Virus record (IMG/VR): IMGVR_UViG_3300044213_000107
Coordinates: 196,724 to 260,723 of that record
Reading direction: 5' to 3' (one strand)
DNA: 64,000 nucleotides
In this document: positions 1-64,000 of the stretch, piece by piece
How positions within the stretch are numbered: position 1 is the first letter of the stretch
Layout of the letters: each line of letters starts with the position of its first letter
The notes under the pieces: generated by a model
What the model was told of the DNA's origin: nothing
Databases searched by the model: none
What the model saw: only the letters and a program-made list of their open reading frames with translations
Position numbers and translations under genes: made by a program

Positions 1-24
1 TGTCTATTGGATTGTCGATTAAAA

Positions 25-100
25 TGGTGCCGCCTCTAGGTATCGAACCTAATTCTCTAGTGCTTCAAACTAGCGTGAGGACCTCCTTCACCAAAGCGGC
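25..100 (-). tRNA. tRNA-Phe(GAA)
   Basis: Cloverleaf, anticodon arm CTAGT-TTGAAGC-ACTAG, encoded CCA. Confidence 0.88.
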
Positions 101-103
101 ATA

Positions 104-178
104 TGGTCCGGCCACCAGGAATCGAACCTGGATTACAAGATTAGAAGTCTCGGGTATTATCCATTATACGATGGCCAG
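104..178 (-). tRNA. tRNA-Arg(UCU)
   Basis: Anticodon loop CTTCTAA, T-loop TTCGATT, CCA end. Confidence 0.9.
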
Positions 179-213
179 CGTCTGTAAAATGGTGCGCTCG
201 GAGGGACTTGAAC
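175..213 (-). repeat. 39-bp direct repeat copy 1 (T-loop to CCA of tRNA-Ile2 plus spacer; att-like)
   Basis: 37/39 identical to 2214-2252. Confidence 0.9.
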
Positions 214-248
214 ATTTTTATTATTCATTATACGAACGCTAGAGATTT

Positions 249-686
249 TTATAGTATAGCCGATAACCAATCAGTATACAATAAATTTTTATGTATTTTT
301 ATTTTCATTATCCCAGGAAAACTCATAAAGGAATGAGTCTTCCATACCTTGTTGCTTGTATCTTTGTACACAGATATTTTAGATATGCTATTGATAAAAT
401 CTATAGTATCCACTGTTAACCTTTCCAACACAATATATAAATCTTCAGTTATATCATTGTTGGAATCAATTTTTGTGTCTGTTAGTTCCTTATTAACAAA
501 TTCTATTGAAACACTGGTTAAATCAGAATTAACAGGAATATTATAATGATGTATTTCTTCTATATCATTTTTATGTTCAATCGCATATTCGTACACACAT
601 AATTTATTGTTTATAAAAATGTTATATACAGGTTTTTTAGTAGACGTTGAATGGAGTAGCAACGATAGGGATAACTTTTTTGTCAT
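249..686 (-). CDS. hypothetical protein, 145 aa
   Basis: ORF overlapping the end of the radical SAM gene, inside the repeat-flanked cassette. Confidence 0.7.
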   Translation of the reverse strand: MTKKLSLSLLLHSTSTKKPVYNIFINNKLCVYEYAIEHKNDIEEIHHYNIPVNSDLTSVSIEFVNKELTDTKIDSNNDITEDLYIVLERLTVDTIDFINSISKISVYKDTSNKVWKTHSFMSFPGIMKIKIHKNLLYTDWLSAIL

Positions 687-2169
687 TTTGCTTGTGCTCT
701 AAATATTTTTGCTCTAATCCTTCGATCTCTAATAATTTTTCATTTTGTCGGTTGATTTCAGAATAATACCCATATTCCTGCATTACTTCAACAAATCTTT
801 TCCATCTGTTTACTCTAACATCAAATGTATTGTTTACAAATTGTGTGCTAGTCCAGAAAAAATCGCCCCACTGGTCATGCCTATTATGTTCAAGACCGTA
901 TTCATCTGCATATCGTTGCATGAACCCGCTTCCATTTGTTAGCACCATTGGCAAAGATAAAAATACTTTTATCATATTGTTAGTTGTTAAGTGGGCATGA
1001 GTTTTAAGTAAATCGATACTTTGTTGGAAATCATCTTCCGTTTCGGTGGGATATCCTACAAACATTAACCATACTTGTTTTATACCTTTATCAAAACAAT
1101 TTTCAGCAAACCAAGTTATATCTTCATTACTGAATTTCTTCTTCATATCGTTACGAACTTTTTCACTACCCGACTCTATGCCTACTTTAAACAATTTCGC
1201 TCCGGCAGTTGATGCTAGTTTAAAATCTGATTCAGGCATGGATATTTTAGATCGACAAATGGCATAGCCAGAATATTCTATTCTATTGGGAATTTCTTCA
1301 GTTAATACCGTATTCATTAAACGATAATTTGTGATACTCCCATTCACAAGATTGTCAGTAAACTCAAACTTATTAATACCATATTTAGAATGTGTTTCGA
1401 TAATTTCACGTGCTATATCATTACCTTTTCTGTAGACGAATTTTGGCCAAGACGACTGCACATCGCAAAATGTACACTCTCTGACACATCCTTTACTGCC
1501 AGTAACCGGTATAGTTAAATTTTTATTTTTGTAACTTGGATACAATGAAAAATTATATCCTTCCCATGAAGGTGCAGGTGTGTTACTAAGTGCCTCTGCA
1601 GATACAGGAGGTGCAGTGTGTATTCCTTTTTTCTTATTTTGGATGACAGAAATCAAATCATTTTCCGCATCCCCACGATACACAGAATCTATCGGAAGAT
1701 AATCCATGAAATAATTAGCATAATTAATTCCACTGATTCGTTCGTTGTTATCTAGACCTCTGCCACCTATCATTATGTAACTGTTAGGCGATATCTCTCG
1801 AACTATAGTGGATAAAGGTACAACAAAATCTAAACTTTGGCTAGAAAATACAGACAATAAAATTGTATCCGGATTAAAATTTTTTATTTGTTGTTTAACA
1901 GCTTTTCTAAGCCATTTTAAAATTTTTAAAATATTAATGCTATTTGCCGGTCTGTACCCTCTTATGGCAAACATATCTACTATTATATTCCATTGATCTG
2001 CAAATTCGCTAAACAAATCAATATTTAGGTCCCAAACTTTACTATTGTATCCATTATGTTTTAAAATGCCGTTTATAACTGCAGGGCCGTATGGAACATC
2101 TCCGAAACTTTCTATTCCTGTATTAACAACTCTTACTGGAACTACTATTGTAAGGACATTTTTATTCAT
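637..2169 (-). CDS. B12-binding domain radical SAM protein (class B methyltransferase-like)
   Basis: CxxxCxxC motif (CVRECTFC), N-terminal PYGPAVI..IL cobalamin-binding-like region, GIESGSEKVR, GYPTETEDDF. Confidence 0.88.
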   Translation of the reverse strand: MNKNVLTIVVPVRVVNTGIESFGDVPYGPAVINGILKHNGYNSKVWDLNIDLFSEFADQWNIIVDMFAIRGYRPANSINILKILKWLRKAVKQQIKNFNPDTILLSVFSSQSLDFVVPLSTIVREISPNSYIMIGGRGLDNNERISGINYANYFMDYLPIDSVYRGDAENDLISVIQNKKKGIHTAPPVSAEALSNTPAPSWEGYNFSLYPSYKNKNLTIPVTGSKGCVRECTFCDVQSSWPKFVYRKGNDIAREIIETHSKYGINKFEFTDNLVNGSITNYRLMNTVLTEEIPNRIEYSGYAICRSKISMPESDFKLASTAGAKLFKVGIESGSEKVRNDMKKKFSNEDITWFAENCFDKGIKQVWLMFVGYPTETEDDFQQSIDLLKTHAHLTTNNMIKVFLSLPMVLTNGSGFMQRYADEYGLEHNRHDQWGDFFWTSTQFVNNTFDVRVNRWKRFVEVMQEYGYYSEINRQNEKLLEIEGLEQKYLEHKQNDKKVIPIVATPFNVY

Positions 2170-2213
2170 AGTAATATTTAGTAGACTAAACCAACCCAGT
2201 ATACTATCTTATA

Positions 2214-2252
2214 CCAGCATCTGTAAAATGGTGCGCTTGGAGGGACTTGAAC
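2214..2252 (-). repeat. 39-bp direct repeat copy 2
   Basis: Matches 175-213; includes the 3' end of the intact tRNA-Ile2. Confidence 0.9.
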
Positions 2253-2305
2253 CCCCGACCAAGCGATTATGAGTCGCCTGCTCTGACCAACTGAGCTACA
2301 AGCGC
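2229..2305 (-). tRNA. tRNA-Ile2(CAU), lysidine type
   Basis: Anticodon arm GGCGACTCATAATCGCTT as in enterobacterial ileX; CCA. Confidence 0.8.
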
Positions 2306-2311
2306 ATTAAC

Positions 2312-2397
2312 TGGTGCGACTGGCCGGAATCGAACCGGCACGGGAAAATCCCGGCAGATTTTAAGTCTGCTGCGGCTACCGATTACGCCACAGTCGC
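2312..2397 (-). tRNA. tRNA-Leu(UAA)
   Basis: Loop CTTAAAA, long variable arm, CCA. Confidence 0.92.
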
Positions 2398-2403
2398 TTA
2401 TCC

Positions 2404-2479
2404 TGGTGCCGGAGAAAGGAGTCGAACCCTCGACCTTCGCATTACAAGTGCGCTGCTCTACCAACTGAGCTACTCCGGC
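2404..2479 (-). tRNA. tRNA-Thr(UGU)
   Basis: Loop CTTGTAA, canonical D and T arms. Confidence 0.93.
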
Positions 2480-2489
2480 TAAAACTTTT

Positions 2490-2582
2490 TGGCGGAGCGG
2501 GAGGGATTCGAACCCTCGATACAGTTCATCACCGTATGACACCTTAGCAGGGTGCTGACTTCAGCCGCTCATCCACCGCTCC
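2490..2582 (-). tRNA. tRNA-Ser(GCU)
   Basis: Loop CTGCTAA, long variable arm, G discriminator. Confidence 0.92.
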
Positions 2583-2588
2583 AAATCC

Positions 2589-2664
2589 TGGTGGTCAGAA
2601 GAGCACTCGAAGCTCCACATTCATCCTTATGAGGGATGCTCTCTTCCTCTTAAGATATCTGACC
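2589..2664 (-). tRNA. tRNA-Met(CAU), probably elongator, atypical T-stem
   Basis: CATCC-CTCATAA-GGATG; T arm GGAGC-TTCGAGT-GCTCT. Confidence 0.8.
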
Positions 2665-2755
2665 ATATAAAAACACACTCTTATCAATATCCCAGCGGTC
2701 GACTCGGTTTAACAGGGCCCAACGTAGAGGGTCGGGCGAATGTGTTTTTATATGG
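2663..2755 (-). ncRNA. unassigned ~93-nt RNA closed by a 15-bp stem
   Basis: CCATATAAAAACACA ... TGTGTTTTTATATGG inverted repeat around a GC-rich core, between tRNA units. Confidence 0.55.
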
Positions 2756-2790
2756 TAGGAGCACGGGGATTTGAACCCTGAACCTATCAA
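2753..2790 (-). pseudogene. orphan tRNA 3' half (3' anticodon-stem strand, T arm, acceptor strand, CCA)
   Basis: Minus strand TTGATAGGTTCAGGGTTCAAATCCCCGTGCTCCTACCA; the HNH ORF lies where the 5' half would be. Confidence 0.75.
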
Positions 2791-3362
2791 TGACTGAGTA
2801 GTCGTTTTGCCCTGGCGTGGCTAGCACCCTTGTCAGGCAACCCAACACTTCTCAATGCTTCTGAAATAGTATTATGTTTCTTAACAGCCTCTAATAATAC
2901 TTCATCCGGAACAATTCTTTTTTTGTTATTTCTTCCTCGCCAAGTCTTAGTTTTTGAATGACAATTAGGACAAATACATTCTAAATTAGATCGGTCATTA
3001 TTTTTTGTATCACCGTCTTTATGCTCTAATTCTAAAACAATAGGATCACCCATCCATTCTGAAATTCCACAATGGTTACACTTATGACCTTGCTCTTCTA
3101 ATACCCGTCGCTTTCTATTCTCGCTACCTAATTTTTCAAAAGGTGTGGATTGGTATTTCTCTAATGCCCAAGCTGTTGTCTTGGCACTTCGTAATCTTAT
3201 TTCCTCGGTTGTAATTGGAGTTTTTCTAGTCCAACGACCGGCATTAGCAATACTTTTCTTCTTTTTGCTTTCTTCAGTAAACACTCTACTATTTGAACAT
3301 TTTCTAGAACAGAATGTTCCAGGCTTAGTATGTGCTGTATTACATTTAGGACAATTTTTCAT
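2787..3362 (-). CDS. HNH homing endonuclease with N-terminal Zn-finger
   Basis: CxxC..FCSRKC, then CNHC...LELEHKDGDTKNNDRSNLECICPNCH. Confidence 0.9.
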   Translation of the reverse strand: MKNCPKCNTAHTKPGTFCSRKCSNSRVFTEESKKKKSIANAGRWTRKTPITTEEIRLRSAKTTAWALEKYQSTPFEKLGSENRKRRVLEEQGHKCNHCGISEWMGDPIVLELEHKDGDTKNNDRSNLECICPNCHSKTKTWRGRNNKKRIVPDEVLLEAVKKHNTISEALRSVGLPDKGASHARAKRLLSH

Positions 3363-3365
3363 AAT

Positions 3366-3410
3366 ATTGAACTCTTACTTGTTATACTTTATTTATACTT
3401 AAAGTTCAAT
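3366..3410 (-). promoter_or_regulatory. late promoter TATAAATA inside an RBS-sequestering hairpin (HNH gene)
   Basis: ATTGAACT/AGTTCAAT arms flank TATAAATA at 3390-3397. Confidence 0.7.
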
Positions 3411-3426
3411 TTTATCAAAAATCAGT

Positions 3427-3500
3427 TGGTAGGCCCGGAGGGTACTGACCCCTCTTTTACGGATTAAAAGTCCGTTACTTCACCTTAAAGTTTCAAGCCC
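3427..3500 (-). tRNA. tRNA-Lys(UUU), non-canonical
   Basis: ACGGA-CTTTTAA-TCCGT; A8 instead of U8; T-loop GTCAGTA. Confidence 0.8.
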
Positions 3501-3505
3501 GTATG

Positions 3506-3580
3506 TGGTCCTTGCTCAGAGAATCGAACTCTGTTAGTCCGGGTAAGAGCCGGATACTTCGCCAGCAAAGTTTAGCAAGG
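3506..3580 (-). tRNA. tRNA-Lys(CUU)
   Basis: TCCGG-CTCTTAC-CCGGA; same A8 and ACTT/AAGT D-stem as its neighbour. Confidence 0.85.
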
Positions 3581-3589
3581 ATGGTTTGT

Positions 3590-3639
3590 ATTAACGAGTT
3601 CTTTAATGTCTTACAAACATATTAAAGAGTTCTTTAATG
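3590..3639. repeat. two 19-nt near-palindromic direct repeats
   Basis: ATTAACGAGTTCTTTAATG (3590-3608) and ATTAAAGAGTTCTTTAATG (3621-3639). Confidence 0.75.
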
Positions 3640-3676
3640 TGCCATCCCAGGACCAATACGGGGTCTTAGGATGACA

Positions 3677-3697
3677 CTACTGTTTACCTTGTTTCAT
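3677..3697 (-). CDS. six-codon leader ORF MKQGKQ
   Basis: AAAGGAA RBS, ATG AAA CAA GGT AAA CAG TAG, followed immediately by a 15-bp hairpin (3640-3676). Confidence 0.5.
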   Translation of the reverse strand: MKQGKQ

Positions 3698-3724
3698 GTC
3701 AAATTCCTTTGTGTTAAAAATGCT

Positions 3725-3753
3725 ATTATACAACTATCACAGCCAGTTGTCAA
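3725..3753 (-). promoter_or_regulatory. consensus sigma70 promoter
   Basis: TTGACA-N17-TATAAT. Confidence 0.85.
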
Positions 3754-3761
3754 CTGTTTTT

Positions 3762-3836
3762 TGGTACCCGGTGCTGGAATTGAACCAGCGACCCTTGCGT
3801 TATCAGCACAATGCTCTACCCCTGAGCTAACCGGGT
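3762..3836 (-). tRNA. tRNA-Ile(GAU)
   Basis: Loop CTGATAA. Confidence 0.92.
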
Positions 3837-3854
3837 ATTTTAATAAATATGTGT

Positions 3855-4034
3855 ATGATCTCTGAAGAAATTGAAAACTCTTGGAAATACTTGTATAGAT
3901 TCGTAGACGAATCCTACAAACCAAAATCATTTTGGTGTACACCCAGCGAGTTCAAACTTGAAGAACTGCCACAAATTGGTACCTCCGGAGAGACTCGAAC
4001 TCCCGACTCTTTCGTTCGTAGCGAAATACTCTAA
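3855..4034 (+). CDS. small hypothetical or remnant ORF running antisense into tRNA-Arg
   Basis: TAAATA-N5-ATG start; 3' third overlaps the tRNA. Confidence 0.35.
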   Translation: MISEEIENSWKYLYRFVDESYKPKSFWCTPSEFKLEELPQIGTSGETRTPDSFVRSEIL

Positions 4035-4053
4035 TCCACTGAGTTACGGAGGC
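3977..4053 (-). tRNA. tRNA-Arg(ACG)
   Basis: TTTCG-CTACGAA-CGAAA. Confidence 0.92.
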
Positions 4054-4056
4054 ATA

Positions 4057-4131
4057 TGGGGTGCGATACGAGAATCGAACTCGCGATAGCGGAATCACAA
4101 CCCGCGGTTTTGCCACTAAACTAATCACACC
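4057..4131 (-). tRNA. tRNA-His(GUG)
   Basis: Loop TTGTGAT, G-1:C73. Confidence 0.92.
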
Positions 4132-4165
4132 ATATCAATAAATACTTGCAGGTACCAAGATAAGT

Positions 4166-4744
4166 ATGGAACACAATTTAAATCTACAATATACACAAAT
4201 ACGTGATTATGTATTTGCATTATCTATACAATTTCCTTACTCCGACGAAGAAATTTTATCTGCAGCAAATACCGAGATTCTTGAACGATGGGTTGGTCCC
4301 GGTGATAGGTACCGAACAAATTCTCCACAATCTAAAATATTAAAAGATATATTTGAAATATTTAAAGATCCTGCGATATTTAAACAACAAATATTAGATA
4401 CGTTATACGCCACTGAAAAATACAAATATTTCTGGATTCGCAGCAAACAAGATTTGTTTACATCTTCAAGATTAAGTGTCGCACTCTACAAAGATTCTGC
4501 CAAATATTATTTAAAAAATCACCTGGATCCAAGAGACGTTATTGTATCAGGAATGTATTATCTCACAAAGTCAGATTTACAATATACAACAATCTACACT
4601 TCGGAAAATAATGATAATCCAATACAACTACTACCCAGTCAATACCAAGGTTGGATGTTAGCCAACACTGAAAATAGTTGGCACGATGGCAGAAATGAAG
4701 ATTCTGTTGATAGGATTGCCATTTATTATGATTTGTATCTATAA
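4166..4744 (+). CDS. 2OG-Fe(II) oxygenase family protein
   Basis: HxD (NHLD) ... SWHDG ... R facial-triad pattern. Confidence 0.7.
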   Translation: MEHNLNLQYTQIRDYVFALSIQFPYSDEEILSAANTEILERWVGPGDRYRTNSPQSKILKDIFEIFKDPAIFKQQILDTLYATEKYKYFWIRSKQDLFTSSRLSVALYKDSAKYYLKNHLDPRDVIVSGMYYLTKSDLQYTTIYTSENNDNPIQLLPSQYQGWMLANTENSWHDGRNEDSVDRIAIYYDLYL

Positions 4745-4746
4745 CT

Positions 4747-4820
4747 TGGCGACCCATGAAGGAATCGAACCTCCGTCCTTAGTTTTGGAGACTAGTACAC
4801 TACCATTGTGCTAATGGGCC
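4747..4820 (-). tRNA. tRNA-Trp(CCA)
   Basis: Loop CTCCAAA. Confidence 0.92.
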
Positions 4821-4824
4821 AAAT

Positions 4825-4910
4825 TGGTGGAAGTCCAGGGACTCGAACCCCGTATGCCGTAAGACGTCGGATTTACAGTCCGATGCAGTAACCTGTTCTG
4901 CTCGACTTCC
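4825..4910 (-). tRNA. tRNA-Tyr(GUA)
   Basis: Loop CTGTAAA, variable arm. Confidence 0.92.
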
Positions 4911-4916
4911 TTTATG

Positions 4917-5001
4917 TGGTGCGGATGGTGAGACTCGAACTCACACACCTTACGGTAATGGCTTCTAAGACCATCTCGGCTACCAGTTACGACACATCCG
5001 C
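4917..5001 (-). tRNA. tRNA-Leu(UAG)
   Basis: Loop CTTAGAA, variable arm. Confidence 0.92.
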
Positions 5002-5008
5002 AAAAACT

Positions 5009-5082
5009 TGGAGCGGGATAGGAGAATCGAACTCCTAACTAAACCTTGGCAAGGTTTCGTTTGACCATTAAACTAATCCCGC
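5009..5082 (-). tRNA. tRNA-Gly(GCC)
   Basis: AAACC-TTGCCAA-GGTTT, U discriminator. Confidence 0.92.
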
Positions 5083-5095
5083 AACTCCGAAAACA

Positions 5096-5171
5096 TGGCT
5101 GTCTAGGCAGGGATCGAACCTACGACAGGGTGATTAACAGTCACCTGCTCTACCAACTGAGCTACTAGACA
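5096..5171 (-). tRNA. tRNA-Asn(GUU)
   Basis: Loop CTGTTAA. Confidence 0.92.
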
Positions 5172-5183
5172 ATATTTATACTC

Positions 5184-5257
5184 TGGTGCCTCGTGACAGA
5201 ATCGAACTGCCGTCTGCACCGTGTAAGGATGCGGCCCTACCATTAGACGAACGAGGC
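5184..5257 (-). tRNA. tRNA-Val(UAC)
   Basis: Loop CTTACAC. Confidence 0.9.
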
Positions 5258-5329
5258 GAAATTTGGCGCCGATTTTTGTCATTTTAACTGAGGCTAACGA
5301 GCACTCCCTCAGATTAGTTGCAACTTATT

Positions 5330-5403
5330 TGGTGGAGAAGGAGAGAATCGAACTCTCAATTGAAGCTTGCAAAGCTACCGTTATCCCATTTAACTACATC
5401 CCC
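5330..5403 (-). tRNA. tRNA-Ala(UGC)
   Basis: Loop TTTGCAA, G3:U70. Confidence 0.88.
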
Positions 5404-5407
5404 AAAA

Positions 5408-5557
5408 TTATTCTTTAGTTTGTTCTTTGTGTTCTAGTAGTTTTTGTTGATATTGATCTTCAGTTAAACCATGCCAACCACAACACTTACCGTCTGGGCT
5501 ACGGCCACAACCGCATTTACCAATGTCTTCTGCATTTTCTTGTACTCTCATTTGCAT
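5408..5557 (-). CDS. 49-aa CDGSH-like (2Fe-2S or Zn) mini-protein, absent from the ORF track
   Basis: AAAGGAA RBS; MQMRVQENAEDIGKCGCGRSPDGKCCGWHGLTEDQYQQKLLEHKEQTKE. Confidence 0.7.
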   Translation of the reverse strand: MQMRVQENAEDIGKCGCGRSPDGKCCGWHGLTEDQYQQKLLEHKEQTKE

Positions 5558-5577
5558 GCATTTCCTTTATTAAAAAA

Positions 5578-5654
5578 TGGTCCGTGTGACACGATTCGAA
5601 CATGCGACCACCTGGTCCCAAACCAGGAGCTCTACCAGGCTGAGCTACACACGG
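5578..5654 (-). tRNA. tRNA-Pro(UGG)
   Basis: CCTGG-TTTGGGA-CCAGG. Confidence 0.92.
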
Positions 5655-5659
5655 AAAAC

Positions 5660-5734
5660 TGGATGCGGGAGACGGAATTGCACCGCCGATCTTCAGGTTA
5701 TGAGCCTGATGAGTTACTACTTCTCCATCCCGCG
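5660..5734 (-). tRNA. tRNA-fMet(CAU), initiator-like
   Basis: C1:A72 mismatch, loop CTCATAA. Confidence 0.8.
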
Positions 5735-5742
5735 ATAAACAA

Positions 5743-5816
5743 TGGTAAGGGAACTAGGAATCGAACCTAGAATAGCAGAATCAAAATCTGTTGTGATACC
5801 ATTTCACTATTCCCCA
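5743..5816 (-). tRNA. tRNA-Gln(UUG)
   Basis: Loop TTTTGAT. Confidence 0.88.
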
Positions 5817-5822
5817 ACGATG

Positions 5823-5898
5823 TGGTACTCGGTAGGGAATTCGAATCCCTGTTCACGCCGTGAAAGGGCGTTGTCCTAGGCCTCTAGACGAACCGAGC
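5823..5898 (-). tRNA. tRNA-Glu(UUC)
   Basis: ACGCC-CTTTCAC-GGCGT. Confidence 0.92.
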
Positions 5899-5907
5899 AT
5901 ACTTGTT

Positions 5908-5986
5908 TGGCGACTTGTAGGGGATTTGAACCCCTGATCTCTACCGTGACAGGGTAGCGCATTAAGCCAGACTATGCTAACAAGCC
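5908..5986 (-). tRNA. tRNA-Asp(GUC)
   Basis: CTACC-CTGTCAC-GGTAG. Confidence 0.92.
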
Positions 5987-5991
5987 AAATT

Positions 5992-6229
5992 CTCTATATG
6001 TAAACATACCTAAGGAACTCTTGAACAATATGGACTCTGCCGGCACCACGGGTTCGTCTCCCGATTGGGTTCATTCGTTATTACAGCCTACATGATCTGT
6101 CAGTACACTCGTACAGTATCTTGCGATCCGTAACTACCTTCATGTGCACTGCATACTCCGCCCCGGCGAGCTGTCCCCTTTGCAAGCACCTAACAGTATA
6201 GGTAACCTTTTGTACGTTTACATATAGAG
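5992..6229 (-). ncRNA. unassigned ~238-nt structured RNA
   Basis: 14-bp terminal stem CTCTATATGTAAAC/GTTTACATATAGAG, GC-rich interior, ATC-GCAA-GAT tetraloop hairpin. Confidence 0.6.
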
Positions 6230-6263
6230 GCTATTGTTTACAATAGCTTATATGTGATTAACT

Positions 6264-6433
6264 TTTTAAAGAACACAGTTAATTGCTTAACAAGCATGTA
6301 TTGTAACACCTTTTTGGACAATTAGCAAGTGTTTTTTACTGCTGTTGCTGATTTGCTACAACGTTTGTTCGATAACAAACTAGTTAATTTCTTAACTTGT
6401 ATCTATTATAGCACCAAATAATAACCCGCACAA
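6264..6433 (-). promoter_or_regulatory. tandem sigma70 promoters, each with a GNRA hairpin, then a boxA-like site
   Basis: TTGTGC-N17-TATAAT (6433-6405); TTGCTA-N17-TACAAT (6328-6300); GTTAA-GAAA/GCAA-TTAAC; TGTTCTTTAAAA (6275-6264). Confidence 0.7.
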
Positions 6434-6466
6434 TCTTCGGGTTTTGGGTGTTGTTTTTTAATAACA

Positions 6467-6489
6467 TGGAGTAGGTGACAGGACTTGAA
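6467..6489 (-). pseudogene. orphan tRNA 3' fragment (T-loop to UCCA)
   Basis: Minus strand TTCAAGTCCTGTCACCTACTCCA, truncated at the T-loop next to the HNH-like gene. Confidence 0.7.
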
Positions 6490-6524
6490 ATATATATTAT
6501 TTCGTTTTGAACATAAATAATAAC

Positions 6525-7310
6525 ATGAACACCTGTCAACAATGTACTTCATTATTTGCTCAAACTCCTGGAACGTACGGTAAATTTTGCTCTGTATCCT
6601 GTAGTAGTAAGTTTAATAATAAAATTAGACGCCAACAGACTACGGAAAACTATTTATTAAATCCAAAAGTTTGTAAAAATTGCAATTCAATCATAAATTA
6701 TTCTCAAAGAAAAAGTAATATTTTTTGTAGCCGATCCTGCGCCGCTGTGTTTAATAATGCCAAAAAAGATTGGACTAATATTAAAACTGGGCCGACACCT
6801 AAACAAAAGGCACCGAAATTAAAAAGAAAAGCGAGAACTAATACTATCCCAGATGCAGACGGACCATACACTATTATATACCTATGCACTTGCAAATTTA
6901 CTGGAAAAAAATGGTACTCCCCAACAGTTAAGACCATACACCCATCAACAATATCAACTAAAAAATTGTATTCTTATCAATGTAGATTTAACTTTGGTAT
7001 TAAGTCGTACCCTGAATGGTTTGCTTATGCATCAAATTTAATAAACACTAACGGCTGGTACTCAGCCTCTAATAGAGGTAATAATTTATCTGGATGTTCT
7101 CGTGATCATTTGTATTCAGTATCGGATGGATACAAAAACAATATAGATCCTAAAATAATATCTCATCCTGCAAACTGTGAGATAATTCCGCACAGGAAAA
7201 ATCAGAGTAAAAACAAGACTTCGTCGATTACATTAGAAGAACTAAAAGAAAGAATCAAAAAATTTAATCAAAAATATTTGGAGATGCCAGATGGGGTCGA
7301 GCCATCCTAG
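6525..7310 (+). CDS. Zn-finger repeat / HNH-like homing endonuclease
   Basis: Two CxxC..FCSxSC motifs; C-terminal SRDH...HPANCEIIPHRKNQSK; start moved to the ATG after TAAATA-N5. Confidence 0.75.
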   Translation: MNTCQQCTSLFAQTPGTYGKFCSVSCSSKFNNKIRRQQTTENYLLNPKVCKNCNSIINYSQRKSNIFCSRSCAAVFNNAKKDWTNIKTGPTPKQKAPKLKRKARTNTIPDADGPYTIIYLCTCKFTGKKWYSPTVKTIHPSTISTKKLYSYQCRFNFGIKSYPEWFAYASNLINTNGWYSASNRGNNLSGCSRDHLYSVSDGYKNNIDPKIISHPANCEIIPHRKNQSKNKTSSITLEELKERIKKFNQKYLEMPDGVEPS

Positions 7311-7352
7311 AAAGTTTTGCAGGCTTCCACCTAACCGCTCGGACATGGCATC
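7279..7352 (-). tRNA. tRNA-Cys(GCA), divergent T-loop
   Basis: Loop CTGCAAA, U discriminator; overlapped antisense by the HNH-like ORF end. Confidence 0.8.
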
Positions 7353-7402
7353 GTAATATAAAAATTTTAGTGTGGTAGTTCGGCGCACACCTACATAATA
7401 AA

Positions 7403-7495
7403 TGGTGGAAGCGGTGAGACTCGAACTCACACACCCTGTTGAGAGCCCTCAGTTTTCAAGACTGCTGCCGCTATGCCGATTCGGCTAACGCTTCC
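7403..7495 (-). tRNA. tRNA-Ser(UGA)
   Basis: Loop CTTGAAA, long variable arm. Confidence 0.9.
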
Positions 7496-7497
7496 AA

Positions 7498-8679
7498 TTA
7501 TACTGGGAATACTTCCCTAAAATTTGTTTTTCTTATACGATCTAACATACCAATATATTCGTTAAATGTATTGATTAAGTTAGGATTGTGCACAGCATTT
7601 TCCAATGAGTTTATTGTAAATTTAATCGCTGATATATAGTTATATCGCAGATAATGCGTTAAAGGAATCTGAGATTTTAGTTCTTGCAAATCGAGAATAA
7701 ATTGATTTCTTTGTGCATCTGTTAACACTTCTATGTCTAAATATGGTTTAGACATTAATCTACCAACATTCACAGCATATGAGTTATCAACACAATATTG
7801 AATTAATGGTATCAACGCCCAGAAACTTGTATACTGTAGTGTATGGCCAATGGTAATAGGATTATTAGGCCATGTAGGATTAGGACGTGTGGCTAATTTT
7901 TTAATATTAGCATCTACGGTTGCCCACTCACTACCATATCTAACATATTCTGTATGTTGCTCGGTACCTTCTAAACTTACAACTATTGCAACAGATTTAA
8001 ATTTTGAAATACAATCGTATACTTCATCTGTTAATGTTGTACCGTTTGTGGTAACTGTTAAATTTAATTGCTCCGGATGCGGAATGCTTTTTAACATTGC
8101 AATAGCATTAGGAGTTATAAGTGGCTCGCCACCTGTTAAAAAAATATGTTCAACATTTTCTAATAGTCGAGGCTCCAGCTCTTGATATTCATCTGTTTCA
8201 AACCAATTTCTTTTTTGTATAAATTGATCATCATGAGTTAAGTGAACAAAATTTTTATATTGTTCTCTATTCATTTTTACTTCAGTTTCTATACTAGAAC
8301 TGCAATAAGGATTACACATTATACATTTTAAATTACAGTGATTGCCAAATTCAACATGTAAATGTTTTATGCCATAAGATTTATCTGGTGAAAAATCTTG
8401 TCTAATAAAATTTTCAAATGTGCGATTACCATTTATTCTGTACGACGATGATCCATTGTCTTCTTCGTCCCAACAACGACTACAACCTTCATGTCTTTGG
8501 CCATTGTCTAGTTCTTGACTAATTTTAATAACTTTTGTTTGTCGCCAACGATCAAATTGATCATATTTATCAACCAAATTACCATCTTTTATTTGATAAT
8601 TACAACAAGGTGTAAGTGTGCCGTCTGTGCGAATATTAACACCAATATGCGAATGTATACAAAATGTTTCTTGATTCAT
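7498..8679 (-). CDS. radical SAM protein with N-terminal SPASM/twitch-like Cys cluster
   Basis: CNLKCIMC, TGGEPL, TTNGT; N-terminal C..PCC..CxxC; start moved to MNQETFC. Confidence 0.88.
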   Translation of the reverse strand: MNQETFCIHSHIGVNIRTDGTLTPCCNYQIKDGNLVDKYDQFDRWRQTKVIKISQELDNGQRHEGCSRCWDEEDNGSSSYRINGNRTFENFIRQDFSPDKSYGIKHLHVEFGNHCNLKCIMCNPYCSSSIETEVKMNREQYKNFVHLTHDDQFIQKRNWFETDEYQELEPRLLENVEHIFLTGGEPLITPNAIAMLKSIPHPEQLNLTVTTNGTTLTDEVYDCISKFKSVAIVVSLEGTEQHTEYVRYGSEWATVDANIKKLATRPNPTWPNNPITIGHTLQYTSFWALIPLIQYCVDNSYAVNVGRLMSKPYLDIEVLTDAQRNQFILDLQELKSQIPLTHYLRYNYISAIKFTINSLENAVHNPNLINTFNEYIGMLDRIRKTNFREVFPV

Positions 8680-8709
8680 AGTGATATTTATATGCAACAT
8701 ATATTGTAA

Positions 8710-8804
8710 TATTCTAAAACTGATTAGTTTCGGGAGATGTCCGTCCTATACAACCGGCCCTTTCAATGAGCCTGTAAAATATTCTTCTACTCAGTTTTAG
8801 AATA
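8710..8804 (-). ncRNA. unassigned ~95-nt RNA closed by a 14-bp stem
   Basis: TATTCTAAAACTGA ... TCAGTTTTAGAATA. Confidence 0.5.
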
Positions 8805-8812
8805 CCCTTTAT

Positions 8813-8943
8813 TGCTAGAGGATATGATAGGGTCAATACCCTACCCAGGAGTCTTACTAATCGGTTTCCGCCCGACGTTCATGTATCCTGTCCGCCCGTT
8901 TGTGCTAGTTAAAGTGAGCACGGGACCTCGTTTCCCTTGAGCA
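8813..8943 (-). ncRNA. unassigned multibranch structured RNA
   Basis: GC-rich island with nested helices CCCG-TGCT/AGCA-CGGG, CAGGA/TCCTG, TCGG/CCGA, TAGGGT/ACCCTA. Confidence 0.55.
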
Positions 8944-8951
8944 CTCGATTC

Positions 8952-9101
8952 TTAGCGTTTTTGCATCTTGCCTGCAAGTTTTTTTATTGCAGCAATATGC
9001 AGTTCTGCTCTACGTACTTTACTCTCTATTAAAGCAACTCGTTGTTCTGGTGTTAGAACATGTTGCTCTTTGAGAGGTTTAGTATTCTTTTTTTCTAACA
9101 T
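8952..9101 (-). CDS. 49-aa basic helical protein, absent from the ORF track
   Basis: AAAGGAAA RBS; MLEKKNTKPLKEQHVLTPEQRVALIESKVRRAELHIAAIKKLAGKMQKR. Confidence 0.7.
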   Translation of the reverse strand: MLEKKNTKPLKEQHVLTPEQRVALIESKVRRAELHIAAIKKLAGKMQKR

Positions 9102-9114
9102 CTTTTTCCTTTGT

Positions 9115-9153
9115 AAAAAACAAAACCCCGGAGTGTTTAGTTCCGGGGTTCTG
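9115..9153 (-). terminator. intrinsic terminator of the candidate attenuator
   Basis: CAGAACCCCGGA-loop-TCCGGGGTTTTG followed by a U-tract. Confidence 0.88.
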
Positions 9154-9174
9154 TGAATCTCAACTAAACAGTTA

Positions 9175-9300
9175 CTAAGATTTAAGAACCCCTACACGAT
9201 CATTATTAATACTTGTTGAACGCACAGATTCGCACCAAAAGGCTGGTGTTAGCTGTTTGCCTAACATATAATAATGATTGCTAATGAGTTTGTTTAACAT
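9175..9300 (-). CDS. 41-aa attenuator leader peptide containing all 20 amino acids
   Basis: MLNKLISNHYYMLGKQLTPAFWCESVRSTSINNDRVGVLKS; its 3' end carries GGGGTTCT, complementary to the terminator 5' arm. Confidence 0.75.
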   Translation of the reverse strand: MLNKLISNHYYMLGKQLTPAFWCESVRSTSINNDRVGVLKS

Positions 9301-9307
9301 AGTATCT

Positions 9308-9336
9308 ATTGTAGTATATTTATCTTTATTCGTCAA
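9308..9336 (-). promoter_or_regulatory. sigma70 promoter with an embedded late TAAATA motif
   Basis: TTGACG-N17-TACAAT, 7 nt before the leader ATG. Confidence 0.8.
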
Positions 9337-9355
9337 CTATTTATTTATCCAAAAA

Positions 9356-9673
9356 TTATCCATGAATAATTGTTTCGTCGTCGAAATAACCTTGCGTAAG
9401 AGCAGTTAACTCAGGACTTGGCGTTGGTATATCCGGTGCGTTTTCTGCGCTTACTTCTTCCCAGCCGACTACAACACCATTTTCAACGATTTCTGTTGCA
9501 GTAGAATGCCCGGCTGCTTGGTGTGCTTGTTTTTCGGCTGTGTGTTGTTCCCACAAAGTTTTAAATTTAGTTAAGTCATCGCCTGTTAAATGGTCATTTA
9601 CCCACTGTTCAATAGAATACGGAACTTTTGTTCCATCTGGCATTACCTTAACTGCAATCTTTTTTGTTGTCAT
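9356..9673 (-). CDS. hypothetical protein, 105 aa
   Basis: AAGGAG RBS and upstream TAAATA. Confidence 0.8.
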   Translation of the reverse strand: MTTKKIAVKVMPDGTKVPYSIEQWVNDHLTGDDLTKFKTLWEQHTAEKQAHQAAGHSTATEIVENGVVVGWEEVSAENAPDIPTPSPELTALTQGYFDDETIIHG

Positions 9674-9732
9674 AATAGACTCCTTTAGTATATGTTTATA
9701 TTTAGTTTTCTTTATAAAAAAGAATACAATAC

Positions 9733-11055
9733 CTATTTTTTAAACCATTGGTATACAATTGATTCTGCAGGTTTGTTTCTAATACTTTGACTGATATTAG
9801 GGAAAGTTGTGTGAGCTTGGATATTATCAGCTAACCAATATGAATTGATAGAAAACGACTCTACATTAACATATTGTTGTTCGTTAATTGTTTCTAACAT
9901 AGATTCATAAGCAATTGCTTGAACACTAAAATCTGTAGTTAATGTAGCAGCACAATTTAGTGACCAACACCCGCTGTCTTCTACCCAGCCCTGGCTTAGG
10001 GTATGATTCCAACTTTGTACTTGTGCAACTATTTCTATCGGCTTTGTTGTACCGTATGTGTTTTGGGCACCATGCAATGTTGTTGCATAATAGGGTTTAA
10101 GTACTGCAACACTAAGATTTTGTTCATCAGATGAACTAATTCTTCCCACTAATGATCCAATTGTTACAACAATTTTATCTACAGAATCTGTAACCGATTT
10201 GCTATATACCCAGGATTGTTCTAGTACTAATTTACCAGAATAAATAGCTCTTAATTTATTTGCTAGATTGACCAATGATTGTTCTCTTATACCTGCAAAA
10301 TTTGTAAAGTCAGGAGTCCAATCGTCCCAATCTAAAGTCATGCTTTCATACCCAGAAGATTGTAATATGACTGCCTGCGATGTCATATAGTTACTATATG
10401 CGGTATATAAATCACTAAGCCATTGATTATTTGTAATGACTAAATTCTGCCCGACACTATCTGTAGTACATATCTGCATTTTATAACGAATATTAAGTCC
10501 AATTGCATGAGCTTGTTGTGCCATCCAGGTTAAGTCTGCGGCAGGAATGCTTTCTCTTCCAAAAAGTGAAAAATCTTGTCCTGGCGTACTTGCTGATGCT
10601 ATACAAATATATTGAGGTACTGTTACATATGTGCCACCTAATGCTTTTATTCTCTGTATTGTTTGCACAAATGCAGTATGCATATCTGAATTACACCCTG
10701 GATTATTTGGTGTTTTTTGACTACCTGGATCTAACCAACTATCTTTTATAGTCAGACCCAATTGAAGAGTAGCCGGCATGTGTCCCGATACAGCAGGCAA
10801 AGGAAATGCGCCTTGATATGATGCAGGATATTGAACTGTTGTAGTAGATAACAAACATGTATCGTCGACTACCGGCAATGTTTGAATTTGTGTATATGTA
10901 CCGGGATATGTATTTGCGGTAATGTTGGTATTGATTGCCACAAAAGATCCTGTTTGTGGTTGGACCGGGACTGAGGTCGATGCACCACCACCTCCGCATG
11001 CGGTTAATATCAAAGATGCAGAAAAAAGTAATACTAAAGTTTTAAACATATGCAT
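9733..11055 (-). CDS. lipoprotein with glycoside-hydrolase-like (GH113-type TIM barrel) domain
   Basis: Lipobox LTAC-GGGG; IKALGGTYV, AHAIGLNI, LRAIYSGKL, NKPAE; own promoter TTGTCC-N17-TATAAT (11107-11079). Confidence 0.6.
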   Translation of the reverse strand: MHMFKTLVLLFSASLILTACGGGGASTSVPVQPQTGSFVAINTNITANTYPGTYTQIQTLPVVDDTCLLSTTTVQYPASYQGAFPLPAVSGHMPATLQLGLTIKDSWLDPGSQKTPNNPGCNSDMHTAFVQTIQRIKALGGTYVTVPQYICIASASTPGQDFSLFGRESIPAADLTWMAQQAHAIGLNIRYKMQICTTDSVGQNLVITNNQWLSDLYTAYSNYMTSQAVILQSSGYESMTLDWDDWTPDFTNFAGIREQSLVNLANKLRAIYSGKLVLEQSWVYSKSVTDSVDKIVVTIGSLVGRISSSDEQNLSVAVLKPYYATTLHGAQNTYGTTKPIEIVAQVQSWNHTLSQGWVEDSGCWSLNCAATLTTDFSVQAIAYESMLETINEQQYVNVESFSINSYWLADNIQAHTTFPNISQSIRNKPAESIVYQWFKK

Positions 11056-11121
11056 ACCTAGTTAAAAGACATGTGCGTATTATAATATATTTTTGAATGT
11101 TGGACAATTGGTTGTTGCAAA

Positions 11122-13493
<2,372 letters not shown>

Positions 13494-13507
<14 letters not shown>

Positions 13508-13745
13508 TTGTAAGTATCTCTAACGTTAATTTTTTCTTTAGTTCTTCAAGCCTAGGTTCAAGTTGGTAACATGCTTCCGCTATTTCATTGTCTGTGCCCC
13601 ATCCAAGTTGGTTATTCAAATGCACAGCCCATTTAGATACCATGTCTTTTTCAAGTTGCAGATCAACTGCGTTGTGTTTAGGTTTAGCCTTAATACACAA
13701 ATTAAAATCATCTAACAATGCTTGAGCGTGTTGCTTGATATCCAT
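13494..13745 (-). CDS. hypothetical protein, 83 aa
   Basis: Overlaps both neighbours (translational coupling). Confidence 0.75.
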
Positions 13746-14197
13746 TATACAACAATATCTTCCATGCCCGCAGTCCTTAATCGCACCACGTGCCCGAGCA
13801 TAAAGTTTTTACTTTCTATACCTTTCATTACACCTAGCCACTTATTACGTAGTAGTGCAACTTCATTGATAATTGTTTCCATGTCGATTACTTCATCTTC
13901 GGCTTCGGCATATTTTTCAGCATCGCGACTTGTTAGTGCACGCTGATACGCTTCAAGATATTTTTTATAATGTCGCTGCCGAATTTTCCTTAACTGTATA
14001 TTTAAATATTCGAGCACCGCTTCAATTTCTTGTAGTTGATTAAACCTGTGCTCAGTAAGCCCGGGTAAATTACTTAGTGCCTTTTCAACATTACCTGAAA
14101 TTTTGATCTCACCTTTGGCTGAGCGCAACTCTGCATCATAGTAATCAATAAACTCGGGAATTACACTTAAATCAGCTACTATTCTATTATAGAACAT
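13745..14197 (-). CDS. uvsY: UvsY-like recombination mediator
   Basis: Helical 150 aa, ALTSRDAEKY ... KGIESKNFMLGHVVRLR; near uvsX and gp32. Confidence 0.7.
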   Translation of the reverse strand: MFYNRIVADLSVIPEFIDYYDAELRSAKGEIKISGNVEKALSNLPGLTEHRFNQLQEIEAVLEYLNIQLRKIRQRHYKKYLEAYQRALTSRDAEKYAEAEDEVIDMETIINEVALLRNKWLGVMKGIESKNFMLGHVVRLRTAGMEDIVV

Positions 14198-14221
14198 AGT
14201 ATACTTTATATAGTAGTTTGA

Positions 14222-14446
14222 TTAATCGTCGTATTCTTCGTATGCATCTTCGTCATCAGATGAATATTCTTTTAGTGCGCGAGAAAGTGCACTATCAGTT
14301 GATCCAAATTCTTTGATTGCATGATCATCTAACATATCAATCATTACACTCATAAGATTATCTGCGGCCTCTTGACGGTCTTTTACAGGTATATACTGCT
14401 TAAGAATTGTATATGCTTCACTTAATACATCCACATCTATACTCAT
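14222..14446 (-). CDS. hypothetical acidic protein, 74 aa
   Basis: In operon, GGAG RBS. Confidence 0.75.
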   Translation of the reverse strand: MSIDVDVLSEAYTILKQYIPVKDRQEAADNLMSVMIDMLDDHAIKEFGSTDSALSRALKEYSSDDEDAYEEYDD

Positions 14447-14607
14447 TCTTTGGCTCCATATACAGTGTTTTCTAATGCCTGAAATGTTGTCTCTACTTTC
14501 GTCATTGCATCAATAAGATTCTGTTTATCCTCTTCAGATATAGTTTCGGGTAAATCAAAATTTAAACTGTTTACTTTATCTTTAAGTTTACTAAGTTGTT
14601 CAATCAT
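14443..14607 (-). CDS. hypothetical protein, 54 aa, absent from the ORF track
   Basis: MIEQLSKLKDKVNSLNFDLPETISEEDKQNLIDAMTKVETTFQALENTVYGAKE; ATGA overlaps at both ends. Confidence 0.7.
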   Translation of the reverse strand: MIEQLSKLKDKVNSLNFDLPETISEEDKQNLIDAMTKVETTFQALENTVYGAKE

Positions 14608-15311
14608 TTTTCTATCCTTTTAATTTGCCAGCCTTTACATTTTCCTCTTTTTGGTATACTGTTATTTTGTAACGCTTTTTCCATTGTTGATATAGTCAAT
14701 TTGTTATCGTTACAGAACTTATAAAACTCACCTACTATTATATATTCTATTCCTCCTGGAGATATAAAAATATATGTTTTGCTATTATTTTTATTACCTT
14801 TCATTCTAATAGAATGTGCTTGTTTGTTTTTTACAGAATGATGTTTTCCGTAAAATGGATTTAATTTGCCGGACCTTGCTATTTTCCGTTTTGTTTCTTC
14901 AGAGTGCGGTTTACGACCAATAGTTTTACAAGTTTCTATATAGCTTTTTACTCTATTCGTAACATGAGTTGCACTTTGTTTCTTACCTTTCCAACTTGGT
15001 GGTCTGTTGTCTACACATATATTTGTTAATATGCCGCCTGGATCAATATTTTCTCTACCATATTTTTTAATAAAAGTAGTTTCTATAATATATGCTTCGT
15101 CCTCATCTACTATATTATCCACTAGAATATTGACAGGAATTTCATATCCTGCTTGCTTTAGATAGTTTATTTTAAAAATTTTGTGTCTATTACTGGTATT
15201 TTCTATAGATTCATTAAAATGATCAAGATGTCTATTGTTTATCTTTAATCCTTTGCCTATATAAAACGGTAGGTTGGTTCTTATATCCATTAGAGCGTAA
15301 ATGTAATACAT
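14604..15311 (-). CDS. GIY-YIG (Seg-like) homing endonuclease with NUMOD3-type repeats
   Basis: YIYAL...FYIGKG..R; HSEETKRKI; NPFYGKHHS. Confidence 0.88.
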   Translation of the reverse strand: MYYIYALMDIRTNLPFYIGKGLKINNRHLDHFNESIENTSNRHKIFKINYLKQAGYEIPVNILVDNIVDEDEAYIIETTFIKKYGRENIDPGGILTNICVDNRPPSWKGKKQSATHVTNRVKSYIETCKTIGRKPHSEETKRKIARSGKLNPFYGKHHSVKNKQAHSIRMKGNKNNSKTYIFISPGGIEYIIVGEFYKFCNDNKLTISTMEKALQNNSIPKRGKCKGWQIKRIEK

Positions 15312-15351
15312 AGCAGTTCTCCTACATTTATTTATCTAAACTGCTATGTAT
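15306..15351 (-). promoter_or_regulatory. late promoter inside a 13-bp hairpin that pairs the start codon
   Basis: ATACATAGCAGTT/AACTGCTATGTAT with GATAAATA and AGGAG between the arms. Confidence 0.8.
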
Positions 15352-15360
15352 CCGTAAATA

Positions 15361-16434
15361 TCACTCCTCGATATTTTCTACTTGTTCTAATACGGGCTCG
15401 TCCCTATGTGGATGCTCTGTAATATCTTTCATTACTTGATCAAGGCATCCGTCTTCATTTCTTTCCCATGCTTTGCGGAATTTTTTAATCACAGTGCCAT
15501 CAAATAAAGTGCATTTAAGACTATTACCATCTTTAGTTAGAATTCCTTTTCCTTCAAACAAATCAACAAGGCCCGATGTTGGACTCATTCCTTGCTCATA
15601 AGGAATCTTAACCTGTACGCTTTCAAATGGTTTGGCATAGCGTGTCTTCATAATCTTACAAGCGGCGCGGATACCTTTAACTTCTGAGATCTTGTTGCCA
15701 TCTTCGTCTTCTTTGAGTTTTAACTTACGCATAGCAACGACAATAGAGCTAGCATAGATAAAACCTTGACCGCCCGAGATTTTATCATCGGGGTCAAACA
15801 TATCTTGGCTAGCGTACGTGTGATTAGTTGCAACTAAACCGATATTTAAAGCACCAATCATATTAACACAGTTACGAACAAGTGCTGTTAATGCTTTAGG
15901 CTTACGACCTAAGTCGCCTTTTAAATCGCCTGCTTCAAATTGATTAACATCTGTAGGTGTTAACAACATACCTAGACTGTCTAGTACAAACAATACTTTA
16001 GGACGAGATTCTTCAGGTAACGTTTTATATTCCTTAACAAACTCACTGATCATTTTAGCAACGTCATCAATCATTGCCATGTTAAGTTTAAGAAGTTTGT
16101 CTTCGCTGGTATCTACCCCAAGCGCATGCAACCATGCTTCATCAAGTGCGTTTTCTGTATCAATTAGAATAGGATAGATACCTTGTGCCTGTGCGTTTTT
16201 AATTAAGTTGCCCGAACAGATAAACGATTTACCTGCGCCCGACTCGCCTGCAAATACAGTAACCTTGCCCATTGGTATACCTTTGTAGAAGTCCCCGGAG
16301 ATAAGATAGTTTAGTGCATAGTTGTTTGTTGATATCCAATCAGTGGGGTCATTAAATCCTACACTAATACCATCGATACTTTTTGTAATACTTTTTCTAA
16401 ATTTGCTTACGTCAAATGGTTTTGCTATTGCCAT
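15361..16434 (-). CDS. uvsX: UvsX / RecA-like recombinase
   Basis: Walker A GESGAGKS, IDTENALD, VLDSLG, ISGG. Confidence 0.93.
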   Translation of the reverse strand: MAIAKPFDVSKFRKSITKSIDGISVGFNDPTDWISTNNYALNYLISGDFYKGIPMGKVTVFAGESGAGKSFICSGNLIKNAQAQGIYPILIDTENALDEAWLHALGVDTSEDKLLKLNMAMIDDVAKMISEFVKEYKTLPEESRPKVLFVLDSLGMLLTPTDVNQFEAGDLKGDLGRKPKALTALVRNCVNMIGALNIGLVATNHTYASQDMFDPDDKISGGQGFIYASSIVVAMRKLKLKEDEDGNKISEVKGIRAACKIMKTRYAKPFESVQVKIPYEQGMSPTSGLVDLFEGKGILTKDGNSLKCTLFDGTVIKKFRKAWERNEDGCLDQVMKDITEHPHRDEPVLEQVENIEE

Positions 16435-16438
16435 ACTT

Positions 16439-17166
16439 TTATTCCTTAAATAATTTTTTAAAATCTCTTACATTTTTTGGTGGGGTGGTTAACAAGTATA
16501 AATTATTATTTTTTGTATTAATTGAAAGTAATGATCTAATAATTGCTGTTTCAAAAAACGTATTTTCAATTTGGTAGTCTTTATTATATAACACATCATT
16601 GGCAATTGTAAAACATTTTTTAATCCTATTAAAATATTCTTCGTTTGCTTTTTAACTTGTTTAACAAAACGTTGTATTTTTAATTTATCTGGGGTTAATC
16701 CACAGTCGATTAAAAATTTTTCTATCTTATTAAGATCTTCCCAAAACCACATTATATCAAAAATAATATCAGATTCTTGATTCATTAAATCAATTTTATC
16801 CATTAGTGTTAGACTTAATATTTCAATTTGTTCGCCGTAATTGCCAGTTCCTTGTTTATATAAGAAAGGTTTATTAAATTCTGGTAGTTGATTATTAAAT
16901 TTATAAAGACCCATCATTAGTATTAGAAGTTTTCCAAATATAGATTCAGATGTCGAATATATCAATTTATTACCGATAGATCTTTCATACTCAATGTCTA
17001 TATTAGGATGTTTGATGTAGTAAAATTTTTCATTGTGAGCAAAATGATGTAGATTTTTACCTACAATAAACAAAGGAAAACTAGAACTTCCTTCTTCTGT
17101 ACAACAAGAAAGCATCGCACCAATGGTATTTCCTAAAGCTCCATTATGGTAATGTATTACAAGCAT
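16439..17166 (-). pseudogene. hypothetical gene with an apparent -1 frameshift near 16650
   Basis: Annotated tail looks out of frame; the -1 frame is open for about 70 codons and ends at the uvsX RBS. Confidence 0.55.
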
Positions 17167-17174
17167 AAAAGAGT

Positions 17175-17199
17175 AAATGGGGGCGGACCCCCATTTTTT
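17175..17199. terminator. intrinsic terminator hairpin after the SSB gene
   Basis: AAATGGGGG-CGGA-CCCCCATTT. Confidence 0.75.
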
Positions 17200-17210
17200 A
17201 CCACGTTAAG

Positions 17211-18224
17211 TTATTGTGTTTTACGATTTCTAATCATTGCCAAAATATCTTCGGCACGTTGACTTGATGGTTTTGCAGCCGGAGTTGCTACTGGTGCAGC
17301 AGCTTCTGCTGGTTCTTCATCTATGTCAAATGGAGCAGCTTCTGCAACTGGTGCTGGTATGGCTTTTGCTACAGGAGCAGGTGCGGCTTTTGCTGATGAT
17401 TCGTTGTCATCTCCAGTACTGCCAGCACCACCTTGGAAGCCACTTGGCTTGTAGTAGTTGGCCCAACGATCTGGATCGTACGGTTGACCATCAACACTAG
17501 CCTCAAACATTTCCTTGATTACTTTCAATTCGACGTCCGTGGGTTGCTTTGGCAAAAAGTCGCTCAAATTAAACAAACCATATTGTTCGACTGCAGCAGC
17601 TTCATCTGAGTTCAACGCAGACTCTTTGCGTGACCACTTGCTTGTTGAATAGTCTGCATAACCACCTTTGCTGGTTTTAGTGACCGTAAAGTCTAGTCCG
17701 GCTTCGTAGTCAGTTGGCAAGTTTTCCAACTCTGGGTCCATCAACGCAGATTTGATCAGATTAAAAATCTGTGGACTAATAACAAATCTACGAATAGGAT
17801 TTGCTGGTGCACGATCATCAGTTAAAGAATTTTCACGTACAAAACCTTGGAACAAATAAGATTTTTTCTTCCAATACTTACGACCCATTTCTTCTAAACC
17901 TGGGTCTTTGAACCATGTACGTACTTCTGCCAAGATTGGGCAGGCAGCTCCGTACATTTCTACACACGGAACTTGTACAACAACTGGTTTTGAATCTGAT
18001 TGACCTTTAATGCCAGCAAAAGGTAAACGAATCATTAGTCGTTCAACCCAGAAAAAGTCATTTTTTGTATTTCCGTCTGGTAAAAAGCGAATTCTACTGC
18101 TTGTGCCTTCGGGGATGTTCCAATGTGGATAAATTGCGTTATCACCTTGGGATTGTGAGTTACCGCCGGAGCGGTCTGCTTGTGCTTGTAATTTAGCGCG
18201 AATTTCTGCGAGAGATGTAGCCAT
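17211..18224 (-). CDS. gp32-like single-stranded DNA-binding protein
   Basis: RIRFLP, CPI, YWKKKSY, GGYADYSTSKW, Ala/Pro-rich acidic tail. Confidence 0.88.
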   Translation of the reverse strand: MATSLAEIRAKLQAQADRSGGNSQSQGDNAIYPHWNIPEGTSSRIRFLPDGNTKNDFFWVERLMIRLPFAGIKGQSDSKPVVVQVPCVEMYGAACPILAEVRTWFKDPGLEEMGRKYWKKKSYLFQGFVRENSLTDDRAPANPIRRFVISPQIFNLIKSALMDPELENLPTDYEAGLDFTVTKTSKGGYADYSTSKWSRKESALNSDEAAAVEQYGLFNLSDFLPKQPTDVELKVIKEMFEASVDGQPYDPDRWANYYKPSGFQGGAGSTGDDNESSAKAAPAPVAKAIPAPVAEAAPFDIDEEPAEAAAPVATPAAKPSSQRAEDILAMIRNRKTQ

Positions 18225-18329
18225 AATAATTTTCCTTTATAAAATGTGCCATGATTGTTTTAAGATTGTCTTAATTTTGCACACACGTTAGTATATGCAA
18301 TTGTATTTATCTTTGTCAAAGATTTTTTG

Positions 18330-19772
18330 TTATTTTTTACCCAGACCAGCTAGTGTTCGGATAAACGCCAAATCGTCAGATTCAGTAACAGGTTCATCCA
18401 TTCCGGTTGCACCAACTGTGTTGTTCTGCGGCGTTGCAGGTTGCGCAGGTGGTTGTTGCGGAGTTTGATTTACTTGTGTAAGTTCAGCATAGATCTCATC
18501 AGCGAGATCAGTCATACCGTTTGACTTCATCCATGCCAATACTGTTTGGCGTGTGTCAACGTCTGGACCAAAATCACTGCTTAATTTGGTTAGCGTACTT
18601 TCCATATCTGGATCTATATCGCTGAAGTAGAATTTTAATTCATTCCATGCATCCTGTCCATCTATACCGGCTGGCAACGGATGCTTCATTAATTCTTTAA
18701 AGTCTTCTTGTTTGTATTCATCTTCAATGTTTTCTAACACCGAAGTTTCGTTAACCCAGGATTCAAATTCTTTGCCCATTATTGGTTGAGAATCTTTGTA
18801 TTTTTTATATGCACGATATACATATGGCAGTGCCGCATCAAATTTATCATTGTAGACTTTTTTAACAAATCGTTCACGCAAACTAGGAATGTCAACGGAA
18901 TCTTCTACTGCAGCGTCAGGGACAAAATTTTCTGCATAGTGGCGATAGCCTTTGGGCCCACCAATGTGACGTAGACGATCGCGTAACTCACCATAGTGAT
19001 GTATAGCTGCATGAGCCATTTGTTGTGTTTCTGTGTCTTCAAATTGGCGACGTTTTGCTTCACGCACAAAATGTGCCATTGCCGACATTTCCATGCATAT
19101 TCCACTTATGCTTTCACCAATTGCATCATCAACTGATCCACCATTGCTACAATGTTGCGCCATTGCACGAGCACCGTGTAGGTTTTTAAACGGCAATAGT
19201 CTGCGTTCGCCGACATGATTTTCAATAAACACACTGTCGATATTACGACTACGTGCACCACGTTTTTCATCATCTACATTGGCGCTATGGCGAACAATAA
19301 TACGGGCAGGACCACATTCTTGATAACTGCTGCGACTTGTGCCCCACATACGACTTTCTGTAACTGCATCAACTTCGCCGGCGTCGAACGTACTGTCATG
19401 ACGACTTTGTTGTTTTACATCGCGTAGTTCTAAATTGCCTTTTGTGTTGTCTCTTACATCAAATCGCATCATGTTACTGCGAGCAAACTTTTTCATTGTA
19501 ATCAAAAATTTATTCCATTCTGCGGTTTCTTCAGCGTCTAAGTGTTCACCGATGTTTTTACCAAATAAAATTTTTAAACTTTCTTCATCAACAATACTAA
19601 TAGTTACATTACCAAATTTCTTTCCATTCTGACCAATGTAATCAAAATTAAAGAAACGTGCACGTGCAGGATCACTGGTTGCTTGTGATTTTTCGTCGCC
19701 TAAACTGACGTTTTCAAAGCGACTACGGATTTTATTAAATAGTTCTGTAGCTACGTTTTCGCTGTTTATCAT
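18330..19772 (-). CDS. hypothetical structural protein, 480 aa
   Basis: Upstream TAAATA; C-terminal IRTLAGL motif shared with the scaffold. Confidence 0.75.
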   Translation of the reverse strand: MINSENVATELFNKIRSRFENVSLGDEKSQATSDPARARFFNFDYIGQNGKKFGNVTISIVDEESLKILFGKNIGEHLDAEETAEWNKFLITMKKFARSNMMRFDVRDNTKGNLELRDVKQQSRHDSTFDAGEVDAVTESRMWGTSRSSYQECGPARIIVRHSANVDDEKRGARSRNIDSVFIENHVGERRLLPFKNLHGARAMAQHCSNGGSVDDAIGESISGICMEMSAMAHFVREAKRRQFEDTETQQMAHAAIHHYGELRDRLRHIGGPKGYRHYAENFVPDAAVEDSVDIPSLRERFVKKVYNDKFDAALPYVYRAYKKYKDSQPIMGKEFESWVNETSVLENIEDEYKQEDFKELMKHPLPAGIDGQDAWNELKFYFSDIDPDMESTLTKLSSDFGPDVDTRQTVLAWMKSNGMTDLADEIYAELTQVNQTPQQPPAQPATPQNNTVGATGMDEPVTESDDLAFIRTLAGLGKK

Positions 19773-19806
19773 AATTCATGTCCAATATTAGTATATTTAG
19801 TGAAAT

Positions 19807-20901
19807 TTAAAATCCTGCGAGCATAACAAATGGCATTGGATCTATGAAATCTTCTAGGTCATTACGTACACTTTCGTCTAATTCGGCATCAAAAGTCTGC
19901 AATAATTGTATCATACGAACACACAATAACATACTCATAACTAAATCGTCAGTTTCGCCTATTTTTGCAGCAAAGCTAGTGCCGTGTGCTACAAAGTTTT
20001 TAAGTTCACTAATTAAATTATTACTTGCAATGTGCAGACGTTTGTTTTCAATTAATGCTTTTAACTTAGCACAAACTGATATCTTGGATTTATTTGAAGT
20101 GGTAAATCCTTTGCGATACACCCTTGATACACCCGCACGCTTAGGTTCACTTAAAAAGGTACCACGAATATTTTCTTCGCCCATTTCCGCAATGGTAACC
20201 AATGCTGCTTCCCCTAATGTATTATTTTCTACGCTGTAATAGATGTTATTTTCTGTGCCAATTATATCGTATATGTATTGGCAAACTTCTTTCATTATAC
20301 CTACTTGTTTTTGGATAGGAGTTTTATTGTGTTGCCATTCGGCTACCTGTTTCATTGATGGCAATTCAACCACTTGTAGTGCTGCGTAATCGCCACCGGT
20401 GCCCAGGCTAGGATCCAGGCCGACTGCATAAGTATATCCTTTTTCAGGTTTTTTATACCAGCGAACTTGCCCTTGTTTTTCAATTGGATCTATACCGGCC
20501 AGTTCTACTAGATGCAAAGGGTTAATAAGCGTCTCATCAAAAATAATGAATTCGCAATTTGATGACAGCACTCCGTTTGTGTAATATCTATGACCACCTT
20601 CAACCTCTACTAAGTCATATACTAACTGTGTTTTGCCCGTGTCCGTGACCCCAATGATCTTAATTTCTCCGTTCTTGGATAATACTATGTCCCCAACAGT
20701 AAGTTCGTTCAACGGAACTCTAGTAGTATCATCAATAAACAACTTATGGTTGTTGGTGCACTCTAACCAATAGTCCTGCTCAAACTCAACTCTGCATATT
20801 GGGCGAGTTCCCAGGCAACGTATTCCTACAAATGATTTATATCCATCAGGAGTCAAAACTTTATACCCGTGTATATTTTCTTTAAAAGTTACTTCTGCCA
20901 T
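19807..20901 (-). CDS. split intein C-fragment (115 aa) fused to terminase large subunit nuclease domain
   Basis: ECTNNH (block B), VYDL..GHRYYTNG (block F), VLSSN|CEF; then GLDPSLGTGGDYAA, VENN, DDLVM. Confidence 0.92.
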   Translation of the reverse strand: MAEVTFKENIHGYKVLTPDGYKSFVGIRCLGTRPICRVEFEQDYWLECTNNHKLFIDDTTRVPLNELTVGDIVLSKNGEIKIIGVTDTGKTQLVYDLVEVEGGHRYYTNGVLSSNCEFIIFDETLINPLHLVELAGIDPIEKQGQVRWYKKPEKGYTYAVGLDPSLGTGGDYAALQVVELPSMKQVAEWQHNKTPIQKQVGIMKEVCQYIYDIIGTENNIYYSVENNTLGEAALVTIAEMGEENIRGTFLSEPKRAGVSRVYRKGFTTSNKSKISVCAKLKALIENKRLHIASNNLISELKNFVAHGTSFAAKIGETDDLVMSMLLCVRMIQLLQTFDAELDESVRNDLEDFIDPMPFVMLAGF

Positions 20902-21923
20902 GTTAGTATCTCGTAGTTATTTTTATCAGTAAACAGCCAAACCTCGTACTCAAATCCCTGTTGTAAAACGGAATCTTTTTTACGTACATTATTAGTTAAT
21001 CGTGATTTGTATTTTTTATCTCCGTTACCGTCCCACCACCACCGACTTTTTACTTCAATTATTTTATTTTCTTTTGTAATCAATATATCTGGATAATATA
21101 AAGCTGTGTGTTGATTGACGTTTATATATTCAAACTTTGGTAGATCATAGACCGATTTCCTATCATCAAATTGTAGGTCGGATTCCTCATAAATTTCTAA
21201 TAACTTAGTTATTGTTATATCTTCATACCCCCTAACACCAATTACACGCCCAGATGGAAGGACAAATTCTCTTCCTAAACTATTTGATTTTGCTGAATTT
21301 GTTCTTGCTTCAGGTTTCATTAATGCGTTCTCAACACCAAATTTTGTCAAACATGTTGCACGCCGTTTGTCGGCAATTTCACTGATTTTTTCAGCTGACA
21401 TTGCTTGCCAAGATGCACTTGTTTGTTTGCTATTAGCATAATATTCATCACCATAACGTTCAAATTTGGTTTTCTTAGATTTATGTTTGTATGTTGCAGA
21501 TTGCGTTACCCATTCTACATCATATTTTTTTCTAAAAGTTTCTTTGGATTTTATAACTTGTGATTGTATTTGTTCTTGTGTTCTTGCACTGGCCGCTAAT
21601 CTTTTATTATTAGAATCGGTATTCCTTTGTTCTATAGTCCAAGACCGTTTAGTATTGGATATGCTTAGTCCCACACATTTAGGGTCACCGCAACTATTAG
21701 CATAGGTTTCTGTTTTTTGATAAAATGATAGGGCATTCCCGCATCTACATTTTGGGGATGTTTTGGTAATATATGTTTCAATATACTGTTGGTACGTTAG
21801 ATTGTTATTTCTTAAATGCCTAGTAAATTGACCATTGGTTTTACAATAAGTTTTATGATCTATTACTGATGTTATATATTTTGTTTTAGACATACATTTC
21901 TCTGCTAAATCGTTCACGAGCAA
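20889..21923 (-). CDS. free-standing endonuclease (C-terminal PD-(D/E)XK) between the terminase halves
   Basis: KKYDVE/ERYGDE/KFGVEN repeats; YYPDI...IIEVKS. Confidence 0.8.
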   Translation of the reverse strand: MLVNDLAEKCMSKTKYITSVIDHKTYCKTNGQFTRHLRNNNLTYQQYIETYITKTSPKCRCGNALSFYQKTETYANSCGDPKCVGLSISNTKRSWTIEQRNTDSNNKRLAASARTQEQIQSQVIKSKETFRKKYDVEWVTQSATYKHKSKKTKFERYGDEYYANSKQTSASWQAMSAEKISEIADKRRATCLTKFGVENALMKPEARTNSAKSNSLGREFVLPSGRVIGVRGYEDITITKLLEIYEESDLQFDDRKSVYDLPKFEYINVNQHTALYYPDILITKENKIIEVKSRWWWDGNGDKKYKSRLTNNVRKKDSVLQQGFEYEVWLFTDKNNYEILTWQK

Positions 21924-21925
21924 GA

Positions 21926-22843
21926 TTATTTATCTAAAATATCAAACAATTCAGAAATTGTTAAGGTTCGTGCACTGTCATCGACTACAACATCTAATAG
22001 TGTATTACCGTTACAGCACTCCATTTCACGACGGAAGCGTTCTTCACCAAGTTGTGCTCGCATTTCTGCAGCCCATTTTTCATCACGATCTGGGTGTTCT
22101 CGCCAAGCACTACGGAATGCTTTAAATCCATTGATGCCTAGCTCAGTTTGGTTTCCAAACTCGTCAATGGTCTTATTAGCACCTTTCCAAATCTGTGCAA
22201 ATTGATCTTCGTCTGAGTTTGGGGTACTAGTAATAATACACTTACCACCAGTTGATAGCGTAGGTGTAATCGACGTCCAGAATTCTTGTGCAATAGTCGG
22301 TCTTACGAAAGCAAACTCATCACAGTATAATAAGGATATACTCATACCACGACCGGTATTTTCTGTAGTCGTAGCACTTACAATACGTGATCCATTTTCA
22401 AAGTCTAATGATCCCTTGTTATAACTTGTTACTCCTGCTCGTATATGATCTGGGCAATTTTCATATGCATATCGCACACGTTGCATAATTTCTTGTGCAC
22501 CTGTATATTTGTGGGCTGCAACCAAAATAGTTGAATCGGGAACAAACATAGCATACCAAAGTAAATACCCTGCAGCACTTGTAGATTTCCCCGTTTGTCT
22601 TGGCATTAGGCTAATAGAGAACCTATAATTGTGATAGCTATCTATTAGACGTTCTTGATACTCAAAAGGATGATATTGGATGGCTCCTTTTGTTGGGTGT
22701 TGTATAAAAAAGTAATTGTTCATGAAATATTGTGGACCAGTTACTGGGTCGGCACAATGAACAAATTCTGTAAATTGTTCTTTCGAAAGACTCATTTTTT
22801 TATAAGGAGTCTTTATGATAGATAGTTCGTTGGAATTACTCAT
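21926..22843 (-). CDS. terminase large subunit ATPase domain fused to a 30-aa split intein N-fragment
   Basis: PRQTGKS Walker A, LLYCDEFAF Walker B, ITSTPN; ends RREME|CCNGNTLLDV...LFDILDK. Confidence 0.93.
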   Translation of the reverse strand: MSNSNELSIIKTPYKKMSLSKEQFTEFVHCADPVTGPQYFMNNYFFIQHPTKGAIQYHPFEYQERLIDSYHNYRFSISLMPRQTGKSTSAAGYLLWYAMFVPDSTILVAAHKYTGAQEIMQRVRYAYENCPDHIRAGVTSYNKGSLDFENGSRIVSATTTENTGRGMSISLLYCDEFAFVRPTIAQEFWTSITPTLSTGGKCIITSTPNSDEDQFAQIWKGANKTIDEFGNQTELGINGFKAFRSAWREHPDRDEKWAAEMRAQLGEERFRREMECCNGNTLLDVVVDDSARTLTISELFDILDK

Positions 22844-22858
22844 GTTAAATATACTTAT

Positions 22859-23389
22859 ATGGAAACACTATTATTAAATCGAGATTTGGCACCTATATCA
22901 ATATTACCACTAAGTGTTATTGGTTGGCAACATGCTATAAAATTAATGTTTTTAGATCGCATTGAAGTACTTGAATCATATGAAGATCGAGTAGTCCGTA
23001 GTGAAAAGTTGACCATTAATGTCCCTGCTGTGGCCATGACCAAAGAGTATTTTAACTATAAAAAAGGTGTAAAATTCAGTCGCCATAATTTGTATTTACG
23101 TGATTTGTATCAATGCCAGTATTGTGCAGACACATTTAATGTTAAAGATCTTACCATTGATCATGTTATACCTAGAGTAAGTGGTGGTGGCACTAATTGG
23201 GAAAATTGTGTTACTTCTTGTAGAACGTGCAATAGTCGCAAAGGCAGCAAATTACAAAAGCCATTGCGTATGCCGTTTAAGCCTAGTTACTATAAATTGA
23301 TACAAACATGGAAAGATCGTCATTTTCATGTTAACCATCCAAGTTGGTATCGTTATTTAGGTGTAGAAGAAAAACAGGCCAACACTTAA
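22859..23389 (+). CDS. HNH endonuclease
   Basis: RDLYQCQYC...TIDHVIP..GG...WENCVTSCRTCNSRKG. Confidence 0.92.
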   Translation: METLLLNRDLAPISILPLSVIGWQHAIKLMFLDRIEVLESYEDRVVRSEKLTINVPAVAMTKEYFNYKKGVKFSRHNLYLRDLYQCQYCADTFNVKDLTIDHVIPRVSGGGTNWENCVTSCRTCNSRKGSKLQKPLRMPFKPSYYKLIQTWKDRHFHVNHPSWYRYLGVEEKQANT

Positions 23390-23742
23390 TCGTTGGTTGG
23401 TTTTTCGCCGGTTAGATATGGCTTGCTAAACCAAAGTTGAAACCATTCATCTGTGCCCGGACAAATGTCTTTGTCGTGCTCGATCTTGCGTTTTTCCATT
23501 GCAGTCTTGCTGATATTAGCACCTTCGCCTTTGGCAAAGTCTGTATGACTAAAATCAGATTGTGTGTTACTGCCTACAGGACTATTAACATTAACTGGAT
23601 CAGGTCGTTGATATTCTGTTAGCAAAGATAGTCCTGCCAGTCTACGTATATCGTTTATTTCTGTGATATCCATTACTGCATCGGGTACTGTTGAATCCCC
23701 GGCCGGAACATAATCTGTACTAGTAAAACGATACTGTTTCAT
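23386..23742 (-). CDS. hypothetical protein, 118 aa
   Basis: IRRLAGL motif; coupled to its neighbour. Confidence 0.8.
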   Translation of the reverse strand: MKQYRFTSTDYVPAGDSTVPDAVMDITEINDIRRLAGLSLLTEYQRPDPVNVNSPVGSNTQSDFSHTDFAKGEGANISKTAMEKRKIEHDKDICPGTDEWFQLWFSKPYLTGEKPTND

Positions 23743-24116
23743 TAGACACCGTGTTTGTTTTTCTTACGTGCAGCAACTGGACTGGTACGATGCACTTCAT
23801 CTGCTTCAGTGCTATTATTTGGTGTTAACCTTTTGCTCTTAGCTCCAAATGCACGTTCTGCTTGATCTAATATTTTGTGTTCGCCATCAGAATAAGCAAC
23901 TGTAACAAGGGCCTGCCCATTGGGGCCTTCTTTGTCAGGTTCGTGCTCATACTTACCACTGGGATCTCCTGCGCCACCTAAAAAGTGTGCAGCAAAACGC
24001 CAAGGAGCATAAGGACTAGAGTTATCCAAATTTGGATGGGTCTTCATACCAGGAGTTGCAGCAGTATGCGACTTTGGTAATTGACTAGTTTCTGTGATGA
24101 TCTCAGTTATTTTCAT
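23742..24116 (-). CDS. hypothetical virion protein
   Basis: MKITEIITE N-terminus, upstream TAAATA. Confidence 0.75.
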   Translation of the reverse strand: MKITEIITETSQLPKSHTAATPGMKTHPNLDNSSPYAPWRFAAHFLGGAGDPSGKYEHEPDKEGPNGQALVTVAYSDGEHKILDQAERAFGAKSKRLTPNNSTEADEVHRTSPVAARKKNKHGV

Positions 24117-24118
24117 AG

Positions 24119-25291
24119 TCAAGTATTTATCAGTAGTTGGTAGAACTCAGGGTGTGTGTCTGCATATGAAGTGTCTGTTGCGGCATCATATTTTTTAACA
24201 TAAGATAAAAAATCAGCAGAACTAAAATTTTCATCTACAATAATGTAATCTGCCAAAAAATCCAGTTCTTTAATACCGGCAGTTTTATCTAATATGGCAG
24301 TTCTAAGACTAGAACTCACTTCTTGTGCCGAGCACTTTCCGAGTCCGGTGTTAAAAGGTGTAAAGTTTTTATAGACAGCAGGGAATTCTGTAGATAAAAA
24401 ATTACACAATTCTGAAATGTAAAATATATTATACAGGCTGTAGGTTATGTTAAAACATAATTCTACTCTAGGTCCACAATTGGCTTGGAACCATTTAATA
24501 TTTTCTACTACTTGATCCCATTTTGCGCCACGGCGTTGATATTCAAATCTTTTGCCGATGTCATCTATACTAAAAAATAATCTAACTTTTTCAACAGAAT
24601 TTAATATTTCTAAAAATTCCGGAGTCGGCAAGGTTGTGGCATTTGTAAATATCCAAATAGTTAGATCATCGTAGCTGCGATATTTTCCCATGTTTCGAAA
24701 AAATTCATAGTATGCCGGTTCCATAAATATTTCGCCGCCTTGCAGTTGTACCAATTTAAGACTTTTAAATAATGCAGGATCATCAATTACAGGACGGTCA
24801 TTCTTTTTATATTTCATTCCAGGCCAAATAAATCCCCAGTGTTTTTCGTACAAAGGAATCCAACTACTGCTGTTAAAAGGACCACATATAGCACAACTTA
24901 GATTACAAAGGTTTCCTAGATTTAAATCAATCCTTGTTAAAACTTCTACTTCACTAGTGCCGTGCTCTCTAATAGCATGATATCTTCCACTGGCGTGAGG
25001 ATTTATTTGATCTTGCTGATAACAATGGCCGCAACCAGGATGCTTTTCGTTATTTTTATTTTTTTCTCGTAGCTCAACAATAAATGGTGCAGAATTATAA
25101 TCATTGTAAATTTCATTGCTGCGAGAAATAAACATATCCTCACCTTTAGGCTTATAATCCCTATTAAAATAACAACAGGGTTTATAATCAAAGCGATCGT
25201 TCAGTTGATTTATGTATGCTCTATTCCATATCTCAGGGCAATAGACATCAGGATCTACATCGGTGTGATGTATCTTTATTGGATATTCCAT
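24119..25291 (-). CDS. radical SAM protein with SPASM/twitch-like N-terminus
   Basis: CNLSCAIC, QGGEIF, FTNAT; same architecture as 7498-8679. Confidence 0.88.
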   Translation of the reverse strand: MEYPIKIHHTDVDPDVYCPEIWNRAYINQLNDRFDYKPCCYFNRDYKPKGEDMFISRSNEIYNDYNSAPFIVELREKNKNNEKHPGCGHCYQQDQINPHASGRYHAIREHGTSEVEVLTRIDLNLGNLCNLSCAICGPFNSSSWIPLYEKHWGFIWPGMKYKKNDRPVIDDPALFKSLKLVQLQGGEIFMEPAYYEFFRNMGKYRSYDDLTIWIFTNATTLPTPEFLEILNSVEKVRLFFSIDDIGKRFEYQRRGAKWDQVVENIKWFQANCGPRVELCFNITYSLYNIFYISELCNFLSTEFPAVYKNFTPFNTGLGKCSAQEVSSSLRTAILDKTAGIKELDFLADYIIVDENFSSADFLSYVKKYDAATDTSYADTHPEFYQLLINT

Positions 25292-25335
25292 ATTGAAAAA
25301 GTTAAGTGATTATGTATTTAACCACTTAACTAATT

Positions 25336-27369
25336 TCACTTTTGTATTTTAATGCTGTTATATTCACGCATTAGTCGGCGACCCATTTCCTCAATGGGAT
25401 CAAAACTTTCCATTGGGTTATCACCTTTGGCGGCTGCAAATGGATGTTGTGATTTTTCACGATTTAAATCTGCACCTTGATGAATAATAGTATCTACAGG
25501 TTGATATTCTTCGTGTGGAACATTAGCATATTCTGCTTCTGCTTCGTCAACGTGTTCGTCACCAGAAATAGCAATAATCTCTGGTTCTCCGTGTTCTTCA
25601 TCACCACATGCACATGGTGTTTGTCCACAGACTTCGCAACCGTGATCTTCATGGTCGCTGCCCAACCCCGCCAACTTTAACATTTGTAATAGTTCTGCGG
25701 CTTTTGAACCATTGGCATTTACACTAACGTTCTTTTCACCATCTGTACTCATGTTTGTACTAATACTAATCTTGTCTTCTTCGGGAGTCATGCTTTCATC
25801 AAGATTACTAGTATCTTTGTATTTTTTTCCATCTAGTTCAAATTCATCGCCTTTGTTGGTATCTTTTAACTTTCCAGTAAATGCATTACCTTCGTCTGCG
25901 ACTTCTTCATCTACTTCTTTGCTTGCTAGACTGCTGGTATTAGTATATTGTTTTCCACCAACCTCAAACTCTTCACCTTTGTGAGTATGAGCTAATTTAC
26001 CAGTTAATGCATTACCCTCAGCAGTAACAGAAGCTTCGTCCATGTGTACACCGGCTAACTTTGCTAACTCATTTAGTTCAGCATCCATTGTTGGTTTTGG
26101 TTGTGGACGCAGATTTGCTGAATGACTCATCTTGTCGCTAACATCTGTAACTTGATCCATTGTAACAGGGAAGTTTTGACCTGCTTGCTTGCGGTGTACG
26201 GCAGGGATATCTTCAGGGCGAACTGCATCTTGGAGTTGTTTTTTACCATGGTGGTGTACTTTCAAAAAGGCTTCTAACTTATCACTTAATTGTCCAGTGG
26301 TTTTAAAAGTTTGAATGTCTTTTTGTATTTCACCGAGCATTTCGCTGACATGTCCGTCGGTTTCTTTGACCATGTCGCTGAAGTTGATACCTTCAGTTAA
26401 TTTACCTTCGACTACACCTTTGTTATGTGCTTTCCATGTAGTAGCGTATGCAATTGCTTTATCTTTGTTGCTTAGATGACCATCCTTGCTAAGAGATTTT
26501 TTAATATGTTTAACCATGCGTTCGGCCTTGGCTCCAGGAGGTGCTTTTTCATCAACTTCACCAGGAGTAGGATCTCCATCAGCCATGTGTTCTGTAACAG
26601 ACTTATCTGCTTTTTTAGTTGCTTTAACAACACCAGGTTGGCTACGATCAACATCGTGTCCAGTTTTGCTTGATGATTTTCCAGTTTCTTTTTTCTTTGT
26701 GTCAATTTTATCACTTAGTTCACGACTATGTTTGATCATGTCTTCCCAACTTTCAGACATACTATGATCACATCCGCATTGGCTTTCGTACATGCCGCAT
26801 TCCATGCAGGTTTCTTCTTCCATACTTTCTTTTTTCAAGTACCGGTCTTTGATGCGACCTTTTTCTTCTTCGCCGGCACCTTCACGTCCGGCTTTTTGTA
26901 AGGCTTCAAAACCTTCTTTGCCATACTTCTTAATACCAGTATAGCGTTGTAGACCGTTTTCTTTTACTTGATATTTTTTACCGTCGACTTCAAAACTATC
27001 TCGGTGTTCTGCACGTGCTTTGGCTAGCTCGCCTGAAAACTCGTTACCTTCGCCCATATCACCTTCGCCCATTTTCTTACCCGAAGCTGCAGCTTTTTGG
27101 AATGCTGTCTTACCGTATTTTTTGCGACCGATACTTGCGGCTACTGCGGCAGGATCGTCGGCTCCGCCTTTCTTAGCGGCTTTTTCAACTGCTTTGAAGC
27201 CCATATATTTTTCGTTAAGTGCAGCTTCTACACGGCCAACACCACTGAGAATACTACCACGAGCTTCAACACTTTCGTACACTGGTTGTGTAGGCTTTGT
27301 GGTTTTTGCTGGTGCAGGATTTAAACTGGCCAGCTTGCCTAAAATATCATACATATTGTTGTCGCTCAT
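25336..27369 (-). CDS. acidic 677-aa probable prohead or internal head protein with internal repeats
   Basis: EGNxF/LxG..FExxGKxY three times, two LAG(V/L) motifs, many xxE sites. Confidence 0.65.
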   Translation of the reverse strand: MSDNNMYDILGKLASLNPAPAKTTKPTQPVYESVEARGSILSGVGRVEAALNEKYMGFKAVEKAAKKGGADDPAAVAASIGRKKYGKTAFQKAAASGKKMGEGDMGEGNEFSGELAKARAEHRDSFEVDGKKYQVKENGLQRYTGIKKYGKEGFEALQKAGREGAGEEEKGRIKDRYLKKESMEEETCMECGMYESQCGCDHSMSESWEDMIKHSRELSDKIDTKKKETGKSSSKTGHDVDRSQPGVVKATKKADKSVTEHMADGDPTPGEVDEKAPPGAKAERMVKHIKKSLSKDGHLSNKDKAIAYATTWKAHNKGVVEGKLTEGINFSDMVKETDGHVSEMLGEIQKDIQTFKTTGQLSDKLEAFLKVHHHGKKQLQDAVRPEDIPAVHRKQAGQNFPVTMDQVTDVSDKMSHSANLRPQPKPTMDAELNELAKLAGVHMDEASVTAEGNALTGKLAHTHKGEEFEVGGKQYTNTSSLASKEVDEEVADEGNAFTGKLKDTNKGDEFELDGKKYKDTSNLDESMTPEEDKISISTNMSTDGEKNVSVNANGSKAAELLQMLKLAGLGSDHEDHGCEVCGQTPCACGDEEHGEPEIIAISGDEHVDEAEAEYANVPHEEYQPVDTIIHQGADLNREKSQHPFAAAKGDNPMESFDPIEEMGRRLMREYNSIKIQK

Positions 27370-27971
27370 TATTTCTTTCCTTTAACTGGGCTTGGTATTT
27401 TGTTTTGGTGTGTGCCAACAGGACTTGTGGTTGATACTTTTTCTGCGTTGGTTGTTTTTCCGTATGATGGATCTTTTGCACCACCTATAGTTTTGTCTGA
27501 TCCGGCGATTTCATAATCACGAGCTTGTAATTCTTTTAATAAACTACCAACACGTGCTTGTCCTGCCATTTCTTGGCCACCAGGTGCATCTTCTAATTCA
27601 GGAGTTAATAAAGCCGATTCTGCACGCGATACAGGTTCTGCAGCTTCTCTATTCATGTCATCAAGTTTTGTTCTAACACTAACTAGATTTTTACTAACTT
27701 GTGCTCGTTCGCCAATGATTTGTCTTAATTGTTCTGGTGTAGTAGGATAGCGTAATGCTATCTCATACATAGTAACTTCTGCAGCACCACATTGTGGGAA
27801 TTCTGCGTATTCTTGTATTGGCAATCTTTTGCCTGCACTAATACTTTCAAGTTGATAAGCATCTAATGCATGTTTAATATTGTCTAATCTATCTTTGACA
27901 TCACAAGCAAACTTAACACGAAATTCATATATCTTGTTAGTTTTGCTCAAATAATCCTGAAATGTGTTCAT
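27369..27971 (-). CDS. hypothetical structural protein, 200 aa
   Basis: Upstream TAAATA, GAGG RBS. Confidence 0.8.
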   Translation of the reverse strand: MNTFQDYLSKTNKIYEFRVKFACDVKDRLDNIKHALDAYQLESISAGKRLPIQEYAEFPQCGAAEVTMYEIALRYPTTPEQLRQIIGERAQVSKNLVSVRTKLDDMNREAAEPVSRAESALLTPELEDAPGGQEMAGQARVGSLLKELQARDYEIAGSDKTIGGAKDPSYGKTTNAEKVSTTSPVGTHQNKIPSPVKGKK

Positions 27972-27989
27972 TATTCAGCCCTCTATGCT

Positions 27990-28493
27990 TTATTTACCAC
28001 TTTTGCCTTTGTTTAGTATCTCAGCTAACAATGCATTACGATCTAAAATTATACCTTGTCCGTCAACTGCTTCTTCCTCAGGAGCAGTTGTTTTTTTATC
28101 TTTTTCAATTTGATGATCTAGTCTTGCTTTTTGTAACTGCAGGCTTATCATGCGCAATTTTTTATCCATCTTGGCTGTTTTAGCAGTTATAGCATGTCCC
28201 AGTAATGTCCCAGCAGTCTGCATAATTACCCCACCAAATCTTGGATCAACGTTCATTCCGAGATCAAGCAGGTCTTCTGCTTTGGTTTTAGCTAACTGGG
28301 CCAATTCATCTAATTCAGCATCGCCAGCTTCAAGATCTCGTACCAATGGTAAACTAGCATCTATTTTATCAATTGCAAGATTTACTTCATCAATTATATC
28401 TTTATTTTGTTGTGCAACTTCCACTGCTTCTGTAACAGTCATTGTTGCACTTATCTCAGGAAGATCAAATAAGTTTTCAAGTTTTTTAGTCAT
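27990..28493 (-). CDS. putative terminase small subunit (gp16-like)
   Basis: Size and helical pattern with a central DPR..V..TL resemble T4 gp16. Confidence 0.45.
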   Translation of the reverse strand: MTKKLENLFDLPEISATMTVTEAVEVAQQNKDIIDEVNLAIDKIDASLPLVRDLEAGDAELDELAQLAKTKAEDLLDLGMNVDPRFGGVIMQTAGTLLGHAITAKTAKMDKKLRMISLQLQKARLDHQIEKDKKTTAPEEEAVDGQGIILDRNALLAEILNKGKSGK

Positions 28494-28501
28494 ATCCGTA
28501 T

Positions 28502-28936
28502 TTAGCGGCCAGTACCTTGATGGAAAATATCATCTTCGCTGACAATTCTAAATACAAGACCTTGATTTCGACACCAAGCTCTGGCTGCTTCCCATTTGGC
28601 CATATTAAGTACAACTGCAGCCTGGTCCCTGACCGATTTGGCATTTTCAAGTGTAATTTCTTTTTTGGGTTTTATCTCAATTACTTCTGCGTGTTTAGTA
28701 CCCGACTTATCAACATATACAATTAAAAAATCCGGTACATATATTGTGGCTTTACCTGTTAATGGATTACGATAGTTTACATGCACCGCTTCACTGGCCC
28801 ACTGTAGTATAGCAGGATTGTTATCACAAAATTGCATAAACACAAATTCCCAACTACTACGGTATGTAGGAGTTTTGTTGCCTACATACTTTTCCGGGAA
28901 TTTCATTTGGAATTTGCCTTGGGCGTATTTACTCAT
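28502..28936 (-). CDS. head completion nuclease (T4 gp4-like)
   Basis: PEKYVG, YRSSWE, YVPDF, IEIKPKK, NMAKWEAA. Confidence 0.9.
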   Translation of the reverse strand: MSKYAQGKFQMKFPEKYVGNKTPTYRSSWEFVFMQFCDNNPAILQWASEAVHVNYRNPLTGKATIYVPDFLIVYVDKSGTKHAEVIEIKPKKEITLENAKSVRDQAAVVLNMAKWEAARAWCRNQGLVFRIVSEDDIFHQGTGR

Positions 28937-29319
28937 GGTAATATTGATCGATATACGTATTTGTTTGCAAGTGGTGCATTTGTTATACCTAAATAACTTG
29001 TACCAACACGCTCAAAATTTAAAAACATAACTAGATAATTGTTTAATTGACCTTGTGGTAGATTTTTAAATTCCATTAATACTGTCATTGGGTCCAGGCC
29101 TTTTGTGGCCGCGGTATATATAACTGCACTTGCTAGTGCACGAGCAGCATCTTTGTTTTCTGCTACTTGTTCAAAATAACTAATGATCGCCCCATCAATA
29201 TCCGGCCCGACTGTAATTTTTTGTTGAAAATAGTTATTAAAATATTTGTTTGCATTAACCGTAGGTGTTGTATTATTAACATTAACTGCGGAGTAATTTG
29301 TAGGGTATTGTACTGCCAT
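28933..29319 (-). CDS. hypothetical structural protein, 128 aa
   Basis: Within the tail operon. Confidence 0.8.
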   Translation of the reverse strand: MAVQYPTNYSAVNVNNTTPTVNANKYFNNYFQQKITVGPDIDGAIISYFEQVAENKDAARALASAVIYTAATKGLDPMTVLMEFKNLPQGQLNNYLVMFLNFERVGTSYLGITNAPLANKYVYRSILP

Positions 29320-29332
29320 TTTGTATTATAAG

Positions 29333-30820
29333 TTATTCTGGTGCAGCATTTTGATCTTGGCTATTTCCAGCCGCTTGATTTAATTGACCAGATTGTGTGT
29401 CTGTATTTTCTGCTGCGGCTGCGTCTGCTGCGGCCTGGGCTGCGGCAGCTTGATCTTGATTGTATGCATCTAATACTGCCTGTTGATTTTCTTCAGCAGT
29501 TGCAGCAGTTGGATAATTGCTTTCGGCATTCGCTAATGCTTGTTCAGCATCAGTTTGTGTAGGTAAGTTTGTTGTACCAGTGACTGCACCAGATTTATCA
29601 ATTGTAGTTAATTTGCCAAGACTTGATGCTTTACGTAATACACCTGTTGTTATTGCTGCGGTAATTGCTACACCTGCTGCACCTGTTGGTGCAGCTAATG
29701 CGCCAATAGATAAACCTGCAGCAGCTAACGCTCCACCAACTGCAGATCCATTGGTTGTAATACCGCCTGTTGCAATAGGACTATTAACTGTCGGCAATCC
29801 AAACGCTGGAGTTCCTGCTAGATTTCCAGAGTTAGGAACAAACACAGTATTAAGCGGATTATTACCAGAAATAATATTGCGCCCTAGCGCAGCAAGACTA
29901 CCTGCTGCAATAGTTGTTAAATTTGTATTTTTTAATATTGTTCCGGCGTTTATTGCTTTTAATCCTGCGGCCAGATAATTTTGATTATCGAGATCGTCGG
30001 TTATTTCTGTAGCAGATTGTACCAGTCCGCCAGGGCCAAATAAACTAGCAGTTCCACCGCCTAGAGGACTTAGTGGACTTGGTGTTTTATCATAATATGT
30101 TGTAGCAAAGCCATCGACTGCAGGACCAACTGTTCCTCTACCGTATAGCACACCTTCGTAGGCGATAGTCATTGAGTGTTCTAGTGTACCAGTTCCATTG
30201 CTGCTGTTATGCGTGCCATGTCTAAATGAAGTTATATACGGATTAACCAGTATGTATTCGGTAAAAGACTTTTGATGCAGACTATATATTTTTATAGCCT
30301 TGATAATATTAACGCCGCCGGGATTATCTGTGGAACCACTTGGTTGATAGCCAAATTGATTTAATTGGCCAGATCTGTCTCCGTATTTGGTCGAGGTATA
30401 GTATGTAGGATTAGGACTACCATTTTGTTGACCAATATCTGCGTCTCTATAATAATATCTATAATACAAGTTCCAGAAATTTAAAACACTTTCTGCAGAG
30501 TCATCGTGAAAAGTAATATTAACTGGGTCATATTTTATTTTTGATTGTATTACCGTTGGACGATTATAACTATTCATAGTTTTTGCTTCAACTGTGAATT
30601 TAGGCAAATCTATATTTTTAACCATTAACCCAGTTACTAATGCATCATCAGCGGCCAATCCGTAGTGTGTATCTAAACTAAAACTAACGTGATATAACCA
30701 AGCAGATTTAGGCGAATGTTCATAGTTATTACCAACATACAATCTAGAAGCATGTTGATAATCGTGAATACCACTGTGTGTAGTAAATCCTTGTAACAGT
30801 AAATCTGCAACTGAAGCCAT
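29333..30820 (-). CDS. tail tube-like / baseplate tube initiator protein
   Basis: IDLPKF...YDPVNITFHDD tube-fold signature; adjacent to the tube gene. Confidence 0.65.
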   Translation of the reverse strand: MASVADLLLQGFTTHSGIHDYQHASRLYVGNNYEHSPKSAWLYHVSFSLDTHYGLAADDALVTGLMVKNIDLPKFTVEAKTMNSYNRPTVIQSKIKYDPVNITFHDDSAESVLNFWNLYYRYYYRDADIGQQNGSPNPTYYTSTKYGDRSGQLNQFGYQPSGSTDNPGGVNIIKAIKIYSLHQKSFTEYILVNPYITSFRHGTHNSSNGTGTLEHSMTIAYEGVLYGRGTVGPAVDGFATTYYDKTPSPLSPLGGGTASLFGPGGLVQSATEITDDLDNQNYLAAGLKAINAGTILKNTNLTTIAAGSLAALGRNIISGNNPLNTVFVPNSGNLAGTPAFGLPTVNSPIATGGITTNGSAVGGALAAAGLSIGALAAPTGAAGVAITAAITTGVLRKASSLGKLTTIDKSGAVTGTTNLPTQTDAEQALANAESNYPTAATAEENQQAVLDAYNQDQAAAAQAAADAAAAENTDTQSGQLNQAAGNSQDQNAAPE

Positions 30821-30853
30821 TTATTATAAAACCTTATAATATTATTTATTCGT

Positions 30854-30882
30854 AAAAAAACCGGACTTTGAAGTCCGGTTTA
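30854..30882 (-). terminator. intrinsic terminator
   Basis: AAACCGGACT-TCAA-AGTCCGGTTT plus U-tract. Confidence 0.85.
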
Positions 30883-30900
30883 GTATTTGTTGTATAACTA

Positions 30901-31536
30901 TTAGCCCGATACACTTTGACCCAAAGTTCTTTGGATAGCAGTACCAACACCAACTGCACCACCGCCAGGACCTGCAGTCTGTTCAGCATTATCAAACTTA
31001 ATTGTTAATGCAACTGTTGCTGGCTCGCTGGTAGCATAGTTCATTTCGCCCCAGTTTACTTCTTGGATGAAACAACCATATAGTTCCCAAGTTTCTAAAG
31101 TATTAGCTGCATTAGCACCATTACCACCATCGAGCATTTCAAAAGTTAAACCAAACTTATAGTCAATGCCAGAAGCTGCACTAGATTGTTCTGCAAAATC
31201 AAATTGCTTTTGAATTTGTTCGCCAACTAAATTACTAATGTTATTGTTTACATCGTCGCGTAAATTAACTGTAACTGCTTGCCATTCCGGTTTGCCAATT
31301 AAATTAATTTTACTATTGTAGATATCAATAACAAAAGGATTAAAGTTAATATTAGGACGAGTAATATCTACTACCTGTTTAGTTAACTCCATCACGTTAG
31401 TTGTGTTAACTCCAAATCCATTGAATGTTGCTCTAAAACGATATTTTAATTTTGGCATTAACAGACCTTGGCTAGAAGCACTTTGTCCGCCTCCCCCTAA
31501 TGGTACTGTAATATTTCTTAATGATGCTGATGCCAT
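30901..31536 (-). CDS. tail tube protein (gp19-like)
   Basis: PKLKYRF, GKPEWQAVTVNLRDD, TWELYGCF, TIKFDNA. Confidence 0.88.
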   Translation of the reverse strand: MASASLRNITVPLGGGGQSASSQGLLMPKLKYRFRATFNGFGVNTTNVMELTKQVVDITRPNINFNPFVIDIYNSKINLIGKPEWQAVTVNLRDDVNNNISNLVGEQIQKQFDFAEQSSAASGIDYKFGLTFEMLDGGNGANAANTLETWELYGCFIQEVNWGEMNYATSEPATVALTIKFDNAEQTAGPGGGAVGVGTAIQRTLGQSVSG

Positions 31537-31616
31537 TTTATTCTCCTGATACTGTATTTAGTATTTTTATTATGGGACTAATGGGCAGCATCACCGCCCA
31601 TTAAGTACCTATATTA

Positions 31617-34600
31617 TTATATACCTGCTTTGATATCGCCTGGATTCTTCAAGCGAATTGGAATGTAAATAAACTCAACCGATTTCATTGGTTCGATAGC
31701 AATATCGACCCAAAGTTCGTTACGTTCAATACGTGTTGGTGTGTTGTTTGAATCATCACAGATAACAACATAATCGTAAATACCACGTTTAGCAATCAAG
31801 TCATTAATAGCACCATTGATGATACTTCTGATTTGATTACGTGTGATCTTGTCATTTGGTTCAAACAAGAACGCATCGCCTACACGTGCTAGGATAGTAC
31901 GAATATAATTAACTAAACGTGCTACATTTACACGATCCAAACTTGTTGCAGTTGGGTTACGAGTAATTTGTCCCCAGACAACCAATCCAATGCCAGGAAT
32001 CTGTGCAATAGGATTAATCTTGTTAGAATATAACAAATCACGTGTTCCTTGGTTAACCCCGTTTAGAGTAAACTCTTCGGTTGTACTGTTGATATAACCA
32101 AGATTTGTTGCATTATCTACTAAACCACGGCGTGTACCAGCTGGTGCAAACCACTGATAACTTACATTGTCATTATGTATAAATGTGCGCAATGCTACAT
32201 GGCTTGGAGGAACAACAATTGTGTTGCCAGACAAGTCTACAGTTTCTGCACTTGGATAGTATACGCCCAAGTATGGGTCAGCAGTTGCCAATCCATCACC
32301 ATTTGTATTATTACTCCACTCACTGATACTTACCGCATCAGGTGCTAAACGGAATGGTGTATCACCAATAACGAATGCAGTATTGGCACGATCGTTATTT
32401 AATGCCACCATTTCTGGAATCAATTCTGGATATCCAGGAGCAACAATCAAATTAAACTGATATTGTTCTTCACGAACTGTTGTGTTTGTACTTACTGCTG
32501 CAGCCAATGCTTTAACAACCATATTGCGTTGTGCTTTACGACCTGCCCACATAGCACCGTTGTCTTGCAATCCACTAGCAGATACCCACGCATCAGTTAC
32601 CGTTGGCAAAGATATATTAGGATAACTTTCAGCATTAAAATAATCGCTGTGGAATTTCTTAATATTATATCCGCTGCGGCGTGTGTTAAACAACAATGTA
32701 CCACGTGGATACAATCTTGCATCTGGTGCATCTAAATCCAAATAATTGCTAAACAACAATCCTGTTGCGCCATCACTGATAGTTGGCAATGCATCGTTAA
32801 TAACATCAGCAGTACCAGCGGTATCCCAACGTGCATCAGCAAATACAATACCGTTTTGTGTAATTTGGTCTGTGTTATCTATAGCAACCCAAGCTTTGCC
32901 ATTGTAACGACTTAGTTTTGGCCAATTTTCTAGATCGCTAGTATCTAACCAAATATCTCCTGCAGCAACTGCAGTTAACCCATCACTATGATATTTAGGT
33001 GCTGCACCGGCACTTGCAATAACACCCATTGGATCTGTTTCTGTTAAATTGTATCCGCGTGCATCGCTAGATACATTTTGGTAACCTTTCCAACCGTTAT
33101 CATTGATCATAATATCAACATCTAGTGCAGATCCATAATACCATACTGTCCCATCTGCAGGGTTTGTATGTGGTTCTTTATCACTAACGGTATAAGTTAA
33201 ATTAGACCAGTTAGAAATTCTATAGTAAGGTGTTGTAACCGTTAAGTTAGCTATCGGATTTGTTCTAGAAGCTCCATTTGGGAACAACGAACTACCAGCT
33301 GCAGTTCCACTTCCGTTGTCTATTAATAAAATCTCTCCGCCTGCAGTATGTGTATACACAATAGCCCCAGAAGCCGAAATATCTATATTAAAATTAGGTA
33401 TTGATAAATTTTTAAGTCCAATAACAAAATTTGTAACGCTAACATTATTTGTGCCTACACTACCCGGAACCGTGTATGTGTAAACAGAAGGTAGTGCTTG
33501 CGCCGGTTGACTTACTTTAATGGTGATTACATCTCCGCCATTGAATACTGTTGCAGCATTTGTTGGTGCACGGCCTGTTACAACTGTTTTGCCAACTGCA
33601 GTTCTTACTTTTGGTGTAAGTCCACTTGACAAATTGCCATAATTAGGATTTGTTTTTAAGAATATTGTTCCTGCCGGAATACCTAAACCACCGTTAATCG
33701 GGTCTAATCCATAATCTGCAGACGTTTCGCTGTCATATACTGGGGCAGGAACTAAATTCCATGTGTTAGATGATGCATTGTATTTTTTCAAAACAATATT
33801 AAGACCATTACCGGTTGCACTTGTTTTTAAGAACACCGATCCAGATGGTCTTGGCACAGAATCCGAACTTCTCCAACTTGGTATCTGTGCAAATGTACCT
33901 TCTGTATAAGTACAACAAAAATACGTTGTTCCGCTAGTAAGTCCTAATGTACCTAGTGGCGAAGTATTTTGTGCTCCAGAGCCTTGGCGAACATTATCGA
34001 CAATATATATTCCGCCATCTACTATATAACCTGTAGATGAACCAGTAGCGTCAATTAATATCATATTTGATCCGCCTAATGCGGTACTTAAGGTAATGTG
34101 AGTACTATCAACAATACTTGTTACATAATATGGTGTTCCGGTAGCAACACCGCTAGAAATTGTTGAACTAGCCAAATTACCAATAGCACCATTAATATAC
34201 AATTTTGTACCTACAGACAAGTTACTAGTTGATGACACAGTTACATTATTTGTACCTTGCTGTGTAGCAGTAATACTAATACGTGCAGCTGAATTTCCTG
34301 CTCCACTTATTGAATTTCTATTAGAATAAAATTCTATTGATTTTCCATCACTGCTTAATGAAGCTATGATACCTGCTGCACTTAACGCACTAGCATATGT
34401 ATTAATTTTTGATGCTATTCCAGCTATATTTACATTGTTAGCGGTATCACCTAGTACAACATTAATACCATTAACAAGAATACTACATGCAGGATTATTA
34501 TTTGCAGAATAAAAAATTGGTTGATTTGCAGCAAAAGAGTTTGTAGATGCTGCTGGACTAGATTGTTCCCATGCTAATGATTCTACTGAGACCCATGCGC

Positions 34601-35237
34601 CAAAATTATTTTTATGATAAATCAATGCTGAACTATTTGGATTTAAAGTTGCACTTTCAGCAAATACTACTGCATAATCGCCTAATGCACCAACTGTAGA
34701 AATTGGATACCATGTGCCAAATTGATATGTTAATAATGCAGGATCTGTAATTATAATTGGTGTTTGCAGATTAAATTGTCCCGCAACCGCATCCCATTCG
34801 TAAATACCCCAATTAGAATCGGCAGTATCTAACCATACGATTCCGTCTGCTACTGTACCTGTTGGACGAACTGCAGTCGGTGTTAATTCATTAAGATCAA
34901 TATCTGCACGAATTGCATATAACAAATTGCTTTGGCCAAGAGCACTGTACGCAGCAATTAAACCATACTCGTTTCTTTCGTCGCCGTGTAAAGGTGTTCC
35001 TGCTGCGCTTTGTTCAAACGTTGGGTATCCCATTGCAGTAATAAGATCTCGTTGACTTGTGAAACTTAATAGTTTACCGGCGGTTGCTTGAGTGGTGTCT
35101 GAAGCCAATGCGCCAGCGGGATTTGTTTTGTCTTGAGCGGTTGCCAACAATACTAAAGCTGTTGTGCCCACTGCGCCTGGTACATACTGGCTTTCGTCAG
35201 TAATTGTAATTTGTGAACCTGGTGATACTAATGCCAT
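31617..35237 (-). CDS. tail sheath protein (gp18-like) with large insertions
   Basis: MALVSPG..I...DES; WFAPAGTRRG; RVNVARL; FEPND; C-terminal EFIYI. Confidence 0.93.
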   Translation of the reverse strand: MALVSPGSQITITDESQYVPGAVGTTALVLLATAQDKTNPAGALASDTTQATAGKLLSFTSQRDLITAMGYPTFEQSAAGTPLHGDERNEYGLIAAYSALGQSNLLYAIRADIDLNELTPTAVRPTGTVADGIVWLDTADSNWGIYEWDAVAGQFNLQTPIIITDPALLTYQFGTWYPISTVGALGDYAVVFAESATLNPNSSALIYHKNNFGAWVSVESLAWEQSSPAASTNSFAANQPIFYSANNNPACSILVNGINVVLGDTANNVNIAGIASKINTYASALSAAGIIASLSSDGKSIEFYSNRNSISGAGNSAARISITATQQGTNNVTVSSTSNLSVGTKLYINGAIGNLASSTISSGVATGTPYYVTSIVDSTHITLSTALGGSNMILIDATGSSTGYIVDGGIYIVDNVRQGSGAQNTSPLGTLGLTSGTTYFCCTYTEGTFAQIPSWRSSDSVPRPSGSVFLKTSATGNGLNIVLKKYNASSNTWNLVPAPVYDSETSADYGLDPINGGLGIPAGTIFLKTNPNYGNLSSGLTPKVRTAVGKTVVTGRAPTNAATVFNGGDVITIKVSQPAQALPSVYTYTVPGSVGTNNVSVTNFVIGLKNLSIPNFNIDISASGAIVYTHTAGGEILLIDNGSGTAAGSSLFPNGASRTNPIANLTVTTPYYRISNWSNLTYTVSDKEPHTNPADGTVWYYGSALDVDIMINDNGWKGYQNVSSDARGYNLTETDPMGVIASAGAAPKYHSDGLTAVAAGDIWLDTSDLENWPKLSRYNGKAWVAIDNTDQITQNGIVFADARWDTAGTADVINDALPTISDGATGLLFSNYLDLDAPDARLYPRGTLLFNTRRSGYNIKKFHSDYFNAESYPNISLPTVTDAWVSASGLQDNGAMWAGRKAQRNMVVKALAAAVSTNTTVREEQYQFNLIVAPGYPELIPEMVALNNDRANTAFVIGDTPFRLAPDAVSISEWSNNTNGDGLATADPYLGVYYPSAETVDLSGNTIVVPPSHVALRTFIHNDNVSYQWFAPAGTRRGLVDNATNLGYINSTTEEFTLNGVNQGTRDLLYSNKINPIAQIPGIGLVVWGQITRNPTATSLDRVNVARLVNYIRTILARVGDAFLFEPNDKITRNQIRSIINGAINDLIAKRGIYDYVVICDDSNNTPTRIERNELWVDIAIEPMKSVEFIYIPIRLKNPGDIKAGI

Positions 35238-35335
35238 TTTGTGATTCCTTTATAATACACTTTAACATATTTAGTTATATATAACTTTTTTTGGTTATTA
35301 GAGGTGCCTTTAAGAAAACCTTTATAAATATTTTT

Positions 35336-35956
35336 ATGAAAAAATACGCTGGATTTGTATACGAAACAACAAATGTCATAACAGGTATGAAATATATCGG
35401 GAGTTATATTGGCTTAGATACTGATATTTGTTTTGGTAATAGTAGATCTATAGAAAAAGATATTAAAAAATACGGGATAGAAAACTTTTCAAGAAGTATA
35501 TTAGAATATGTAAAATCAATTAATGTTCTAGCTGAAGCCGAGTCTGCGTGGCTTAAAAGCGTAAATGCTAAATCTAACCCAATGTATTTTAATCGCAGCA
35601 ATAAATCTTCGCAAAGAGAAGTTTGCGGTGCATGTAATACAAATCTAGTAGCAGTAAATTATGTCACTGCAAATAGAACATATTATAGAAAACTATGTTC
35701 AAGTTGTATTCGTAAAGGTAAAAAAATAAAACTCTCAGCACCTGCTTGGTTTAAGGCGGGATATAGGAAACGTGACAAATGTGAAAATTGTGGCTTCAAA
35801 GGCAAACACCTTGAACAACTTAGGGTGTTCTATATAGATGGCGATAAAGAAAACAATAACGCTTACAATTTAAGAACAATATGCTTAAACTGTCAAGTTG
35901 ATGCAGTTAAAAGTAAAACTCGTTGGTTACCTGCCGAAATTATAGCAGATTTTTAA
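35336..35956 (+). CDS. GIY-YIG domain fused to a Zn-finger/HNH-like domain
   Basis: GFVYETTN...KYIGS; CENCGF..IDGDKENNNAYNLRTICLNC; TATAAATA-N5-ATG start. Confidence 0.7.
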   Translation: MKKYAGFVYETTNVITGMKYIGSYIGLDTDICFGNSRSIEKDIKKYGIENFSRSILEYVKSINVLAEAESAWLKSVNAKSNPMYFNRSNKSSQREVCGACNTNLVAVNYVTANRTYYRKLCSSCIRKGKKIKLSAPAWFKAGYRKRDKCENCGFKGKHLEQLRVFYIDGDKENNNAYNLRTICLNCQVDAVKSKTRWLPAEIIADF

Positions 35957-36569
35957 TTTGTTTATGTAGTTCGTCAATTGTAGAATTGTTGTCGGCAACA
36001 AAGTCAAATTTTGAGCCAACCCAACTATATTCACTTGGGTGTACTTTTAATTTTCTTAGTTTTTCTTGACTTAGGCTCCAGGTTGAATTTCCATTAGGTC
36101 CACAATTAACACTACAAGCTGCATCATACCACTCGGGTTCAGATCCACGTTTTACTCGTATGCAAATACCACCTGAATTTTTAATAGCAGCAATTTCATT
36201 TGGAAAACGTACATCACTAATAACAATATTATCTGTGGTTTTACGCAATTTATTTTCAAGGCTTGCAATCCACATATCGTCATGGAAGGCGTTTCTAATA
36301 ACTTCTGTGCCCCAATATTGTAGTACCCAACGCGGAGTTAAGTCGGGCATATTGAGTCGTTCTGCCCACCAGGGATCTACTTGCTCACGCCATTCACGAG
36401 CTTCTTTTGTACGGCCTTCTAGTAAGATTCTGTCCCAGCCAAATACAACTGCAACAGCATCTTTTAAGGTATTTGCAAAACTTTCTCTTCTAAATTCATG
36501 ACAATTAACAAGATAATCTGCAACTGTGTCTTTGCCTGAGCCGATAAAGCCTGATATTCCAATAATCAT
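35940..36569 (-). CDS. deoxynucleoside monophosphate kinase (T4 gp1-like)
   Basis: IIGISGFIGSGKDT, PRWVLQYWGTE, ISDVRFPNE, HPSE. Confidence 0.92.
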   Translation of the reverse strand: MIIGISGFIGSGKDTVADYLVNCHEFRRESFANTLKDAVAVVFGWDRILLEGRTKEAREWREQVDPWWAERLNMPDLTPRWVLQYWGTEVIRNAFHDDMWIASLENKLRKTTDNIVISDVRFPNEIAAIKNSGGICIRVKRGSEPEWYDAACSVNCGPNGNSTWSLSQEKLRKLKVHPSEYSWVGSKFDFVADNNSTIDELHKQIKNLL

Positions 36570-36624
36570 TGAGATGCCTTTTAAAATATACAGTATTTTT
36601 ACATACTGTAATATATTTGTCAAA

Positions 36625-36960
36625 TTAGATAGTAATTATTTTATCCGCCGATGGTGTTAGAGCAGGTTTTTCTGGATAAACTGTTTTTAAAATAAATTTT
36701 AGTTTTGTTGAGCTTATTCTGCGTAGACCTAATGCTATTTCTCTACTCCAGTCATAAACCCAAAATTTTTCGCCTGATTCTATGCTGGAAAGTTTATCTA
36801 GGTGTCTATTTAAACGACGAAGTGTGTAATCTACTGCACGTGGATCGACACCACGTAAGTCTGCACGAGCTATAGCATGATCATCAACAACAATTTCTAA
36901 CTGGCCACCAACAAACAATGTACCAACCGCGGATTCGGATATTATTTCAGCTAATAACAT
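36625..36960 (-). CDS. hypothetical protein, 111 aa
   Basis: MLLAEIISE N-terminus; coupled to the neck gene. Confidence 0.75.
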   Translation of the reverse strand: MLLAEIISESAVGTLFVGGQLEIVVDDHAIARADLRGVDPRAVDYTLRRLNRHLDKLSSIESGEKFWVYDWSREIALGLRRISSTKLKFILKTVYPEKPALTPSADKIITI

Positions 36961-37892
36961 TATCCGGTTATCCAGGTTAACGGTTGTGAACCATCTACAT
37001 AAGTCTTGAGATCTTCGATTAGTTGATCCATTTCTGCTTTGGCTTCTGTGACCATTGTGGCACCATTTAGGCTTGTACCACCTTGTGGACCTGCAATAGT
37101 TGAGAATTTACTGTATGCTTGACCCAGCAACATCTTGGCAAAACTATATGCATATTCTTGTATCCAAGGAAAGGACTGTATATCATTTAAAATCATGCTG
37201 TCAGGCTTATAGTTAAATGTCCAAAGCAAAACATTTTCGTAGTCTTCATTTTTCATGTTAGGGCCAGCAAAAGGGATTTTTCTAACAAGTGTGAGTTTTT
37301 TGGTAGTTTTATTAAAAGTGTAGTTGATGTATCCACCGAACATCGTCATAGCAAGCTTCTGATAATCAACAAACAATTCGTAGTTTGTTAAACCGCCAAC
37401 ACGACCAGCAACCAACATATAAGTGTTTAAATATCCACTGGCAAAAGGTTCAAACTGGCTTGCAGTTGTTCCGGTGACGCTGCCAATACCACGTCTAAAA
37501 ACTGCCCGCACTTCCATGATTTCTTTGGGCAGAATGTATTCTTGTGTTTCGGGTAATAGCGTCAAGCTTACATAACTTTCTTCTTGACTGTTTTGCGCAC
37601 GTTGGCGATATTTAATCAATGCTTGATTAATAGCCATTTCGTAGTGTTCTTTTTCTAGTTCAACATCAACCAATCCATCACCTAGACGCATGCGGATATA
37701 GTCGGTTATTTCGCTGCGAACTTTATCTGTTGATGTTAATTGGCTCTCATCATATGCAATAGCCCCAGGCCCTGTACCTTTTGCGTTATCGTATAAACTG
37801 CTGGTAGCAACATTCAGATTAGCATCTAATCCTGTTTTTAATGTTGTGGCCCCTGCATAAGGTGTATACCCTGTTGATGCGTCTGTTGGCAT
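36960..37892 (-). CDS. neck / head-tail adaptor protein (gp13-like)
   Basis: YIRMRLG...VDVEL, WIQEYA..FAKMLLG, KFSTIAGPQGG.SLNG. Confidence 0.85.
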   Translation of the reverse strand: MPTDASTGYTPYAGATTLKTGLDANLNVATSSLYDNAKGTGPGAIAYDESQLTSTDKVRSEITDYIRMRLGDGLVDVELEKEHYEMAINQALIKYRQRAQNSQEESYVSLTLLPETQEYILPKEIMEVRAVFRRGIGSVTGTTASQFEPFASGYLNTYMLVAGRVGGLTNYELFVDYQKLAMTMFGGYINYTFNKTTKKLTLVRKIPFAGPNMKNEDYENVLLWTFNYKPDSMILNDIQSFPWIQEYAYSFAKMLLGQAYSKFSTIAGPQGGTSLNGATMVTEAKAEMDQLIEDLKTYVDGSQPLTWITG

Positions 37893-37899
37893 TCTAATA

Positions 37900-37934
37900 C
37901 TCCGTATTGTAGTATTTATAACTACAACACAGAG
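37900..37934 (-). promoter_or_regulatory. late promoter TATAAATA in the loop of an SD-sequestering hairpin
   Basis: CTCTGTGTTGTAGT pairs with ACTACAATACGGAG (14 bp including G-U). Confidence 0.8.
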
Positions 37935-37938
37935 TTAG

Positions 37939-39099
37939 TTAGACAACTTTGAGTAAGACTATATCAGTGTTGATACGTCCGTTTAGCGATGTTTGCGTGG
38001 CTTTAATTTCACTGATAAACTTACGAAGTTGGATTTTTGTTGCACGTGCAAACTCTCGAAGTTTTTCTTCTGGTTTACGAACTGTTTTGCAAACAGATTT
38101 TGCTTCATCGTAGCCAGTTATAGTCGTTCCTTTAACTCCCAAAGGACCTGTTAACTCGTCTGCAACATACTGCCCAATTTTACGAGTTTTAGTGTTGTAG
38201 ATCCAAAGTTCCTTAGCACCAAGTATGTCTGCAGGATTAACGCTAACAATTTTAAGTTCTTTGTTTTCTTTTGCATACTTGAGTTTAGCAACTGTCTTTT
38301 CTTTGCTAACTGCACGTGGAGCACGAACTTTCTTTGTAGCCTTTTTAACGCTTCTATACTGTTCTATAGAACTTAACAGATCGTTAATCCATGCAATGGA
38401 TCGTTTAAAGTCTGCAGATTTATAATGTCTGTAGGCTTCCTTGAGTTGGTCATCTCGGCCTGCTTGTGCTTCAGTTAACTCTGCATGACGTTTGTTGTAA
38501 ACTTCTAGATATTTGCCAAGTTGGCTTTGTGGAACATTGTTAGCAACTAGAAAATCATATGGCTTAAACTTGGTGTCCATTTCGTCATAATGGCCTTCGA
38601 GTTCGCCGATTGTTTCGGCAGTTTTTTCGTTCAAGCGATCCTGAATAGTAGGTACGTATGCTTTGGGTTTCTCTTCAGCAGTCTCAACTATTTCAGGTTC
38701 AGCTGAACTGATTGCTTTATTAATTGATTCTGTTAAAAATTCAATATGGCGTCCACGGAATGGCATTCCTTGACGATGTGCCATAACTAGACTGCAGGCA
38801 GTCATACTGATGTTTCTGTCACTACTACGAATAAACGCACTTATATCTTGTTTAGAGAATGTAGTTGGTTGTGTTTGCATCCACTCAACCACATGTTTTT
38901 TAAGGTCTTTTTGTGTGTAGTAATAATTGTAATAGTAAAAACTTTTGCGCAAGTGATGGTCAAACGTTTCGTTATCAAACTTTTCAGCACGTTCAGTATC
39001 CCATTGTGGCTCTCCACCGGTGTACTTTTCGTCAGCAAATGCACCTAAACGTGGTTTTGCTACTTTAGTTTTAATTTTGATACCTGCTACTACGGCCAT
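37939..39099 (-). CDS. hypothetical protein, about 386 aa
   Basis: Long ORF; GGAG RBS before MAVVAG. Confidence 0.8.
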   Translation of the reverse strand: MAVVAGIKIKTKVAKPRLGAFADEKYTGGEPQWDTERAEKFDNETFDHHLRKSFYYYNYYYTQKDLKKHVVEWMQTQPTTFSKQDISAFIRSSDRNISMTACSLVMAHRQGMPFRGRHIEFLTESINKAISSAEPEIVETAEEKPKAYVPTIQDRLNEKTAETIGELEGHYDEMDTKFKPYDFLVANNVPQSQLGKYLEVYNKRHAELTEAQAGRDDQLKEAYRHYKSADFKRSIAWINDLLSSIEQYRSVKKATKKVRAPRAVSKEKTVAKLKYAKENKELKIVSVNPADILGAKELWIYNTKTRKIGQYVADELTGPLGVKGTTITGYDEAKSVCKTVRKPEEKLREFARATKIQLRKFISEIKATQTSLNGRINTDIVLLKVV

Positions 39100-39115
39100 T
39101 TTTTGCTCCCGTTGT

Positions 39116-39550
39116 TTATAACAATTTATCAATTATAGCATAAAGACGTGTTGCTAGCAAACGTTCTTTAGACCACGCTTCCATTTCCCAGGGTTGATTG
39201 TAGTAATCAGCCACAACCCGTTTACCTTTCCAGTAGTAAACACTACGTTTTGGAGTTTCTTTGATAACCATTTGTTTGCGAACAAACTGTTTTACATGCA
39301 CCATTTCGTGACTAAGTGTATTCAGTAAGTCATCAAAAGATAACTGGCTATCTAGCAGCATTAGTACATACGACGGGCCCATCCTAACAACACAACCCTT
39401 CATATCTTCATTTCGTTTGAGCCCACGTTTTGTTTGAATTTCCAGGGTCCAACGACTACGATTAATTTTTAATTGTTGTGCCAGAAATTCTGCTGATGCG
39501 GCAATAAATGCACTACGATTTTTACTGCGGCAATTTACTATAATGTTCAT
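39116..39550 (-). CDS. HEXXH zinc metallopeptidase-like protein
   Basis: LSHEMVHVKQ ... QPWEMEA. Confidence 0.8.
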   Translation of the reverse strand: MNIIVNCRSKNRSAFIAASAEFLAQQLKINRSRWTLEIQTKRGLKRNEDMKGCVVRMGPSYVLMLLDSQLSFDDLLNTLSHEMVHVKQFVRKQMVIKETPKRSVYYWKGKRVVADYYNQPWEMEAWSKERLLATRLYAIIDKLL

Positions 39551-39559
39551 ACGTGTATT

Positions 39560-39811
39560 TTAATACAAAAGCTTGGAAAAAGTAACCCAATTTTCAAAGT
39601 TTTTTACACTGTCGTCTAATTGCAACAGTAAATCTGTGTACTTTGGTGTTACACGTTTTAGTCGTTTGCACTCTACAGATTCTCTGCTTAGATCATCTGC
39701 AATTCGACGACAATTTTGGTACATTTTAAATAGTTGACTTTTTGCCCGCATATCTGTAGTACTTTTTACTACATTAAACAGTTCATTTAGTCTTGCTACT
39801 TGTTCGTCCAT
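39560..39811 (-). CDS. hypothetical protein, probably leaderless early gene
   Basis: TTGACT-N17-TATAAT (39846-39818), 6 nt before the ATG. Confidence 0.75.
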   Translation of the reverse strand: MDEQVARLNELFNVVKSTTDMRAKSQLFKMYQNCRRIADDLSRESVECKRLKRVTPKYTDLLLQLDDSVKNFENWVTFSKLLY

Positions 39812-39878
39812 AATGTAATTATACAACAAAACCCTAACCTAGTCAATACCATAAATACATAAAATAACGGAGAATATT

Positions 39879-41057
39879 TTGGCTCGTTTAAGTCTGTGGA
39901 AAGAAGGAAAACACACCAATGATTACAAGTTCTTTGACCGCAGGATTTCAGAGATGTTTACTATTGGTGGCACTGGAGTTTATGTTCACAAATATCTAGG
40001 GCCGGCTGCCAACGATGGCGCCGCTAGTCCCGAACAACCGGCAAACACAACACCAAGTATTCAAAATATACAAGATCTTTTATTTTTAGAAAATCGTGAT
40101 CGCAAATATGATCCGGATGTTTATAACCTTCGTGGTCATTATCAAGTAACAGATAACAGTTTTGATTTGAGTCAGTTTGGTTTGTTTTTGCAAACCGGGA
40201 CCTTGTTTATGGTATTTCACATAAACGATATGGTGGATTGTCTAGGACGAAAAATAATGAACGGCGACGTATTAGAGTTGCCACACCTAAAAGATTACTA
40301 TGCATTAGATTCATCAATTCCTGTTGCACTAAAAAGATTTTTTGTAGTTAGCGATTGTACAAATGCCAGTGAAGGTTTTGGCCCTAGCTGGTGGCCGCAT
40401 TTATGGCGTTGTAAAATCAACCCACTAACCGATTCACAAGAATACAAAGATATCTTAAATCAGTTGTCGGCAGGTGATAATACCACTGCAAACTTAGCAA
40501 GCGTGTCTAGCACACTAAGCAAGTATCAACAGATAAATGACGCTATTATCGCTGAAGCAGAACTTGATGTCCCATATTCAGGTTATGATACTAGCCATTT
40601 GTACTTTCCATCAATAACTCCAACATACGAACCCGGTGATCCAGTCGGCTTAACCGCAGATGCTTTTTCGCCTACCGCCGACGATACTAGTTCTGGAAAT
40701 TCTGCAGATAGTGCAGTACTAAGTGCTGATATTAAACCTGAAGGATACTTAACCGGTGATGGTTTAGTGCCAAATGGCCTACCTTGTGCAGTCGGTATAG
40801 CGTTTCCTGTACAACCGACTGCTGGAGATTTTTGTTTGCGTACCGATTACTTTCCTAATAGGCTTTTTAGATACGATGGTCGTCGTTGGGTTAAGATTGA
40901 GGACAATGTACGTACAGATCTTACTCCGGGGCCAGATAATAAAACTCAACGTAGTTTATTTGTTAATGACACTTCTACATTCACTGATGGTACAGGAACA
41001 CATCCAGTACGTCAAAGTTTAAGTAAAGCATTAACACCAGAAGCGGATAATCAATAA
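39879..41057 (+). CDS. neck / head closure protein (gp14-like)
   Basis: QDLLFLENRDRKY, LSQFGLF, GDVLELPH; paired with a gp15-like gene. Confidence 0.7.
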   Translation: MARLSLWKEGKHTNDYKFFDRRISEMFTIGGTGVYVHKYLGPAANDGAASPEQPANTTPSIQNIQDLLFLENRDRKYDPDVYNLRGHYQVTDNSFDLSQFGLFLQTGTLFMVFHINDMVDCLGRKIMNGDVLELPHLKDYYALDSSIPVALKRFFVVSDCTNASEGFGPSWWPHLWRCKINPLTDSQEYKDILNQLSAGDNTTANLASVSSTLSKYQQINDAIIAEAELDVPYSGYDTSHLYFPSITPTYEPGDPVGLTADAFSPTADDTSSGNSADSAVLSADIKPEGYLTGDGLVPNGLPCAVGIAFPVQPTAGDFCLRTDYFPNRLFRYDGRRWVKIEDNVRTDLTPGPDNKTQRSLFVNDTSTFTDGTGTHPVRQSLSKALTPEADNQ

Positions 41058-42412
41058 TGTATCAAGAATATTTTTACGACGGGCAAATACGTAGATTCCT
41101 TACACAGTTTATTCGTGCAGTAAGTAATTTCCAATGGCAGTATAACAATAACGGTGTTAAAACTCTACAACGTGTTCCTGTATACTATGGCGACAGCAGT
41201 CGTCAAGTTAGTGCAATACTTCGCAATAATAGTGAGAATTCATTAAATGCAGTACCAGCAATGGCAGTTTATATTAATTCACTAACTTACGAACAAAATA
41301 GACTACAAGATCCTAGTTTTGTTAGCAAAATGACCATAAGAGAACGTGTTTATGATCCTGCTACACAAACGCTAGGAACAACACAAGGCGGTGCGTATAG
41401 TGTAGAGCGTTTAATGCCTATCCCATATAAGTTAGGTTTAAAACTTGATCTATGGACCAGCAACAATGATCAAAAACTACAGATCTTAGAACAAATTACA
41501 CAGTTGTTTAATCCAAGTTTAGAAATACAAAGCACAGACAATTATCTAGATTGGACAAGTTTAAGTTATATCCAGTTAACTGATACTACCTGGACAAGTA
41601 GAACTGTACCAATGGGCAGCGAAGATGCTATTGATGTTGCTACGTTTAGTTTTGATTTACCTATATGGATTAGCCCACCTGCAAAAGTTAAAAAGCTTGG
41701 TGTTATACAAAAAATTATTTCTAGCATTTATGATGCACAAGGACAAGTAAATGCCGACGCAATATTAGACAGCAACTTAATGAGTCGTCAATATGTTACT
41801 CCGTTAAATTATGATATCCTTTATGTCGGAAATCAAATTACATTAATGGCCAGTAATGAAGTTGTTGATCCCAACAACGACACACAAAAAATAGGTAAAC
41901 CACAAAATTGGCGTAATCTAATAAATGTCTATGGTAATCTCGTAGCCGGAACCAGTGAAATAAGAATGAATTTAGATACCGGCACCGATTTAATTGGACA
42001 AATTGCATATCATCCAGTTGACCCAACTATTATGTTGTTTACCCCAATTGAAGATACTAATCCTGGTAATACGTTAAGTCCAGTAAATGCGATCATAAAT
42101 CCACGCAACGTAGAAGTAAACAATAATATTTTAAATCCTGCAGTCGGAACTAGATATCTAATATTACACGATATAGGCAATGTAGGAAATCAGACGCCCG
42201 CAGAAGCCTGGGGATATTTGGTTGCAAACAAACATGATATTATAGAATGGACTGGTACGGGGTGGCAAGTTGTATTTGACAGCAACGAGCATTCTAGTGT
42301 AGAATATGTTACAAATTTAACTACAGGAACACAATACCGCTGGACTGGTTCCGCGTGGGTTAAGAGTGTTGAAGGGTATTATCGAGAAGGCACATGGAGC
42401 ATAGTAATATAA
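41057..42412 (+). CDS. tail terminator / sheath stabiliser (gp15-like) with C-terminal extension
   Basis: YFYDGQIRR, RVPVYYG, PIPYKL, QILEQI..LFNP. Confidence 0.85.
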   Translation: MYQEYFYDGQIRRFLTQFIRAVSNFQWQYNNNGVKTLQRVPVYYGDSSRQVSAILRNNSENSLNAVPAMAVYINSLTYEQNRLQDPSFVSKMTIRERVYDPATQTLGTTQGGAYSVERLMPIPYKLGLKLDLWTSNNDQKLQILEQITQLFNPSLEIQSTDNYLDWTSLSYIQLTDTTWTSRTVPMGSEDAIDVATFSFDLPIWISPPAKVKKLGVIQKIISSIYDAQGQVNADAILDSNLMSRQYVTPLNYDILYVGNQITLMASNEVVDPNNDTQKIGKPQNWRNLINVYGNLVAGTSEIRMNLDTGTDLIGQIAYHPVDPTIMLFTPIEDTNPGNTLSPVNAIINPRNVEVNNNILNPAVGTRYLILHDIGNVGNQTPAEAWGYLVANKHDIIEWTGTGWQVVFDSNEHSSVEYVTNLTTGTQYRWTGSAWVKSVEGYYREGTWSIVI

Positions 42413-42867
42413 CACAAGGATGTGGAGCGTTAATATACAGTCGAACTAGTCAGAGATATTTGTTTTTACTGCGTAATCAAAAACGTCATGCAGGTTATTG
42501 GGGTTTAGTGGGTGGTGGTGTAGAACCTGGAGAACCAATAGTCGCTGCACTACAAAGAGAAATCAAAGAAGAAATAGGCGACATCACGTATTCAAAAATA
42601 ATTCCATTGGAAAAATTTACCAGTTCAACTGGCAACTTTGAATATCATACTTATGTTATATCTGTTGAACATGAATTTGTTCCCAAACTCAATCAAGAAC
42701 ATCGTGGATATGCATGGACTACTATAGAAGATCACCCCGGGCCATTACATCCCGGGGTGTGGAGAACATTTAGTTTTAATGTTATATTAGAAAAAATACG
42801 TACAGTTGAGGACGCTTTAGCCAATGTCGCACTCGACAACAAAGTCTCTGTAACTAATTTGTCGTAG
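42394..42867 (+). CDS. NUDIX hydrolase
   Basis: GGGVEPGE..AALQREIKEEIG Nudix box. Confidence 0.9.
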   Translation: MEHSNITQGCGALIYSRTSQRYLFLLRNQKRHAGYWGLVGGGVEPGEPIVAALQREIKEEIGDITYSKIIPLEKFTSSTGNFEYHTYVISVEHEFVPKLNQEHRGYAWTTIEDHPGPLHPGVWRTFSFNVILEKIRTVEDALANVALDNKVSVTNLS

Positions 42868-43560
42868 ATTCATTTGATATTTCCATGAATCGGGCATATA
42901 TTGATTACCCCATTCAGTTACTAATACAAAATCAACATCTGGGTAGGTGTTAAACACTTCTAACATAGCAAGAGTCCAGAACGCATCGTTGCGATCTACT
43001 TTATCAACATCATACCCATTTGTCCCAGCATAGATATTATACTGGTATCCATCTGTATCATTGTTGTCAAACCCTAATAGGTATACTTGCTTGTGTCCAT
43101 CAAAACATGCAATATAGGTTGCAATAGCACCACTATTCCAAGCAGGGTCTTGTGGAGTTAAATAAAATTTTCCAGGATATTGAATAATATCCTGCGCATT
43201 TGCATAAACAATATTGTTTTCACAGTATCCAGAGTTAGCAATTTCTTCTATAAATTTGTCATCGCCGGTTACAACTAAAAAATGCGGTTGATAATCGCGA
43301 TACAATGCATTGCACCCGTATGTTTGAAATGCACCAGATGCTAACAATCCACCTTTGTGATTCTTAATAAGATTAAGATCAAAATCGGCTCTATGGCTTC
43401 CGTTGCCGATAATTACTGCGCGATCTGATATTTGATTATTGAAAATTGCGTTTGGAATATTTTCTTTTTCGTAGGCCCATTTACCGCCTTCTAGAGTGGC
43501 GCTAGTGATTACATCTTCGCCTACATATTCGCTACGATACATTTGTTTAATAGTCTGCAT
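42817..43560 (-). CDS. glycosyltransferase-like (GT29/GT42/Maf-type Rossmann) protein
   Basis: AVIIGNGS, YGCNALYRD, NSGAIA, VYLLGFD. Confidence 0.55.
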   Translation of the reverse strand: MQTIKQMYRSEYVGEDVITSATLEGGKWAYEKENIPNAIFNNQISDRAVIIGNGSHRADFDLNLIKNHKGGLLASGAFQTYGCNALYRDYQPHFLVVTGDDKFIEEIANSGYCENNIVYANAQDIIQYPGKFYLTPQDPAWNSGAIATYIACFDGHKQVYLLGFDNNDTDGYQYNIYAGTNGYDVDKVDRNDAFWTLAMLEVFNTYPDVDFVLVTEWGNQYMPDSWKYQMNLRQISYRDFVVECDIG

Positions 43561-43592
43561 TTTAGTTTCCTGTTATAGTGTATTTATAATAG

Positions 43593-44825
43593 TTACATTG
43601 GTAATGCGGTTCTAGATAGTTTTACTGTGTTATTTGTGCTTACCCCCGTGGCCCAAAGTGTAACAGTACCAGAACTTATATTTGAACTAAATGTCATTCT
43701 TTGTGTAGGTCCAGTATATACTACACCGTAACTAGTTATATTAACATTAGCACCATCTTGTGCTAGTAAAATTTCCGACACTTGGCTTTGAGAATTAACT
43801 ACATCTTGTACTGAAATTACATATTTTGCTCCGCGTATTGCTGTGTTAGCAAAACTGTCAATTGATGTTGGCGATGTTCCTATACTTGTAGTAACAGTTG
43901 ATATTTCTGTAGCAGTTGCAGATCCACGTGTTAGTGTCCCGGTAACATTTAGGTTTGTTCCAACATATAAGTTACCGCCGACGCCAGCACCACCTGCTAC
44001 AACAAATGCACCAGTTGTGGTGCTGGTACTTGATGTAGACGGAACTACGTTGACTTGTGTGCTCGACAATGCAGATACAAAAGTGTTTGCAGCCCAGGTT
44101 CCAATCCAACCTGTTTGTGCCGAACTACCACGAATATATTGTGTAAATGTGTCCCAACCTGTGCTGCCAGCATAGTTAACACCAAACCGTGCTACTTCTG
44201 TGCCTGTTGCGTTACTATTAACACCATTTTGTGCTGATAGTTGGAAGTTGTTATCAGTACCGTGTGTGAGTACCGCAGTAATGCTACTTGAAATAGTATT
44301 GTTTGAATAAATGTTACCACCAACATATAAGTTACCACTAATACCTGCTCCGCCAGTAACTACTAGTGCACCTGTTGTGGTACTAGTACTTGCAGTTGCA
44401 GAATTGGCTACTAAATTTGACCCGAATGTGGATTGATTTGCTATGTATCCGCCAGTGAACGGAGTCGCAGTCCATGCAACACCTGCATTAGTTGCTGTGA
44501 TAAATTGTCCTGGTGTACCCATTACACCATTTAAATAAATATTGCCATTAATCGATAACAAACTACCAATTGTCAAATTTGCATAACCTGTAGTTACTAC
44601 ATTAGAATTTGTTGATCCTGTATTATTAGTAAATGCTGTTACTATGCTCTGGCTGGCTTCCGACCAATACACAGCAACATTACTGACCAATCCATTTGCA
44701 CGATTAAATAAAAATCCTACATCAACGTTGGCTTGTGTTGCACCTTGATGCAACACCGTAATGGGATCCATAAAATACTCAATGTTAGTATCAAGATCCC
44801 ATATCTTTGGTCTAGTTAATCCCAT
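43593..44825 (-). CDS. fibre or decoration protein, 410 aa
   Basis: TSTTTGALVV.GGAG repeats; C-terminal RGAKYVI domain. Confidence 0.7.
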   Translation of the reverse strand: MGLTRPKIWDLDTNIEYFMDPITVLHQGATQANVDVGFLFNRANGLVSNVAVYWSEASQSIVTAFTNNTGSTNSNVVTTGYANLTIGSLLSINGNIYLNGVMGTPGQFITATNAGVAWTATPFTGGYIANQSTFGSNLVANSATASTSTTTGALVVTGGAGISGNLYVGGNIYSNNTISSSITAVLTHGTDNNFQLSAQNGVNSNATGTEVARFGVNYAGSTGWDTFTQYIRGSSAQTGWIGTWAANTFVSALSSTQVNVVPSTSSTSTTTGAFVVAGGAGVGGNLYVGTNLNVTGTLTRGSATATEISTVTTSIGTSPTSIDSFANTAIRGAKYVISVQDVVNSQSQVSEILLAQDGANVNITSYGVVYTGPTQRMTFSSNISSGTVTLWATGVSTNNTVKLSRTALPM

Positions 44826-44864
44826 CTCTTTAAATCCGTGTTATTAACTATTTAGCAAAAAGAC

Positions 44865-44888
44865 AAAAGGCGCAAACTGCGCCTTTTG
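44865..44888. terminator. intrinsic terminator
   Basis: AAAAGGCGCA-AAC-TGCGCCTTTT. Confidence 0.8.
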
Positions 44889-44907
44889 GTAGTAGTTATC
44901 GTGTAGA

Positions 44908-45927
44908 TTAAACGCGACCAACTACGATTTCAATTTGACCTTTTGCACCAGTAAAGTCTGCTAGAGCTTTACCAATAACGGTTCCAATTGCAGGATGTGC
45001 AGATGGTTTAGCATAGCCGTGACCAGCACTTACCATTAGATCACCTTTCTTTACCGGTCCAATAACATTAGTTGGCACACGGCCTTGTAATGCTAACGGA
45101 ACTACTGCAACTCCAGTTAATCCACCATTCATTAAGTGAGCAGGATTTGTAGATACTACTCCGGCTACTGCAGAAGTTTCTTGATCTGCTATTGTAACTT
45201 CTTCTGAGCCGCCAAACATCAATACTGTGCCAGGAGCATAAGATTTATCTGCTTGATAGTTCTCTGCCAAGTCAGCGTATTTTGCTTGAGTAGCGACACC
45301 ATAAAAGTTATTCCACCAGTTTGTTGAACTGCCTAAGTTCAACGATACGTTAGCAGTTGGTATAACAGAAACGTTTGATTGCCATGCAGTTGCACTGTTG
45401 TTAAATGTAAATGCTGCATAAGGAGTAACTAGACCTGCGTTATTTGCAGCTGCAGCACTTCCAGCATTGGCTGCTGCAATATATTGCAAATCGTTTGTTG
45501 TTACGGTTGTTGCATTTACTGTAGTTGAGTTTCCGCTAACAAACAAATTACCAGCAACAATTAAGTTGTTAGTAATAAATTCACCTTGCCCAGTAATCTG
45601 AACGTTACCCTGCAATGTTGTTGTACCACTTACTGTTAAACCAGTTAGCGTACCTACACTAGTAATGTTAGTCTGAGCCGCGGTACTTAATGTACCAGTC
45701 AATGTAGCGCCGGTATTACCAATTGTGCCAGCATTGATTGTTCCTGCAGTGAGTGTACCGTTTACTACCTGACTTGAAAATGTGCCTGCGCCACCGGGTG
45801 TGGGCATTGCTACACCATTAACTAAAACTGCAGATCCAGATGCTAAACTAATATTACCCGATGTGGCGTCAATTGTTGTTGAGCCTACTGTAAGTCCATT
45901 TTGGACTACGAAATTGCTATTTGCCAT
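44908..45927 (-). CDS. fibre protein with C-terminal intramolecular chaperone / peptidase G2-like domain
   Basis: AKYADLAENY ... AGVVSTNP ... LQGRVP ... IGKAL. Confidence 0.75.
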   Translation of the reverse strand: MANSNFVVQNGLTVGSTTIDATSGNISLASGSAVLVNGVAMPTPGGAGTFSSQVVNGTLTAGTINAGTIGNTGATLTGTLSTAAQTNITSVGTLTGLTVSGTTTLQGNVQITGQGEFITNNLIVAGNLFVSGNSTTVNATTVTTNDLQYIAAANAGSAAAANNAGLVTPYAAFTFNNSATAWQSNVSVIPTANVSLNLGSSTNWWNNFYGVATQAKYADLAENYQADKSYAPGTVLMFGGSEEVTIADQETSAVAGVVSTNPAHLMNGGLTGVAVVPLALQGRVPTNVIGPVKKGDLMVSAGHGYAKPSAHPAIGTVIGKALADFTGAKGQIEIVVGRV

Positions 45928-46006
45928 TTTTTTCTATCTTTCTTGGTTCCATATTCCCCAATTAACAAGTTAAGGGTAGCCCATCTACCCTTAACTGTTA
46001 TTACCA

Positions 46007-49000
46007 TTAAACTGGTACGTACTCTCTAAATAAGCGTACACTATTTGTTGCATTTACCGCAGTAAATTGTAATAATGTATTACCACCGCTTACTGTTGCA
46101 GTAACTACACCCAAGTTGCCTCCGGTTTGTACGATGCCATATGATGTAACATATGCAGATCCACCACCTTGTACAACCAACACTTCTTGTGATTGATAGT
46201 TTCCACCGTTAGTAACCTGTACAATGTACTTGGCAGTACGATATGAAGTATTACTAAATGTGTCTAGTGTAGTAGCAGTACCAGCACTGGCTACGCTTAC
46301 GTTGGCTTCTTGTGTTACTAAACCACCACTTGTTGGCATTGTAAAGCGTGCTGTTGCTGCACCAGAACCGCTATTAAACTGTAGACCTGCTATATCATCT
46401 GGTGTAATATTTACATTACCAGTTGTACTTGCTAATCCACTAATAGTTGTAGTTGTAGTCAACATTCTAACGTCAATGACATCACCGGCAGCAGGAGCTT
46501 CAGTAAATGTCAATGTTGTATTAGAAACGCTGTAAGCTAGTGTTGGGATTTGAACCACACCGTTAATACTTACAATAGTACCAGCAGTTGTTGCAGACTG
46601 GCTTAATGTAAATGTAGTTGTTGATCCGTCGCCGTTAAACTGCTGATCTGCAATAATTGTAAACGTTTGTGCGCTTGCTTGCCATATACTTCCTGTGTAA
46701 ACTTCAAACTGGTTAGTTGTGCTGTTATAACGGAACATACCTTGTGTAGCAGTTCCATATCCACCTGAACCAGGACGTTGAGCAGTAGTACCAACTGGTA
46801 GTAAAATAGAATCAGTTGTATTGAATACTACTTTAGCACCAGGAACTAAAGTACTTGCGGTTGCACTGTTACCAAAAATAACACTGTCGTAAGTACTGCT
46901 TGGTCTTGCCCAAACCAAAGTTTGGTCATTTACACCACGGATGATTGTATCAAAGTTAGCGTTATTAGTGTTGTTAAACACTGCTCCGCCATTATGATAT
47001 GTATTGCCACTTATACCAACTCCACCAATAACAACCAACGCACCAGTTGTAGCATTTGTGCTTGCGGTGCCTGCGGCTGCAACAATGTTACCATTGTGGA
47101 TTGCAAAGCCTGTTGTTGTGATATTTGCAGTACTAGCAATATAACCACCGTTAATAACTGCATTAGCACTATAGAAGTTAGTTGCAGTCAAGTTAGTTAC
47201 TGTACCAGTTGTGATCGTTGCATTTGTCAATGCACTGATATAACCACCACTGATTACAACGTTACCAGAACTGAAGTTTGTAGCAACTGCAGTTGTTAGG
47301 TTAGCACTTGTTGAACCAAATGTTGCGATATTACCTGTAGCAGCACTTAGACCACTTAGGTTAGTTGCAGTACCACCTGTGATAACTGCATTAGCTGTAC
47401 TAAAGTTTGTTGCTTGTAGTGTTGTAACTGCAGCAGTTGTGATCGTTGCATTTGTCAATGCACTGATATAACCACCACTGATTACTGCATTACCAGTACT
47501 GAAGTTTGTAACACTGCCGGTTGTGGCATATACATTGGCCAAACCACTTGCATAACCACCTGTAATCGCAGCATTTGCAGTACTAAAGTTAGTTGCCACT
47601 GCAGTTGTCAAGTTAGCACTTGTACTGTTCAATGAAGTAACATAACCAGTTGCTGCTGCAATATTAGTCAAGTTATTAATATAACCGCCAGTGATAACTG
47701 CATTACCAGAACTTAGATTTGTTGCTTGAGCAGTTGTAGCATATACATTAGCCAAACCACTTGCATAACCACCAGTTACTGCAATGTTACCAGAACTGAA
47801 GTTAGTTGCTTGAGCAGTTGTTGCAGTTAGGTTTGTTAAGCCAGTTGCTGAACCACCAGTTACTGCAATGTTACCAGAACTGAAGTTAGTTGCTTGAGCA
47901 GTTGTTGCAGTTAGGTTTGTTAAGCCAGTTGCTGAACCACCAGTTACTGCAATGTTACCAGAACTGAAGTTAGTTGCTTGAGCAGTTGTTGCAGTTAGGT
48001 TTGTTAAGCCAGTTGCTGAACCACCTGTTATTTGTGCATTACCAGTACTGAAGTTGGTTGCTTGAGCAGTTGTAGCATATACATTGGCCAAACCACTTGC
48101 ATAACCACCTGTCACTGCAATATTACCAGAACTGAAGTTAGTAGCAACTGCAGTTGTTAGGTTAGCACTTGTAGATCCAAATGTTGCAATGTTACCAGTA
48201 GCAGCACTTAGACCACTTAGACCAGTAATTGAACCACCTGTTACATATGCATTACCTGTGCTGAAGTTAGTAGCAACTGCAGTTGTTAGGTTAGCACTTG
48301 TTGAACCAAATGTTGCAATATTACCTGTTGCGGCACTCAATCCACTCAAGTTGGTAGCAGTACCGCCAGTAATTACTGCGTTAGCAGTTGATAGGTTTGT
48401 TGCTTGTATGGTTGTTACAGTTTCGTTGGTAATTGTTGCAGTTGTGATTGTTGCATTTGTTAACGCACTAATATAACCACCACTGATAACAACGTTTGGT
48501 GAACTAAAGTTAGCTGCATACAATGTTGTTACATTACCAGTAGTACTATTCATTGAAGCAACATAACCAGTTGCTGCAGTAATATTTGCCAAGTTATTGA
48601 TATAACCACCAGTTACTACTGCATTAGCAGTATTGATACTACCTGTGTAGAGAGTAGTAATATTACCAGCAGTTGCACCAAATGTTGCAATATTACCTGT
48701 TGCCGCACTCAATCCACTCAAGTTGGTAGCAGTACCACCTGTGATAACTGCGTTAGCAGTTGATAGGTTTGTTGCTTGTAGTGTTGTAACTGCAGCAGTT
48801 GTGATCGTTGCATTTGTCAATGCGCTGATATAACCACCACTGATTACTGCATTACCGGTACTAAAGTTAGTTGCTTGAGCAGTTGTAGCATATACATTAG
48901 CCAAACCACTTGCATAACCACCTGTTACTGCAACATTTGGTGAGCTAAAGTTTGTTGCATATAATGTAGTAAATGTACCAGTTGTGATCGTTGCATTTGT

Positions 49001-52000
49001 CAATGCGCTGATATAACCACCACTGATTACTGCATTACCGGTACTAAAGTTAGTTGCTTGAGCAGTTGTAGCATATACATTAGCCAAACCACTTGCATAA
49101 CCACCTGTAATTGCTGCGTTAGCAGTTGATAGGTTTGTTGCTTGTAGTGTTGTAACTGCAGCAGTTGTGATTGTTGCATTTGTCAATGCACTGATATAAC
49201 CACCACTGATTACTGCATTGGCAGTGTTAATACTACCAGCATACAATGTTGTGATGTTGCCATTTGTACTACCAAATGTTGCAATGTTACCTGTAGCAGC
49301 ACTCAATCCACTCAAGTTGGTAGCAGTTCCGCCTGTGATAACTGCATTACCAGTACTAAAGTTAGTTGCTTGTAATGTTGTTAAGCCATTAGCAGAACCA
49401 CCAGTAATAACTGCATTAGCAGTACTAAATCCAGTGGTAGCAACTAGATATGTAAATGCACCGGTACTTGGACTTGTATTACCAATTGGTGTGTTGTTTA
49501 AACTAGATACAGCGATACCGCCACCTAAAGTTAACGAACCACCAATAAACAAGTTACCGGAGATACTTTCGTCGCCCCAGATCTGCACCGCACCAGTGTT
49601 GGCACTTAGACCGCCGCCCAATACACGAGCATTAGCAACTGTTAATGAACCCATTTCAACAGGGTCATAGATTGCGTTTGTGTAGTTTGTTACACCTGCT
49701 GAGGGTTCTGGAACATTACTAAAGAATTTCCAAGTATTTGTAACATAATCACGTGTCAATCCAGTATGTTGATATGTTCCGCTAGAACCACCAACAAAGT
49801 GTGAATAGAAACCAACATCATAATTGTAGTTACTTGGGTTACTTGCATTCAAATATAACAATGGATCGTTAACAGATTCAATTGTTGTTACTTGTGAAGT
49901 TAAGTTACCGTAAATGTTACCGCCAACCCATAGGTTGCCTAAAATACTTGCACCGCCAGTTAACTGTACTGCACCAGTGTTTAAACCAGTTGAGTCTGTG
50001 GCATTAGTAAATGTTGTTAAACCATTTGATGTTAGTGTTGTAAATGCGCCAGTTGCAGCAGTATTTGCACCAATTGGATGGTTATCTGAATATCCGCCCG
50101 TAATACGTGCATTACCTGTGCTGAAGTTAGTTGCTTGAGCAGTTGTAGCATATACGTTGGCTAAACCACTTGCATAGCCACCAGTAATAGCAACGTTAGG
50201 CGAACTAAAGTTAGCTGCGTATAATGTTGTAAAGTTACCATTTGTAACTGTAGCAGTTGTGATCGTTGCATTTGTCAATGCACTGATATAACCACCACTG
50301 ATTACTGCATTACCGGTACTAAAGTTAGTTGCAACCGCAGTTGTCAAGTTAGCACTTGTAGATCCAAATGTTGCAATGTTACCTGTAGCGGCACTTAGAC
50401 CACTTAGGTTAGTTGCAGTACCACCTGTGATAACTGCATTGGCTGTACTGAAGTTAGTTGCTTGAGCAGTTGTTGCAGTTAGGTTTGTTAAGCCAGTTGC
50501 TGAACCACCAGTTACCTGTGCATTACCTGTACTGAAGTTAGTTGCTTGAGCAGTTGTTGCAGTTAGATTTGTTAAACCAGTTGCTGAACCACCAGTTACC
50601 TGTGCATTGCCTGTACTGAAGTTTGTTGCTTGAGCAGTTGTTGCAGTTAGGTTTGTTAAACCAGTTGCTGAACCACCTGTTATTTGTGCATTACCAGAAC
50701 TGAAGTTAGTTGCTTGTAGTGTTGTGACTGCAGCAGTTGTTACTGTAGCAGTTGTGATTGTTGCATTTGTCAATGCGCTGATGTAACCACCACTAATTAC
50801 TGCATTGCCAGTACTGAAGTTAGTTGCTTGAGCAGTTGTTGCAGTTAGATTTGTTAAACTAGTTGCTGAACCACCTGTTATTTGTGCATTGCCTGTACTG
50901 AAGTTCGTTGCAACAGCGGTTGTCAAATTAGCACTTGTTGAACCAAATGTTGCAATATTACCTGTTGCAGCACTCAAGCCACTCAAGTTAGTAGCAGTAC
51001 CACCTGTGATAACTGCGTTAGCAGTACCAAATCCTGTTGTTGCAACTAATGTACCAATGTTTCCGTTTGTACTGTTTAACTGAGCAAAAGTACCTACACC
51101 AGCAGCAACGTTGGCTAGATTATTAGCATAGCCGCCAGTTAAAACAACATTACCAGAACTTAAATTTGTTGCTTGAGCAGTTGTTGCAGTTAGGTTTGTT
51201 AAACCAGTTGCCGAACCACCAGTTACCTGTACATTACCAGAACTGAAGTTAGTAGCAACTGCAGTTGTCAAGTTGGCACTTGTAGATCCAAATGTTGCAA
51301 TGTTACCTGTAGCGGCACTCAAGCCACTCAAGCCAGTAATTGAACCACCTGTTACGTATGCATTACCAGTACTGAAGTTAGTTGCAACAGCGGTTGTCAA
51401 ATTAGCACTTGTTGAACCAAATGTTGCAATGTTACCAGTTGCAGCACTTAGACCGCTTAGGTTAGTAGCAGTACCACCTGTAATAACTGCATTAGCAGTA
51501 CTGAAGTTTGTTGCTTGTAATGTTGTAACAGCACCAGTTGTGATTGTTGCATTTGTCAATGCGCTGATATAACCACCACTAATTACTGCATTGCCAGTAC
51601 TGAAGTTAGTTGCTTGAGCAGTTGTTGCAGTTAGATTTGTTAAACCAGTTGCTGAACCACCAGTTACCTGTGCATTGCCTGTACTGAAGTTTGTTGCTTG
51701 AGCAGTTGTTGCAGTTAGGTTTGTTAAACCAGTTGCTGAACCACCTGTTATTTGTGCATTACCAGAACTGAAGTTAGTTGCTTGAGCAGTTGTAGCATAT
51801 ACGTTAGCCAAACCACTTGCATAACCACCTGTAATTGCAGCATTTGCAGTACTGAAGTTTGTTGCTTGAGCAGTTGTTGCAGTTAGGTTTGTTAAACCAG
51901 TTGCTGAACCACCTGTTATTTGTGCATTACCAGTACTGAAGTTTGTTGCGACTGCAGTTGTCAAATTAGCACTTGTTGAACCAAATGTTGCAATGTTACC

Positions 52001-53107
52001 TGTAGCGGCACTTAGACCGCTTAAGCCAGTAGCAGTACCGCCAGTAATTACTGCGTTAGCTGTACTGAAGTTTGTTGCTTGTAGTGTTGTAACTGCAGCA
52101 GTTGTGATTGTTGCATTTGTCAATGCACTGATGTAACCACCACTGATAACCGCGTTAGCAGTATTCATACTACCTGCGTACAACGTTGTTACATTACCGG
52201 CAGTAGCACCAAATGTTGCGATATTACCAGTTGCAGCACTTAGACCGCTTAAGCCAGTAGCAGTACCGCCAGTAATTACTGCATTAGCGGTATTCATACT
52301 ACCTGCATATAATGTTGTTACATTACCTGCGGTTGCGCTAAATGTTGCAATGTTACCGGTTACGGCACTCAATCCACTCAAGTTAGTTGCTGTACCACCT
52401 GTGATAACTGCGTTAGCAGTTGATAGGTTTGTGGCCTGAAGAGTTGTTATTGCACCAGTTGTGATCGTTGCATTTGTCAATGCACTGATATAACCACCGC
52501 TGATTACTGCATTGGCAGTATTTAAACTTGATGAGAACAATGGACCTGTAACATTAGCACCGCTGGAATTTAACTGAGTTATATATCCTGTTGCGGCTGC
52601 TAGTGTGGTGAAAGTACCTGCAGCGGGAGTAACATTACCAATAACGGTATTGTTAATTGCGCTTGCAGACACGGAAACTGCGGTTAAATTACCAAGTTTT
52701 ACGTTAGCAAATCCAGAGTTGTTAATACTTGTTACACCTGAGCCAGTGTCAGTAGTTACAACGGCTTCGAACGCTCCGTCGGCTTCTACCCACACCCACG
52801 CGGTGTTTACACTACCGTATCCACTAAGCGAACTTAGATTACGGTTTACTAAAATACCAATATCGTATCCTGTTAACGATCCTGAATACCCGTTGTTAAA
52901 AACAACTAATGGGTCATTAACATATGTGTTTGTTGAACTTACTGTGCTGGATGAACCTGATACGCTAAGGTTACCAACAATAGTAACGTTAGAATTTAAC
53001 GTTAAATTTGGGTTAAATAATGCACCTGTCAACGTTCCGGATGCGATTTTCGCATACGTTATCGTTGCATCAGTGATCTGATTATTTTTAATTCTTGTTA
53101 CTGCCAC
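46007..53107 (-). CDS. giant repetitive Thr/Asn/Ala/Gly-rich fibre protein, 2366 aa
   Basis: Two blocks of 25-35 aa repeats around a central domain; C-terminal RTAKY domain. Confidence 0.8.
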   Translation of the reverse strand: MAVTRIKNNQITDATITYAKIASGTLTGALFNPNLTLNSNVTIVGNLSVSGSSSTVSSTNTYVNDPLVVFNNGYSGSLTGYDIGILVNRNLSSLSGYGSVNTAWVWVEADGAFEAVVTTDTGSGVTSINNSGFANVKLGNLTAVSVSASAINNTVIGNVTPAAGTFTTLAAATGYITQLNSSGANVTGPLFSSSLNTANAVISGGYISALTNATITTGAITTLQATNLSTANAVITGGTATNLSGLSAVTGNIATFSATAGNVTTLYAGSMNTANAVITGGTATGLSGLSAATGNIATFGATAGNVTTLYAGSMNTANAVISGGYISALTNATITTAAVTTLQATNFSTANAVITGGTATGLSGLSAATGNIATFGSTSANLTTAVATNFSTGNAQITGGSATGLTNLTATTAQATNFSTANAAITGGYASGLANVYATTAQATNFSSGNAQITGGSATGLTNLTATTAQATNFSTGNAQVTGGSATGLTNLTATTAQATNFSTGNAVISGGYISALTNATITTGAVTTLQATNFSTANAVITGGTATNLSGLSAATGNIATFGSTSANLTTAVATNFSTGNAYVTGGSITGLSGLSAATGNIATFGSTSANLTTAVATNFSSGNVQVTGGSATGLTNLTATTAQATNLSSGNVVLTGGYANNLANVAAGVGTFAQLNSTNGNIGTLVATTGFGTANAVITGGTATNLSGLSAATGNIATFGSTSANLTTAVATNFSTGNAQITGGSATSLTNLTATTAQATNFSTGNAVISGGYISALTNATITTATVTTAAVTTLQATNFSSGNAQITGGSATGLTNLTATTAQATNFSTGNAQVTGGSATGLTNLTATTAQATNFSTGNAQVTGGSATGLTNLTATTAQATNFSTANAVITGGTATNLSGLSAATGNIATFGSTSANLTTAVATNFSTGNAVISGGYISALTNATITTATVTNGNFTTLYAANFSSPNVAITGGYASGLANVYATTAQATNFSTGNARITGGYSDNHPIGANTAATGAFTTLTSNGLTTFTNATDSTGLNTGAVQLTGGASILGNLWVGGNIYGNLTSQVTTIESVNDPLLYLNASNPSNYNYDVGFYSHFVGGSSGTYQHTGLTRDYVTNTWKFFSNVPEPSAGVTNYTNAIYDPVEMGSLTVANARVLGGGLSANTGAVQIWGDESISGNLFIGGSLTLGGGIAVSSLNNTPIGNTSPSTGAFTYLVATTGFSTANAVITGGSANGLTTLQATNFSTGNAVITGGTATNLSGLSAATGNIATFGSTNGNITTLYAGSINTANAVISGGYISALTNATITTAAVTTLQATNLSTANAAITGGYASGLANVYATTAQATNFSTGNAVISGGYISALTNATITTGTFTTLYATNFSSPNVAVTGGYASGLANVYATTAQATNFSTGNAVISGGYISALTNATITTAAVTTLQATNLSTANAVITGGTATNLSGLSAATGNIATFGATAGNITTLYTGSINTANAVVTGGYINNLANITAATGYVASMNSTTGNVTTLYAANFSSPNVVISGGYISALTNATITTATITNETVTTIQATNLSTANAVITGGTATNLSGLSAATGNIATFGSTSANLTTAVATNFSTGNAYVTGGSITGLSGLSAATGNIATFGSTSANLTTAVATNFSSGNIAVTGGYASGLANVYATTAQATNFSTGNAQITGGSATGLTNLTATTAQATNFSSGNIAVTGGSATGLTNLTATTAQATNFSSGNIAVTGGSATGLTNLTATTAQATNFSSGNIAVTGGYASGLANVYATTAQATNLSSGNAVITGGYINNLTNIAAATGYVTSLNSTSANLTTAVATNFSTANAAITGGYASGLANVYATTGSVTNFSTGNAVISGGYISALTNATITTAAVTTLQATNFSTANAVITGGTATNLSGLSAATGNIATFGSTSANLTTAVATNFSSGNVVISGGYISALTNATITTGTVTNLTATNFYSANAVINGGYIASTANITTTGFAIHNGNIVAAAGTASTNATTGALVVIGGVGISGNTYHNGGAVFNNTNNANFDTIIRGVNDQTLVWARPSSTYDSVIFGNSATASTLVPGAKVVFNTTDSILLPVGTTAQRPGSGGYGTATQGMFRYNSTTNQFEVYTGSIWQASAQTFTIIADQQFNGDGSTTTFTLSQSATTAGTIVSINGVVQIPTLAYSVSNTTLTFTEAPAAGDVIDVRMLTTTTTISGLASTTGNVNITPDDIAGLQFNSGSGAATARFTMPTSGGLVTQEANVSVASAGTATTLDTFSNTSYRTAKYIVQVTNGGNYQSQEVLVVQGGGSAYVTSYGIVQTGGNLGVVTATVSGGNTLLQFTAVNATNSVRLFREYVPV
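47150..52520 (-). repeat. coding tandem repeats (about 75-105 bp units) in two blocks
   Basis: Units such as TNLTATTAQATNFSSGNIAVTGGSATGL repeated; unique domain at about 49450-50100. Confidence 0.9.
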
Positions 53108-53189
53108 GGCTAAATCTCCTAAACTGCTATGTATTTAGTTTAAGAGTTTATTTCGGGCTTACTGGATATGATTTCTAAAGGATTTTGAA

Positions 53190-56090
53190 TTACACAGCAA
53201 AGTATGTTTTTTGTATTCGCAATTGGTAATTGCTTACCGAACCTGTTGCTAAAAGATTAACTGTAGATCCGTTAACATTTGACGAATATGTTATATTCGA
53301 CCCTGTATTTAGTACACCAAACGTAGTAACCAGTGAACTACCACTGTTTTGAAGCAATAATACTTCACTCATATGAGCATCAGTGCCGTTTGAACCAGAC
53401 ACTGTATATCGTGCGCTACGATAAACGCCCGAATCCCAGGAATCTAAAATTGTAGCAACGGTGTTTATTGCAACTGCAGAACCGTTGATGGTGGTGTTGC
53501 CGGCAATAGTTAAGTTGCCAGTTAGTGTTGTATTTTTAGCACGTATGTCGCTGGAATTTGTTGAGAGGTAAGCAGCTACATTAACATTACTATAATTGCT
53601 TGTGCCATAATTTAAATTGGCCCAAGTGTAGAATGACCCAACATTAGCATCTAAGGTATTTAGATGTGTATAAATTGTACCAACATTTGATTGAGTTGCA
53701 AATGCAGCATTGGCCCAAGTGTAGAATGACCCAACATTAGCATTTATTGTTGAAATAGATGCATTTGCAGCTTGTATACTCGTATACAATGCAGAAACAT
53801 TTGTTATAAAGTTAACACCATTGACTGTAAGTACATTAGCTGTTAACACATTTGCAGTTTCTGTATTAACAACAGTTTCATAATTGACACTTGTAACATT
53901 ACCTGTAACAAATAAATTACCACCAACAGTTAAATTTCCAGTGGTAGATACTGTGCCACCAATTGTGCCGTTGTATGTAGGCAAATATGCAGCTACGTTG
54001 GCATTACCATATGATCCAGTTATGCCAGATAATATACTAACACCATTAGAATATAAAAAGTTTTGCGCCGATACATTACCGCTAGCAACTAAATCTCCTG
54101 TTACTTGATTAGTTAATGATAACGATATAGCTGCCGCAATAAATCGTATGTCAACATTGTCTGTTGTTAATGGTATTTCTGTAAAAGTGATTTGGTTTCC
54201 TGAGACAGAATAAGAATTTCCAGGAAATTGTACCACACCGTTGATACTTACAATAATACCTGATGTAGTTGCATTTTGACTTAATGTATAAGTGTTGCTA
54301 GTACCATCAGGAATAATTTGTTGATCAGTAATCTGATTAAGCATTGGTAGCCAATTTGAATTACTATAAACTTCTAATGTGTGTGTATCTGTATTATATC
54401 TAAAATATCCATTTTTGGGGTTTGTGGGACGAGAATTAGAGTCACCAACTGGGATTCCGACTGCACTATTGCTGTTAAATGTAGTTACTGCAGTTTGATA
54501 AGGAGATATTAAATCAGCATTGATATTGCCTACAAATTCTGTAGAAGCAATATTGCCTGCTACTGAAATATTACCACCAATAACAGCATTGCCAGCAATA
54601 TTAGTGATGCCACCAATATATAGATTACCAAGAATACCTGCACCACCAATAACTTGTAGTGCTCCAGTATTAGAACTTGTACTAACTGAACTTGATAATA
54701 TAGTTATGTTGGCATTACTCGCCCACATAACTTGAGTACTAACACCCGTGTCACCAGCATAAAATCTTAATACATCATCGCCGGCACCGGCAAATGCTTC
54801 GGCAATTATATAAGCATGTCCATCTACAGATTTTACACCACCTAGACTTGACCAAGCACCGCCTGCACCATATCCTTCAAAACTACTAATAGTAGAATTG
54901 TAGCGTATCATACCAGTTTGTGCCACATTTGGTCTTTGGCTAGTAGTACCAGTAGGTATAGTAAAATACCCATTAGACGATGTTACAATATTTCCGGTTA
55001 AGTTTATATTACCATTAAATCCTGCTCCACCGGCTACACGCAATGCACCGGTTGTATAAGATACGCTAGGTGTTGCATTTGATAATATTAATTCTCCAGA
55101 CCTTATAGTATCGTATATTGCATTAACATTACTTAGATCAACAATACCTGCCGATGGTTCCGGAACATTGCTAAAGAAATACCACGTACTATCTGAGTAG
55201 TTCCTAACCAATCCAGTATGTTGATAGACATTTGATGAGCCCCCGACAAAATGCGAATAAAAACCAATATCATAGTTATAAGGATAAGGCGTATTAGCGG
55301 TAAGATACAATAATGGATCAGCGACTGACAATATTGATATATTTTCAGAAACCAATGCATTTGTATACACATTACCAGCAACCCAAAGATCTTGTGAGAT
55401 ACTAGCACCGCCAGCAACATGCAATGCACCATTATAGTTGTTGGTACTATTGGTAGTTGATGATATTGTTACATTACCACTAAGTGTAATATCAGAGTTA
55501 CCAGAAATCGTATTGCCATTAATAGAAATATTTCCAATTGTAAGATTGGTCATATTCTGAATACCTAGCGTACTAGTATATCTATAGCCCGAAATATAAA
55601 TTCTTCCTGTTCCATTTACTGCAGATGGTACATTATCTGGAAAGTTTAAAATTCCTGAATCATAATCAAAAAACCATTCATCGCTGTTGCCTGTACCGTC
55701 TGGGAATAATTGTGTTCCAGTACTTTGTGGAGTCGATGTGTTAGCCGGCGCATAATACACTTTAACTTGATACCCACTGCCAAAGCTAGGATCAATCCAA
55801 TTAGTTAGTCCTGTTGGCCATGTAACATTACTAGGACTTGTTCCATCATTTTGTGTTTGGACTGTGCTGCTAACTGTATCTGTGTATAGTGTCACTACAC
55901 TAGAGTTAGATGACGGTGGAGTACCGGGTATTTGATTACTATTCACCCATATCAAATCACCTCGAATAGTTAAGCTGCTGCCATTTTTCTCATTACTAGG
56001 TGATTTAACAGTTGCATTGGCAGTTTTAGCTACGCCATAACCAATCTTTTTAAACAGATAATCAACTTGATTTGCTTGTGAAATTGGCAT
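53190..56090 (-). CDS. modular fibre / virion protein, 966 aa
   Basis: Shares YNYDxGFYSHFVGGSS, GMIRYN, SINGVVQ and RSARY modules with the 2366-aa protein. Confidence 0.75.
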   Translation of the reverse strand: MPISQANQVDYLFKKIGYGVAKTANATVKSPSNEKNGSSLTIRGDLIWVNSNQIPGTPPSSNSSVVTLYTDTVSSTVQTQNDGTSPSNVTWPTGLTNWIDPSFGSGYQVKVYYAPANTSTPQSTGTQLFPDGTGNSDEWFFDYDSGILNFPDNVPSAVNGTGRIYISGYRYTSTLGIQNMTNLTIGNISINGNTISGNSDITLSGNVTISSTTNSTNNYNGALHVAGGASISQDLWVAGNVYTNALVSENISILSVADPLLYLTANTPYPYNYDIGFYSHFVGGSSNVYQHTGLVRNYSDSTWYFFSNVPEPSAGIVDLSNVNAIYDTIRSGELILSNATPSVSYTTGALRVAGGAGFNGNINLTGNIVTSSNGYFTIPTGTTSQRPNVAQTGMIRYNSTISSFEGYGAGGAWSSLGGVKSVDGHAYIIAEAFAGAGDDVLRFYAGDTGVSTQVMWASNANITILSSSVSTSSNTGALQVIGGAGILGNLYIGGITNIAGNAVIGGNISVAGNIASTEFVGNINADLISPYQTAVTTFNSNSAVGIPVGDSNSRPTNPKNGYFRYNTDTHTLEVYSNSNWLPMLNQITDQQIIPDGTSNTYTLSQNATTSGIIVSINGVVQFPGNSYSVSGNQITFTEIPLTTDNVDIRFIAAAISLSLTNQVTGDLVASGNVSAQNFLYSNGVSILSGITGSYGNANVAAYLPTYNGTIGGTVSTTGNLTVGGNLFVTGNVTSVNYETVVNTETANVLTANVLTVNGVNFITNVSALYTSIQAANASISTINANVGSFYTWANAAFATQSNVGTIYTHLNTLDANVGSFYTWANLNYGTSNYSNVNVAAYLSTNSSDIRAKNTTLTGNLTIAGNTTINGSAVAINTVATILDSWDSGVYRSARYTVSGSNGTDAHMSEVLLLQNSGSSLVTTFGVLNTGSNITYSSNVNGSTVNLLATGSVSNYQLRIQKTYFAV

Positions 56091-56092
56091 AG

Positions 56093-58105
56093 TTAATGAC
56101 TCGCTGGAAGATTATTAATAGCAGTAACTGTTTGGCCGCTGGTCAGTTTAATTCTAACATAAATCTCATTTGATCCTGTGCTAGAACTACTTAATGTTCC
56201 AAATGTTGCAGTATATGCAGTACCCGAAATCTGCGTATTTGTTGGCATGGTACCAGACAACGCACAACCTGCAGAGCCGTTGCCACCGGAACCTGTTCCC
56301 GGAATCCCAGAACCTCCGTAAGGAGTAGTTAATGATAGCCAACCGTTAGTTGGCGAAGCATATCCTGAATCAGTTAATCCAGGTATAGCGACCCAACATC
56401 CTGCAATGCCTGTGCTGCCTGTGGTTAATTGTATATCAAATTTACTAACTGTGGTTCTTTGAAATTTATATGTGATATATTGGCTGGCACTGCGTCCCGA
56501 ACTTAAATTTGGCCCTACTGGCAAATAACCTGTGGAATAATTGGTTGTATCATACTTTAGCACGCTGCCTACTACAGTAGCATCAGTAGCTAACAAAGTG
56601 CTAGACTGGCTGTTAAACGCCGATTCTGATCCTGTATAAGCAGGATTATCGGCTGCAGTACCGCCGTCGGGGTTAACAATACGATAACCGTTGCTTGAAT
56701 ACCCACCGCCAAGGCTTACACTCACGGGTATTGCAGTTTCTTCAATTTGGTTAGATGTTCCAGTTTTATACAACACTGTAACTCCAGGTGATATAGATCC
56801 ACTTGATCCCGAGCTGTAGGGATTTGAAAAAGAAATTGCTGGTCCTGTTGAGCTTGATCCAAATCCTGATATAGTACTCACAGAAGTTTCAAAATATTTT
56901 GACGCGGTTAAATTTCTAGACAAAGGCGTAGATATTGCGGGTATAAAACTTGAATAACTTGGTGTAGACGGTGTACTAAATGCCCCACCGGAACTAACAC
57001 CAAACGGACTATTAGTATATAAATCGCCGGACAAGTTCGAAACATTTCCTCGAATTTTAAATGTAGAACTATTGTTAAAATGCGGAATAGTACTTGAATA
57101 TGTTGTACTATTACTTGTTAAGACTATACTAGTGTTACTAAATGTTGGAGTCCCAGTAGTGCTGGCATCATAATACCAAACAGCATCATTTGTTTGTGCC
57201 CCGGTCGCATTGTCAGATATATGTACTCTATTCCATCCTGCAGGAACTCCGCCTGTTGATACCGCATAAGTTGAAAAAACTGTCCAAAATCCAGCTGTCA
57301 CAGATGATACTACTGTATGATAATCTTCTACATTGTAAACATACAAATTACCATTTGTGGTATTACTGTTAGCTCCGTTTAATGTTACATTACCGTTAGG
57401 TGTACCATTAACATAAGCAGTTACCGTACCTGCGCTGCCGGGCCCAACATTTGTTACTGACGATGTTTGGAATATTGCAGAACGTACCGCGCTTACACTT
57501 GTTCCAGCAGCGACACTCAAGTTGCTCCATCCAGAATTATCAGTTTGTGTAAAATTGGTCATTAATCCACTAACTGTTCCAGTAGTAACAGAAATAGTGG
57601 TATTATTAGGAAAGTTTGGCGGTGACGGTGGTACTAATTTTCCTAATACATAATTTAATTCTGCAAGTGCATTTGTAACCGTAGTTGTTTGAGTTAATGT
57701 CACTGCATTACTAATAAATGCCGAAACAGTATTTGCTCCTAAAACAATTGTGTTACCATAGGCTCCACCTGAACTAATAACATCACTGATATTCTGAAAA
57801 CTTAAATTTCCGTTACCATCAGTAGTAACAACATAACTTGGTCCCCCGCCACTTAGCGTAATATTACTAAGAGATCCAAGATTTATTACTCCAGTATTAC
57901 TTGAAATAGCATTGCCGGTGATTATTAAATTTGATATTTTAGCATTGCCGGTGCTATCAAATGAATATTGAGGATTAGCATTGTTAATACCAACATATCT
58001 ATTAACTACATCAAAATAAGCTAAGTTACCGTCAATAGCAATAGGTACTCCCTGGCGATCCAGGTTGTTTGATAACATCGGTCCGTTTATGCGAGCAATT
58101 GCCAT
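56093..58105 (-). CDS. Ser/Thr-rich virion protein, 670 aa
   Basis: In the fibre operon. Confidence 0.7.
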   Translation of the reverse strand: MAIARINGPMLSNNLDRQGVPIAIDGNLAYFDVVNRYVGINNANPQYSFDSTGNAKISNLIITGNAISSNTGVINLGSLSNITLSGGGPSYVVTTDGNGNLSFQNISDVISSGGAYGNTIVLGANTVSAFISNAVTLTQTTTVTNALAELNYVLGKLVPPSPPNFPNNTTISVTTGTVSGLMTNFTQTDNSGWSNLSVAAGTSVSAVRSAIFQTSSVTNVGPGSAGTVTAYVNGTPNGNVTLNGANSNTTNGNLYVYNVEDYHTVVSSVTAGFWTVFSTYAVSTGGVPAGWNRVHISDNATGAQTNDAVWYYDASTTGTPTFSNTSIVLTSNSTTYSSTIPHFNNSSTFKIRGNVSNLSGDLYTNSPFGVSSGGAFSTPSTPSYSSFIPAISTPLSRNLTASKYFETSVSTISGFGSSSTGPAISFSNPYSSGSSGSISPGVTVLYKTGTSNQIEETAIPVSVSLGGGYSSNGYRIVNPDGGTAADNPAYTGSESAFNSQSSTLLATDATVVGSVLKYDTTNYSTGYLPVGPNLSSGRSASQYITYKFQRTTVSKFDIQLTTGSTGIAGCWVAIPGLTDSGYASPTNGWLSLTTPYGGSGIPGTGSGGNGSAGCALSGTMPTNTQISGTAYTATFGTLSSSSTGSNEIYVRIKLTSGQTVTAINNLPASH

Positions 58106-58118
58106 TAAGTGTTAGTCC

Positions 58119-58538
58119 TTATGCAGCATTTGTGCTGTTAAGATTATGAATAACAACAATTGTATTTGGATTTACGCCCGGTGCAGGAGGTGGACTTGTA
58201 AAATGTATTGTTGTACCACTAACAGTATAATTTGTTCCAGGTTGTTGATAAACTCCGCCAATAATAACTACTATTGATCGTGTATCTGTTTCTGCCTGCG
58301 ACATAGTAAAGTCTGTTGTAGTATTGTCGCCAGTAAACGTATCAATAACTATCTGTACAGATCCAATTTTAGCAACTTGATTCCATTGGTTGTTATAATA
58401 AAATTCAATTTTATTATTGTCAGTATTATAGCGTATAACTCCGTTGGTTGGTGAATCACCAGTTGAGTTGTTGCCAATTGGCAATCTTGCACCAACTACA
58501 CCAGGTATTAGATCAGGATTTTTAAGTAGTCTTCCCAT
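58119..58538 (-). CDS. small virion protein
   Basis: GVIRYN and FTGD..FTMSQ..IGGVYQ modules. Confidence 0.75.
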   Translation of the reverse strand: MGRLLKNPDLIPGVVGARLPIGNNSTGDSPTNGVIRYNTDNNKIEFYYNNQWNQVAKIGSVQIVIDTFTGDNTTTDFTMSQAETDTRSIVVIIGGVYQQPGTNYTVSGTTIHFTSPPPAPGVNPNTIVVIHNLNSTNAA

Positions 58539-58540
58539 TG

Positions 58541-58852
58541 TTAAATTCCTATAGAACTTACAGTGGCTACAATAGCATTAGGTGCAGTACAATTTGCTTG
58601 TATAGTATCTCCTGTTGATAAAATAAATTTTTCTGAACTTATAATATATGTATTATTTGCCGGGATAGTTAATAAACCATAAATTTGATTATAAGTACCC
58701 GCAATATTACCAGCAGTTACAAGATAAAGATTTGCAGAAACTGCAGTACCAGTTGAATTATAAAAATGAATAGTAGTTGCTGCACTGGTATTAGCACTAA
58801 CATAAATGTTTGCTGCAGTTGAATTTGTTATTACTGTACTTAAAATTGTCAT
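58541..58852 (-). CDS. small virion protein
   Basis: ILSTGDTIQA beta-rich motif; GGA RBS before MTIL. Confidence 0.7.
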   Translation of the reverse strand: MTILSTVITNSTAANIYVSANTSAATTIHFYNSTGTAVSANLYLVTAGNIAGTYNQIYGLLTIPANNTYIISSEKFILSTGDTIQANCTAPNAIVATVSSIGI

Positions 58853-58856
58853 ATGT

Positions 58857-59423
58857 TTATCCAAAAATTATTGCGTATTTAATAGACGATGGTGTTGTTG
58901 CTAACTCTAAATTTGTTACTGTATTGTTTGTTACATATAACCCCGAGTGGCCAGGAGTTGGTGTTCCAGCAAATAATACTATATTATAATTAGAATCGTA
59001 AATTGTACGGCCAGCAATATTTAAATTTCCGCCTAGTGCAGGACTAGTATCTTGTACTACCGCAGTTAACGCAGATCCAGCACCTGTACCAACTGTGCCT
59101 ATGTTTGCAAAATTAGTTCCATCGTTTGTTAGTTGCCAATGTTGCAGAGTTTCGTTCCAACGAAGTTGTACGTTAGCACTGGTTCCGCGATCAACTTCAA
59201 TTGCAGCACCTAAAGGATTCGGAGGACTAGTTAAACTTAGCCCATGATTTAGTGTAATGACATGATCAGAAATAGCAGTATCGGTGCTAACAATAGTTTG
59301 ACTGTTACCGGTTACATATAAATTACCGTTAATAGTAACCGTACCACTGGTAATATTAATTTTGTCGTTTGGGCCAATTGATGTTATATTCCAATCGCCG
59401 CGAATATTAGTATTCTGTGCCAT
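58857..59423 (-). CDS. virion protein, 188 aa
   Basis: DHVITLN, IEVDRG, VVQDTSPALGGNL. Confidence 0.75.
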   Translation of the reverse strand: MAQNTNIRGDWNITSIGPNDKINITSGTVTINGNLYVTGNSQTIVSTDTAISDHVITLNHGLSLTSPPNPLGAAIEVDRGTSANVQLRWNETLQHWQLTNDGTNFANIGTVGTGAGSALTAVVQDTSPALGGNLNIAGRTIYDSNYNIVLFAGTPTPGHSGLYVTNNTVTNLELATTPSSIKYAIIFG

Positions 59424-59473
59424 TTATTGTATCCGTTATAAGATATTTATCTTATTTAAAAGACTGTTCGGGC

Positions 59474-59502
59474 AAAAAAATAGCAGCCGAAGCTGCTATT
59501 TT
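59474..59502 (-). terminator. intrinsic terminator
   Basis: AAAATAGCAGC-TTCG-GCTGCTATTTTTTT. Confidence 0.9.
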
Positions 59503-59516
59503 GTAGTTATGCAGTA

Positions 59517-60260
59517 TTAAGCTGCATCAGGAATTTGTACAAAACCTGTGGCACCATTTGCTTTATCAACTACATAAGGGTTGGCAGTAGTTGGTGATTG
59601 GCTCCAATAACGGTACTTGTTGCGATATCCGTGTCCATCGTTACCAAAGTCCCAAACCCAACGGTTTGTAAGTTTACTAGCGTAGAATCCTGTTTCCATA
59701 GTGTAATTGCCACTTGGGGGATCTCCGTCTTGACTGCTAAAACCAATTGTTACATTACCATAGCCGCCAACGGTTGCATTGATTGCTGTAACTGTTACAG
59801 TACCAGTGATGCTTTGGCCAACGTTATGAATTACTTGACCAACAGTTGGTGCTGCACCAACTAAGCTAGAAACTTGATAATGTAAATATGAATATGTCTG
59901 AGCTCCTATTGTGTCAGCAATATTTCCACTGAATGTTCCGGTATACACAGGAACATTCATTTGACCAGATGTCAAAGTATTATTGTTAACCAATGTGCAT
60001 GTCTTTTGTGTTGTACCATCGGTGCACAAAAATTTGTGTTCGCCTTTGGCACGTAATAAACTACCGTCTGTTCGACCGTTTCCAGTATTAACTTGAGCAT
60101 GAATTTGTGCACCTGCTTGTGTATAAATACCACCAACTGAACCAGGATGTCCTGTTACACCATTACTGGTGATTGTTTCTGGACCTGTATAACGGTCTGT
60201 GCGTGTTGCACCTGTACCGGTATTACCGCTAGGTGTCTTACTAATTTTTAATTTTGCCAT
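59517..60260 (-). CDS. virion (possibly head decoration) protein, 247 aa
   Basis: Follows the capsid gene; own TAAATA and AAGGA RBS. Confidence 0.7.
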   Translation of the reverse strand: MAKLKISKTPSGNTGTGATRTDRYTGPETITSNGVTGHPGSVGGIYTQAGAQIHAQVNTGNGRTDGSLLRAKGEHKFLCTDGTTQKTCTLVNNNTLTSGQMNVPVYTGTFSGNIADTIGAQTYSYLHYQVSSLVGAAPTVGQVIHNVGQSITGTVTVTAINATVGGYGNVTIGFSSQDGDPPSGNYTMETGFYASKLTNRWVWDFGNDGHGYRNKYRYWSQSPTTANPYVVDKANGATGFVQIPDAA

Positions 60261-60357
60261 TTTATTTTTCCTTTAATGTTAGCGTTCTAGGCTACCCAGA
60301 GTGGTGCTCTGAGAGTTACTCGGTGTGAGCGAACATGGTATTTACCGTAAGATCAAC

Positions 60358-60381
60358 AAAAAAGGCTCCGAAGAGCCTTTT
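60358..60381 (-). terminator. intrinsic terminator after the capsid gene
   Basis: AAAAGGCTC-TTCG-GAGCCTTTTTT. Confidence 0.9.
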
Positions 60382-60422
60382 AAGTAACTTCCCATCCCGA
60401 GGGTAAAAAGTTTATTCCTGGA

Positions 60423-61613
60423 TTATTGGAATGATAGATTTGCTACACTGATTTCGCTCAAGTAGTCACCAGCATTTCCTAGAGAAGATGCTGTGTTGGT
60501 CAACTCAACATAACCATAACGTGTCATGAAGCCAACTACTGGTTCGAATGTGCTTGGATCTAAAACAACACCAGAACTCATCAATGGAATATATGGGCAA
60601 TAGAACGCTGCAGCATCTGCCTCGCTAGTACCTTTGTATCCAACCAATACGTTTTGTGTGTCTTGAGCATAAGCGTCAACATAAATCTTCATTGCGCCAT
60701 TTAATGTACCAACAAACTTAGTGTTTGTAGGAGCTTCAAATGTACCTTCTGTAGTGCGAGCAAAAGCACTAGTTGTAGCACTTTGTAGAACTGTCAATGC
60801 AGCTGAGCTTACAACAGCCCAGTTACCAGCGCCACGACGTGTACGTTGTGCAATCAAGTTAGCCGAACGATTGATCAACACTGCTAGAGCAGCGTGTTCG
60901 TCACCAACAAATGTAGCTGTACCGCTAACTGCGCTTTGGTCATATGCGTAGTCAGTTGCAGCTAATGCACGTAGTGAGCCAAGAATTTCTTGGTCAATTT
61001 CAACTGTGATTTCTTGTGCTAGAGCAGCCATGATTTCTGCTTCAACATCCAAGCCATGCATAGCTTGTGCGTCTTGAGCAGCTTCAAATGTCCAACGAGC
61101 TGACAACTTGCGAGTTTTAGCCTCAACAACTTGTTTCAAGATTTGGACGTTGATTCTGTTACCAGCAACGCCTTCAAGTGTACTTGTGCTAGCTGGACGG
61201 CCTGTACCTGTACCTTGGAATGTGCTACCAGAATACTGAGTAGCAATCTTAAATGGGCTCAATGCTTCATCACCAGCAGTAGTAGTTTGGCTACCATCAA
61301 CGCTGTTTGTAACACCATCAGCATAGCGAACACGCAATGTGTGGATTTGAGCAACTGGACCTGTCATTGGCTGAACACCAACGATTTCGTTAGCAATAAC
61401 TGTAGGCATAACACGACGGATAACTGGTAGAATAACACGGTTAAGTGTAGCTACGTTACCTGCTTGAGTTGCACCAGCTGTTGCATTCTCCATCAAACTC
61501 TTACGAGTGTTTTCAAGGATAACACCCATAGTTGTGCGGCGTGAACCTTTAAGACCTTCAAGTAGGGCTTCTTTGGTTTCGCCCCAACGATTCTCTAATA
61601 ATGCGGTTGTCAT
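60423..61613 (-). CDS. major capsid protein (gp23-like)
   Basis: IVGVQPMTGP, AKTRKLSARWTFEAAQD, EIDQEIL, FYCPYIPL, GFMTRYG. Confidence 0.96.
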   Translation of the reverse strand: MTTALLENRWGETKEALLEGLKGSRRTTMGVILENTRKSLMENATAGATQAGNVATLNRVILPVIRRVMPTVIANEIVGVQPMTGPVAQIHTLRVRYADGVTNSVDGSQTTTAGDEALSPFKIATQYSGSTFQGTGTGRPASTSTLEGVAGNRINVQILKQVVEAKTRKLSARWTFEAAQDAQAMHGLDVEAEIMAALAQEITVEIDQEILGSLRALAATDYAYDQSAVSGTATFVGDEHAALAVLINRSANLIAQRTRRGAGNWAVVSSAALTVLQSATTSAFARTTEGTFEAPTNTKFVGTLNGAMKIYVDAYAQDTQNVLVGYKGTSEADAAAFYCPYIPLMSSGVVLDPSTFEPVVGFMTRYGYVELTNTASSLGNAGDYLSEISVANLSFQ

Positions 61614-61641
61614 AATTTCCTATTCTCCTTTTAGGGTTACT

Positions 61642-62742
61642 TTATAGCCCTGCTAGACGCTTCAACTCAATAACATTAGTGTCATTAGTCGGTTCCGCTG
61701 CGACTTTAGCAGTCTTATCTCCAGTTACTTCTGAACGACTTTCTGCAATCATCTGCTTGGGTGCAGATTGAACTACAGGCTTGTTATTCAAAACAGCTGG
61801 AAGATACTTATCAAATGCAGCCTGTAACTTGTGGGTCTGCACTGATTCGAGAAGTTCGCTCATTACTGCGGCTTTCTCTTTGTTCAATGGTTTCAATAGA
61901 TTTGTAAGTGTATCCTTACGCTCTGTTGATTCCTTGATTATACGAATTTCACGCTCTTTGCTTTCAACAAGAGCAGCTTTCTCACTGGCAGCTTTTTGAG
62001 CTTCAGCAATTACGGCTTCTTTTTCTTCTAAGGCTTTTTGCAATTTTGCAACTTCTTTGTTCTCATTTAAATGAGTAACTGCGAATTCGCTAGCAAAAGC
62101 TTCGAATAAACGACGTCCAAACATGTTCTCACGAGCAATATGGATATCTTCTTTAAGTTGGGTCAATTCTGTCTCTAGATTCTTTGTAACAGATTCTTTA
62201 ACAAGTGCTGCACTACGAGAAACAAATTTTTGTTGTAGCTCGCTTAGTTTTTCCTTGGCACCAGCAATTAAGCGTACTTTGGTTTCAACTACTGCACGTT
62301 TGTCTTGTTCAAACTCTTTGATCTCTTCAGCTAGTGCACGGATTACAAATTTCTCTAGTTTACTGATACTATTCTCATAAACTTTACGATCTTTGCGTAA
62401 TTCTTTAATTTCTTCGGCTAGAGTACTAGTCATGAAACTATTAAATTTGCCAGCACTTTCTTTCATGTGAACTTTAAACTTCACACGATCCTCAGCAAGA
62501 GCACGCTTTTCAGAGTGAAACTCTTCTAATTCTGCTGTAAGACTTTCTGTTACCATCTTGTCTAAAGCTTCAACCATGACTTGTTTGTCATGCTGATAGC
62601 GTTGGGCAAACTCTTCACGAAGTTCAGCACGGACTGTTTCTTTAGCTTCGGAAAGTTTTGCTTCCCAAGCTTCATTAATAGCCTGTGATGTATCTTCATT
62701 AATGATGCCACTATCTAGCAACGGTTTGATAGCATCTAACAT
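61642..62742 (-). CDS. prohead core scaffold protein (gp22-like)
   Basis: Glu/Lys coiled coil between the protease and capsid genes. Confidence 0.85.
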   Translation of the reverse strand: MLDAIKPLLDSGIINEDTSQAINEAWEAKLSEAKETVRAELREEFAQRYQHDKQVMVEALDKMVTESLTAELEEFHSEKRALAEDRVKFKVHMKESAGKFNSFMTSTLAEEIKELRKDRKVYENSISKLEKFVIRALAEEIKEFEQDKRAVVETKVRLIAGAKEKLSELQQKFVSRSAALVKESVTKNLETELTQLKEDIHIARENMFGRRLFEAFASEFAVTHLNENKEVAKLQKALEEKEAVIAEAQKAASEKAALVESKEREIRIIKESTERKDTLTNLLKPLNKEKAAVMSELLESVQTHKLQAAFDKYLPAVLNNKPVVQSAPKQMIAESRSEVTGDKTAKVAAEPTNDTNVIELKRLAGL

Positions 62743-62755
62743 CTGGTATCTCCTA

Positions 62756-63394
62756 TTATATCTTTAAATCTTTGATAAGGCGTGTTACTGCCTCTTTCAG
62801 GTACTTCTGTACTTTTTGATCTTGAGTGGCATCACGCGCCATCTCAAATACTTGCGTACCACCACGCATATTCATAAGCCCTTCATAAATTGCTTTAGGA
62901 TATGCATGCGGTGCACTGGGTTGTGCCACAATGTCCACGGTAATGATTTCAAAATCACTGACATGACCACTGCTTTCATTGACATTACCTGATCCACGGC
63001 TACTAACACCTAACTTAACACCACTGGATAACATAGCTTCAACCAGTTTGCCCATGGGTGTTGGCAGGACTTTTAGTTTGCCGTGACCACAAGGACCATC
63101 CATCCACATTTGTTCAATCATGTGGCTAACACGGTCCAAGTTGATTTTCAAATCGTCTGGGTGATCTACTTCGCCCAGCACACTATAACCACCTTTGATT
63201 TGTTCGTTGATGGTATTAACAGCTTTTCCAATTTCGTGAACAGGATACACACGATGGTTGGCGTTTTCTACGCCACCTTCAATGAATATGCCTTTCATGT
63301 AGAGATTTTTACCTTTGCCGTCAGCAGAGTCCTCAGATAGCACTGTGATCCCTGCACGGTCAAATGTCAAATTCTCTTTTAGATATAAGGCCAT
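62756..63394 (-). CDS. prohead protease (gp21-like)
   Basis: NANHRVY, LGEVDHP, VSH, GVSSRGSG, DIVAQPSAP. Confidence 0.95.
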   Translation of the reverse strand: MALYLKENLTFDRAGITVLSEDSADGKGKNLYMKGIFIEGGVENANHRVYPVHEIGKAVNTINEQIKGGYSVLGEVDHPDDLKINLDRVSHMIEQMWMDGPCGHGKLKVLPTPMGKLVEAMLSSGVKLGVSSRGSGNVNESSGHVSDFEIITVDIVAQPSAPHAYPKAIYEGLMNMRGGTQVFEMARDATQDQKVQKYLKEAVTRLIKDLKI

Positions 63395-63407
63395 TTACTA
63401 TTCCTGA

Positions 63408-64000
63408 TTAGCGAACTCGGCCGCCAATTTCGCTTTTGGAATTAATAGCTACACTACCATCACTTCCTACTTGCTTGCCTTCTTTGCCTTTGGCTTTTTC
63501 GTAGCTGCCTTGATTTGCTTTGAATGCTTTTTTGCCAGCATCCCCGCCTGGACGATTCATAACATCGCCAATTAAATCACTACCAGTTTTTTGCAACTTG
63601 CCATCGGCTTTTCCTGCTGGATTTAGTCCGTCTTGATTTTGATTGCCACCACCTTGGTTTAAGTTACCGGCTGTACCGCCCATGTCATTTTCGCTGGCTA
63701 CAATACCTTGTGTGTTTACATTTGGCTCATCACCACCTGTACCTACAGTATGGCCTTCACCTTCGGTGCCTTTGTAGAAATCTTGAATCTTTTCTACATA
63801 TTCACGCATTAATTCAGATTCGCTTAAACCAGAACCTGATTTACCAGATTTGCTTGAGCCACTCTTACCTGATTGTGCAGAACCTGACTTGCCGCTTTGA
63901 CCGGCTGCTTCCATCATACCTTCATCAGCACCAACTTTATGTTGTCCAAACTCTGGCTCGCCTGGCTCATCTAAATCACCATCACCGTCGATATCGCCTG
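63408..64000 (-). CDS. acidic prohead core protein, 5'-truncated by the window edge
   Basis: Frame stays open to the window end; GKSGS repeats. Confidence 0.7.
   Translation of the reverse strand, partial: GDIDGDGDLDEPGEPEFGQHKVGADEGMMEAAGQSGKSGSAQSGKSGSSKSGKSGSGLSESELMREYVEKIQDFYKGTEGEGHTVGTGGDEPNVNTQGIVASENDMGGTAGNLNQGGGNQNQDGLNPAGKADGKLQKTGSDLIGDVMNRPGGDAGKKAFKANQGSYEKAKGKEGKQVGSDGSVAINSKSEIGGRVR

Follow-up and report, generated by a model that had tools for sequence, protein, structure and literature searches.

How one phage could drive genes from the same predicted promoter hexamer with and without a leader is the question raised by copies of TAAATA that stand exactly five nucleotides before an ATG (TAAATA-N5-ATG, where N gives the number of intervening nucleotides) in the window, a 64,000-nucleotide stretch of the record of an uncultivated freshwater jumbo phage (260,723 bp, about 74% complete, 38% G+C). 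The first-pass annotation had listed six genes with this arrangement as probable leaderless late genes, and the motif matches exactly at all six sites. On the minus strand, the units at 2167..2180, 8677..8690 and 28491..28504 precede a 510-aa radical SAM / B12-binding-like gene (637-2169, with 97 nt to its upstream neighbour), a 393-aa radical SAM/SPASM gene (7498-8679) and a 167-aa structural-module gene (27990-28493), an ortholog of PA5oct gp283; here the upstream stop codon also forms the TAA of the motif. On the plus strand, the unit at 6514..6527 precedes the gene for a 261-aa Cys-rich protein (6525-7310) and that at 35325..35338 the gene for a 206-aa GIY-YIG (SegE-like) homing endonuclease (35336-35956), oriented divergently with respect to the tail sheath gene. 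The remaining listed match (3844..3857, plus strand) lies in a tRNA cluster, and its 59-codon frame from 3855 is antisense to tRNA-Arg (3977-4053) where the two overlap; this frame is unlikely to be a gene, so the list of six holds for the motif but probably not for every gene.

A seventh match in the window (59883-59896, plus strand) opens a frame of just 12 codons. The near cases that had been listed proved to be N4 at 12718..12730 on the minus strand, before a 532-aa gene (11122-12720), with the upstream gene again ending on the TAA of the motif, and N7 at both 22846..22861 on the plus strand, before an HNH endonuclease gene (22859-23389; the leader would be 1-2 nt if this copy is used), and 24114..24129 on the minus strand, before a 124-aa gene (23742-24116). 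The sequencing runs in which this phage was detected are all freshwater DNA metagenomes. Among the variants listed from contigs of four of them (6800-12799), some flank the units at 8677-8690 and 12718-12730 and none lies inside them, an observation to which we attach little weight.

The seven matches in the window compare with 2.4 expected, and one of 100 shuffles reached seven. Over the whole 260,723-bp record there are 27 matches to TAAATA-N5-ATG, against 4 for a reversed-pattern control and 7.95 ± 2.5 (maximum 14) in first-order Markov simulations. The genome-wide histogram of TAAATA-to-ATG distances, a check proposed in the first-pass annotation, shows a sharp peak at five nucleotides (12, 27 and 10 occurrences at distances 4, 5 and 6, over a background of about 4-5) and a second hump at 20-21. 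Among the triplets found at N5 after TAAATA, ATG alone is strongly enriched (27 vs 5.0), and GTG and TTG occur once and three times, respectively, in the whole record. When the distance is measured to each ORF's first ATG in this record, the distribution is bimodal, with 9 ORFs at N4, 15 at N5, one at N10-15 and 45 at N16-30. The N4/N5 class comprises about 25-27 genes, or about 8-10% of the total, and the N16-30 class about 45; among the relatives, too, roughly one gene in twelve is of the N4/N5 kind without an SD.

Most genes of this phage carry a classical AAGGAG Shine-Dalgarno (SD) sequence, and in the start-proximal position TAAATA and SD are mutually exclusive. No SD motif was found at any N4/N5 start, nor at the near-case or sigma70-type starts examined, which bears out what had been said of the listed starts. 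A downstream alternative consisting of an SD and a start codon is available in 3 of 27 N4/N5 genes, which is the background rate. Of 27 gene-level calls in the N4/N5 class, 26 start with ATG; the exception, the PhoH gene g51968, has at its TAAATA-N4 start a different codon, read as Val, and an SD-led ATG 12 codons downstream, and it was removed from the class. About 15% of strong-SD genes use GTG or TTG, neither of which is enriched at N4/N5. Pfam domains start 2-13 residues after the ATG in several N4/N5 proteins, and for the 28493 gene the alignments with its orthologs begin at residue 1 in all 54 cases. The start codons of the N4/N5 class are, judged from these comparisons of sequence, real. 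The 5' coding ends of the class have slightly less structure and more A.

The genes of the N16-30 class differ in having an SD in the leader, and they include structural genes (tail sheath, tail tube, a virion structural protein and a 2366-aa gene). On the minus strand of the window, the TAAATA at 35268-35273 lies N30 from the tail sheath gene (unit 35238..35273, gene 31617-35237, SD AAGGA), that at 30843-30848 lies N22 from the tail tube gene (30821..30848, gene 29333-30820) and that at 31555-31560 lies N18 from a gene in the tail-tube region (31537..31560, gene 30901-31536, AGGAG in the leader). The copy at 37913-37918 is placed N20 from the gene at 36960-37892 (37893..37918, SD GGAG), and the copy at 53132-53137 is placed N24 from the 2366-aa gene (53108..53137, gene 46007-53107, SD AGGAG).

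The distribution of the hexamer over the genome bears on the level at which it acts. TAAATA is the rarest A4T2 hexamer overall in this genome, and 99 of its 300 copies are found in intergenic DNA, which makes up 8% of the sequence. Within genes, it is depleted on the sense strand (70 copies vs 140.7 in codon-shuffled genes, z = −6.3) and on the antisense strand (83 vs 177.8, z = −7.3), while observed/expected ratios for control hexamers in the same test span 0.72-1.18. Several copies stand directly 3' of hairpin-plus-T-run terminators. The usual form is [A/C]TAAATA[C/T], and these flanking preferences are common to the N4/N5 and leadered classes; the core (−11 to −6) is invariant by definition in this comparison. 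No conserved column that could represent a −35 element was found in the 20 nt 5' of TAAATA in either class. Taken together, these patterns mark TAAATA as a predicted promoter that acts on DNA and is not an RNA signal.

Transcription from T4 late promoters starts at the sixth nucleotide after the box and needs gp55 plus the clamp and gp33. The T4 late box, TATAAATA, spans −13 to −6 and is gp55/gp33/gp45-dependent, with variation at −13/−12 documented within the T4 family (PMC2988020); the geometry quoted in the first-pass annotation is correct, and TAAATA-N5-ATG would accordingly put the A of the ATG at +1. The full T4 octamer is not enriched here (7 vs 9.35 expected), and the motif of this phage is TAAATA, not the octamer. 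Searches of this about 74%-complete record with T4 gp55, phrog_234, phrog_12791 and the gp55-like proteins of relatives did not find gp55. The gp55 gene of the complete relative G006 is located in a region without a counterpart in this record, and we attribute the failure to find the gene to the incompleteness of the record, not to a phage that lacks it. A gp55-like sigma factor is encoded by 5 of 5 cultured relatives, by 4 of 4 100%-complete clade records searched (G006 and G011-G013) and by G016 too. In the relatives CBB and GAP32, ATAAATA precedes structural genes and gp55-like sigmas are present, and gp33/gp45 were not detected (PMC5259590).

The explanation that we favor, with a probability of about 0.65, is that TAAATA forms the core of a late promoter and corresponds to positions −11 to −6 of the T4 box; from it, the N4-5 genes would be expressed without leaders and the structural genes with SD-bearing ones. 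Its probable reader is the host RNA polymerase with a phage gp55-like sigma, which would need no −35 element. In one configuration, TAAATA lies 16-30 nt before the start codon and an SD is present in the short leader, as for virion genes including those of the tail sheath and tail tube. In the other, TAAATA lies exactly 4-5 nt before an ATG that has no SD, which makes leaderless mRNAs most likely: transcription would begin at the A of the ATG or within one base of it, and the message would then be translated through its 5'-terminal AUG. Because both spacings are frequent, the polymerase would either choose its start site flexibly or make some mRNAs with a 1-nt leader or with U as the first base. 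Where exactly transcription starts, that it is late, that translation is leaderless and that a gp55-like sigma reads TAAATA are all inferred from sequence. The earlier proposal that the A of the ATG is +1 agrees with the strand-symmetric avoidance, the bimodality, the missing SD, the ATG starts, the orthologs and the gp55-encoding relative G013; it is tempered by a start site known by deduction, by the failure to find gp55 in the record and by the doubtful case at 3855.

The same fusion to a start codon appears to have been applied to early-type promoters. Six consensus sigma70 promoters have an ATG at N6 or N7, and their spacing distribution is bimodal too. The two that the first-pass annotation had described as leaderless, both on the minus strand, have consensus-type −35 and −10 boxes with a 17-nt spacer: TTGACG-17-TACAAT-N7-ATG (9298..9336) leads a 41-codon ORF at 9300 that is followed by a hairpin and T-run terminator, and TTGACT-17-TATAAT-N6-ATG (39809..39846) leads an 83-aa gene (39560-39811). 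An Rfam search of the structured region 8600-9400 returned nothing significant.

The TAAATA-N4/N5 arrangement is kept in orthologs at 37-89% protein identity. The unit of the 6525 gene recurs in two 85%-identical orthologs (L095 and L096) and that of the GIY-YIG gene at 35336 in L074 (66% identity); the N4 spacing of the 12720 gene is kept in its G006 ortholog, and four G006 orthologs at 37-51% identity retain N4/N5. At 54 loci related to the 28493 gene, N4/N5 is either kept or replaced by TAAATA-N23-25 plus a leader, or by an SD. For a metallophosphoesterase gene, 62 of 78 loci keep N4-N6, the upstream context takes 59 different forms, and an SD is missing throughout, apart from a GGGG run at the two loci with N20. 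Searches for orthologs of the 2169 gene found none, those for the 8679 gene found 25%-identical relatives only, without the motif, and those for the 544-aa gene g92562 gave mostly domain-level matches inside larger frames, which are uninformative. At the level of whole genomes, G013 (a complete relative of 360 kb with a gp55-like gene) shows the same histogram, bimodality and two-strand depletion, and eight related records pooled contain 147 TAAATA-N5-ATG matches against 34 for the control. The cultured relatives PA5oct, GAP32, Atu_ph07 and SCTP-2 show no TAAATA-N5-ATG enrichment.

A competing account accepts TAAATA as a late promoter and holds that the N4-5 genes are not truly leaderless, being translated by termination-reinitiation or coupling on read-through mRNA, with the promoter serving downstream genes or starting some bases off the ATG. 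This is possible, if on balance improbable. At 6-7 of the 27 sites (gap 7-8 nt) the preceding gene terminates with the TAA of the motif, about 11 of the sites lie in junctions of ≤14 nt, and the N4/N5 spread means that the A is not at one fixed distance, all of which would suit such a mechanism. However, at about 16 sites the gap measures 36 to >400 nt, behind a terminator or a divergent gene, which makes coupling impossible, and minority-strand genes (the GIY-YIG gene at 35336, for example) have no same-strand gene upstream. Furthermore, ATA after a TAA stop with an 8-nt gap would be rare by chance, and the metallophosphoesterase unit persists across its many upstream contexts. Stop-codon overlap as an explanation of the pattern in itself was rejected, because it covers at most those 6-7 sites.

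It is very unlikely that TAAATA is instead an RNA-level element, an AU-rich non-SD ribosome-binding site or S1 enhancer in mRNAs that start further upstream, even though the hexamer occupies the SD position to the exclusion of an SD and a gene for the ribosomal protein bS21 is present in the phage genome. Such a signal predicts avoidance on the sense strand only, yet the antisense depletion is equally strong, in G013 as well, and on this ground the ribosome-binding-site reading was ruled out. It also sits poorly with the copies 16-30 nt 5' of SD-bearing structural genes and those directly after terminators, with a spacing that fits T4 late-promoter geometry and with start codons that do not extend to GTG or TTG. 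The probability that AT-rich composition, or duplication of a few genes, produced the pattern is negligible. The base composition and the several radical SAM paralogs in the class would lend themselves to this idea, but chance and composition were rejected on the shuffles, the simulations and the reversed control, and duplication on the finding that one pair only within the class is detectably paralogous and that the upstream regions are unrelated, sharing the motif alone. In addition, the pattern recurs in genomes with only about 45% shared protein identity.

Returning to the favored late-promoter reading, the genes of the N4/N5 class are mostly accessory enzymes. The suggestion that the units act as portable cassettes fared unevenly: this accessory-enzyme dominance, the presence of the GIY-YIG homing endonuclease and the 59 upstream contexts speak for it, whereas the minority-strand excess of the class (7/40 vs 22/295, p = 0.06) is not significant and conservation of the cargo is no lower, matches in G006 being found for 14 of 29 leaderless and 26 of 44 leadered genes, which is no clear difference. 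A broader proposal, that across a clade of uncultivated freshwater jumbo phages a 14-bp fusion of a gp55-type late promoter to AUG serves as the standard signal for accessory enzymes and homing endonucleases, with structural genes keeping SD leaders and bS21 helping ribosomes to accept leaderless messages, must be considered rather doubtful.

The predicted promoters resemble T4 late promoters in their single AT-rich −10-type box without a −35 element, their AT-rich downstream sequence, their position upstream of virion genes, their use on either strand and the gp55-like sigma, encoded here in complete relatives. They differ in that the TAAATA core alone is conserved, and in that T4 itself has no N5 enrichment (10 vs 5 for the control) while about one-third of the promoter-proximal genes here have an ATG at the predicted +1. 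In the poxvirus late promoter TAAATG, the initiator overlaps the start codon; the likeness of this short unit, which also sets both transcription and translation starts, is an analogy only, as it belongs to a eukaryotic virus with another polymerase, whose mRNAs gain a poly(A) leader. The lambda cI mRNA from PRM has its −10 hexamer 6-7 nt before the ATG and no SD. Leaderless genes of this kind have been modelled by GeneMarkS-2 (PMC6028130). The six sigma70-type units described above are of the same kind, although the known cases are isolated genes or host-wide (Actinobacteria, Deinococcus, archaea) and not a recurrent late module of a jumbo phage.

The Rak2-like jumbo phages CBB and GAP32, of the same broad phage group, have the same motif before structural genes, but a leaderless configuration was not described there (PMC5259590), and GAP32 contains 5 TAAATA-N5-ATG matches vs 8 for the control. 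In the Thermus phages phiYS40 and Lalka27a, promoters place the first base of the initiator codon at the mRNA 5' end, in late genes too (bioRxiv 10.64898/2026.04.20.719267, where the phiYS40 work is cited). These phages have Thermus hosts, in which leaderless mRNAs are common, most of their genes are leaderless and their late −10 element is TAGGGT. In contrast, the phage described here has a small predicted leaderless minority, AAGGAG SD sequences elsewhere and a T4-type promoter. Leaderless use with a T4-type late promoter has probably not been reported so far, and would be a new variant of phage leaderless expression.

If the arrangement is confirmed, gene prediction in these huge phages will have to accept SD-less starts 4-5 nt after TAAATA; in the window, the starts at 6525, 8679, 12720, 24116 and 35336 would change. 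The TAAATA-N5-ATG unit would also be a compact part for phage engineering. For the phages themselves, a T4-type late promoter would double as a translation signal, giving a minimal 14-bp means of switching on an acquired gene in either orientation. It also suggests a split in expression level, with high output from structural genes that have an SD-bearing leader and low output from genes for accessory enzymes and endonucleases that would be leaderless, and the ribosomal protein genes of large phages, so far unexplained, may be connected with it.

The window spans bases 196,724–260,723 of a 260,723-bp linear IMG/VR virus record (estimated completeness 74%, G+C ~38%) whose sequence, in a search of sequencing runs, occurred in freshwater DNA metagenomes only; simple longest-ORF calling puts 88% of the genes on the minus strand. 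The window carries a structural module of myovirus type. Its tail sheath shares ~40% identity with the sheath of Pseudomonas phage PA5oct and matches Atu_ph07, GAP32 and other Rak2-like jumbo phages more weakly. A GIY-YIG (SegE-like) gene at window 35336–35956 (+) and an HNH homing endonuclease gene at 22859–23389 (+) are opposite-strand insertions in this module; the PA5oct sheath gene is adjoined by a different endonuclease. The 24 tRNA genes of the window, at 25–7495, are all on the minus strand, interspersed with radical SAM genes and small ORFs.

Across the whole record, TAAATA-N5-ATG (Nx being x nt between TAAATA and the start codon) occurs 27 times, compared with 4 matches for the reversed pattern and 7.95 ± 2.5 in first-order Markov simulations, and chance is excluded as the source of the pattern. 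The genome-wide TAAATA-to-ATG histogram that the first-pass annotation had proposed as a check has its maximum at 5 (27); the counts at 4 (12) and 6 (10) also rise above the background of 4–5, and a second hump follows at 20–21. ATG is the sole strongly enriched triplet at N5, GTG and TTG showing no enrichment. All six N5 sites listed by that annotation match the motif in the window, and its near cases are as described (12720 is N4; 22859 and 24116 are N7); a seventh match, at 59883, is non-genic. The site at 3855 is not counted as a gene, as it lies in the tRNA cluster with a 59-codon frame that overlaps tRNA-Arg in antisense.

Spacing was measured from the nearest upstream TAAATA to the first ATG of each ORF, which is free of motif bias. 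Nine genes fell at N4, 15 at N5, two at N6, three at N7, essentially none at N10–N15, and 45 at N16–30. The long-spacing genes, which in the window include those for the tail sheath, the tail tube, a virion structural protein and a 2366-aa product, have an AAGGAG-like Shine-Dalgarno (SD) sequence in the leader; the short-spacing (N4/N5) class, termed leaderless here, lacks an SD. By analogy with T4 geometry, the A of ATG would be +1 at N5; at N4 this A is the fifth base past the box, the most A-rich position of the leadered class.

The distribution of TAAATA marks it as a probable promoter core. Among the fifteen A4T2 hexamers it is the rarest genome-wide, yet the richest in intergenic copies (99 of 300, in the non-coding 8% of the genome). 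Relative to codon-shuffled genes, it is depleted in coding sequence in both sense (70 versus 140.7 expected, z −6.3) and antisense (83 versus 177.8, z −7.3), thus to about half in both orientations, against ratios of 0.72–1.18 for control hexamers. Avoidance on the antisense strand is predicted for a DNA-level signal and not for one acting in RNA; this depletion, together with the leadered TAAATA copies, contradicts the alternative that TAAATA is an RNA-level enhancer. Hairpin-plus-T-run terminators immediately precede several copies, A/C is favored before the motif and C/T after it, and no conserved −35 region was found upstream. In T4, the late promoter TATAAATA lies at −13 to −6, with family variants at −13/−12 (PMC2988020), and CBB and GAP32, related jumbo phages that encode a gp55-like sigma, have ATAAATA ahead of structural genes (PMC5259590). 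Start site, timing, translation mode and sigma identity are all inferred.

The ATGs of the leaderless class appear to be the genuine starts. For most, an in-frame stop lies only 3–84 nt upstream and no other start codon comes between; a downstream SD-plus-start alternative within 60 codons exists for only 3 of 27, the background rate. Pfam domains begin 2–13 residues after the ATG in the GT17 protein, the metallophosphoesterase and one radical SAM protein, and all 54 orthologs of the 167-aa structural-module protein encoded at 28493 align from residue 1. Termination-reinitiation could translate some of these genes, since at 6–7 sites the motif's TAA doubles as the stop codon of the upstream gene and ~11 junctions are tight in all, but ~16 isolated sites are beyond its reach. 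Over their first 40 nt, leaderless-class genes show slightly less structure and more A than SD-led genes, although the effects are modest. An N-terminal peptide, M-x(2-4)-[DE]-[IVL][IVL] (e.g. MKITDII, MRIKEII), is found in 7 of 27 leaderless-class proteins versus 11 of 308 others; carriers include g26254, g92562, g111824, g93319, g67789, g133478 and g147657 (genes outside the window) and the window 24116 and 36960 genes. BLAST revealed no paralogy among proteins with this peptide, which may represent a tag (propeptide or capsid-targeting-like) or reflect constraint on AU-rich 5′ coding ends.

The short spacing is kept in orthologs of several of these genes. For the 28493 gene, those at 40–77% identity have TAAATA (or TAAGTA) at N4/N5, and more distant ones have TAAATA at N23–25 with a leader, or an SD; the sole intermediate spacing is one locus pair at N7. 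In one subgroup (loci L043–L057 and L072) TAAGTA-N5-ATG replaces TAAATA-N5-ATG with spacing unchanged, making TAAGTA a possible tolerated promoter variant. The unit is also kept in orthologs of the 35336 GIY-YIG gene and the 6525 gene. The complete relative G006 (352,754 bp; 170 of 335 proteins shared, median identity 47%) keeps N4/N5 in orthologs of g52814, g67789, g116832 and window 12720, and has N6 at the ortholog of the window 39879 gene, a leadered gene in this phage. The metallophosphoesterase gene g118620 has 78 orthologous loci (79–89% identity, 59 distinct upstream contexts), with spacings of N4 (23), N5 (34), N6 (5), N7 (5), N8 (1), N11 (1), N20 (2) and none (7); no SD was found in these loci except a GGGG run in both N20 cases. 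Two direct TGTAAY repeats ~11 nt apart, upstream of TAAATA and 30–55 nt upstream of the ATG, are conserved in most of them (L218–L297) and also precede g118620 itself; they resemble the operator of a gene-specific regulator.

Eight large freshwater records with the metallophosphoesterase gene contain 147 TAAATA-N5-ATG matches versus 34 for the control. Of the eight, the three complete to 100% (524, 367 and 360 kb) encode a gp55-like (phrog_234) protein, as does one more. The complete relative G013 (359,563 bp, median identity 45%) repeats the raw histogram (N4 17, N5 28, background ~9), the bimodal first-ATG spacing and the two-strand TAAATA depletion (z −8.7 and −9.9). No gp55 was detected in the 74%-complete record studied here; the gp55 gene of G006 sits in a segment without counterpart in this record, as fits a genome of which a quarter is missing. 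PA5oct, GAP32, Atu_ph07, SCTP-2, a Vibrio relative and T4 all have gp55, yet none shows an excess of TAAATA-N5-ATG, so the fusion is a trait of this freshwater clade and not of the promoter type. Outside the window, G000:C1:124734-124973 (−) (L137) encodes a 79-aa homolog of ribosomal protein bS21 (PF01165, 63 bits, E 6e-18), with TAAATA 26 nt upstream and no clear SD; no obvious copy occurs in G006. The homolog may bear on SD-independent initiation.

A second promoter type is fused to start codons in the same way. Near-consensus TTGACA-17-TATAAT promoters have ATG at N6/N7 in six cases in the whole record (genome 81026, 115194, 122497 and 193148; window 9300 and 39811), the last two having been recognized already in the first-pass annotation. 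The remaining such promoters have leaders of at least 18 nt, often a conserved ATACACATA leader of ~30 nt; in the presumed early region this leader begins with ATACACATA and ends in an SD (genome 74124, 75380, 94965, 134627, 175958 and others, outside the window). The sigma70-type fusions speak independently for the use of leaderless messages in this system. The 41-codon leaderless ORF at window 9300–9178 (−) is parted from an SD-led 49-codon ORF at 9101–8955 (−) by a strong hairpin-plus-T-run terminator at ~9110–9150. The intergenic stretch 8700–8955 (−), upstream of a radical SAM gene, is more stably folded than shuffled versions (z −2.9). In four metagenomes its summed contig depth is unusually high, and many contigs break within 8829–8905. 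Neither an Rfam nor a tRNA match was obtained, and the stretch may represent a small RNA element, conserved or mobile.

Isolated leaderless phage transcripts, such as lambda cI, are classical. Leaderless transcripts, late ones included, are documented for Thermus phages (bioRxiv 10.64898/2026.04.20.719267). In PA5oct, the only promoters reported from transcriptomics were sigma70-like. Literature searches turned up no account of a T4-type late promoter fused to a start codon.

Accessory functions predominate in the leaderless class: five radical SAM enzymes, an Fe/Mn superoxide dismutase, a GNAT acetyltransferase, an amidoligase, a LysM/chitinase-like protein, a metallophosphoesterase, a family-17 glycosyltransferase and the GIY-YIG homing endonuclease, with the N7 form at an HNH endonuclease gene. 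The genome has at least 13 radical SAM genes (window 637–2169 and 7498–8679; g9505, g17931, g22502, g23635, g45164, g51879, g52814, g73434, g88595, g189495 and g221858), 11 of them radical SAM/SPASM-type paralogs, including window 7498–8679; the 637–2169 gene has a weak B12-binding-domain match. Detectable paralogy within the leaderless class is limited to one pair. The proposal that the unit is a portable cassette is only partly supported: accessory genes do dominate, but the minority-strand excess is not significant and the class is no less conserved between this phage and G006. The accessory-gene content agrees with a role as an inexpensive, low-output means of expressing add-on genes.

What the first reader, a model, noticed from the sequence alone, without database searches (positions are those of the whole stretch)
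2663..8804. Three unrelated RNAs share one design: a 14-15 bp AT-rich closing stem
Elements at 2663-2755, 5992-6229 and 8710-8804 have different interiors, but each is closed by a perfect stem whose 5' arm looks alike (CCATATAAAAACAC, CTCTATATGTAAAC, TATTCTAAAACTGA; all contain TA..AAAC). Inference: a common processing or protein-binding handle, such as an RNase III substrate or a Ro60/Y-RNA-like stem, that lets different RNA cargos be released from the tRNA polycistron.
Basis: partly seen in the sequence, partly recalled or inferred. Interest (0 to 1): 0.6.

Follow-up and report, generated by a model that had tools for sequence, protein, structure and literature searches.

The report
Clamp helices around phage tRNA-array RNAs
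In the tRNA gene array of an uncultured jumbo phage, non-tRNA RNA inserts are closed by long A/U-rich "clamp" helices, and two of the three flagged stems belong to a clamp family found in at least 119 other phage contigs, where it encloses unrelated inserts; the clamp probably helps cut or insulate these inserts from the tRNA precursor, but its function is untested.

Summary
All three perfect stems exist. They are 3 of only 5 such inverted repeats in the 260-kb phage record, where about 0.25 are expected by chance. Folding and G·U bias place them on the minus strand, which carries the tRNAs.

E1 (2662-2756) and E2 (5992-6229) use the same clamp: 5' (C)CAUAU-NN-AAAC-ACAUU ... AGUGU-GUUU-NN-AUAUGG 3'. 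In relatives it starts at the encoded CCA of one tRNA and ends in the first Gs of the next.

A pattern for this clamp hit at least 119 IMG/VR contigs, all in tRNA arrays. The 35-63-nt interiors are essentially unrelated.

E2's interior is a new conserved RNA of about 200 nt. It has 9 homologs and 16 covarying pairs. One homolog has its own promoter and no clamp.

E3 (8710-8804) is different. It is the 3' domain of a conserved RNA of about 235 nt, and its stem is not this clamp.

No Ro60/TROVE, RNase III, RtcB or Rnl2 gene was found, and no Rfam family matches.

The most likely role is a processing or insulation helix, possibly cut by host RNase III, but cleavage was not tested. This looks like a new variant of a known kind.

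The parts
2662..2756 (-). E1: an 18-bp A/U-rich clamp (5' CCAUAUAAAAACACAUUC ... GAGUGUGUUUUUAUAUGG 3') enclosing a 57-nt two-hairpin interior. The 5' arm starts with the CCA of a tRNA-Lys remnant. The 3' arm ends in G+1/G+2 of tRNA-Met (2589-2664).
   Evidence: (minus strand -39.5 kcal/mol, z -6.9; plus strand -29.0, z -3.5). Homologs L012:19957-20039 and two in L074.
5992..6229 (-). E2: an 18-bp clamp (CUCUAUAUGUAAACGUAC / GUAUGUUUACAUAUAGAG) enclosing a conserved structured RNA of about 200 nt. It lies 5 nt upstream of tRNA-Asp (5908-5986).
   Evidence: minus -81.3, plus -66.7 kcal/mol; 93.6% of cells paired; 16 pairs changed on both sides; 0 of 500 shuffles as good.
8710..8804 (-). E3: a 14-bp perfect stem that closes the 3' domain of a larger conserved RNA. 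It is not the E1/E2 clamp.
   Evidence: L226:7414-7503 has an identical stem and a homologous interior.
8700..8935 (-). Full E3-containing non-coding RNA of about 235 nt. It lies between a 49-codon ORF and the radical-SAM ORF. The homolog in L226 is followed by tRNA-Ser(UGA) with no ORF in between.
   Evidence: 84% column identity with L226:7255-7520; fold.
2757..2800 (-). 3' remnant (T arm, 3' acceptor strand, CCA) of a tRNA-Lys(UUU) gene. It supplies the CCA of the E1 clamp and is overlapped by the end of an HNH ORF (2787-3362).
   Evidence: aligns with tRNA-Lys(UUU) of L012 and L162; HNH.
2589..2664 (-). tRNA-Met. Its first two or three nucleotides are the last pairs of the E1 clamp.
5908..5986 (-). 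tRNA-Asp, the first tRNA after E2.
6300..6328 (-). Promoter-like site TTGCTA-17-(TG)TACAAT, about 70 nt upstream of E2. A similar TTGACA-17-(TG)CTACAAT precedes E2 in L086.
   Evidence: consensus match only.
9308..9336 (-). Promoter-like site TTGACG-17-TACAAT upstream of the small ORF and the E3 RNA.
   Evidence: consensus match only.

Best explanation
E1 and E2 are RNA inserts in the phage's minus-strand tRNA transcript. Each is closed by a member of a conserved family of A/U-rich clamp helices, usually 17-20 bp long.

In the canonical arrangement the clamp pairs N73-CCA plus the next 14 or so nucleotides after one tRNA with the 14 or so leader nucleotides plus U(-1)G(+1)G(+2) of the next tRNA. 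The insert is thereby looped out as a separate folding unit.

I infer that the clamp is a processing and insulation module. It keeps the insert from interfering with tRNA folding, and it offers a double-stranded cleavage site, most simply for host RNase III. After that cut, 3' exonucleases would trim back to CCA and RNase P would cut at G+1, releasing both tRNAs and the insert.

The interior can be a functional RNA, as in E2, or a fast-changing filler, as in most E1-type elements. E3 is a separate conserved RNA whose internal helix merely looks similar.

Shown: that the helices exist, their strand, conservation, covariation and exact position against the tRNA ends. Inferred: cleavage and release.
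For: 1. The stems are far from chance and are clustered.

2. They act on the RNA of the tRNA strand.
- All three fold better on the minus strand.
- In 81 closing helices chosen without regard to strand, non-Watson-Crick positions are G.U 98 against A.C 43. In non-canonical clamps the split is 44 against 11.
- Interiors that recur always recur in the same orientation: 18 same, 0 inverted.

3. They are conserved with compensatory change.
- E1 and E2 stems in L012, L074, L086 and L093 show AA/UU to UG/CA, U-A to C-G and G-C to U-A.
- Many other inter-tRNA spacers carry helices of different sequence but the same layout, for example ACCAUUUGUUUUGCUGACGUA / UGCGUCAGCAAAACAAAUGGU.

4. The layout is general in this phage group. 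Among 202 unique 40-120-nt inter-tRNA spacers, 57 have a terminal helix of at least 12 bp, against 4 in shuffled spacers. Among 213 spacers of 121-400 nt the counts are 29 against 3.
- 70 of 81 helices start at N73 or C74 of the upstream tRNA. 46 of 81 end at +2 or +3 of the next tRNA. Median length is 20 bp and A+T is 71%.
- 97% of the array tRNAs encode CCA.

5. The cargo does not depend on the clamp.
- 91 canonical elements fall into 61 interior clusters at 65% identity. Interior identity is near random (0.40 against 0.32 for shuffles) even where both 60-nt flanks are 80-90% identical.
- The same interior sits between different tRNA pairs, for example L128 and L161.
- E2 occurs with the clamp in 9 contexts and without it behind its own promoter in L089.
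- A canonical clamp also directly follows GOLLD RNA in L093.

6. Precedent: the T4 tRNA transcript also carries two stable RNAs and a homing-endonuclease gene (PMC2330249).
Against: - There are no expression or end-mapping data.
- No phage RNase III gene was found in this record or in 18 clamp-bearing records, and the host is unknown.
- RNase III needs little sequence specificity, so it does not by itself explain why the canonical clamp sequence recurs. Nor does it explain the frequent A.C mismatch at position 8 (46 of 86) or the U.G at position 16 (65 of 86).
- About half of same-strand tRNA neighbours (590 of 1287 gaps) are separated by 15 nt or less with no clamp, so clamps are not needed for tRNA release as such.
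- E1-type interiors fold no better than shuffles (mean z -0.4), so many may carry no cargo function at all.
- Part of the clamp's apparent invariance was imposed by my search pattern. Only positions 7, 8, 11 (3' arm), 14, 16 and 17 were free.
- Relatedness among contigs inflates all counts.
Confidence: 0.5

Rival explanations
1. End-protection clamp. The insert is freed by the ordinary tRNA enzymes: RNase P at the downstream G+1 and 3' maturation of the upstream tRNA. The helix stays in the mature RNA and hides both ends from exonucleases and from 5'-end-dependent RNase E. The A.C and U.G irregularities keep RNase III from cutting it.
For: - The helix begins and ends exactly at the tRNA boundaries, as expected if tRNA enzymes define the ends.
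- Non-Watson-Crick positions in the canonical clamp are conserved.
- No RNase III gene is present.
Against: - A leader locked in a 17-bp helix should be a poor RNase P substrate (general knowledge, not tested here).
- E2 in L089 lacks the clamp.
- Most E1-type interiors look like filler with nothing worth protecting.
- The window's own three stems are perfect duplexes without irregularities.
Confidence: 0.2
2. Sequence-specific handle. The canonical clamp is the binding or cleavage site of a dedicated phage or host protein, such as an endoribonuclease, chaperone or modification factor. The interiors diversify under selection, for example as decoys or sponges.
For: - The same 17-bp sequence recurs in at least 119 contigs from phages of 160 to 400 kb, around unrelated interiors.
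- The A.C mismatch at position 8 is conserved.
- The clamp is strongly associated with tRNA-Lys(UUU): 29 of 48 junctions, odds ratio 23.6.
Against: - The pattern search imposed much of the sequence identity.
- Non-canonical clamps with quite different sequences occupy the same layout, so structure rather than sequence is the common denominator.
- No candidate protein was identified: TROVE, RNase III, RtcB and Rnl2 are absent.
- The interiors share no motif.
Confidence: 0.15
3. DNA-level element. The inverted repeats are ends of a miniature mobile element, or recombination sites that shuffle tRNA genes and inserts. They might also be targets of the HNH homing endonucleases in the array.
For: - The same clamp plus interior is found between different tRNA neighbours.
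- Interiors are replaced between closely related flanks.
- An HNH ORF and a broken tRNA-Lys gene abut E1 in the window.
Against: - G.U outnumbers A.C 4:1 in non-canonical clamps.
- There are no inverted interiors.
- There are only 1-3 clamps per locus and no shared interior, unlike MITEs.
- The repeat includes the functional CCA and G+1/G+2 of tRNAs.
- HNH homologs in other arrays are not next to clamps.
Confidence: 0.1

Closest known systems
RNase III processing stems that flank 16S and 23S rRNA in bacterial rRNA operons, and phage T7 early-mRNA RNase III sites (from general knowledge)
   Same: A long duplex is formed by sequences on both sides of an RNA inside a polycistronic stable-RNA transcript. 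Its length is near two helical turns (median 20 bp).
   Different: Here the duplex is built from a tRNA's CCA trailer and the next tRNA's leader. It is A/U-rich, it encloses short and mostly non-conserved inserts, and cleavage has not been shown.
Phage T4 tRNA operon with stable species 1 and 2 RNAs (rnaC, rnaD) and segB (PMC2330249; NC_000866 annotation)
   Same: Non-tRNA stable RNAs and a homing-endonuclease gene are co-transcribed within a phage tRNA cluster.
   Different: T4 rnaC and rnaD have no long terminal clamp in their predicted folds and no detected sequence similarity: neither the distant DNA searches of the phage collection nor the spacer survey of the T4 array gave a match. T4 has no inter-tRNA spacer of 40 nt or more with such a helix.
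GOLLD and ROOL large RNAs of phage tRNA islands (RF02032; PMC12286853)
   Same: These are structured non-coding RNAs embedded in phage tRNA arrays. GOLLD is present in three relatives, about 550 nt downstream of E2 in two of them, and is directly followed by a canonical clamp.
   Different: The window and its 260-kb record have no GOLLD match. E1, E2 and E3 match no Rfam family. The clamp is a short helix, not an ornate RNA.
Bacterial and phage Y RNAs (YrlA, RF02553; PMC4201824)
   Same: E1 is about 95 nt with a long terminal stem and an internal multiloop. A few clamp interiors elsewhere carry a T-arm-like hairpin (L098, L131, L134, L156).
   Different: There is no Ro60/TROVE gene, no YrlA covariance-model match on the elements, and no GNCGAAN0-1G motif in the stem.
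Engineered polycistronic tRNA-guide RNA arrays (from general knowledge)
   Same: A cargo RNA is placed exactly between two tRNAs so that tRNA-processing enzymes can define its ends.
   Different: This is a natural arrangement, and it has an added clamp helix that engineered arrays lack.

Membership tests
Y RNA / YrlA | Encoded within a few kb of a Ro60 (TROVE) gene on the same strand | tested here: not met
   PF05731 is absent from the 260-kb record and from 18 clamp-bearing phage records, 8 of them at least 90% complete. The control genomes gave matches.
Y RNA / YrlA | Match to the YrlA covariance model (RF02553, gathering score 69 bits) | tested here: not met
   There is no match on E1, E2 or E3. 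The only hits are 24-26 bits and lie over pairs of ordinary tRNAs.
Y RNA / YrlA | GNCGAAN0-1G (Ro60/Rsr contact) in the 5' strand of the terminal stem | tested here: not met
   The clamp 5' arms CCAUAUAAAAACACAUU, CUCUAUAUGUAAACGUAC and UAUUCUAAAACUGA lack it. The motif definition is from PMC4201824. A GACGAAG string does occur inside the E2 relatives, but it is internal, not in the stem, and it reads AACGAAU in the window.
Y RNA / YrlA | tRNA-like domain (T and D arms) | tested here: inconclusive
   It is absent from the window's E1. T-arm-like hairpins occur in about 4 of 86 clamp interiors elsewhere.
RNase III processing stem | Duplex of roughly two helical turns flanking an RNA in a polycistronic precursor | tested here: met
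   Window clamps are 14-18 bp. Across 81 spacers the median is 20 bp and the range 16-26. The context is an array of same-strand tRNAs.
RNase III processing stem | Staggered double-strand cleavage by RNase III in vivo or in vitro | not testable with these tools
MITE-like mobile element | Terminal inverted repeats around a conserved interior, many copies, either orientation | tested here: not met
   There are 1-3 clamps per locus. The interiors fall into 61 clusters among 91 elements. None of 18 recurring interiors is inverted. G.U bias fits RNA pairing.
T4 species 1 and 2 RNAs | Sequence or structure homology to rnaC/rnaD | tested here: not met
   Distant DNA searches of the phage collection found nothing. 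The T4 RNAs fold without a long terminal clamp.
GOLLD RNA | Match to RF02032 | tested here: not met
   There is none in the window or the record. It is present in relatives L085, L086 and L093.
Intrinsic terminator | G+C-rich hairpin followed by a U tract | tested here: not met
   The stems are A/U-rich and are followed by tRNA 5' ends or a spacer. The scan lists no terminator at these sites.

The most novel reading that the evidence does not exclude
The canonical clamp (CCAUAU-NN-AAACACAUU / AGUGUGUUU-NN-AUAUGG, often with an A.C mismatch at position 8) could be a sequence-specific, portable handle read by a dedicated but still unidentified phage or host factor. Phage tRNA arrays would then double as plug-in expression platforms for fast-evolving small RNAs, possibly decoys or sponges used against host defences. 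The strong link to tRNA-Lys(UUU) might reflect a role in countering anticodon nucleases.
Probability: 0.15. Interest if true: 0.8.

Novelty: new variant of a known kind. Interest (0 to 1): 0.62.

Why it matters
Phage tRNA arrays are usually read as lists of tRNAs, and the spacers are ignored.

Here a sizeable fraction of the longer spacers in a large, uncultured group of jumbo phages follows one architectural rule: a clamp built from the CCA end of one tRNA and the leader of the next. One clamp sequence recurs in at least 119 contigs around unrelated interiors.

This gives three things:
- a simple, testable model for how non-tRNA RNAs are expressed and excised from tRNA precursors, including a new RNA of about 200 nt (E2), one of about 235 nt (E3 RNA), and perhaps GOLLD;
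- a search handle for finding further phage non-coding RNAs;
- a natural counterpart to engineered tRNA-flanked RNA arrays.

If the clamp turns out to be protein-specific, it would also point to an unknown RNA-processing factor.

Tried and rejected
- **Rfam.** Gathering and E-value searches on the window and on relatives gave no family for E1, E2 or E3.
- **Candidate proteins.** TROVE, RNase III, RtcB and Rnl2-type ligase are absent from this record. TROVE and RNase III are also absent from 18 clamp-bearing records.
- **Cultured phages, by similarity.** Near and distant DNA searches found no homolog of any element.
- **Cultured phages, by survey.** Five cultured relatives identified by the SSB protein (Phosso, PA5oct, XaC1, Vibrio 2.275.O, fHe-Yen9-04) lack the canonical arm. 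In the spacer survey of those five plus T4, only Phosso has any closing helix: 2 of its 19 spacers of 40-400 nt, and neither starts at the CCA itself.
- **T4 species 1 and 2 RNAs.** They have no terminal clamp.
- **E2 in cellular genomes.** There were four matches, all chance hits in coding sequence.
- **Searches through neighbouring proteins.** The radical-SAM protein gave only relatives at 25% identity. ORF 4166-4744 gave none.
- **Mobile-element reading.** There are no inverted interiors, and HNH genes are not consistently next to clamps.
- **Shared motif in E1-type interiors.** None is convincing. The interiors fold no better than shuffles.
- **tRNA with intron, or tmRNA, at 2756-2835.** ARAGORN with introns found nothing. 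The stretch is a tRNA-Lys 3' remnant.
- **Literature.** Six searches found no description of such clamps.

Full report
**Setting**

The window is the last 64 kb of a 260,723-bp IMG/VR virus record that is about 74% complete. It encodes a UvsX-like recombinase and a gp32-like SSB. By that SSB, the nearest cultured phages are Rak2/PA5oct-like jumbo phages: Sinorhizobium phage Phosso at 59% and PA5oct at 54%. Positions 25-7495 carry 24-26 tRNA genes, all on the minus strand. Among them are two radical-SAM ORFs, an HNH ORF and an HNH-like ORF. The three flagged elements lie in non-coding stretches of this region.

**The observation**

All three perfect inverted repeats are present. In the whole record only five perfect inverted repeats of at least 14 bp with a 30-400-nt loop exist. 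Twenty Markov shuffles gave a mean of 0.25. Three of the five are the flagged ones, within 6 kb.

Each element folds more stably as minus-strand RNA:
- E1: -39.5 against -29.0 kcal/mol
- E2: -81.3 against -66.7 kcal/mol
- E3: -28.7 against -24.1 kcal/mol

On the minus strand G.U pairs extend the E1 and E2 helices to 18 bp.

E1 occupies exactly the gap between a tRNA-like 3' end and tRNA-Met. Its 5' arm begins with the encoded CCA, and its 3' arm ends with the first Gs of tRNA-Met. E2 lies 5 nt upstream of tRNA-Asp and about 70 nt downstream of a promoter-like site. E3 lies upstream of a radical-SAM ORF.

**Relatives**

No known RNA family matches, and cultured phages hold no homolog. The SSB protein retrieved 80 related IMG/VR loci. 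nhmmer then found E2 and E1 homologs in L012 and an E1-like element in L074. Both stems are kept there through compensatory changes.

*E2.* A motif from the E2 interior retrieved nine contigs.
- In seven, E2 sits between tRNA-Leu(UAG) and tRNA-Tyr. Its closing helix, CACCAUAUUAAAAUGUAUU / AGUAUGUUUUAAUAUGGAG, includes the CCA of the first tRNA and the GG of the second.
- L086 has a promoter upstream and a covarying clamp.
- L089 has its own TTGACA-17-TATAAT promoter and only the inner core, with no A/U-rich clamp.
- The consensus structure has 61 pairs and 93.6% of cells paired. Sixteen pairs changed on both sides, and none of 500 shuffles matched this.
- A scan of 185,579 prokaryote genomes gave only chance hits in coding sequence.

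E2 is therefore a new, phage-borne structured RNA of about 200 nt.

Every delivered locus with tRNA calls is a tRNA array.
- Eighty-six distinct elements share 5' CCAUAU-NN-AAACACAUU ... AGUGUGUUU-NN-AUAUGG 3'.
- At positions the pattern left free, position 7 covaries (A-U, U-A or G-C). Position 8 is often A.C (46 of 86) or G-C (21). Position 16 is mostly U.G (65), and position 17 is U-A (82).
- The CCA is usually the 3' end of the upstream tRNA, and GG is usually the start of the next.
- The interiors are 35-63 nt long, have 50% G+C against 40.5% for the loci, and fall into 61 clusters at 65% identity.
- Where both 60-nt flanks are 80-90% identical, interior identity is 0.40, against 0.32 for shuffled sequence.
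- The interiors share no motif and fold no better than shuffles.
- E2's clamp in relatives matches the E1 consensus at 14 of 17 and 15 of 17 positions. The window's E2 arm (AUAUGUAAAC) equals the arm variant seen in L106.

E1 and E2 therefore use one clamp family.

*E3.* A scan for the E3 stem found one contig, L226. There the stem, its interior and about 140 nt upstream are all homologous (84% column identity), and tRNA-Ser(UGA) follows. E3 is thus the 3' domain of a conserved RNA of about 235 nt. It is not a clamp with an exchangeable interior.

**A general rule**

I surveyed every inter-tRNA spacer in 97 loci holding 1,384 tRNAs, 97% of which encode CCA.
- Of 202 unique spacers of 40-120 nt, 57 have a terminal helix of at least 12 bp. 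Shuffled spacers gave 4.
- Of 213 spacers of 121-400 nt, 29 have one, against 3 in shuffles.
- Many of these helices have quite different sequences but still run from (N)CCA to UGG(N).

With strand-neutral selection there are 81 helices:
- Median length is 20 bp (range 16-26), and A+T is 71%.
- 70 start at N73 or C74 of the upstream tRNA, and 46 end at +2 or +3 of the next.
- G.U outnumbers A.C 98 to 43 overall and 44 to 11 in non-canonical clamps.

No interior recurs in inverted orientation. tRNA-Lys(UUU) is followed by a clamp in 29 of 48 junctions, an odds ratio of 23.6. Because the contigs are related, these counts are not independent events.

Among five cultured relatives and T4, only Phosso shows any closing helix: 2 of its 19 spacers of 40-400 nt. 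Neither starts at the CCA itself.

**Mechanism**

The data show an RNA-level helix on the tRNA strand. It is under selection for pairing, sits exactly against the tRNA ends, does not depend on what it encloses, and is dispensable when the cargo has its own promoter.

From this I infer a processing and insulation module. The simplest enzyme is host RNase III, followed by 3' trimming and RNase P cleavage.

None of this was tested. No phage RNase III, RtcB or Rnl2 gene, and no TROVE gene, was found.

The rivals are an end-protecting clamp kept in the mature RNA, a sequence-specific protein handle, and a DNA-level recombination or mobility element. The last is disfavoured by the G.U bias, the constant orientation and the low copy number.

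**Comparison with known systems**

The closest analogues are RNase III stems of rRNA operons and the T4 tRNA operon with its species 1 and 2 RNAs and segB (PMC2330249). The T4 RNAs have no such clamp.

GOLLD, a known RNA of phage tRNA islands (PMC12286853), occurs in three relatives. In one of them, L093, it is directly followed by a canonical clamp. It is absent from this record.

The Y RNA reading fails on Ro60 adjacency, on the covariance model and on the stem motif (PMC4201824).

**Verdict**

I found no description of such clamps in six literature searches.

Noticed in passing
window 2756-3503 (minus strand): An HNH endonuclease ORF (2787-3362) sits between an intact but odd tRNA-Lys(UUU) (3430-3500; Rfam 44 bits, missed by ARAGORN) and a 3' remnant of a second tRNA-Lys(UUU) gene (about 2757-2800) that is fused to E1. 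This looks like a homing-endonuclease insertion that split or duplicated the tRNA-Lys gene.
   Followed up: partly
window 3581-3753 (minus strand); L012:19700-19796: A perfect TTGACA-17-TATAAT promoter (3725-3753) is followed by a conserved six-codon mini-ORF (MKQGKQ* here, MKRGKL* in L012) with two AAA lysine codons. A conserved hairpin comes next, just upstream of the tRNA-Lys(CUU) and tRNA-Lys(UUU) genes. It could be a leader-peptide-type control element.
   Followed up: partly
L085:1132-1594, L086:407-872, L093:999-1464 (minus strands): GOLLD RNA (RF02032, 196-220 bits) is present in three related phage tRNA arrays. In L086 and L093 it lies about 550 nt downstream of E2. In L093 the GOLLD 3' end (...CCUCCACCA) runs straight into a canonical clamp, and a second clamp follows in tandem.
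   Followed up: partly
window 8700-8935 (minus strand); L226:7270-7510: A conserved structured RNA of about 235 nt (the E3 RNA) has no Rfam match. In L226 it is followed by tRNA-Ser(UGA). In the window a radical-SAM/SPASM ORF (7498-8700) lies between it and tRNA-Ser(UGA).
   Followed up: partly
window 637-2169 and 7498-8700 (minus strand): Two radical-SAM enzymes, one with a weak, sub-threshold match to a B12-binding domain and one with a weak, sub-threshold SPASM match, are embedded in the tRNA region.
   Followed up: no
L226:493-568: A tRNA with a CUA anticodon (ARAGORN calls it 'Pyl') occurs in a related phage contig. It looks like an amber suppressor.
   Followed up: no
L074:9636-9827: A group I intron (Rfam 68 bits) lies beside tRNA-Met in a related tRNA array.
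   Followed up: no
L012:19096-19414 and 19493-19700: Two further long, G+C-rich non-coding stretches lie between tRNAs. One contains a T-arm-like GGGUUCAACUCCC. Neither matches Rfam.
   Followed up: no
Loci L097, L121, L125, L142, L164, L165 (inter-tRNA spacers): A second recurring spacer motif, CCAA-GUUUUGUAAGUG ... UACUUACAAAUU, and a third, UUAGGAUAGCAAC ... GAUGCUAUCCUG, recur between different tRNA pairs. They may be further spacer element families.
   Followed up: no

Follow-up and report, generated by a model that had tools for sequence, protein, structure and literature searches.

Why would a phage that carries a large set of tRNA genes place a tiny ORF and a row of hairpins directly in front of its lysine tRNAs, and is this arrangement anything more than chance? 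The locus lies in a 64,000-nucleotide stretch (here called the window) of the 260-kb IMG/VR contig IMGVR_UViG_3300044213_000107, positions 196,724 to 260,723, a jumbo myovirus whose tail sheath is about 40% identical to that of Pseudomonas phage PA5oct. An earlier note, made from the sequence alone, had described a consensus promoter, an SD, a six-codon ORF, a hairpin and two palindromic repeats upstream of two tRNA-Lys genes. We confirmed that every element listed in that note is present, on the minus strand, with small corrections, as the hairpin begins with the G of the TAG stop codon and not with the base after it. The parts, in order on the minus strand, are as follows.

3836..3762, minus strand: tRNA-Ile(GAU).
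3725..3753, minus strand: sigma-70-type promoter directly after tRNA-Ile(GAU), with -35 TTGACA (3753..3748), a 17-nt spacer and -10 TATAAT (3730..3725).
3709..3705, minus strand: SD, AAGGA, 7 nt before the ATG.
3696..3708, minus strand: segment Z, the ribosome-binding region (AGGA of the SD and UGACAU spanning the start codon), complementary to segment A.
3677..3697, minus strand: leader mini-ORF, ATG (3697..3695) AAA CAA GGT AAA CAG TAG (3679..3677), encoding MKQGKQ, with Lys AAA at codon 2 and at the penultimate codon.
3639..3677, minus strand: hairpin HP1, in which segment A is the 5′ arm (3677..3668), segment B is the 3′ arm (core GGGAUGG, 3648..3642) and an apical hairpin, GACC-loop-GGUC, persists in both of the alternative folds described below.
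3590..3640, minus strand: hairpin HP2, here tandemly duplicated as two 20-nt palindromic repeats (3640..3621 and 3609..3590).
3578..3584, minus strand: segment C, CCAU|CCU, the last four leader bases plus tRNA bases 1-3 (the RNase P cleavage site and the 5′ strand of the acceptor stem), complementary to B.
3506..3580, minus strand: tRNA-Lys(CUU), starting with the unusual C1 C2.
3427..3500, minus strand: tRNA-Lys(UUU), with a non-canonical T-loop (GUCAGUA).
3362..2787, minus strand: an HNH endonuclease gene.

The promoter is the only 12/12 match in the window, where 0.05 are expected by chance. HP1 has a 17-position stem with G.U pairs and one mismatch and folds at -21.8 kcal/mol, and the leader as a whole folds better than shuffled sequences (z = -3.4). 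The two repeats, ACATTAAAGAACTC[T/G]TTAAT, differ at one position and occur nowhere else in the window. The window's tRNA cluster is on the minus strand; ARAGORN called 24 tRNAs in the window and Rfam added more; tRNA-Lys(CUU) was called by both (46 bits in Rfam), whereas tRNA-Lys(UUU) was called only by Rfam (44 bits), as ARAGORN misses it because of its T-loop. Both thus score above the Rfam tRNA gathering score, as bacterial tRNA genes with a Lys anticodon. As the earlier note stated, no U-tract follows the hairpin, HP1 being followed by CAUUAAAG, and no terminator-like site was reported at 3578..3700, so that HP1 does not qualify as an intrinsic (Rho-independent) terminator.

We then asked whether the module is conserved, a point that had been set beforehand as a test of the idea. 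Comparison by blastn of the window region, and of a consensus-type member, with 50,697 cultured-phage records returned only tRNA matches or nothing, and exact-match scans with the window's own ORF-hairpin junction and with a neighboring radical-SAM protein returned only the source contig. However, homologues of this 510-aa radical-SAM protein led to related contigs whose Lys(CUU)-Lys(UUU) pair is preceded by the same module (members are denoted here by L numbers): relative L085 has the same promoter (aaaaaacagTTGACA-N17-TATAAT), MKRSGKP-TAG and the hairpin, while L081 has MKRGKR with the TAG replaced by a sense codon. A degenerate pattern taken from the hairpin loop and 3′ arm alone found 106 IMG/VR stretches, and an unrelated pattern taken from the ORF alone found at least 120. 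Of the 286 loci fetched, 196 carry the ORF-hairpin core, one copy each, and after deduplication 146 distinct versions have a downstream tRNA. The first downstream tRNA is Lys(CUU) in 138 and Lys(UUU) in 8, never that of another amino acid, and the Lys(CUU)-Lys(UUU) tandem follows the leader in 126 of 146. Of the 138 tRNA-Lys(CUU) genes behind the leader, 136 start with CC, and CCA is encoded in 146 of 146. A promoter-like site lies upstream in 46 of 145 members. The same hairpin pattern, scanned against one genome from each of 185,579 bacterial and archaeal species, gave 12 hits, all of them high-G+C coding-sequence chance matches without the ORF. Rfam scans of the window region and of member L099 returned only tRNA, and full-text literature searches, including for a leader peptide in front of a phage tRNA, found no description of such an element.

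The mini-ORF behaves as a translated ORF would, and a chance ORF was rejected. Among elements retrieved through the hairpin only, where the search placed no constraint on the ORF, 74 of 75 have an in-frame ATG-to-stop ORF and 73 of 74 have an SD within 16 nt. The 31 unique ORF sequences in that set have AAA (28) or AAG (3) at codon 2, CGT, CGA or CGC at codon 3 in 29 of 31, AAA at the penultimate codon in 31 of 31, and always CNN as the last codon. Lengths are 6, 7 or 9 codons, to which the wider set adds 8, so that the family peptide is M-K-R-x(1-4)-K-x and all length differences are whole codons. ATGAAR is in frame with the stop in 145 of 146. Lys stands at codon 2 and at the penultimate codon in all members, codons 2 and 3 show synonymous variation, and the penultimate AAA is invariant. 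The stop is TAG, abutting the hairpin, in 147 of 148 and TAA in 1, and the TAA case is followed by an extra G, so the G that opens HP1 is kept. By contrast, in 30 large ORFs of the window TAG is the stop once, Lys makes up 5% of codons, and Lys is never at codon 2. The small basic ORFs found upstream in relatives were suspected to be ArfA-like, but Pfam gave no hit.

These comparisons also bear on what the element could sense. The earlier note had proposed a Lys/Gln-sensing translational switch or, alternatively, a read-through signal. Sensing of Gln is not supported, as the CAA and CAG codons of the window are CGN, CTN or CCN in relatives. Read-through or recoding of the TAG, with the hairpin as stimulator, would fit the frame that stays open for 21 codons after TAG in the window, as the note stated. 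Nevertheless, the frame after the stop is open for 2 to 110 codons across the family and for only 3 codons in 40 of 146, HP1 and HP2 length differences are not multiples of three, no suppressor tRNA was found among the 24-26 tRNAs of the window, and large ORFs in the window read normally in code 11. Read-through is thus contradicted by the comparative data, and we consider it highly improbable.

The palindromic repeats could also suggest DNA operators, together with HP1, for a dimeric regulator that blocks transcription into the Lys tRNA genes, as in the window the two 18-bp palindromes are 31 bp apart, centre to centre, and lie on the same face of the helix. However, the motif occurs only at this site in the 260-kb contig, bringing evidence against a genome-wide operator. 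Most family members have a single HP2 (stop-to-tRNA distance 59-68 nt), and it is duplicated (distance 93-96 nt) in the window and in L025, L039, L043, L068, L074, L132 and L162. Stem sequences differ between classes while the hairpin is kept, and the G.U pairs in HP1, including an invariant U.G, and in some HP2 stems (for example, GUGAAAG...CUUUAC) work only in RNA of this strand. We regard the operator reading as very unlikely.

At the RNA level, four segments can pair in two exclusive ways. HP1 consists of a lower stem (A:B), a 2x2 internal loop and an upper stem with a highly conserved apical loop (CCCGUAU). RNAalifold on a MAFFT alignment recovered only HP1, namely its lower stem, in which one pair is seen as UA 56, AU 27 and CG 27, so the other pairings were tested in registers anchored on GGCAC and on the ARAGORN tRNA start rather than on alignment columns. 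The 3′ arm B (GGAUGG, GGUUGG, GGGUUGG and so on) is also complementary to C: cognate B:C duplexes average -10.8 kcal/mol against -7.9 kcal/mol for non-cognate pairs, and the observed cognate value is reached by 0 of 5000 permutations, although the pairing statistics do not correct for shared ancestry. In the fixed register, seven positions are paired in 68-99% of 85 unique sequences, with compensatory swaps at leader -1 (AU in 36, UA in 32) and at tRNA base 3 (GC in 33, UA in 18), and 86.9% of positions pair in register, against 31-62% when the register is shifted. Single lineages show matching double changes, as in L231 (GGGUAGG with CUUACCC), L256 (GUUGUG with CACAAC), L152 and L213. Some members keep only 4 bp of B:C (L209, L212, the GGUGG class), 19 of 136 have fewer than 5 bp in the fixed register, and the 8 elements that directly precede tRNA-Lys(UUU) lack a clear C segment. 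The 5′ arm A is in turn complementary to Z, with a family mean of -7.3 kcal/mol against -1.8 for a control upstream window and -4.3 for shuffled Z; in the window the Z:A duplex is -8.8 kcal/mol.

We compared the two states by forcing either set of pairs. In state I, Z:A forms and B:C closes HP2, so that the ribosome-binding site, the RNase P site and the first three bases of the acceptor stem of tRNA-Lys(CUU) would all be buried; in state II, HP1 and HP2 form, leaving the ribosome-binding site and the tRNA 5′ end free. The difference E(I) - E(II) is -0.7 +/- 3.8 kcal/mol for the leader alone and +1.0 +/- 4.5 kcal/mol with the tRNA included (n = 117), so the two states are near-isoenergetic across the family, although in the window itself state II is favored by 4.4 kcal/mol; the window fold with B:C is -18.2 kcal/mol. 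When 136 precursors were folded with a ribosome footprint imposed, a ribosome with the stop codon in the A site abolished HP1, B:C formed with at least 5 bp in 82%, and the acceptor stem was intact in 8%. With a ribosome stalled with the codon-2 AAA in the A site, HP1 was kept, B:C formed in 5%, and tRNA bases 1-3 were in the acceptor stem in 83%.

This balance argues against a simpler reading in which HP1 and HP2 are processing or stability signals of the tRNA precursor (for example, RNase III or RNase E sites, or a protective 5′ structure), the mini-ORF merely loads a ribosome that protects or exposes them, and B:C complementarity is a by-product of A and C being similar sequences. The conserved apical loop does suggest recognition by a protein or a tertiary contact, and there is a weak signal for pairing of that loop with the conserved UACG after HP2, but the excess over swapped pairs is small (-4.39 against -3.93 kcal/mol) and we do not claim a pseudoknot. 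However, B and C change together even where A and C differ in sequence (in the GGGUUGG class, A is GCUCUAG and C is CAACCC), the unique double changes in L231 and L256 point the same way, and a simple processing site would not need two global folds balanced to within about 1 kcal/mol. This alternative is therefore unlikely.

Taken together, we propose that the element is a ribosome-mediated, attenuator-like leader that gates maturation of the phage's own tRNA-Lys, a reading to which we assign a probability of about 0.58. In this model, transcripts start at the strong promoter or read through from upstream and carry a well-initiated ORF whose stop codon overlaps the first base pair of HP1. A ribosome that reads through to the stop would cover A, so that B pairs with C and the tRNA is held off, and with no translation at all Z:A and B:C would form, with the same result. 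A ribosome stalled at an AAA codon because charged tRNA-Lys(UUU) is scarce would mask Z but leave A free, so that HP1 forms, C is released, the tRNA folds and is processed, and the Lys tRNAs are replenished, with the tRNA-Lys(UUU) made from the same transcript closing the loop. Our analysis, which is computational and rests on uncultured contigs of unknown host, establishes the conservation of the parts, the signature of translation, the exclusive association with tRNA-Lys, the covarying alternative pairings and the near-equal energies of the two states, whereas we infer that the ORF is translated, that ribosome position selects the state, that B:C blocks RNase P or tRNA folding, and that Lys-tRNA scarcity is the signal. 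After termination HP1 could re-form, so a lasting block would need the Z:A lock or fast decay, both of which remain hypothetical. The directly gated tRNA reads AAG, whereas the sensing codons are AAA; only two non-adjacent Lys codons are present; and the model does not explain the conserved Arg codon 3 or the invariant C that starts the last codon. The interpretation in the earlier note is partly supported: a translational switch tied to Lys decoding that controls the Lys-tRNA sub-operon is supported by strong comparative evidence and by structural computation, not by experiment, while Gln sensing and read-through are not supported.

The same switch could instead respond to general translation status, with ribosome loading on the mini-ORF (ribosome availability, initiation or RF1-dependent termination capacity) setting the A:B versus B:C balance. 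AAA at codon 2 favors initiation and Lys at -2 favors termination, so these codons could be conserved for other reasons, the Lys and Arg codons being kept in this reading only because AAA at codon 2 boosts initiation and basic residues before the stop tune termination, and the strong SD, the UAG-U stop context and the strict stop-hairpin junction all fit optimized initiation and termination. Arg codon 3 is as conserved as the Lys codons, and relatives encode tmRNA and RF-1-domain proteins near their tRNA clusters. However, the element is found only in front of tRNA-Lys in phages that carry 20-40 other tRNAs, the penultimate Lys codon is never AAG among the 31 unique ORFs, and Lys at both positions is far above the 5% background, making this reading possible but unlikely.

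Why phages carry tRNA genes is a long-standing question, and recent work shows that phage tRNAs, tRNA-Lys in particular, can defeat tRNA-cleaving defense systems, although all of that work treats phage tRNAs as constitutively made. tRNA-Lys is the target of PARIS AriB, and a phage tRNA-Lys rescues infection (PMC11464382). PrrC is a tRNA-Lys anticodon nuclease. Scarcity of tRNA-Lys could follow cleavage by such a nuclease, giving a plausible reason why only the Lys tRNAs carry this leader, but the link to PrrC or PARIS, which the earlier note had also raised, remains an inference from what is known of those nucleases. More tentatively still, and less likely than not, phages could hold an on-demand lysine-tRNA supply that detects loss of host tRNA-Lys through stalling at AAA codons and then releases the tRNA-Lys(CUU)/tRNA-Lys(UUU) precursor for RNase P processing, which would be the first leader-peptide attenuator whose output is maturation of a tRNA and the first regulated phage tRNA counter-defense. 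A conserved leader coupling Lys decoding to release of the phage's own Lys tRNAs would mean that phages monitor the state of the host tRNA pool and respond to it, that ribosome-mediated attenuation extends from mRNAs to tRNA maturation, and that a compact, testable RNA device of about 120 nt becomes available for sensing tRNA availability. In this view, the C1-C2 start of these tRNA-Lys(CUU) genes and the use of the otherwise rare TAG stop are both explained as parts of the switch.

The closest known systems are the leader-peptide transcription attenuators of amino-acid biosynthesis operons (trpL, hisL, leuL, thrL, pheL, ilvL; Rfam Trp_leader, His_leader, Leu_leader, Thr_leader). As in these, a short leader ORF with its own SD carries codons for the amino acid whose tRNA would be sensed, and four segments (Z, A, B and C as 1 to 4) pair as 1:2 plus 3:4 against 2:3, with the ORF between 1 and 2 and the stop codon placed so that a terminating ribosome covers segment 2, while a ribosome stalled at the regulatory codons frees segment 2 to pair with 3. 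Here, however, the 3:4 helix is not an intrinsic terminator, as it is followed by the body of the tRNA and not by U residues, and it would sequester the 5′ end of a tRNA instead; the regulated genes are tRNAs, not enzymes, the regulatory codons are only two and not in tandem, segment 1 is the ribosome-binding site itself, and no Rfam leader family matches. The element would work like a leader-peptide attenuator but is not a member of any described family. Translational attenuation of ermC and cat-type resistance genes is likewise post-transcriptional, with the position of a ribosome on a short leader ORF rearranging hairpins to expose or hide a downstream site, but there the hidden site is the SD of the next ORF and stalling depends on a drug and the nascent peptide, whereas here the downstream gene is a tRNA, the hidden site is its 5′ end and RNase P site (leader -4..-1 plus tRNA bases 1-3), and the proposed stall is at Lys codons. 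T-box leaders upstream of aminoacyl-tRNA synthetase genes, including those of lysK/lysS, are also thought to sense the supply of a specific charged tRNA and to respond by raising expression of translation components, but they bind uncharged tRNA directly, without a ribosome or an ORF, and end in a terminator or an SD sequestor; no specifier loop or T-box sequence was found here, and no RF00230 match was returned even at E <= 10. In phage counter-defense, as with T5 tRNA-Lys against PARIS AriB (PMC11464382) and T4 repair of PrrC-cleaved tRNA-Lys (PMC10264068), a phage also supplies its own lysine tRNA, the isoacceptor family that host anticodon nucleases attack, although those cases concern nuclease-resistant tRNA sequences or repair enzymes, no regulatory leader is described for them, and the element is absent from the 50,697 cultured-phage records at blastn sensitivity. 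Lastly, the lambda bar minigenes are also very short phage ORFs with a strong SD whose translation interacts with tRNA pools, but they have 2-3 codons and act by peptidyl-tRNA drop-off, whereas the ORF described here has 6-9 codons, a fixed junction with a hairpin, and a downstream tRNA.

The features of the window that bear on this part of the text are the following.
3427-3500 (-), the tRNA-Lys(UUU) after the leader
3362..2787 (-), an HNH endonuclease gene, within 2753-3362 (-)
about 2790..2753 (-), what looks like the 3′ end of a canonical family-type tRNA-Lys(UUU)
2662-2756, a 57-nt insert flanked by an inverted repeat
5987-6235 (-), a candidate structured RNA
5408-5557 (-), a 49-aa Cys-rich ORF
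7282-7352 (-), a further tRNA
175-213, a tRNA fragment
637-2169, 7498-8700 and 24119-25291 (all -), three radical-SAM proteins

The tRNA-Lys(UUU) after the leader has a non-canonical T-arm (GAGGG-GUCAGUA-CCCUC), and ARAGORN misses it. The identical T-arm was found in 14 other IMG/VR contigs (L003-L016), in tRNAs with anticodons UUU, CUU, UUC and GCC and in unrelated contexts, suggesting a mobile or convergent tRNA scaffold. The HNH endonuclease gene is followed by the apparent 3′ end of a canonical tRNA-Lys(UUU) (...GGTTCAAATCCCCGTGCTCCTACCA), and an HNH plus variant-tRNA cassette seems to have replaced the 5′ part of the original gene. HNH homologues (67% and 50% identity) sit just downstream of the leader-tRNA-Lys unit in the loci L110 and L175. 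Directly after the Lys tRNA remnant, a 19-nt inverted repeat (CCATATAAAAACACA.../...TGTGTTTTTATATGG) flanks the 57-nt G+C-rich insert, and a similar repeat-flanked insert follows tRNA-Lys(UUU) in relatives (the related contigs L081, 5196-5275, and L085, 14746-14880).

Elsewhere in the window, a G+C-richer stretch of about 240 nt lies upstream of tRNA-Asp and is closed by a 24-nt inverted repeat. It folds far better than shuffles (-82.8 kcal/mol, z = -4.25) and matches no Rfam family (best hit IMES-3, 21.9 bits, below threshold). It is a candidate structured RNA. The 49-aa Cys-rich ORF, which has a good SD, lies between tRNA-Pro and tRNA-Ala inside the tRNA cluster and gave no Pfam hit. Rfam also finds a further tRNA at 7282-7352 (37.6 bits) that ARAGORN does not call, while positions 175-213 are a 95% copy of the stretch at 2214-2252 that covers the 3′ end of tRNA-Met (2229..2305) and the bases after it, that is, a tRNA fragment.

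In many family members, a conserved 42-aa basic, Trp-rich ORF (MANVKKGNLT..QWWKHLKDWKRVFWKSERQAQKRNINKGE) ends with a TGA one base before the mini-ORF ATG, suggesting translational coupling into the leader. We detected this ORF in the family loci L168 (6384-6512) and L166 (1253-1381) and in about 15 other loci, with no significant Pfam match, but it is absent from the window, where a promoter takes its place.

Three radical-SAM proteins are present in the window, and two of them bracket the tRNA cluster. The 510-aa protein has a weak, sub-threshold match to a B12-binding domain and has hundreds of homologues at 37-63% identity in metagenomes. Relatives (L085 3025-3409; RF-1 domain genes in the related contigs L080, L081 and L085) encode a tmRNA (tag ANDSQFALAA) and a 124-aa RF-1-domain (ArfB-like) protein next to their tRNA clusters, and these phages therefore carry ribosome-rescue parts as well.

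What the first reader, a model, noticed from the sequence alone, without database searches (positions are those of the whole stretch)
8813..8943. Compact multibranch structured RNA downstream of the attenuator
A non-coding GC-rich island in AT-rich surroundings with several nested helices: CCCG-TGCT/AGCA-CGGG, CAGGA/TCCTG enclosing a TCGG/CCGA hairpin, TAGGGT-ATTG-ACCCTA, and a weak outer TGCT..AGG/CCT..AGCA pairing. It does not resemble tRNA, tmRNA, RNase P RNA or a hammerhead by eye. It is a candidate new phage ncRNA, riboswitch or ribozyme.
Basis: partly seen in the sequence, partly recalled or inferred. Interest (0 to 1): 0.62.

Follow-up and report, generated by a model that had tools for sequence, protein, structure and literature searches.

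The report
Pseudoknotted RNA heading phage tRNA arrays
The GC-rich island is a real, strongly conserved structured RNA, read on the minus strand and about 237 nt long; it sits at the head of the tRNA gene arrays of many uncultured freshwater jumbo phages, matches no Rfam family, and has no known function.

Summary
The RNA lies on the minus strand, the same strand as the tRNAs, and spans about 8946-8710.

Pattern scans found it in 266 loci, giving 232 distinct core sequences from viral and metagenome contigs.

Covariation supports the following parts:
- Hairpin P1, NNGGA[AACGNGR]UCCNN.
- Hairpin P2, whose loop (CACU) pairs with an upstream AGUG to form an H-type pseudoknot.
- A long-range pair between the last P1 loop base and the Y of RAAYGGGCGG: G:C in 208 sequences, A:U in 23, G:A in 1.
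- Stem P3 with hairpin P3.1.
- In the window's subclass, hairpins P4' and P5' (GNRA-capped) and a long stem P6.

Of 158 distinct loci with enough flank, 153 have tRNA genes within 3 kb downstream. The median distance is 230 nt, and all 1401 downstream tRNAs are on the same strand. A conserved 45-60 aa single-helix ORF usually ends 6-8 nt upstream.

There is no Rfam hit, no match in GenBank phages, and no model hit on the T4 rnaC/rnaD region. No RNA-seq data were available.

Function is inferred only. My best guess is a position-dependent leader module of the tRNA-array transcript. A trans-acting RNP, a ribozyme and a riboswitch all remain open.

The parts
8710..8946 (-). Whole structured RNA element: the 5' core (PK, P1, P2, J2/3, P3) plus the 3' domain (P4', P5', P6)
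   Evidence: The covariance model R1 matches window 8816-8967 (-) at 61 bits, E = 1.5e-12, and this is the only significant copy in the 260.7-kb record. The 3' domain was aligned with subclass relatives.
8942..8946 (-). PKa, 5' strand of the pseudoknot (GAGUG); pairs with CACUU at 8916-8912
   Evidence: AGUG/CACU pairs are found in 47 of 50 own sequences against 0 of 7 in other classes. Compensatory variants are AAUG/CAUU, AGAUG/CAUCU, AGUAU/AUACU, AGUGCU/AGCACU and AUGUG/CACAU.
8922..8936 (-). Hairpin P1: GGGA (8936-8933) pairs with UCCC (8925-8922); 7-nt loop AACGAGG (8932-8926)
   Evidence: In 232 distinct sequences the pair -1:x is A-U 149, G-C 32, C-G 12, G.U 11, U-A 9. The pair -2:y is C-G 103, G-C 34, U-A 28. 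The pair s3:t1 is A-U 206, U-A 15, C-G 8. Whole-stem swaps GGA/UCC to AGU/ACU, GGC/GCC and AGC/GCU also occur.
8902..8921 (-). Hairpin P2: GUGCU (8921-8917) pairs with AGCAC (8906-8902). The loop CACUUUAACU carries PKb (8916-8912) and an A-rich 3' part
   Evidence: Four of the five P2 pairs have compensatory changes in 20-35 of 63 sequences.
8892..8901 (-). Single strand J2/3, AAACGGGCGG (family consensus RAAYGGGCGG). C8898 forms a long-range pair with G8926, the last base of the P1 loop
   Evidence: The pair l7:b4 is G:C 208, A:U 23, G:A 1 in 232 distinct sequences. GGGCGG stays nearly invariant even when loci are found through the 3' domain only.
8846..8890 (-). P3: CAGGA (8890-8886) pairs with UCCUG (8850-8846). 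It encloses an internal loop and hairpin P3.1, UCGG (8875-8872) with CCGA (8864-8861), loop GCGGAAA
   Evidence: All 7 P3 pairs and all 4 P3.1 pairs show changes on both sides. For example, UCGG/CCGA in the window is UCUGUG/CACAGA in L009.
8826..8845 (-). Hairpin P4' (GGUAGGGU-AUUG-ACCCUAUC), present only in the window's subclass
   Evidence: RNAalifold on 14 subclass sequences shows compensatory changes such as G-C to A-U and G.U to C-G.
8802..8825 (-). Hairpin P5': AUAUCCUCUA with UAAAGGGUAU, one C.A mismatch in the window, capped by the GNRA loop GCAA (8815-8812)
   Evidence: Eight of its 10 pairs (11 of the 18 pairs of P4' and P5' together) have compensatory changes. Loops are GCAA, GAAA or GUAA in six of the 14 sequences; in the others the loop region is longer.
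8710..8804 (-). Long stem P6 (8804-8791 with 8723-8710) around a variable 67-nt insert. In relatives it ends a few nt before the first tRNA or before one more hairpin
   Evidence: The base UAUUCUAAAA/UUUUAGAAUA is conserved while the distal part covaries: CUGA/UCAG here against UACACC/GGUGUG in L009. In the majority class GUAUUAAAGC/GCUUUAAUAC becomes GUAUCGAAGC/GCUUCGAUAC.
8952..9101 (-). Conserved small ORF (49 aa), family motif HxLTxEQRxxLIxxKxxRA. Its stop codon ends 6 nt before the AGUG of PKa (5 nt before GAGUG)
   Evidence: A family alignment was made. The ORF lies directly upstream in 93 of 185 distinct loci, and the stop-to-PKa spacing is 6-8 nt in 57 of 93. The AF2 model is one long helix, residues 18-48, mean pLDDT 85. 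No Pfam or PHROG family matches.
9120..9154 (-).
   Evidence: It is seen in the sequence, gives a weak Rfam leader-type hit caused by the terminator, and has the same hairpin and loop in L006, L035, L008 and L050.
7498..8700 (-). Radical SAM/SPASM-like gene lying between the RNA and the tRNA array in this phage only
   Evidence: Pfam PF04055, E = 9e-13. Relatives L007, L008 and L009 have tRNAs directly after the RNA.
25..7495 (-). tRNA array: 24 ARAGORN calls plus 2 Rfam-only calls, all on the minus strand

Best explanation

Shown:
- The fold is made of hairpins P1 and P2 locked together by two long-range contacts. One is the 5' strand AGUG pairing with the P2 loop. The other is the last P1 loop base pairing with the Y of RAAYGGGCGG.
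- After this core come P3 with P3.1 and a variable 3' domain that runs almost up to the first tRNA.
- The element is always on the tRNA strand and almost always upstream of every tRNA. It is usually preceded within 6-8 nt by the stop codon of a conserved small helical-protein gene, or otherwise by a terminator U-run.

Inferred mechanism:
- The RNA is transcribed together with the small ORF and the array.
- Once the terminating ribosome leaves, the 5' strand is free and the double-pseudoknot core folds.
- The folded module acts in cis, in a position-dependent way, as the leader of the untranslated array. It would mark, insulate or protect the junction between upstream mRNA (or read-through transcript) and the tRNA precursor, probably by binding a factor. 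The co-encoded small protein is the obvious candidate.
- Where a tRNA follows directly, RNase P cleavage at that tRNA would release the module as a discrete RNA.
For: Reality of the RNA:
- The element was found in 266 loci, giving 232 distinct cores.
- In the covariance-model alignment 93% of cells are paired against 67% in shuffles. The covariation score is 0.651 against 0.18 (0 of 500 shuffles reach it), and slid controls give at most 0.115.
- P1 covaries and so does the pseudoknot.
- The tertiary pair is G:C 208, A:U 23.
- P4' and P5' covary.
- G.U pairs make the structure strand-specific.

Position:
- 153 of 158 distinct loci have tRNAs within 3 kb downstream, at a median of 230 nt, and 88% are within 500 nt.
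- All 1401 downstream tRNAs are on the same strand.
- Only 11 of 110 loci have a tRNA within 1 kb upstream.
- The identity of the first tRNA varies widely (Ala, Tyr, Cys, Asp, Glu, Ile, Ser, Lys, Met, Arg, Asn, Pro, Trp), yet the RNA stays first.
- It also stays first when an ORF has been inserted between it and the array, as in the window.

Other context:
- The small ORF is linked to the RNA and tightly spaced from it.
- GNRA-capped hairpins and about 16 invariant unpaired bases suggest a compact tertiary fold or a binding surface.
Against: - There is no transcript evidence. Only DNA runs hold the sequence.
- Neither the 5' end, the 3' end nor the promoter is known. The nearest sigma-70-like site (9336-9308) lies upstream of a terminator-like hairpin.
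- A purely protective leader would not need so many invariant unpaired bases.
- In about 12% of loci, including the window, no tRNA follows within 500 nt, so RNase P cannot define the 3' end there.
- The small ORF is not always adjacent (93 of 185), and in L009's contig it lies several kb from the RNA.
- Terminator-like sites are not enriched inside the window's array (7 found, 6.3 expected), and a perfect sigma-70 consensus promoter sits inside it. The array may therefore not be a single transcription unit.
- All homologues were found by pattern scans, so sampling is biased towards conserved blocks.
Confidence: 0.35

Rival explanations
1. The element is a stable trans-acting small RNA or RNP. 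It is co-transcribed with the tRNAs, cut out by RNase P and another nuclease, and acts elsewhere, for example on the host translation or defence machinery. It may work in complex with the co-encoded small helical protein. This would be analogous to T4 rnaC/rnaD or to GOLLD and ROOL.
For: - The fold is elaborate, with GNRA caps and invariant loops.
- Its 3' end abuts the first tRNA in most loci.
- A small basic single-helix protein gene is adjacent in half of the loci.
- There is precedent for structured RNAs of unknown function near phage tRNA islands (bioRxiv 10.1101/2024.12.08.627333) and inside the T4 tRNA cluster.
Against: - The head-of-array position is strict despite shuffled tRNA order. 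A trans-acting RNA could sit anywhere in the array, and the T4 RNAs sit at the distal end.
- There is no homology to the T4 RNAs, GOLLD or ROOL.
- There are no expression data.
Confidence: 0.25
2. The element is a new self-cleaving ribozyme, or a dedicated processing signal, that severs the tRNA precursor from the upstream mRNA or read-through transcript.
For: - The core is a compact double pseudoknot of about 75-110 nt with many invariant unpaired bases.
- It sits exactly at the mRNA/tRNA boundary, 6-8 nt after a stop codon or directly after a U-run.
- Phage HDV-like theta ribozymes next to tRNAs are a precedent (PMC10879173, listed).
Against: - No Rfam ribozyme family matches even at E up to 10.
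- The strand order PKa-P1-P2a-PKb-P2b is not the HDV nested double pseudoknot.
- The prior for a new ribozyme class is low.
- Nothing here tests cleavage.
Confidence: 0.1
3. The element is a riboswitch whose aptamer (PK-P1-P2-J2/3-P3) senses a metabolite or ion and gates transcription into the tRNA array.
For: The pattern of invariant junction bases inside covarying helices and pseudoknots is typical of aptamers. The element lies upstream of the unit it would control.
Against: - No intrinsic terminator or anti-terminator follows. P6 and P7 are not followed by a U-run.
- Most copies have no ORF or ribosome-binding site downstream to regulate.
- No Rfam riboswitch matches.
- The 'ACGAGG' resemblance to the guanidine-III riboswitch, recalled from memory, fails. 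Here those bases form a hairpin loop, not the linker of the pseudoknot.
Confidence: 0.1
4. The element is a processive antitermination RNA, like put or nut. It would bind RNA polymerase directly or through the small protein and make it resistant to Rho or intrinsic terminators across the long untranslated array.
For: - It sits promoter-proximally at the head of a long untranslated operon.
- A small basic helical protein is encoded next to it.
- It keeps this position when ORFs are inserted downstream.
Against: - The only strong terminator nearby lies upstream of the RNA, so the RNA cannot help polymerase pass it.
- Terminator-like sites are not enriched in the window's array.
- Where a tRNA follows directly, RNase P cleavage would sever the tether needed for cis action.
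- It does not resemble put, nut or EAR: Rfam gives no match of any kind.
Confidence: 0.1
5. The element is a recoding or termination signal for the small ORF, or a DNA-level element such as a promoter or protein-binding palindromes, or hidden coding sequence.
For: The pseudoknot starts 6-8 nt after the stop codon, a spacing typical of read-through and frameshift stimulators. The P2 loop resembles a T4-late-like TATAAA(T/C)A box in some members.
Against: - All three stop codons are used, and the in-frame extension has a median of 5 codons with no conservation.
- Thirty-nine loci keep the RNA without the ORF.
- Indels that are not multiples of three, together with compensatory changes, rule out coding.
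- Strand-specific G.U pairs and pseudoknot covariation are not expected for a duplex-DNA site.
Confidence: 0.03

Closest known systems
T4 rnaC / rnaD (species 1 and 2 RNAs)
   Same: They are non-tRNA RNAs of about 120-140 nt encoded on the tRNA strand inside a myovirus tRNA cluster. That they are co-transcribed with the tRNAs and that their function is still unknown is from my own knowledge. The window's phage has a major capsid protein whose matches include many phages of Escherichia, Klebsiella, Synechococcus and other hosts.
   Different: The T4 RNAs lie at the distal end of the cluster, after tRNA-Arg, whereas this RNA lies at the head. The family model gives no hit on the T4 region above 6.2 bits, and none on rnaC or rnaD. 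The size and the pseudoknotted core also differ.
GOLLD and ROOL RNAs
   Same: They are elaborate, pseudoknotted RNAs of phages and prophages, 'often near tRNA islands', of unknown function. GOLLD was first found in lake metagenomes (bioRxiv 10.1101/2024.12.08.627333).
   Different: GOLLD exceeds 800 nt in many members, and ROOL, from my own knowledge, is about 500-600 nt; this RNA is about 150-240 nt. Neither Rfam model matches. Their position relative to tRNAs is loose, whereas this RNA is fixed at the head.
HDV-like theta ribozymes of gut phages
   Same: They are small pseudoknotted RNAs next to phage tRNA genes, proposed to take part in tRNA maturation (PMC10879173, listed).
   Different: The topology differs. 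Here the 3' pseudoknot strand lies inside the P2 loop, and a hairpin-loop to linker pair replaces the HDV P1.1/P2 nesting. No Rfam HDV-type hit was found, and cleavage was not tested.
Phage antiterminator RNAs (HK022 put, lambda nut)
   Same: They are cis-acting structured RNAs near the start of long phage operons. Lambda nut works with a small basic protein encoded nearby. This comparison rests on established knowledge, not on a test made here.
   Different: put is two simple stem-loops, and nut is boxA plus a small boxB hairpin. Neither has a double pseudoknot. No sequence or structural similarity was found, and function was not tested.
Unnamed candidate structured RNAs predicted from IMG/VR (Fremin et al. 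2023, PMC10690425)
   Same: That screen used the same data source (IMG/VR) and the same kind of evidence (covariation). It reports 8495 DNA-virus candidates, so this family may be among them.
   Different: The paper's text describes no head-of-tRNA-array motif. Its supplementary tables are not held here, so membership could not be checked.

Membership tests
Any Rfam 15 family (4227 models) | A covariance-model score at or near the family's gathering threshold | tested here: not met
   There is no hit on 8700-8955 on either strand, at gathering score or at E up to 10. Eight other family members give only tRNA and tmRNA hits.
tRNA / tmRNA | A cloverleaf or tRNA-like domain detectable by ARAGORN or by Rfam RF00005 and the tmRNA models | tested here: not met
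ARAGORN and Rfam tRNAs in the window, none in 8701-8951.
T4 rnaC/rnaD | Sequence and structure homology to the T4 species 1 and 2 RNAs | tested here: not met
   Model R1 was run with filters off on T4 68000-76000. The best score was 6.2 bits, and no hit fell on rnaC or rnaD.
T4 rnaC/rnaD | Encoded within a phage tRNA cluster on the tRNA strand | tested here: met
   The strand and adjacency requirements are met, although this RNA lies at the proximal end and the T4 RNAs at the distal end.
GOLLD / ROOL | A match to the Rfam models and a length above about 500 nt | tested here: not met
   No Rfam hit was found. The conserved element is about 150-240 nt.
HDV-like (theta) ribozyme | A nested double pseudoknot with strand order P1-P2-P3-P3'-P1'-P4-P2', cleaving at its 5' edge | tested here: not met
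   The strand order here is PKa-P1-P1'-P2-PKb-P2'. No Rfam HDV-type hit was found. Cleavage itself cannot be tested with these tools.
Guanidine-III (ykkC-III) riboswitch | A 41-nt H-type pseudoknot with ACGAGG in the linker, usually upstream of a guanidine exporter gene (recalled from memory) | tested here: not met
   Here ACGNGR forms the loop of hairpin P1. No Rfam hit at E up to 10. The downstream context is tRNAs.
Recoding pseudoknot (stop-codon read-through or -1 frameshift) | A pseudoknot 5-9 nt after the recoded codon | tested here: met
   The spacing from the stop codon to PKa is 6-8 nt in 57 of 93 loci.
Recoding pseudoknot (stop-codon read-through or -1 frameshift) | A conserved extended reading frame downstream | tested here: not met
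   The median in-frame extension is 5 codons, and TAA, TGA and TAG are all used. Thirty-nine loci have the RNA without the ORF.
put/nut-type antiterminator RNA | It confers terminator resistance on RNA polymerase in cis | not testable with these tools
   Only position can be assessed. The head-of-operon position is met. Terminator-like sites are not enriched downstream in the window.

The most novel reading that the evidence does not exclude
The double-pseudoknot core, with about 16 invariant unpaired bases, is a catalytic or ligand-binding RNA of a new class. It would be either a self-cleaving ribozyme that detaches the tRNA precursor from upstream mRNA, or a riboswitch that gates expression of phage tRNA arrays. 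In either case jumbo-phage tRNA supply would be controlled by a dedicated RNA device.
Probability: 0.2. Interest if true: 0.9.

Novelty: new variant of a known kind. Interest (0 to 1): 0.72.

Why it matters
Large phages carry tRNA arrays whose expression and processing are barely understood. Structured RNAs found next to such arrays (T4 rnaC/rnaD, GOLLD, ROOL) have resisted functional explanation for years.

This family is small enough for biochemistry and rich in covariation, with two long-range contacts. It has a fixed position, always first in the array, and often a candidate protein partner. These features give concrete, testable hypotheses: cis leader, RNP, ribozyme or riboswitch.

It also adds a well-supported family that could be submitted to Rfam. 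That would improve annotation of several hundred viral and metagenome contigs and give a marker for one clade of uncultured freshwater jumbo phages.

Tried and rejected
- Rfam at gathering score and at E up to 10, on the window and on eight relatives, gave nothing but tRNA and tmRNA.
- blastn and megablast against GenBank phages found no match.
- Model R1 was run on four cultured jumbo phages with 65-69% identical capsid protein (PA5oct, Vibrio 2.275.O, Phosso, pEa_SNUABM_19). Only noise came back, at E about 0.27.
- Model R1 on the T4 tRNA region also gave only noise.
- The exact pattern in one genome per prokaryotic species gave one hit, on a 1.9-kb contig of a Bacteroidetes MAG. I take this as probable phage DNA and at most a weak host hint.
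- RNA evidence: the run search returned only DNA runs.
- My own first model of P2 with an outer CCYG/CGGG helix (used to build R1) was rejected after the relaxed scans.
- I first read a '-10-like' motif upstream of PKa. It turned out to be the stop codon of the small ORF.
- The sigma-70 promoter and terminator scans gave nothing decisive.
- The resemblances to RNase P CR-I (GGAAAGUCC), the sarcin-ricin loop, boxA and guanidine-III were recalled from memory and are not supported by Rfam or by the topology.
- The small ORF has no Pfam or PHROG family. Its AF2 model is a single helix, too simple for a fold search.
- The supplementary tables of PMC10690425 are not held.
Full report
**Context.** The window is the last 64 kb of a 260.7-kb IMG/VR jumbo-phage record that is about 74% complete. 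PHROG hits to tail sheath, tail tube and major head protein show it is a myovirus. Its capsid protein is 65-69% identical to those of Pseudomonas phage PA5oct, Vibrio phage 2.275.O, Sinorhizobium phage Phosso and Erwinia phage pEa_SNUABM_19.

Genes around the finding run on the minus strand. In transcription order they are:
- a terminator-like hairpin with a U-run, 9154-9120;
- a 49-aa ORF, 9101-8952;
- a 251-nt non-coding spacer, 8951-8701, which contains the finding;
- a radical-SAM/SPASM-like gene, 8700-7498 (Pfam PF04055, E = 9e-13);
- an array of 24-26 tRNA genes from 7495 downwards.

**The observation.** GC content rises to 49-52% at 8800-8950, against about 22-38% around it. Folding the 131 nt alone is unremarkable: z = -0.78 on the + strand and -1.37 on the - strand. 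The whole spacer on the minus strand folds better than all 200 shuffles, z = -3.28. ARAGORN and Rfam find nothing in the spacer, at gathering score or at E up to 10.

**Homologues.**
- A 24-mer from the element and a neighbouring 533-aa protein gave four related contigs. Their alignment showed a conserved core, AGTGYT..GGAAACGAGGTCCYG..CAAACGGGCGG.
- A gapped pattern built on that core hit 85 IMG/VR contigs.
- A relaxed pattern hit more than 120 viral contigs, and a related pattern more than 120 metagenome contigs.
- A pattern taken only from the 3' part of the RNA hit 115 viral contigs.
- In all I hold 266 loci with 202 distinct cores by one definition, and 232 distinct cores after the last scan.
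- The same core pattern occurs once in one-genome-per-species prokaryote contigs, on a 1.9-kb contig of a Bacteroidetes MAG.
- blastn finds nothing in GenBank phages. The family model finds nothing in four cultured relatives.
- Public runs that hold the window's sequence are freshwater metagenomes, and all are DNA.

**Structure.** A covariance model (R1) matched every locus searched exactly once. The window's copy scored lowest, at 61 bits and E = 1.5e-12, and is the only significant copy in its own genome.

On the model alignment of 63 sequences:
- 93% of cells are paired, against 67% in column shuffles;
- the covariation score is 0.651 against 0.18, reached by 0 of 500 shuffles, and slid controls give at most 0.115;
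- 15 of the 20 pairs have changes on both sides.

That alignment supports the P2 stem, P3 and P3.1. The two bases before GGAAAC covary with the two bases after UCC: CA/UG, GA/UC, GU/AC, UA/UA, CC/GG, AG/CU. When loci are collected through the 3' domain only, even the supposedly invariant GGA/UCC changes in a compensatory way, to AGU/ACU, GGC/GCC, GGU/ACC and AGC/GCU. UCC therefore pairs with GGA in a hairpin, P1, whose 7-nt loop has the consensus AACGNGR.

The 5' strand AGUG pairs with CACU in the P2 loop. AGUG is present upstream in 47 of 50 CACU sequences and in 0 of 7 of the other classes. Matched variants occur: AAUG/CAUU, AGAUG/CAUCU, AGUAU/AUACU, AGUGCU/AGCACU and AUGUG/CACAU. The mean longest helix is 5.6 bp, against 3.9 with shuffled upstream sequence.

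A mutual-information scan over 232 distinct cores found one more contact. The last P1 loop base and the fourth base of the linker RAAYGGGCGG are G:C in 208 sequences, A:U in 23 and G:A in 1. The core is thus two adjacent hairpins tied together by two long-range interactions, and about 16 of its unpaired bases hardly vary.

After the core come P3 and then a long stem, P6, whose base is conserved and whose distal part covaries. P3 has an internal loop, GGAUGRA opposite AAAAAU, in most members. In the window's subclass two extra hairpins, P4' and P5', lie between P3 and P6. Eleven of their 18 pairs show compensatory changes, and P5' carries a GNRA loop.

**Window coordinates (minus strand).**
- PKa 8946-8942.
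- P1 8936-8922.
- P2 8921-8902, with PKb at 8916-8912.
- Linker 8901-8892, with C8898 pairing to G8926.
- P3 8890-8846, with P3.1 at 8876-8860.
- P4' 8845-8826.
- P5' 8825-8802.
- P6 8804-8710.

The many G.U pairs would be C.A mismatches on the other strand, so the functional strand is that of the tRNAs.

TGCT/AGCA, CAGGA/TCCTG with TCGG/CCGA, and TAGGGT/ACCCTA are right. CCCG/CGGG and the outer TGCT..AGG/CCT..AGCA helix are not supported.

**Genomic context across the family.** Among 158 distinct loci with at least 700 nt downstream, 153 have tRNA genes within 3 kb. The median distance from GGAAAC to the first tRNA is 230 nt (quartiles 192-312), and 88% lie within 500 nt. All 1401 downstream tRNAs are on the same strand. 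Only 11 of 110 loci have a tRNA within 1 kb upstream. The first tRNA differs widely between phages, so the arrays have been reshuffled while the RNA stayed first. Two loci have a beta-proteobacterial-type tmRNA gene 0.7-0.95 kb upstream.

Directly upstream, 93 of 185 distinct loci encode a conserved 45-60-aa protein with the motif HxLTxEQRxxLIxxKxxRA. The window's 49-aa ORF is a member. Its AF2 model is one long helix with a Lys-rich disordered N-terminus. It has no Pfam or PHROG family. Its stop codon ends 6-8 nt before PKa in 57 of 93 cases. There is no conserved read-through frame: the median extension is 5 codons and all three stop codons are used. Thirty-nine further loci lack the ORF and have a U-run within 45 nt upstream instead. 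In one such phage a homologue of the ORF lies several kb away on the same strand. A terminator-like hairpin usually precedes the small ORF as well, which leaves no room for a sigma-70 promoter.

**What it is and how it may work.** Shown: the element is a conserved, strand-specific, intricately folded RNA that occupies the head of phage tRNA arrays. Everything beyond that is inference.

The strict head position, kept despite reshuffled arrays and despite a gene inserted downstream in this window, argues for a position-dependent role in cis. A merely co-transcribed trans-acting RNA would not need it. My best guess, at about 0.35, is a leader module of the array transcript:
- It folds once the ribosome has left the nearby stop codon.
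- It binds a factor, with the adjacent small helical protein as the obvious candidate.
- It marks, insulates or protects the junction between the upstream mRNA and the untranslated tRNA precursor.
- It is released when RNase P cuts the first tRNA.

The rivals are:
- a stable trans-acting RNA or RNP, at about 0.25;
- a new self-cleaving ribozyme, 0.1;
- a riboswitch, 0.1, weakened by the lack of any terminator-type platform;
- put/nut-like antitermination, 0.1, weakened because the only strong terminator lies upstream of the RNA and none is enriched downstream;
- recoding, DNA-level or coding readings, about 0.03.

**Comparison with known systems.** The closest analogues by context are T4 rnaC/rnaD and GOLLD/ROOL. 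T4 rnaC/rnaD lie inside the T4 tRNA cluster but at its distal end, and the family model finds nothing there. GOLLD and ROOL are phage RNAs 'often near tRNA islands' of unknown function, but they are far larger and do not match. HDV-like theta ribozymes of gut phages also sit next to tRNAs (PMC10879173), but their strand topology differs.

A 2023 screen predicted 8495 unnamed structured-RNA candidates from IMG/VR (PMC10690425). This family could be among them, but the tables are not held here. I therefore rate the finding as a new family within a known kind of thing, namely structured RNAs attached to phage tRNA islands.

**Caveats.**
- All homologues come from pattern scans, so conservation of the anchoring blocks is partly by construction. 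The scan anchored on the 3' domain reduces this bias but does not remove it.
- Model E-values are rough.
- R-scape was not available.
- There are no transcript data.
- The hosts are unknown. The only hints are beta-type tmRNAs in two relatives and one Bacteroidetes MAG contig.

Noticed in passing
window 8952-9101 (-): This is a conserved small ORF family of 45-60 aa with the motif HxLTxEQRxxLIxxKxxRA. AF2 predicts a single long helix with a Lys-rich disordered N-terminus, and no Pfam or PHROG family matches. It lies directly upstream of the RNA in about half of the loci and is a possible protein partner.
   Followed up: partly
window 9120-9154 (-): This is a strong terminator-like hairpin with a U-run. 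Its loop (AACUAAACACU) is conserved in relatives L006, L035, L008 and L050. It abuts the small ORF's ribosome-binding site and leaves no room for a sigma-70 promoter. The nearest promoter-like site is 9336-9308 (TTGACG-17-TACAAT), so the unit may be entered by read-through or attenuation.
   Followed up: partly
window 7498-8700 (-): A 400-aa radical SAM protein with an N-terminal SPASM-like Cys-rich region is inserted between the RNA and the tRNA array in this phage only. Its nearest IMG/VR relatives are about 25% identical.
   Followed up: partly
window 3725-3753 (-): A perfect sigma-70 consensus promoter (TTGACA-17-TATAAT, 12 of 12) lies inside the tRNA array. The array may therefore have internal promoters.
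   Followed up: no
window 3430-3500 and 7282-7352 (-): Rfam calls two tRNA-like sequences here (44 and 37.6 bits) that ARAGORN does not. The second overlaps the 3' end of a plus-strand 267-aa ORF (6507-7310) whose C-terminal part looks HNH-nuclease-like by eye.
   Followed up: no
L049:5161-5486 and L083:6368-6724: Phage-encoded tmRNA genes that score best with the betaproteobacterial model lie 0.7-0.95 kb upstream of the RNA in two relatives. This is a hint at the host group.
   Followed up: no
L091 (CAINFN010000107.1, 1963 bp): This is the only hit in one-genome-per-species prokaryote contigs, a short contig binned into an uncultured Bacteroidetes MAG. It scores 131.8 bits with model R1. It is probably phage DNA, and at most a weak host hint.
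   Followed up: partly
window 3613-3728 (-): Model R1 gives a weak second hit in the window's own genome (14.7 bits, E = 0.2), inside the tRNA region. I take it as noise.
   Followed up: no
majority-class loci, e.g. L033:5500-5530, L016:1420-1445: In the majority class an extra hairpin capped by GAAA (ACACACAUUG-GAAA-CAGUGUGU) lies between stem P6 and the first tRNA. Some P6 inserts contain a T-arm-like GGGUUCAUCC sequence.
   Followed up: no
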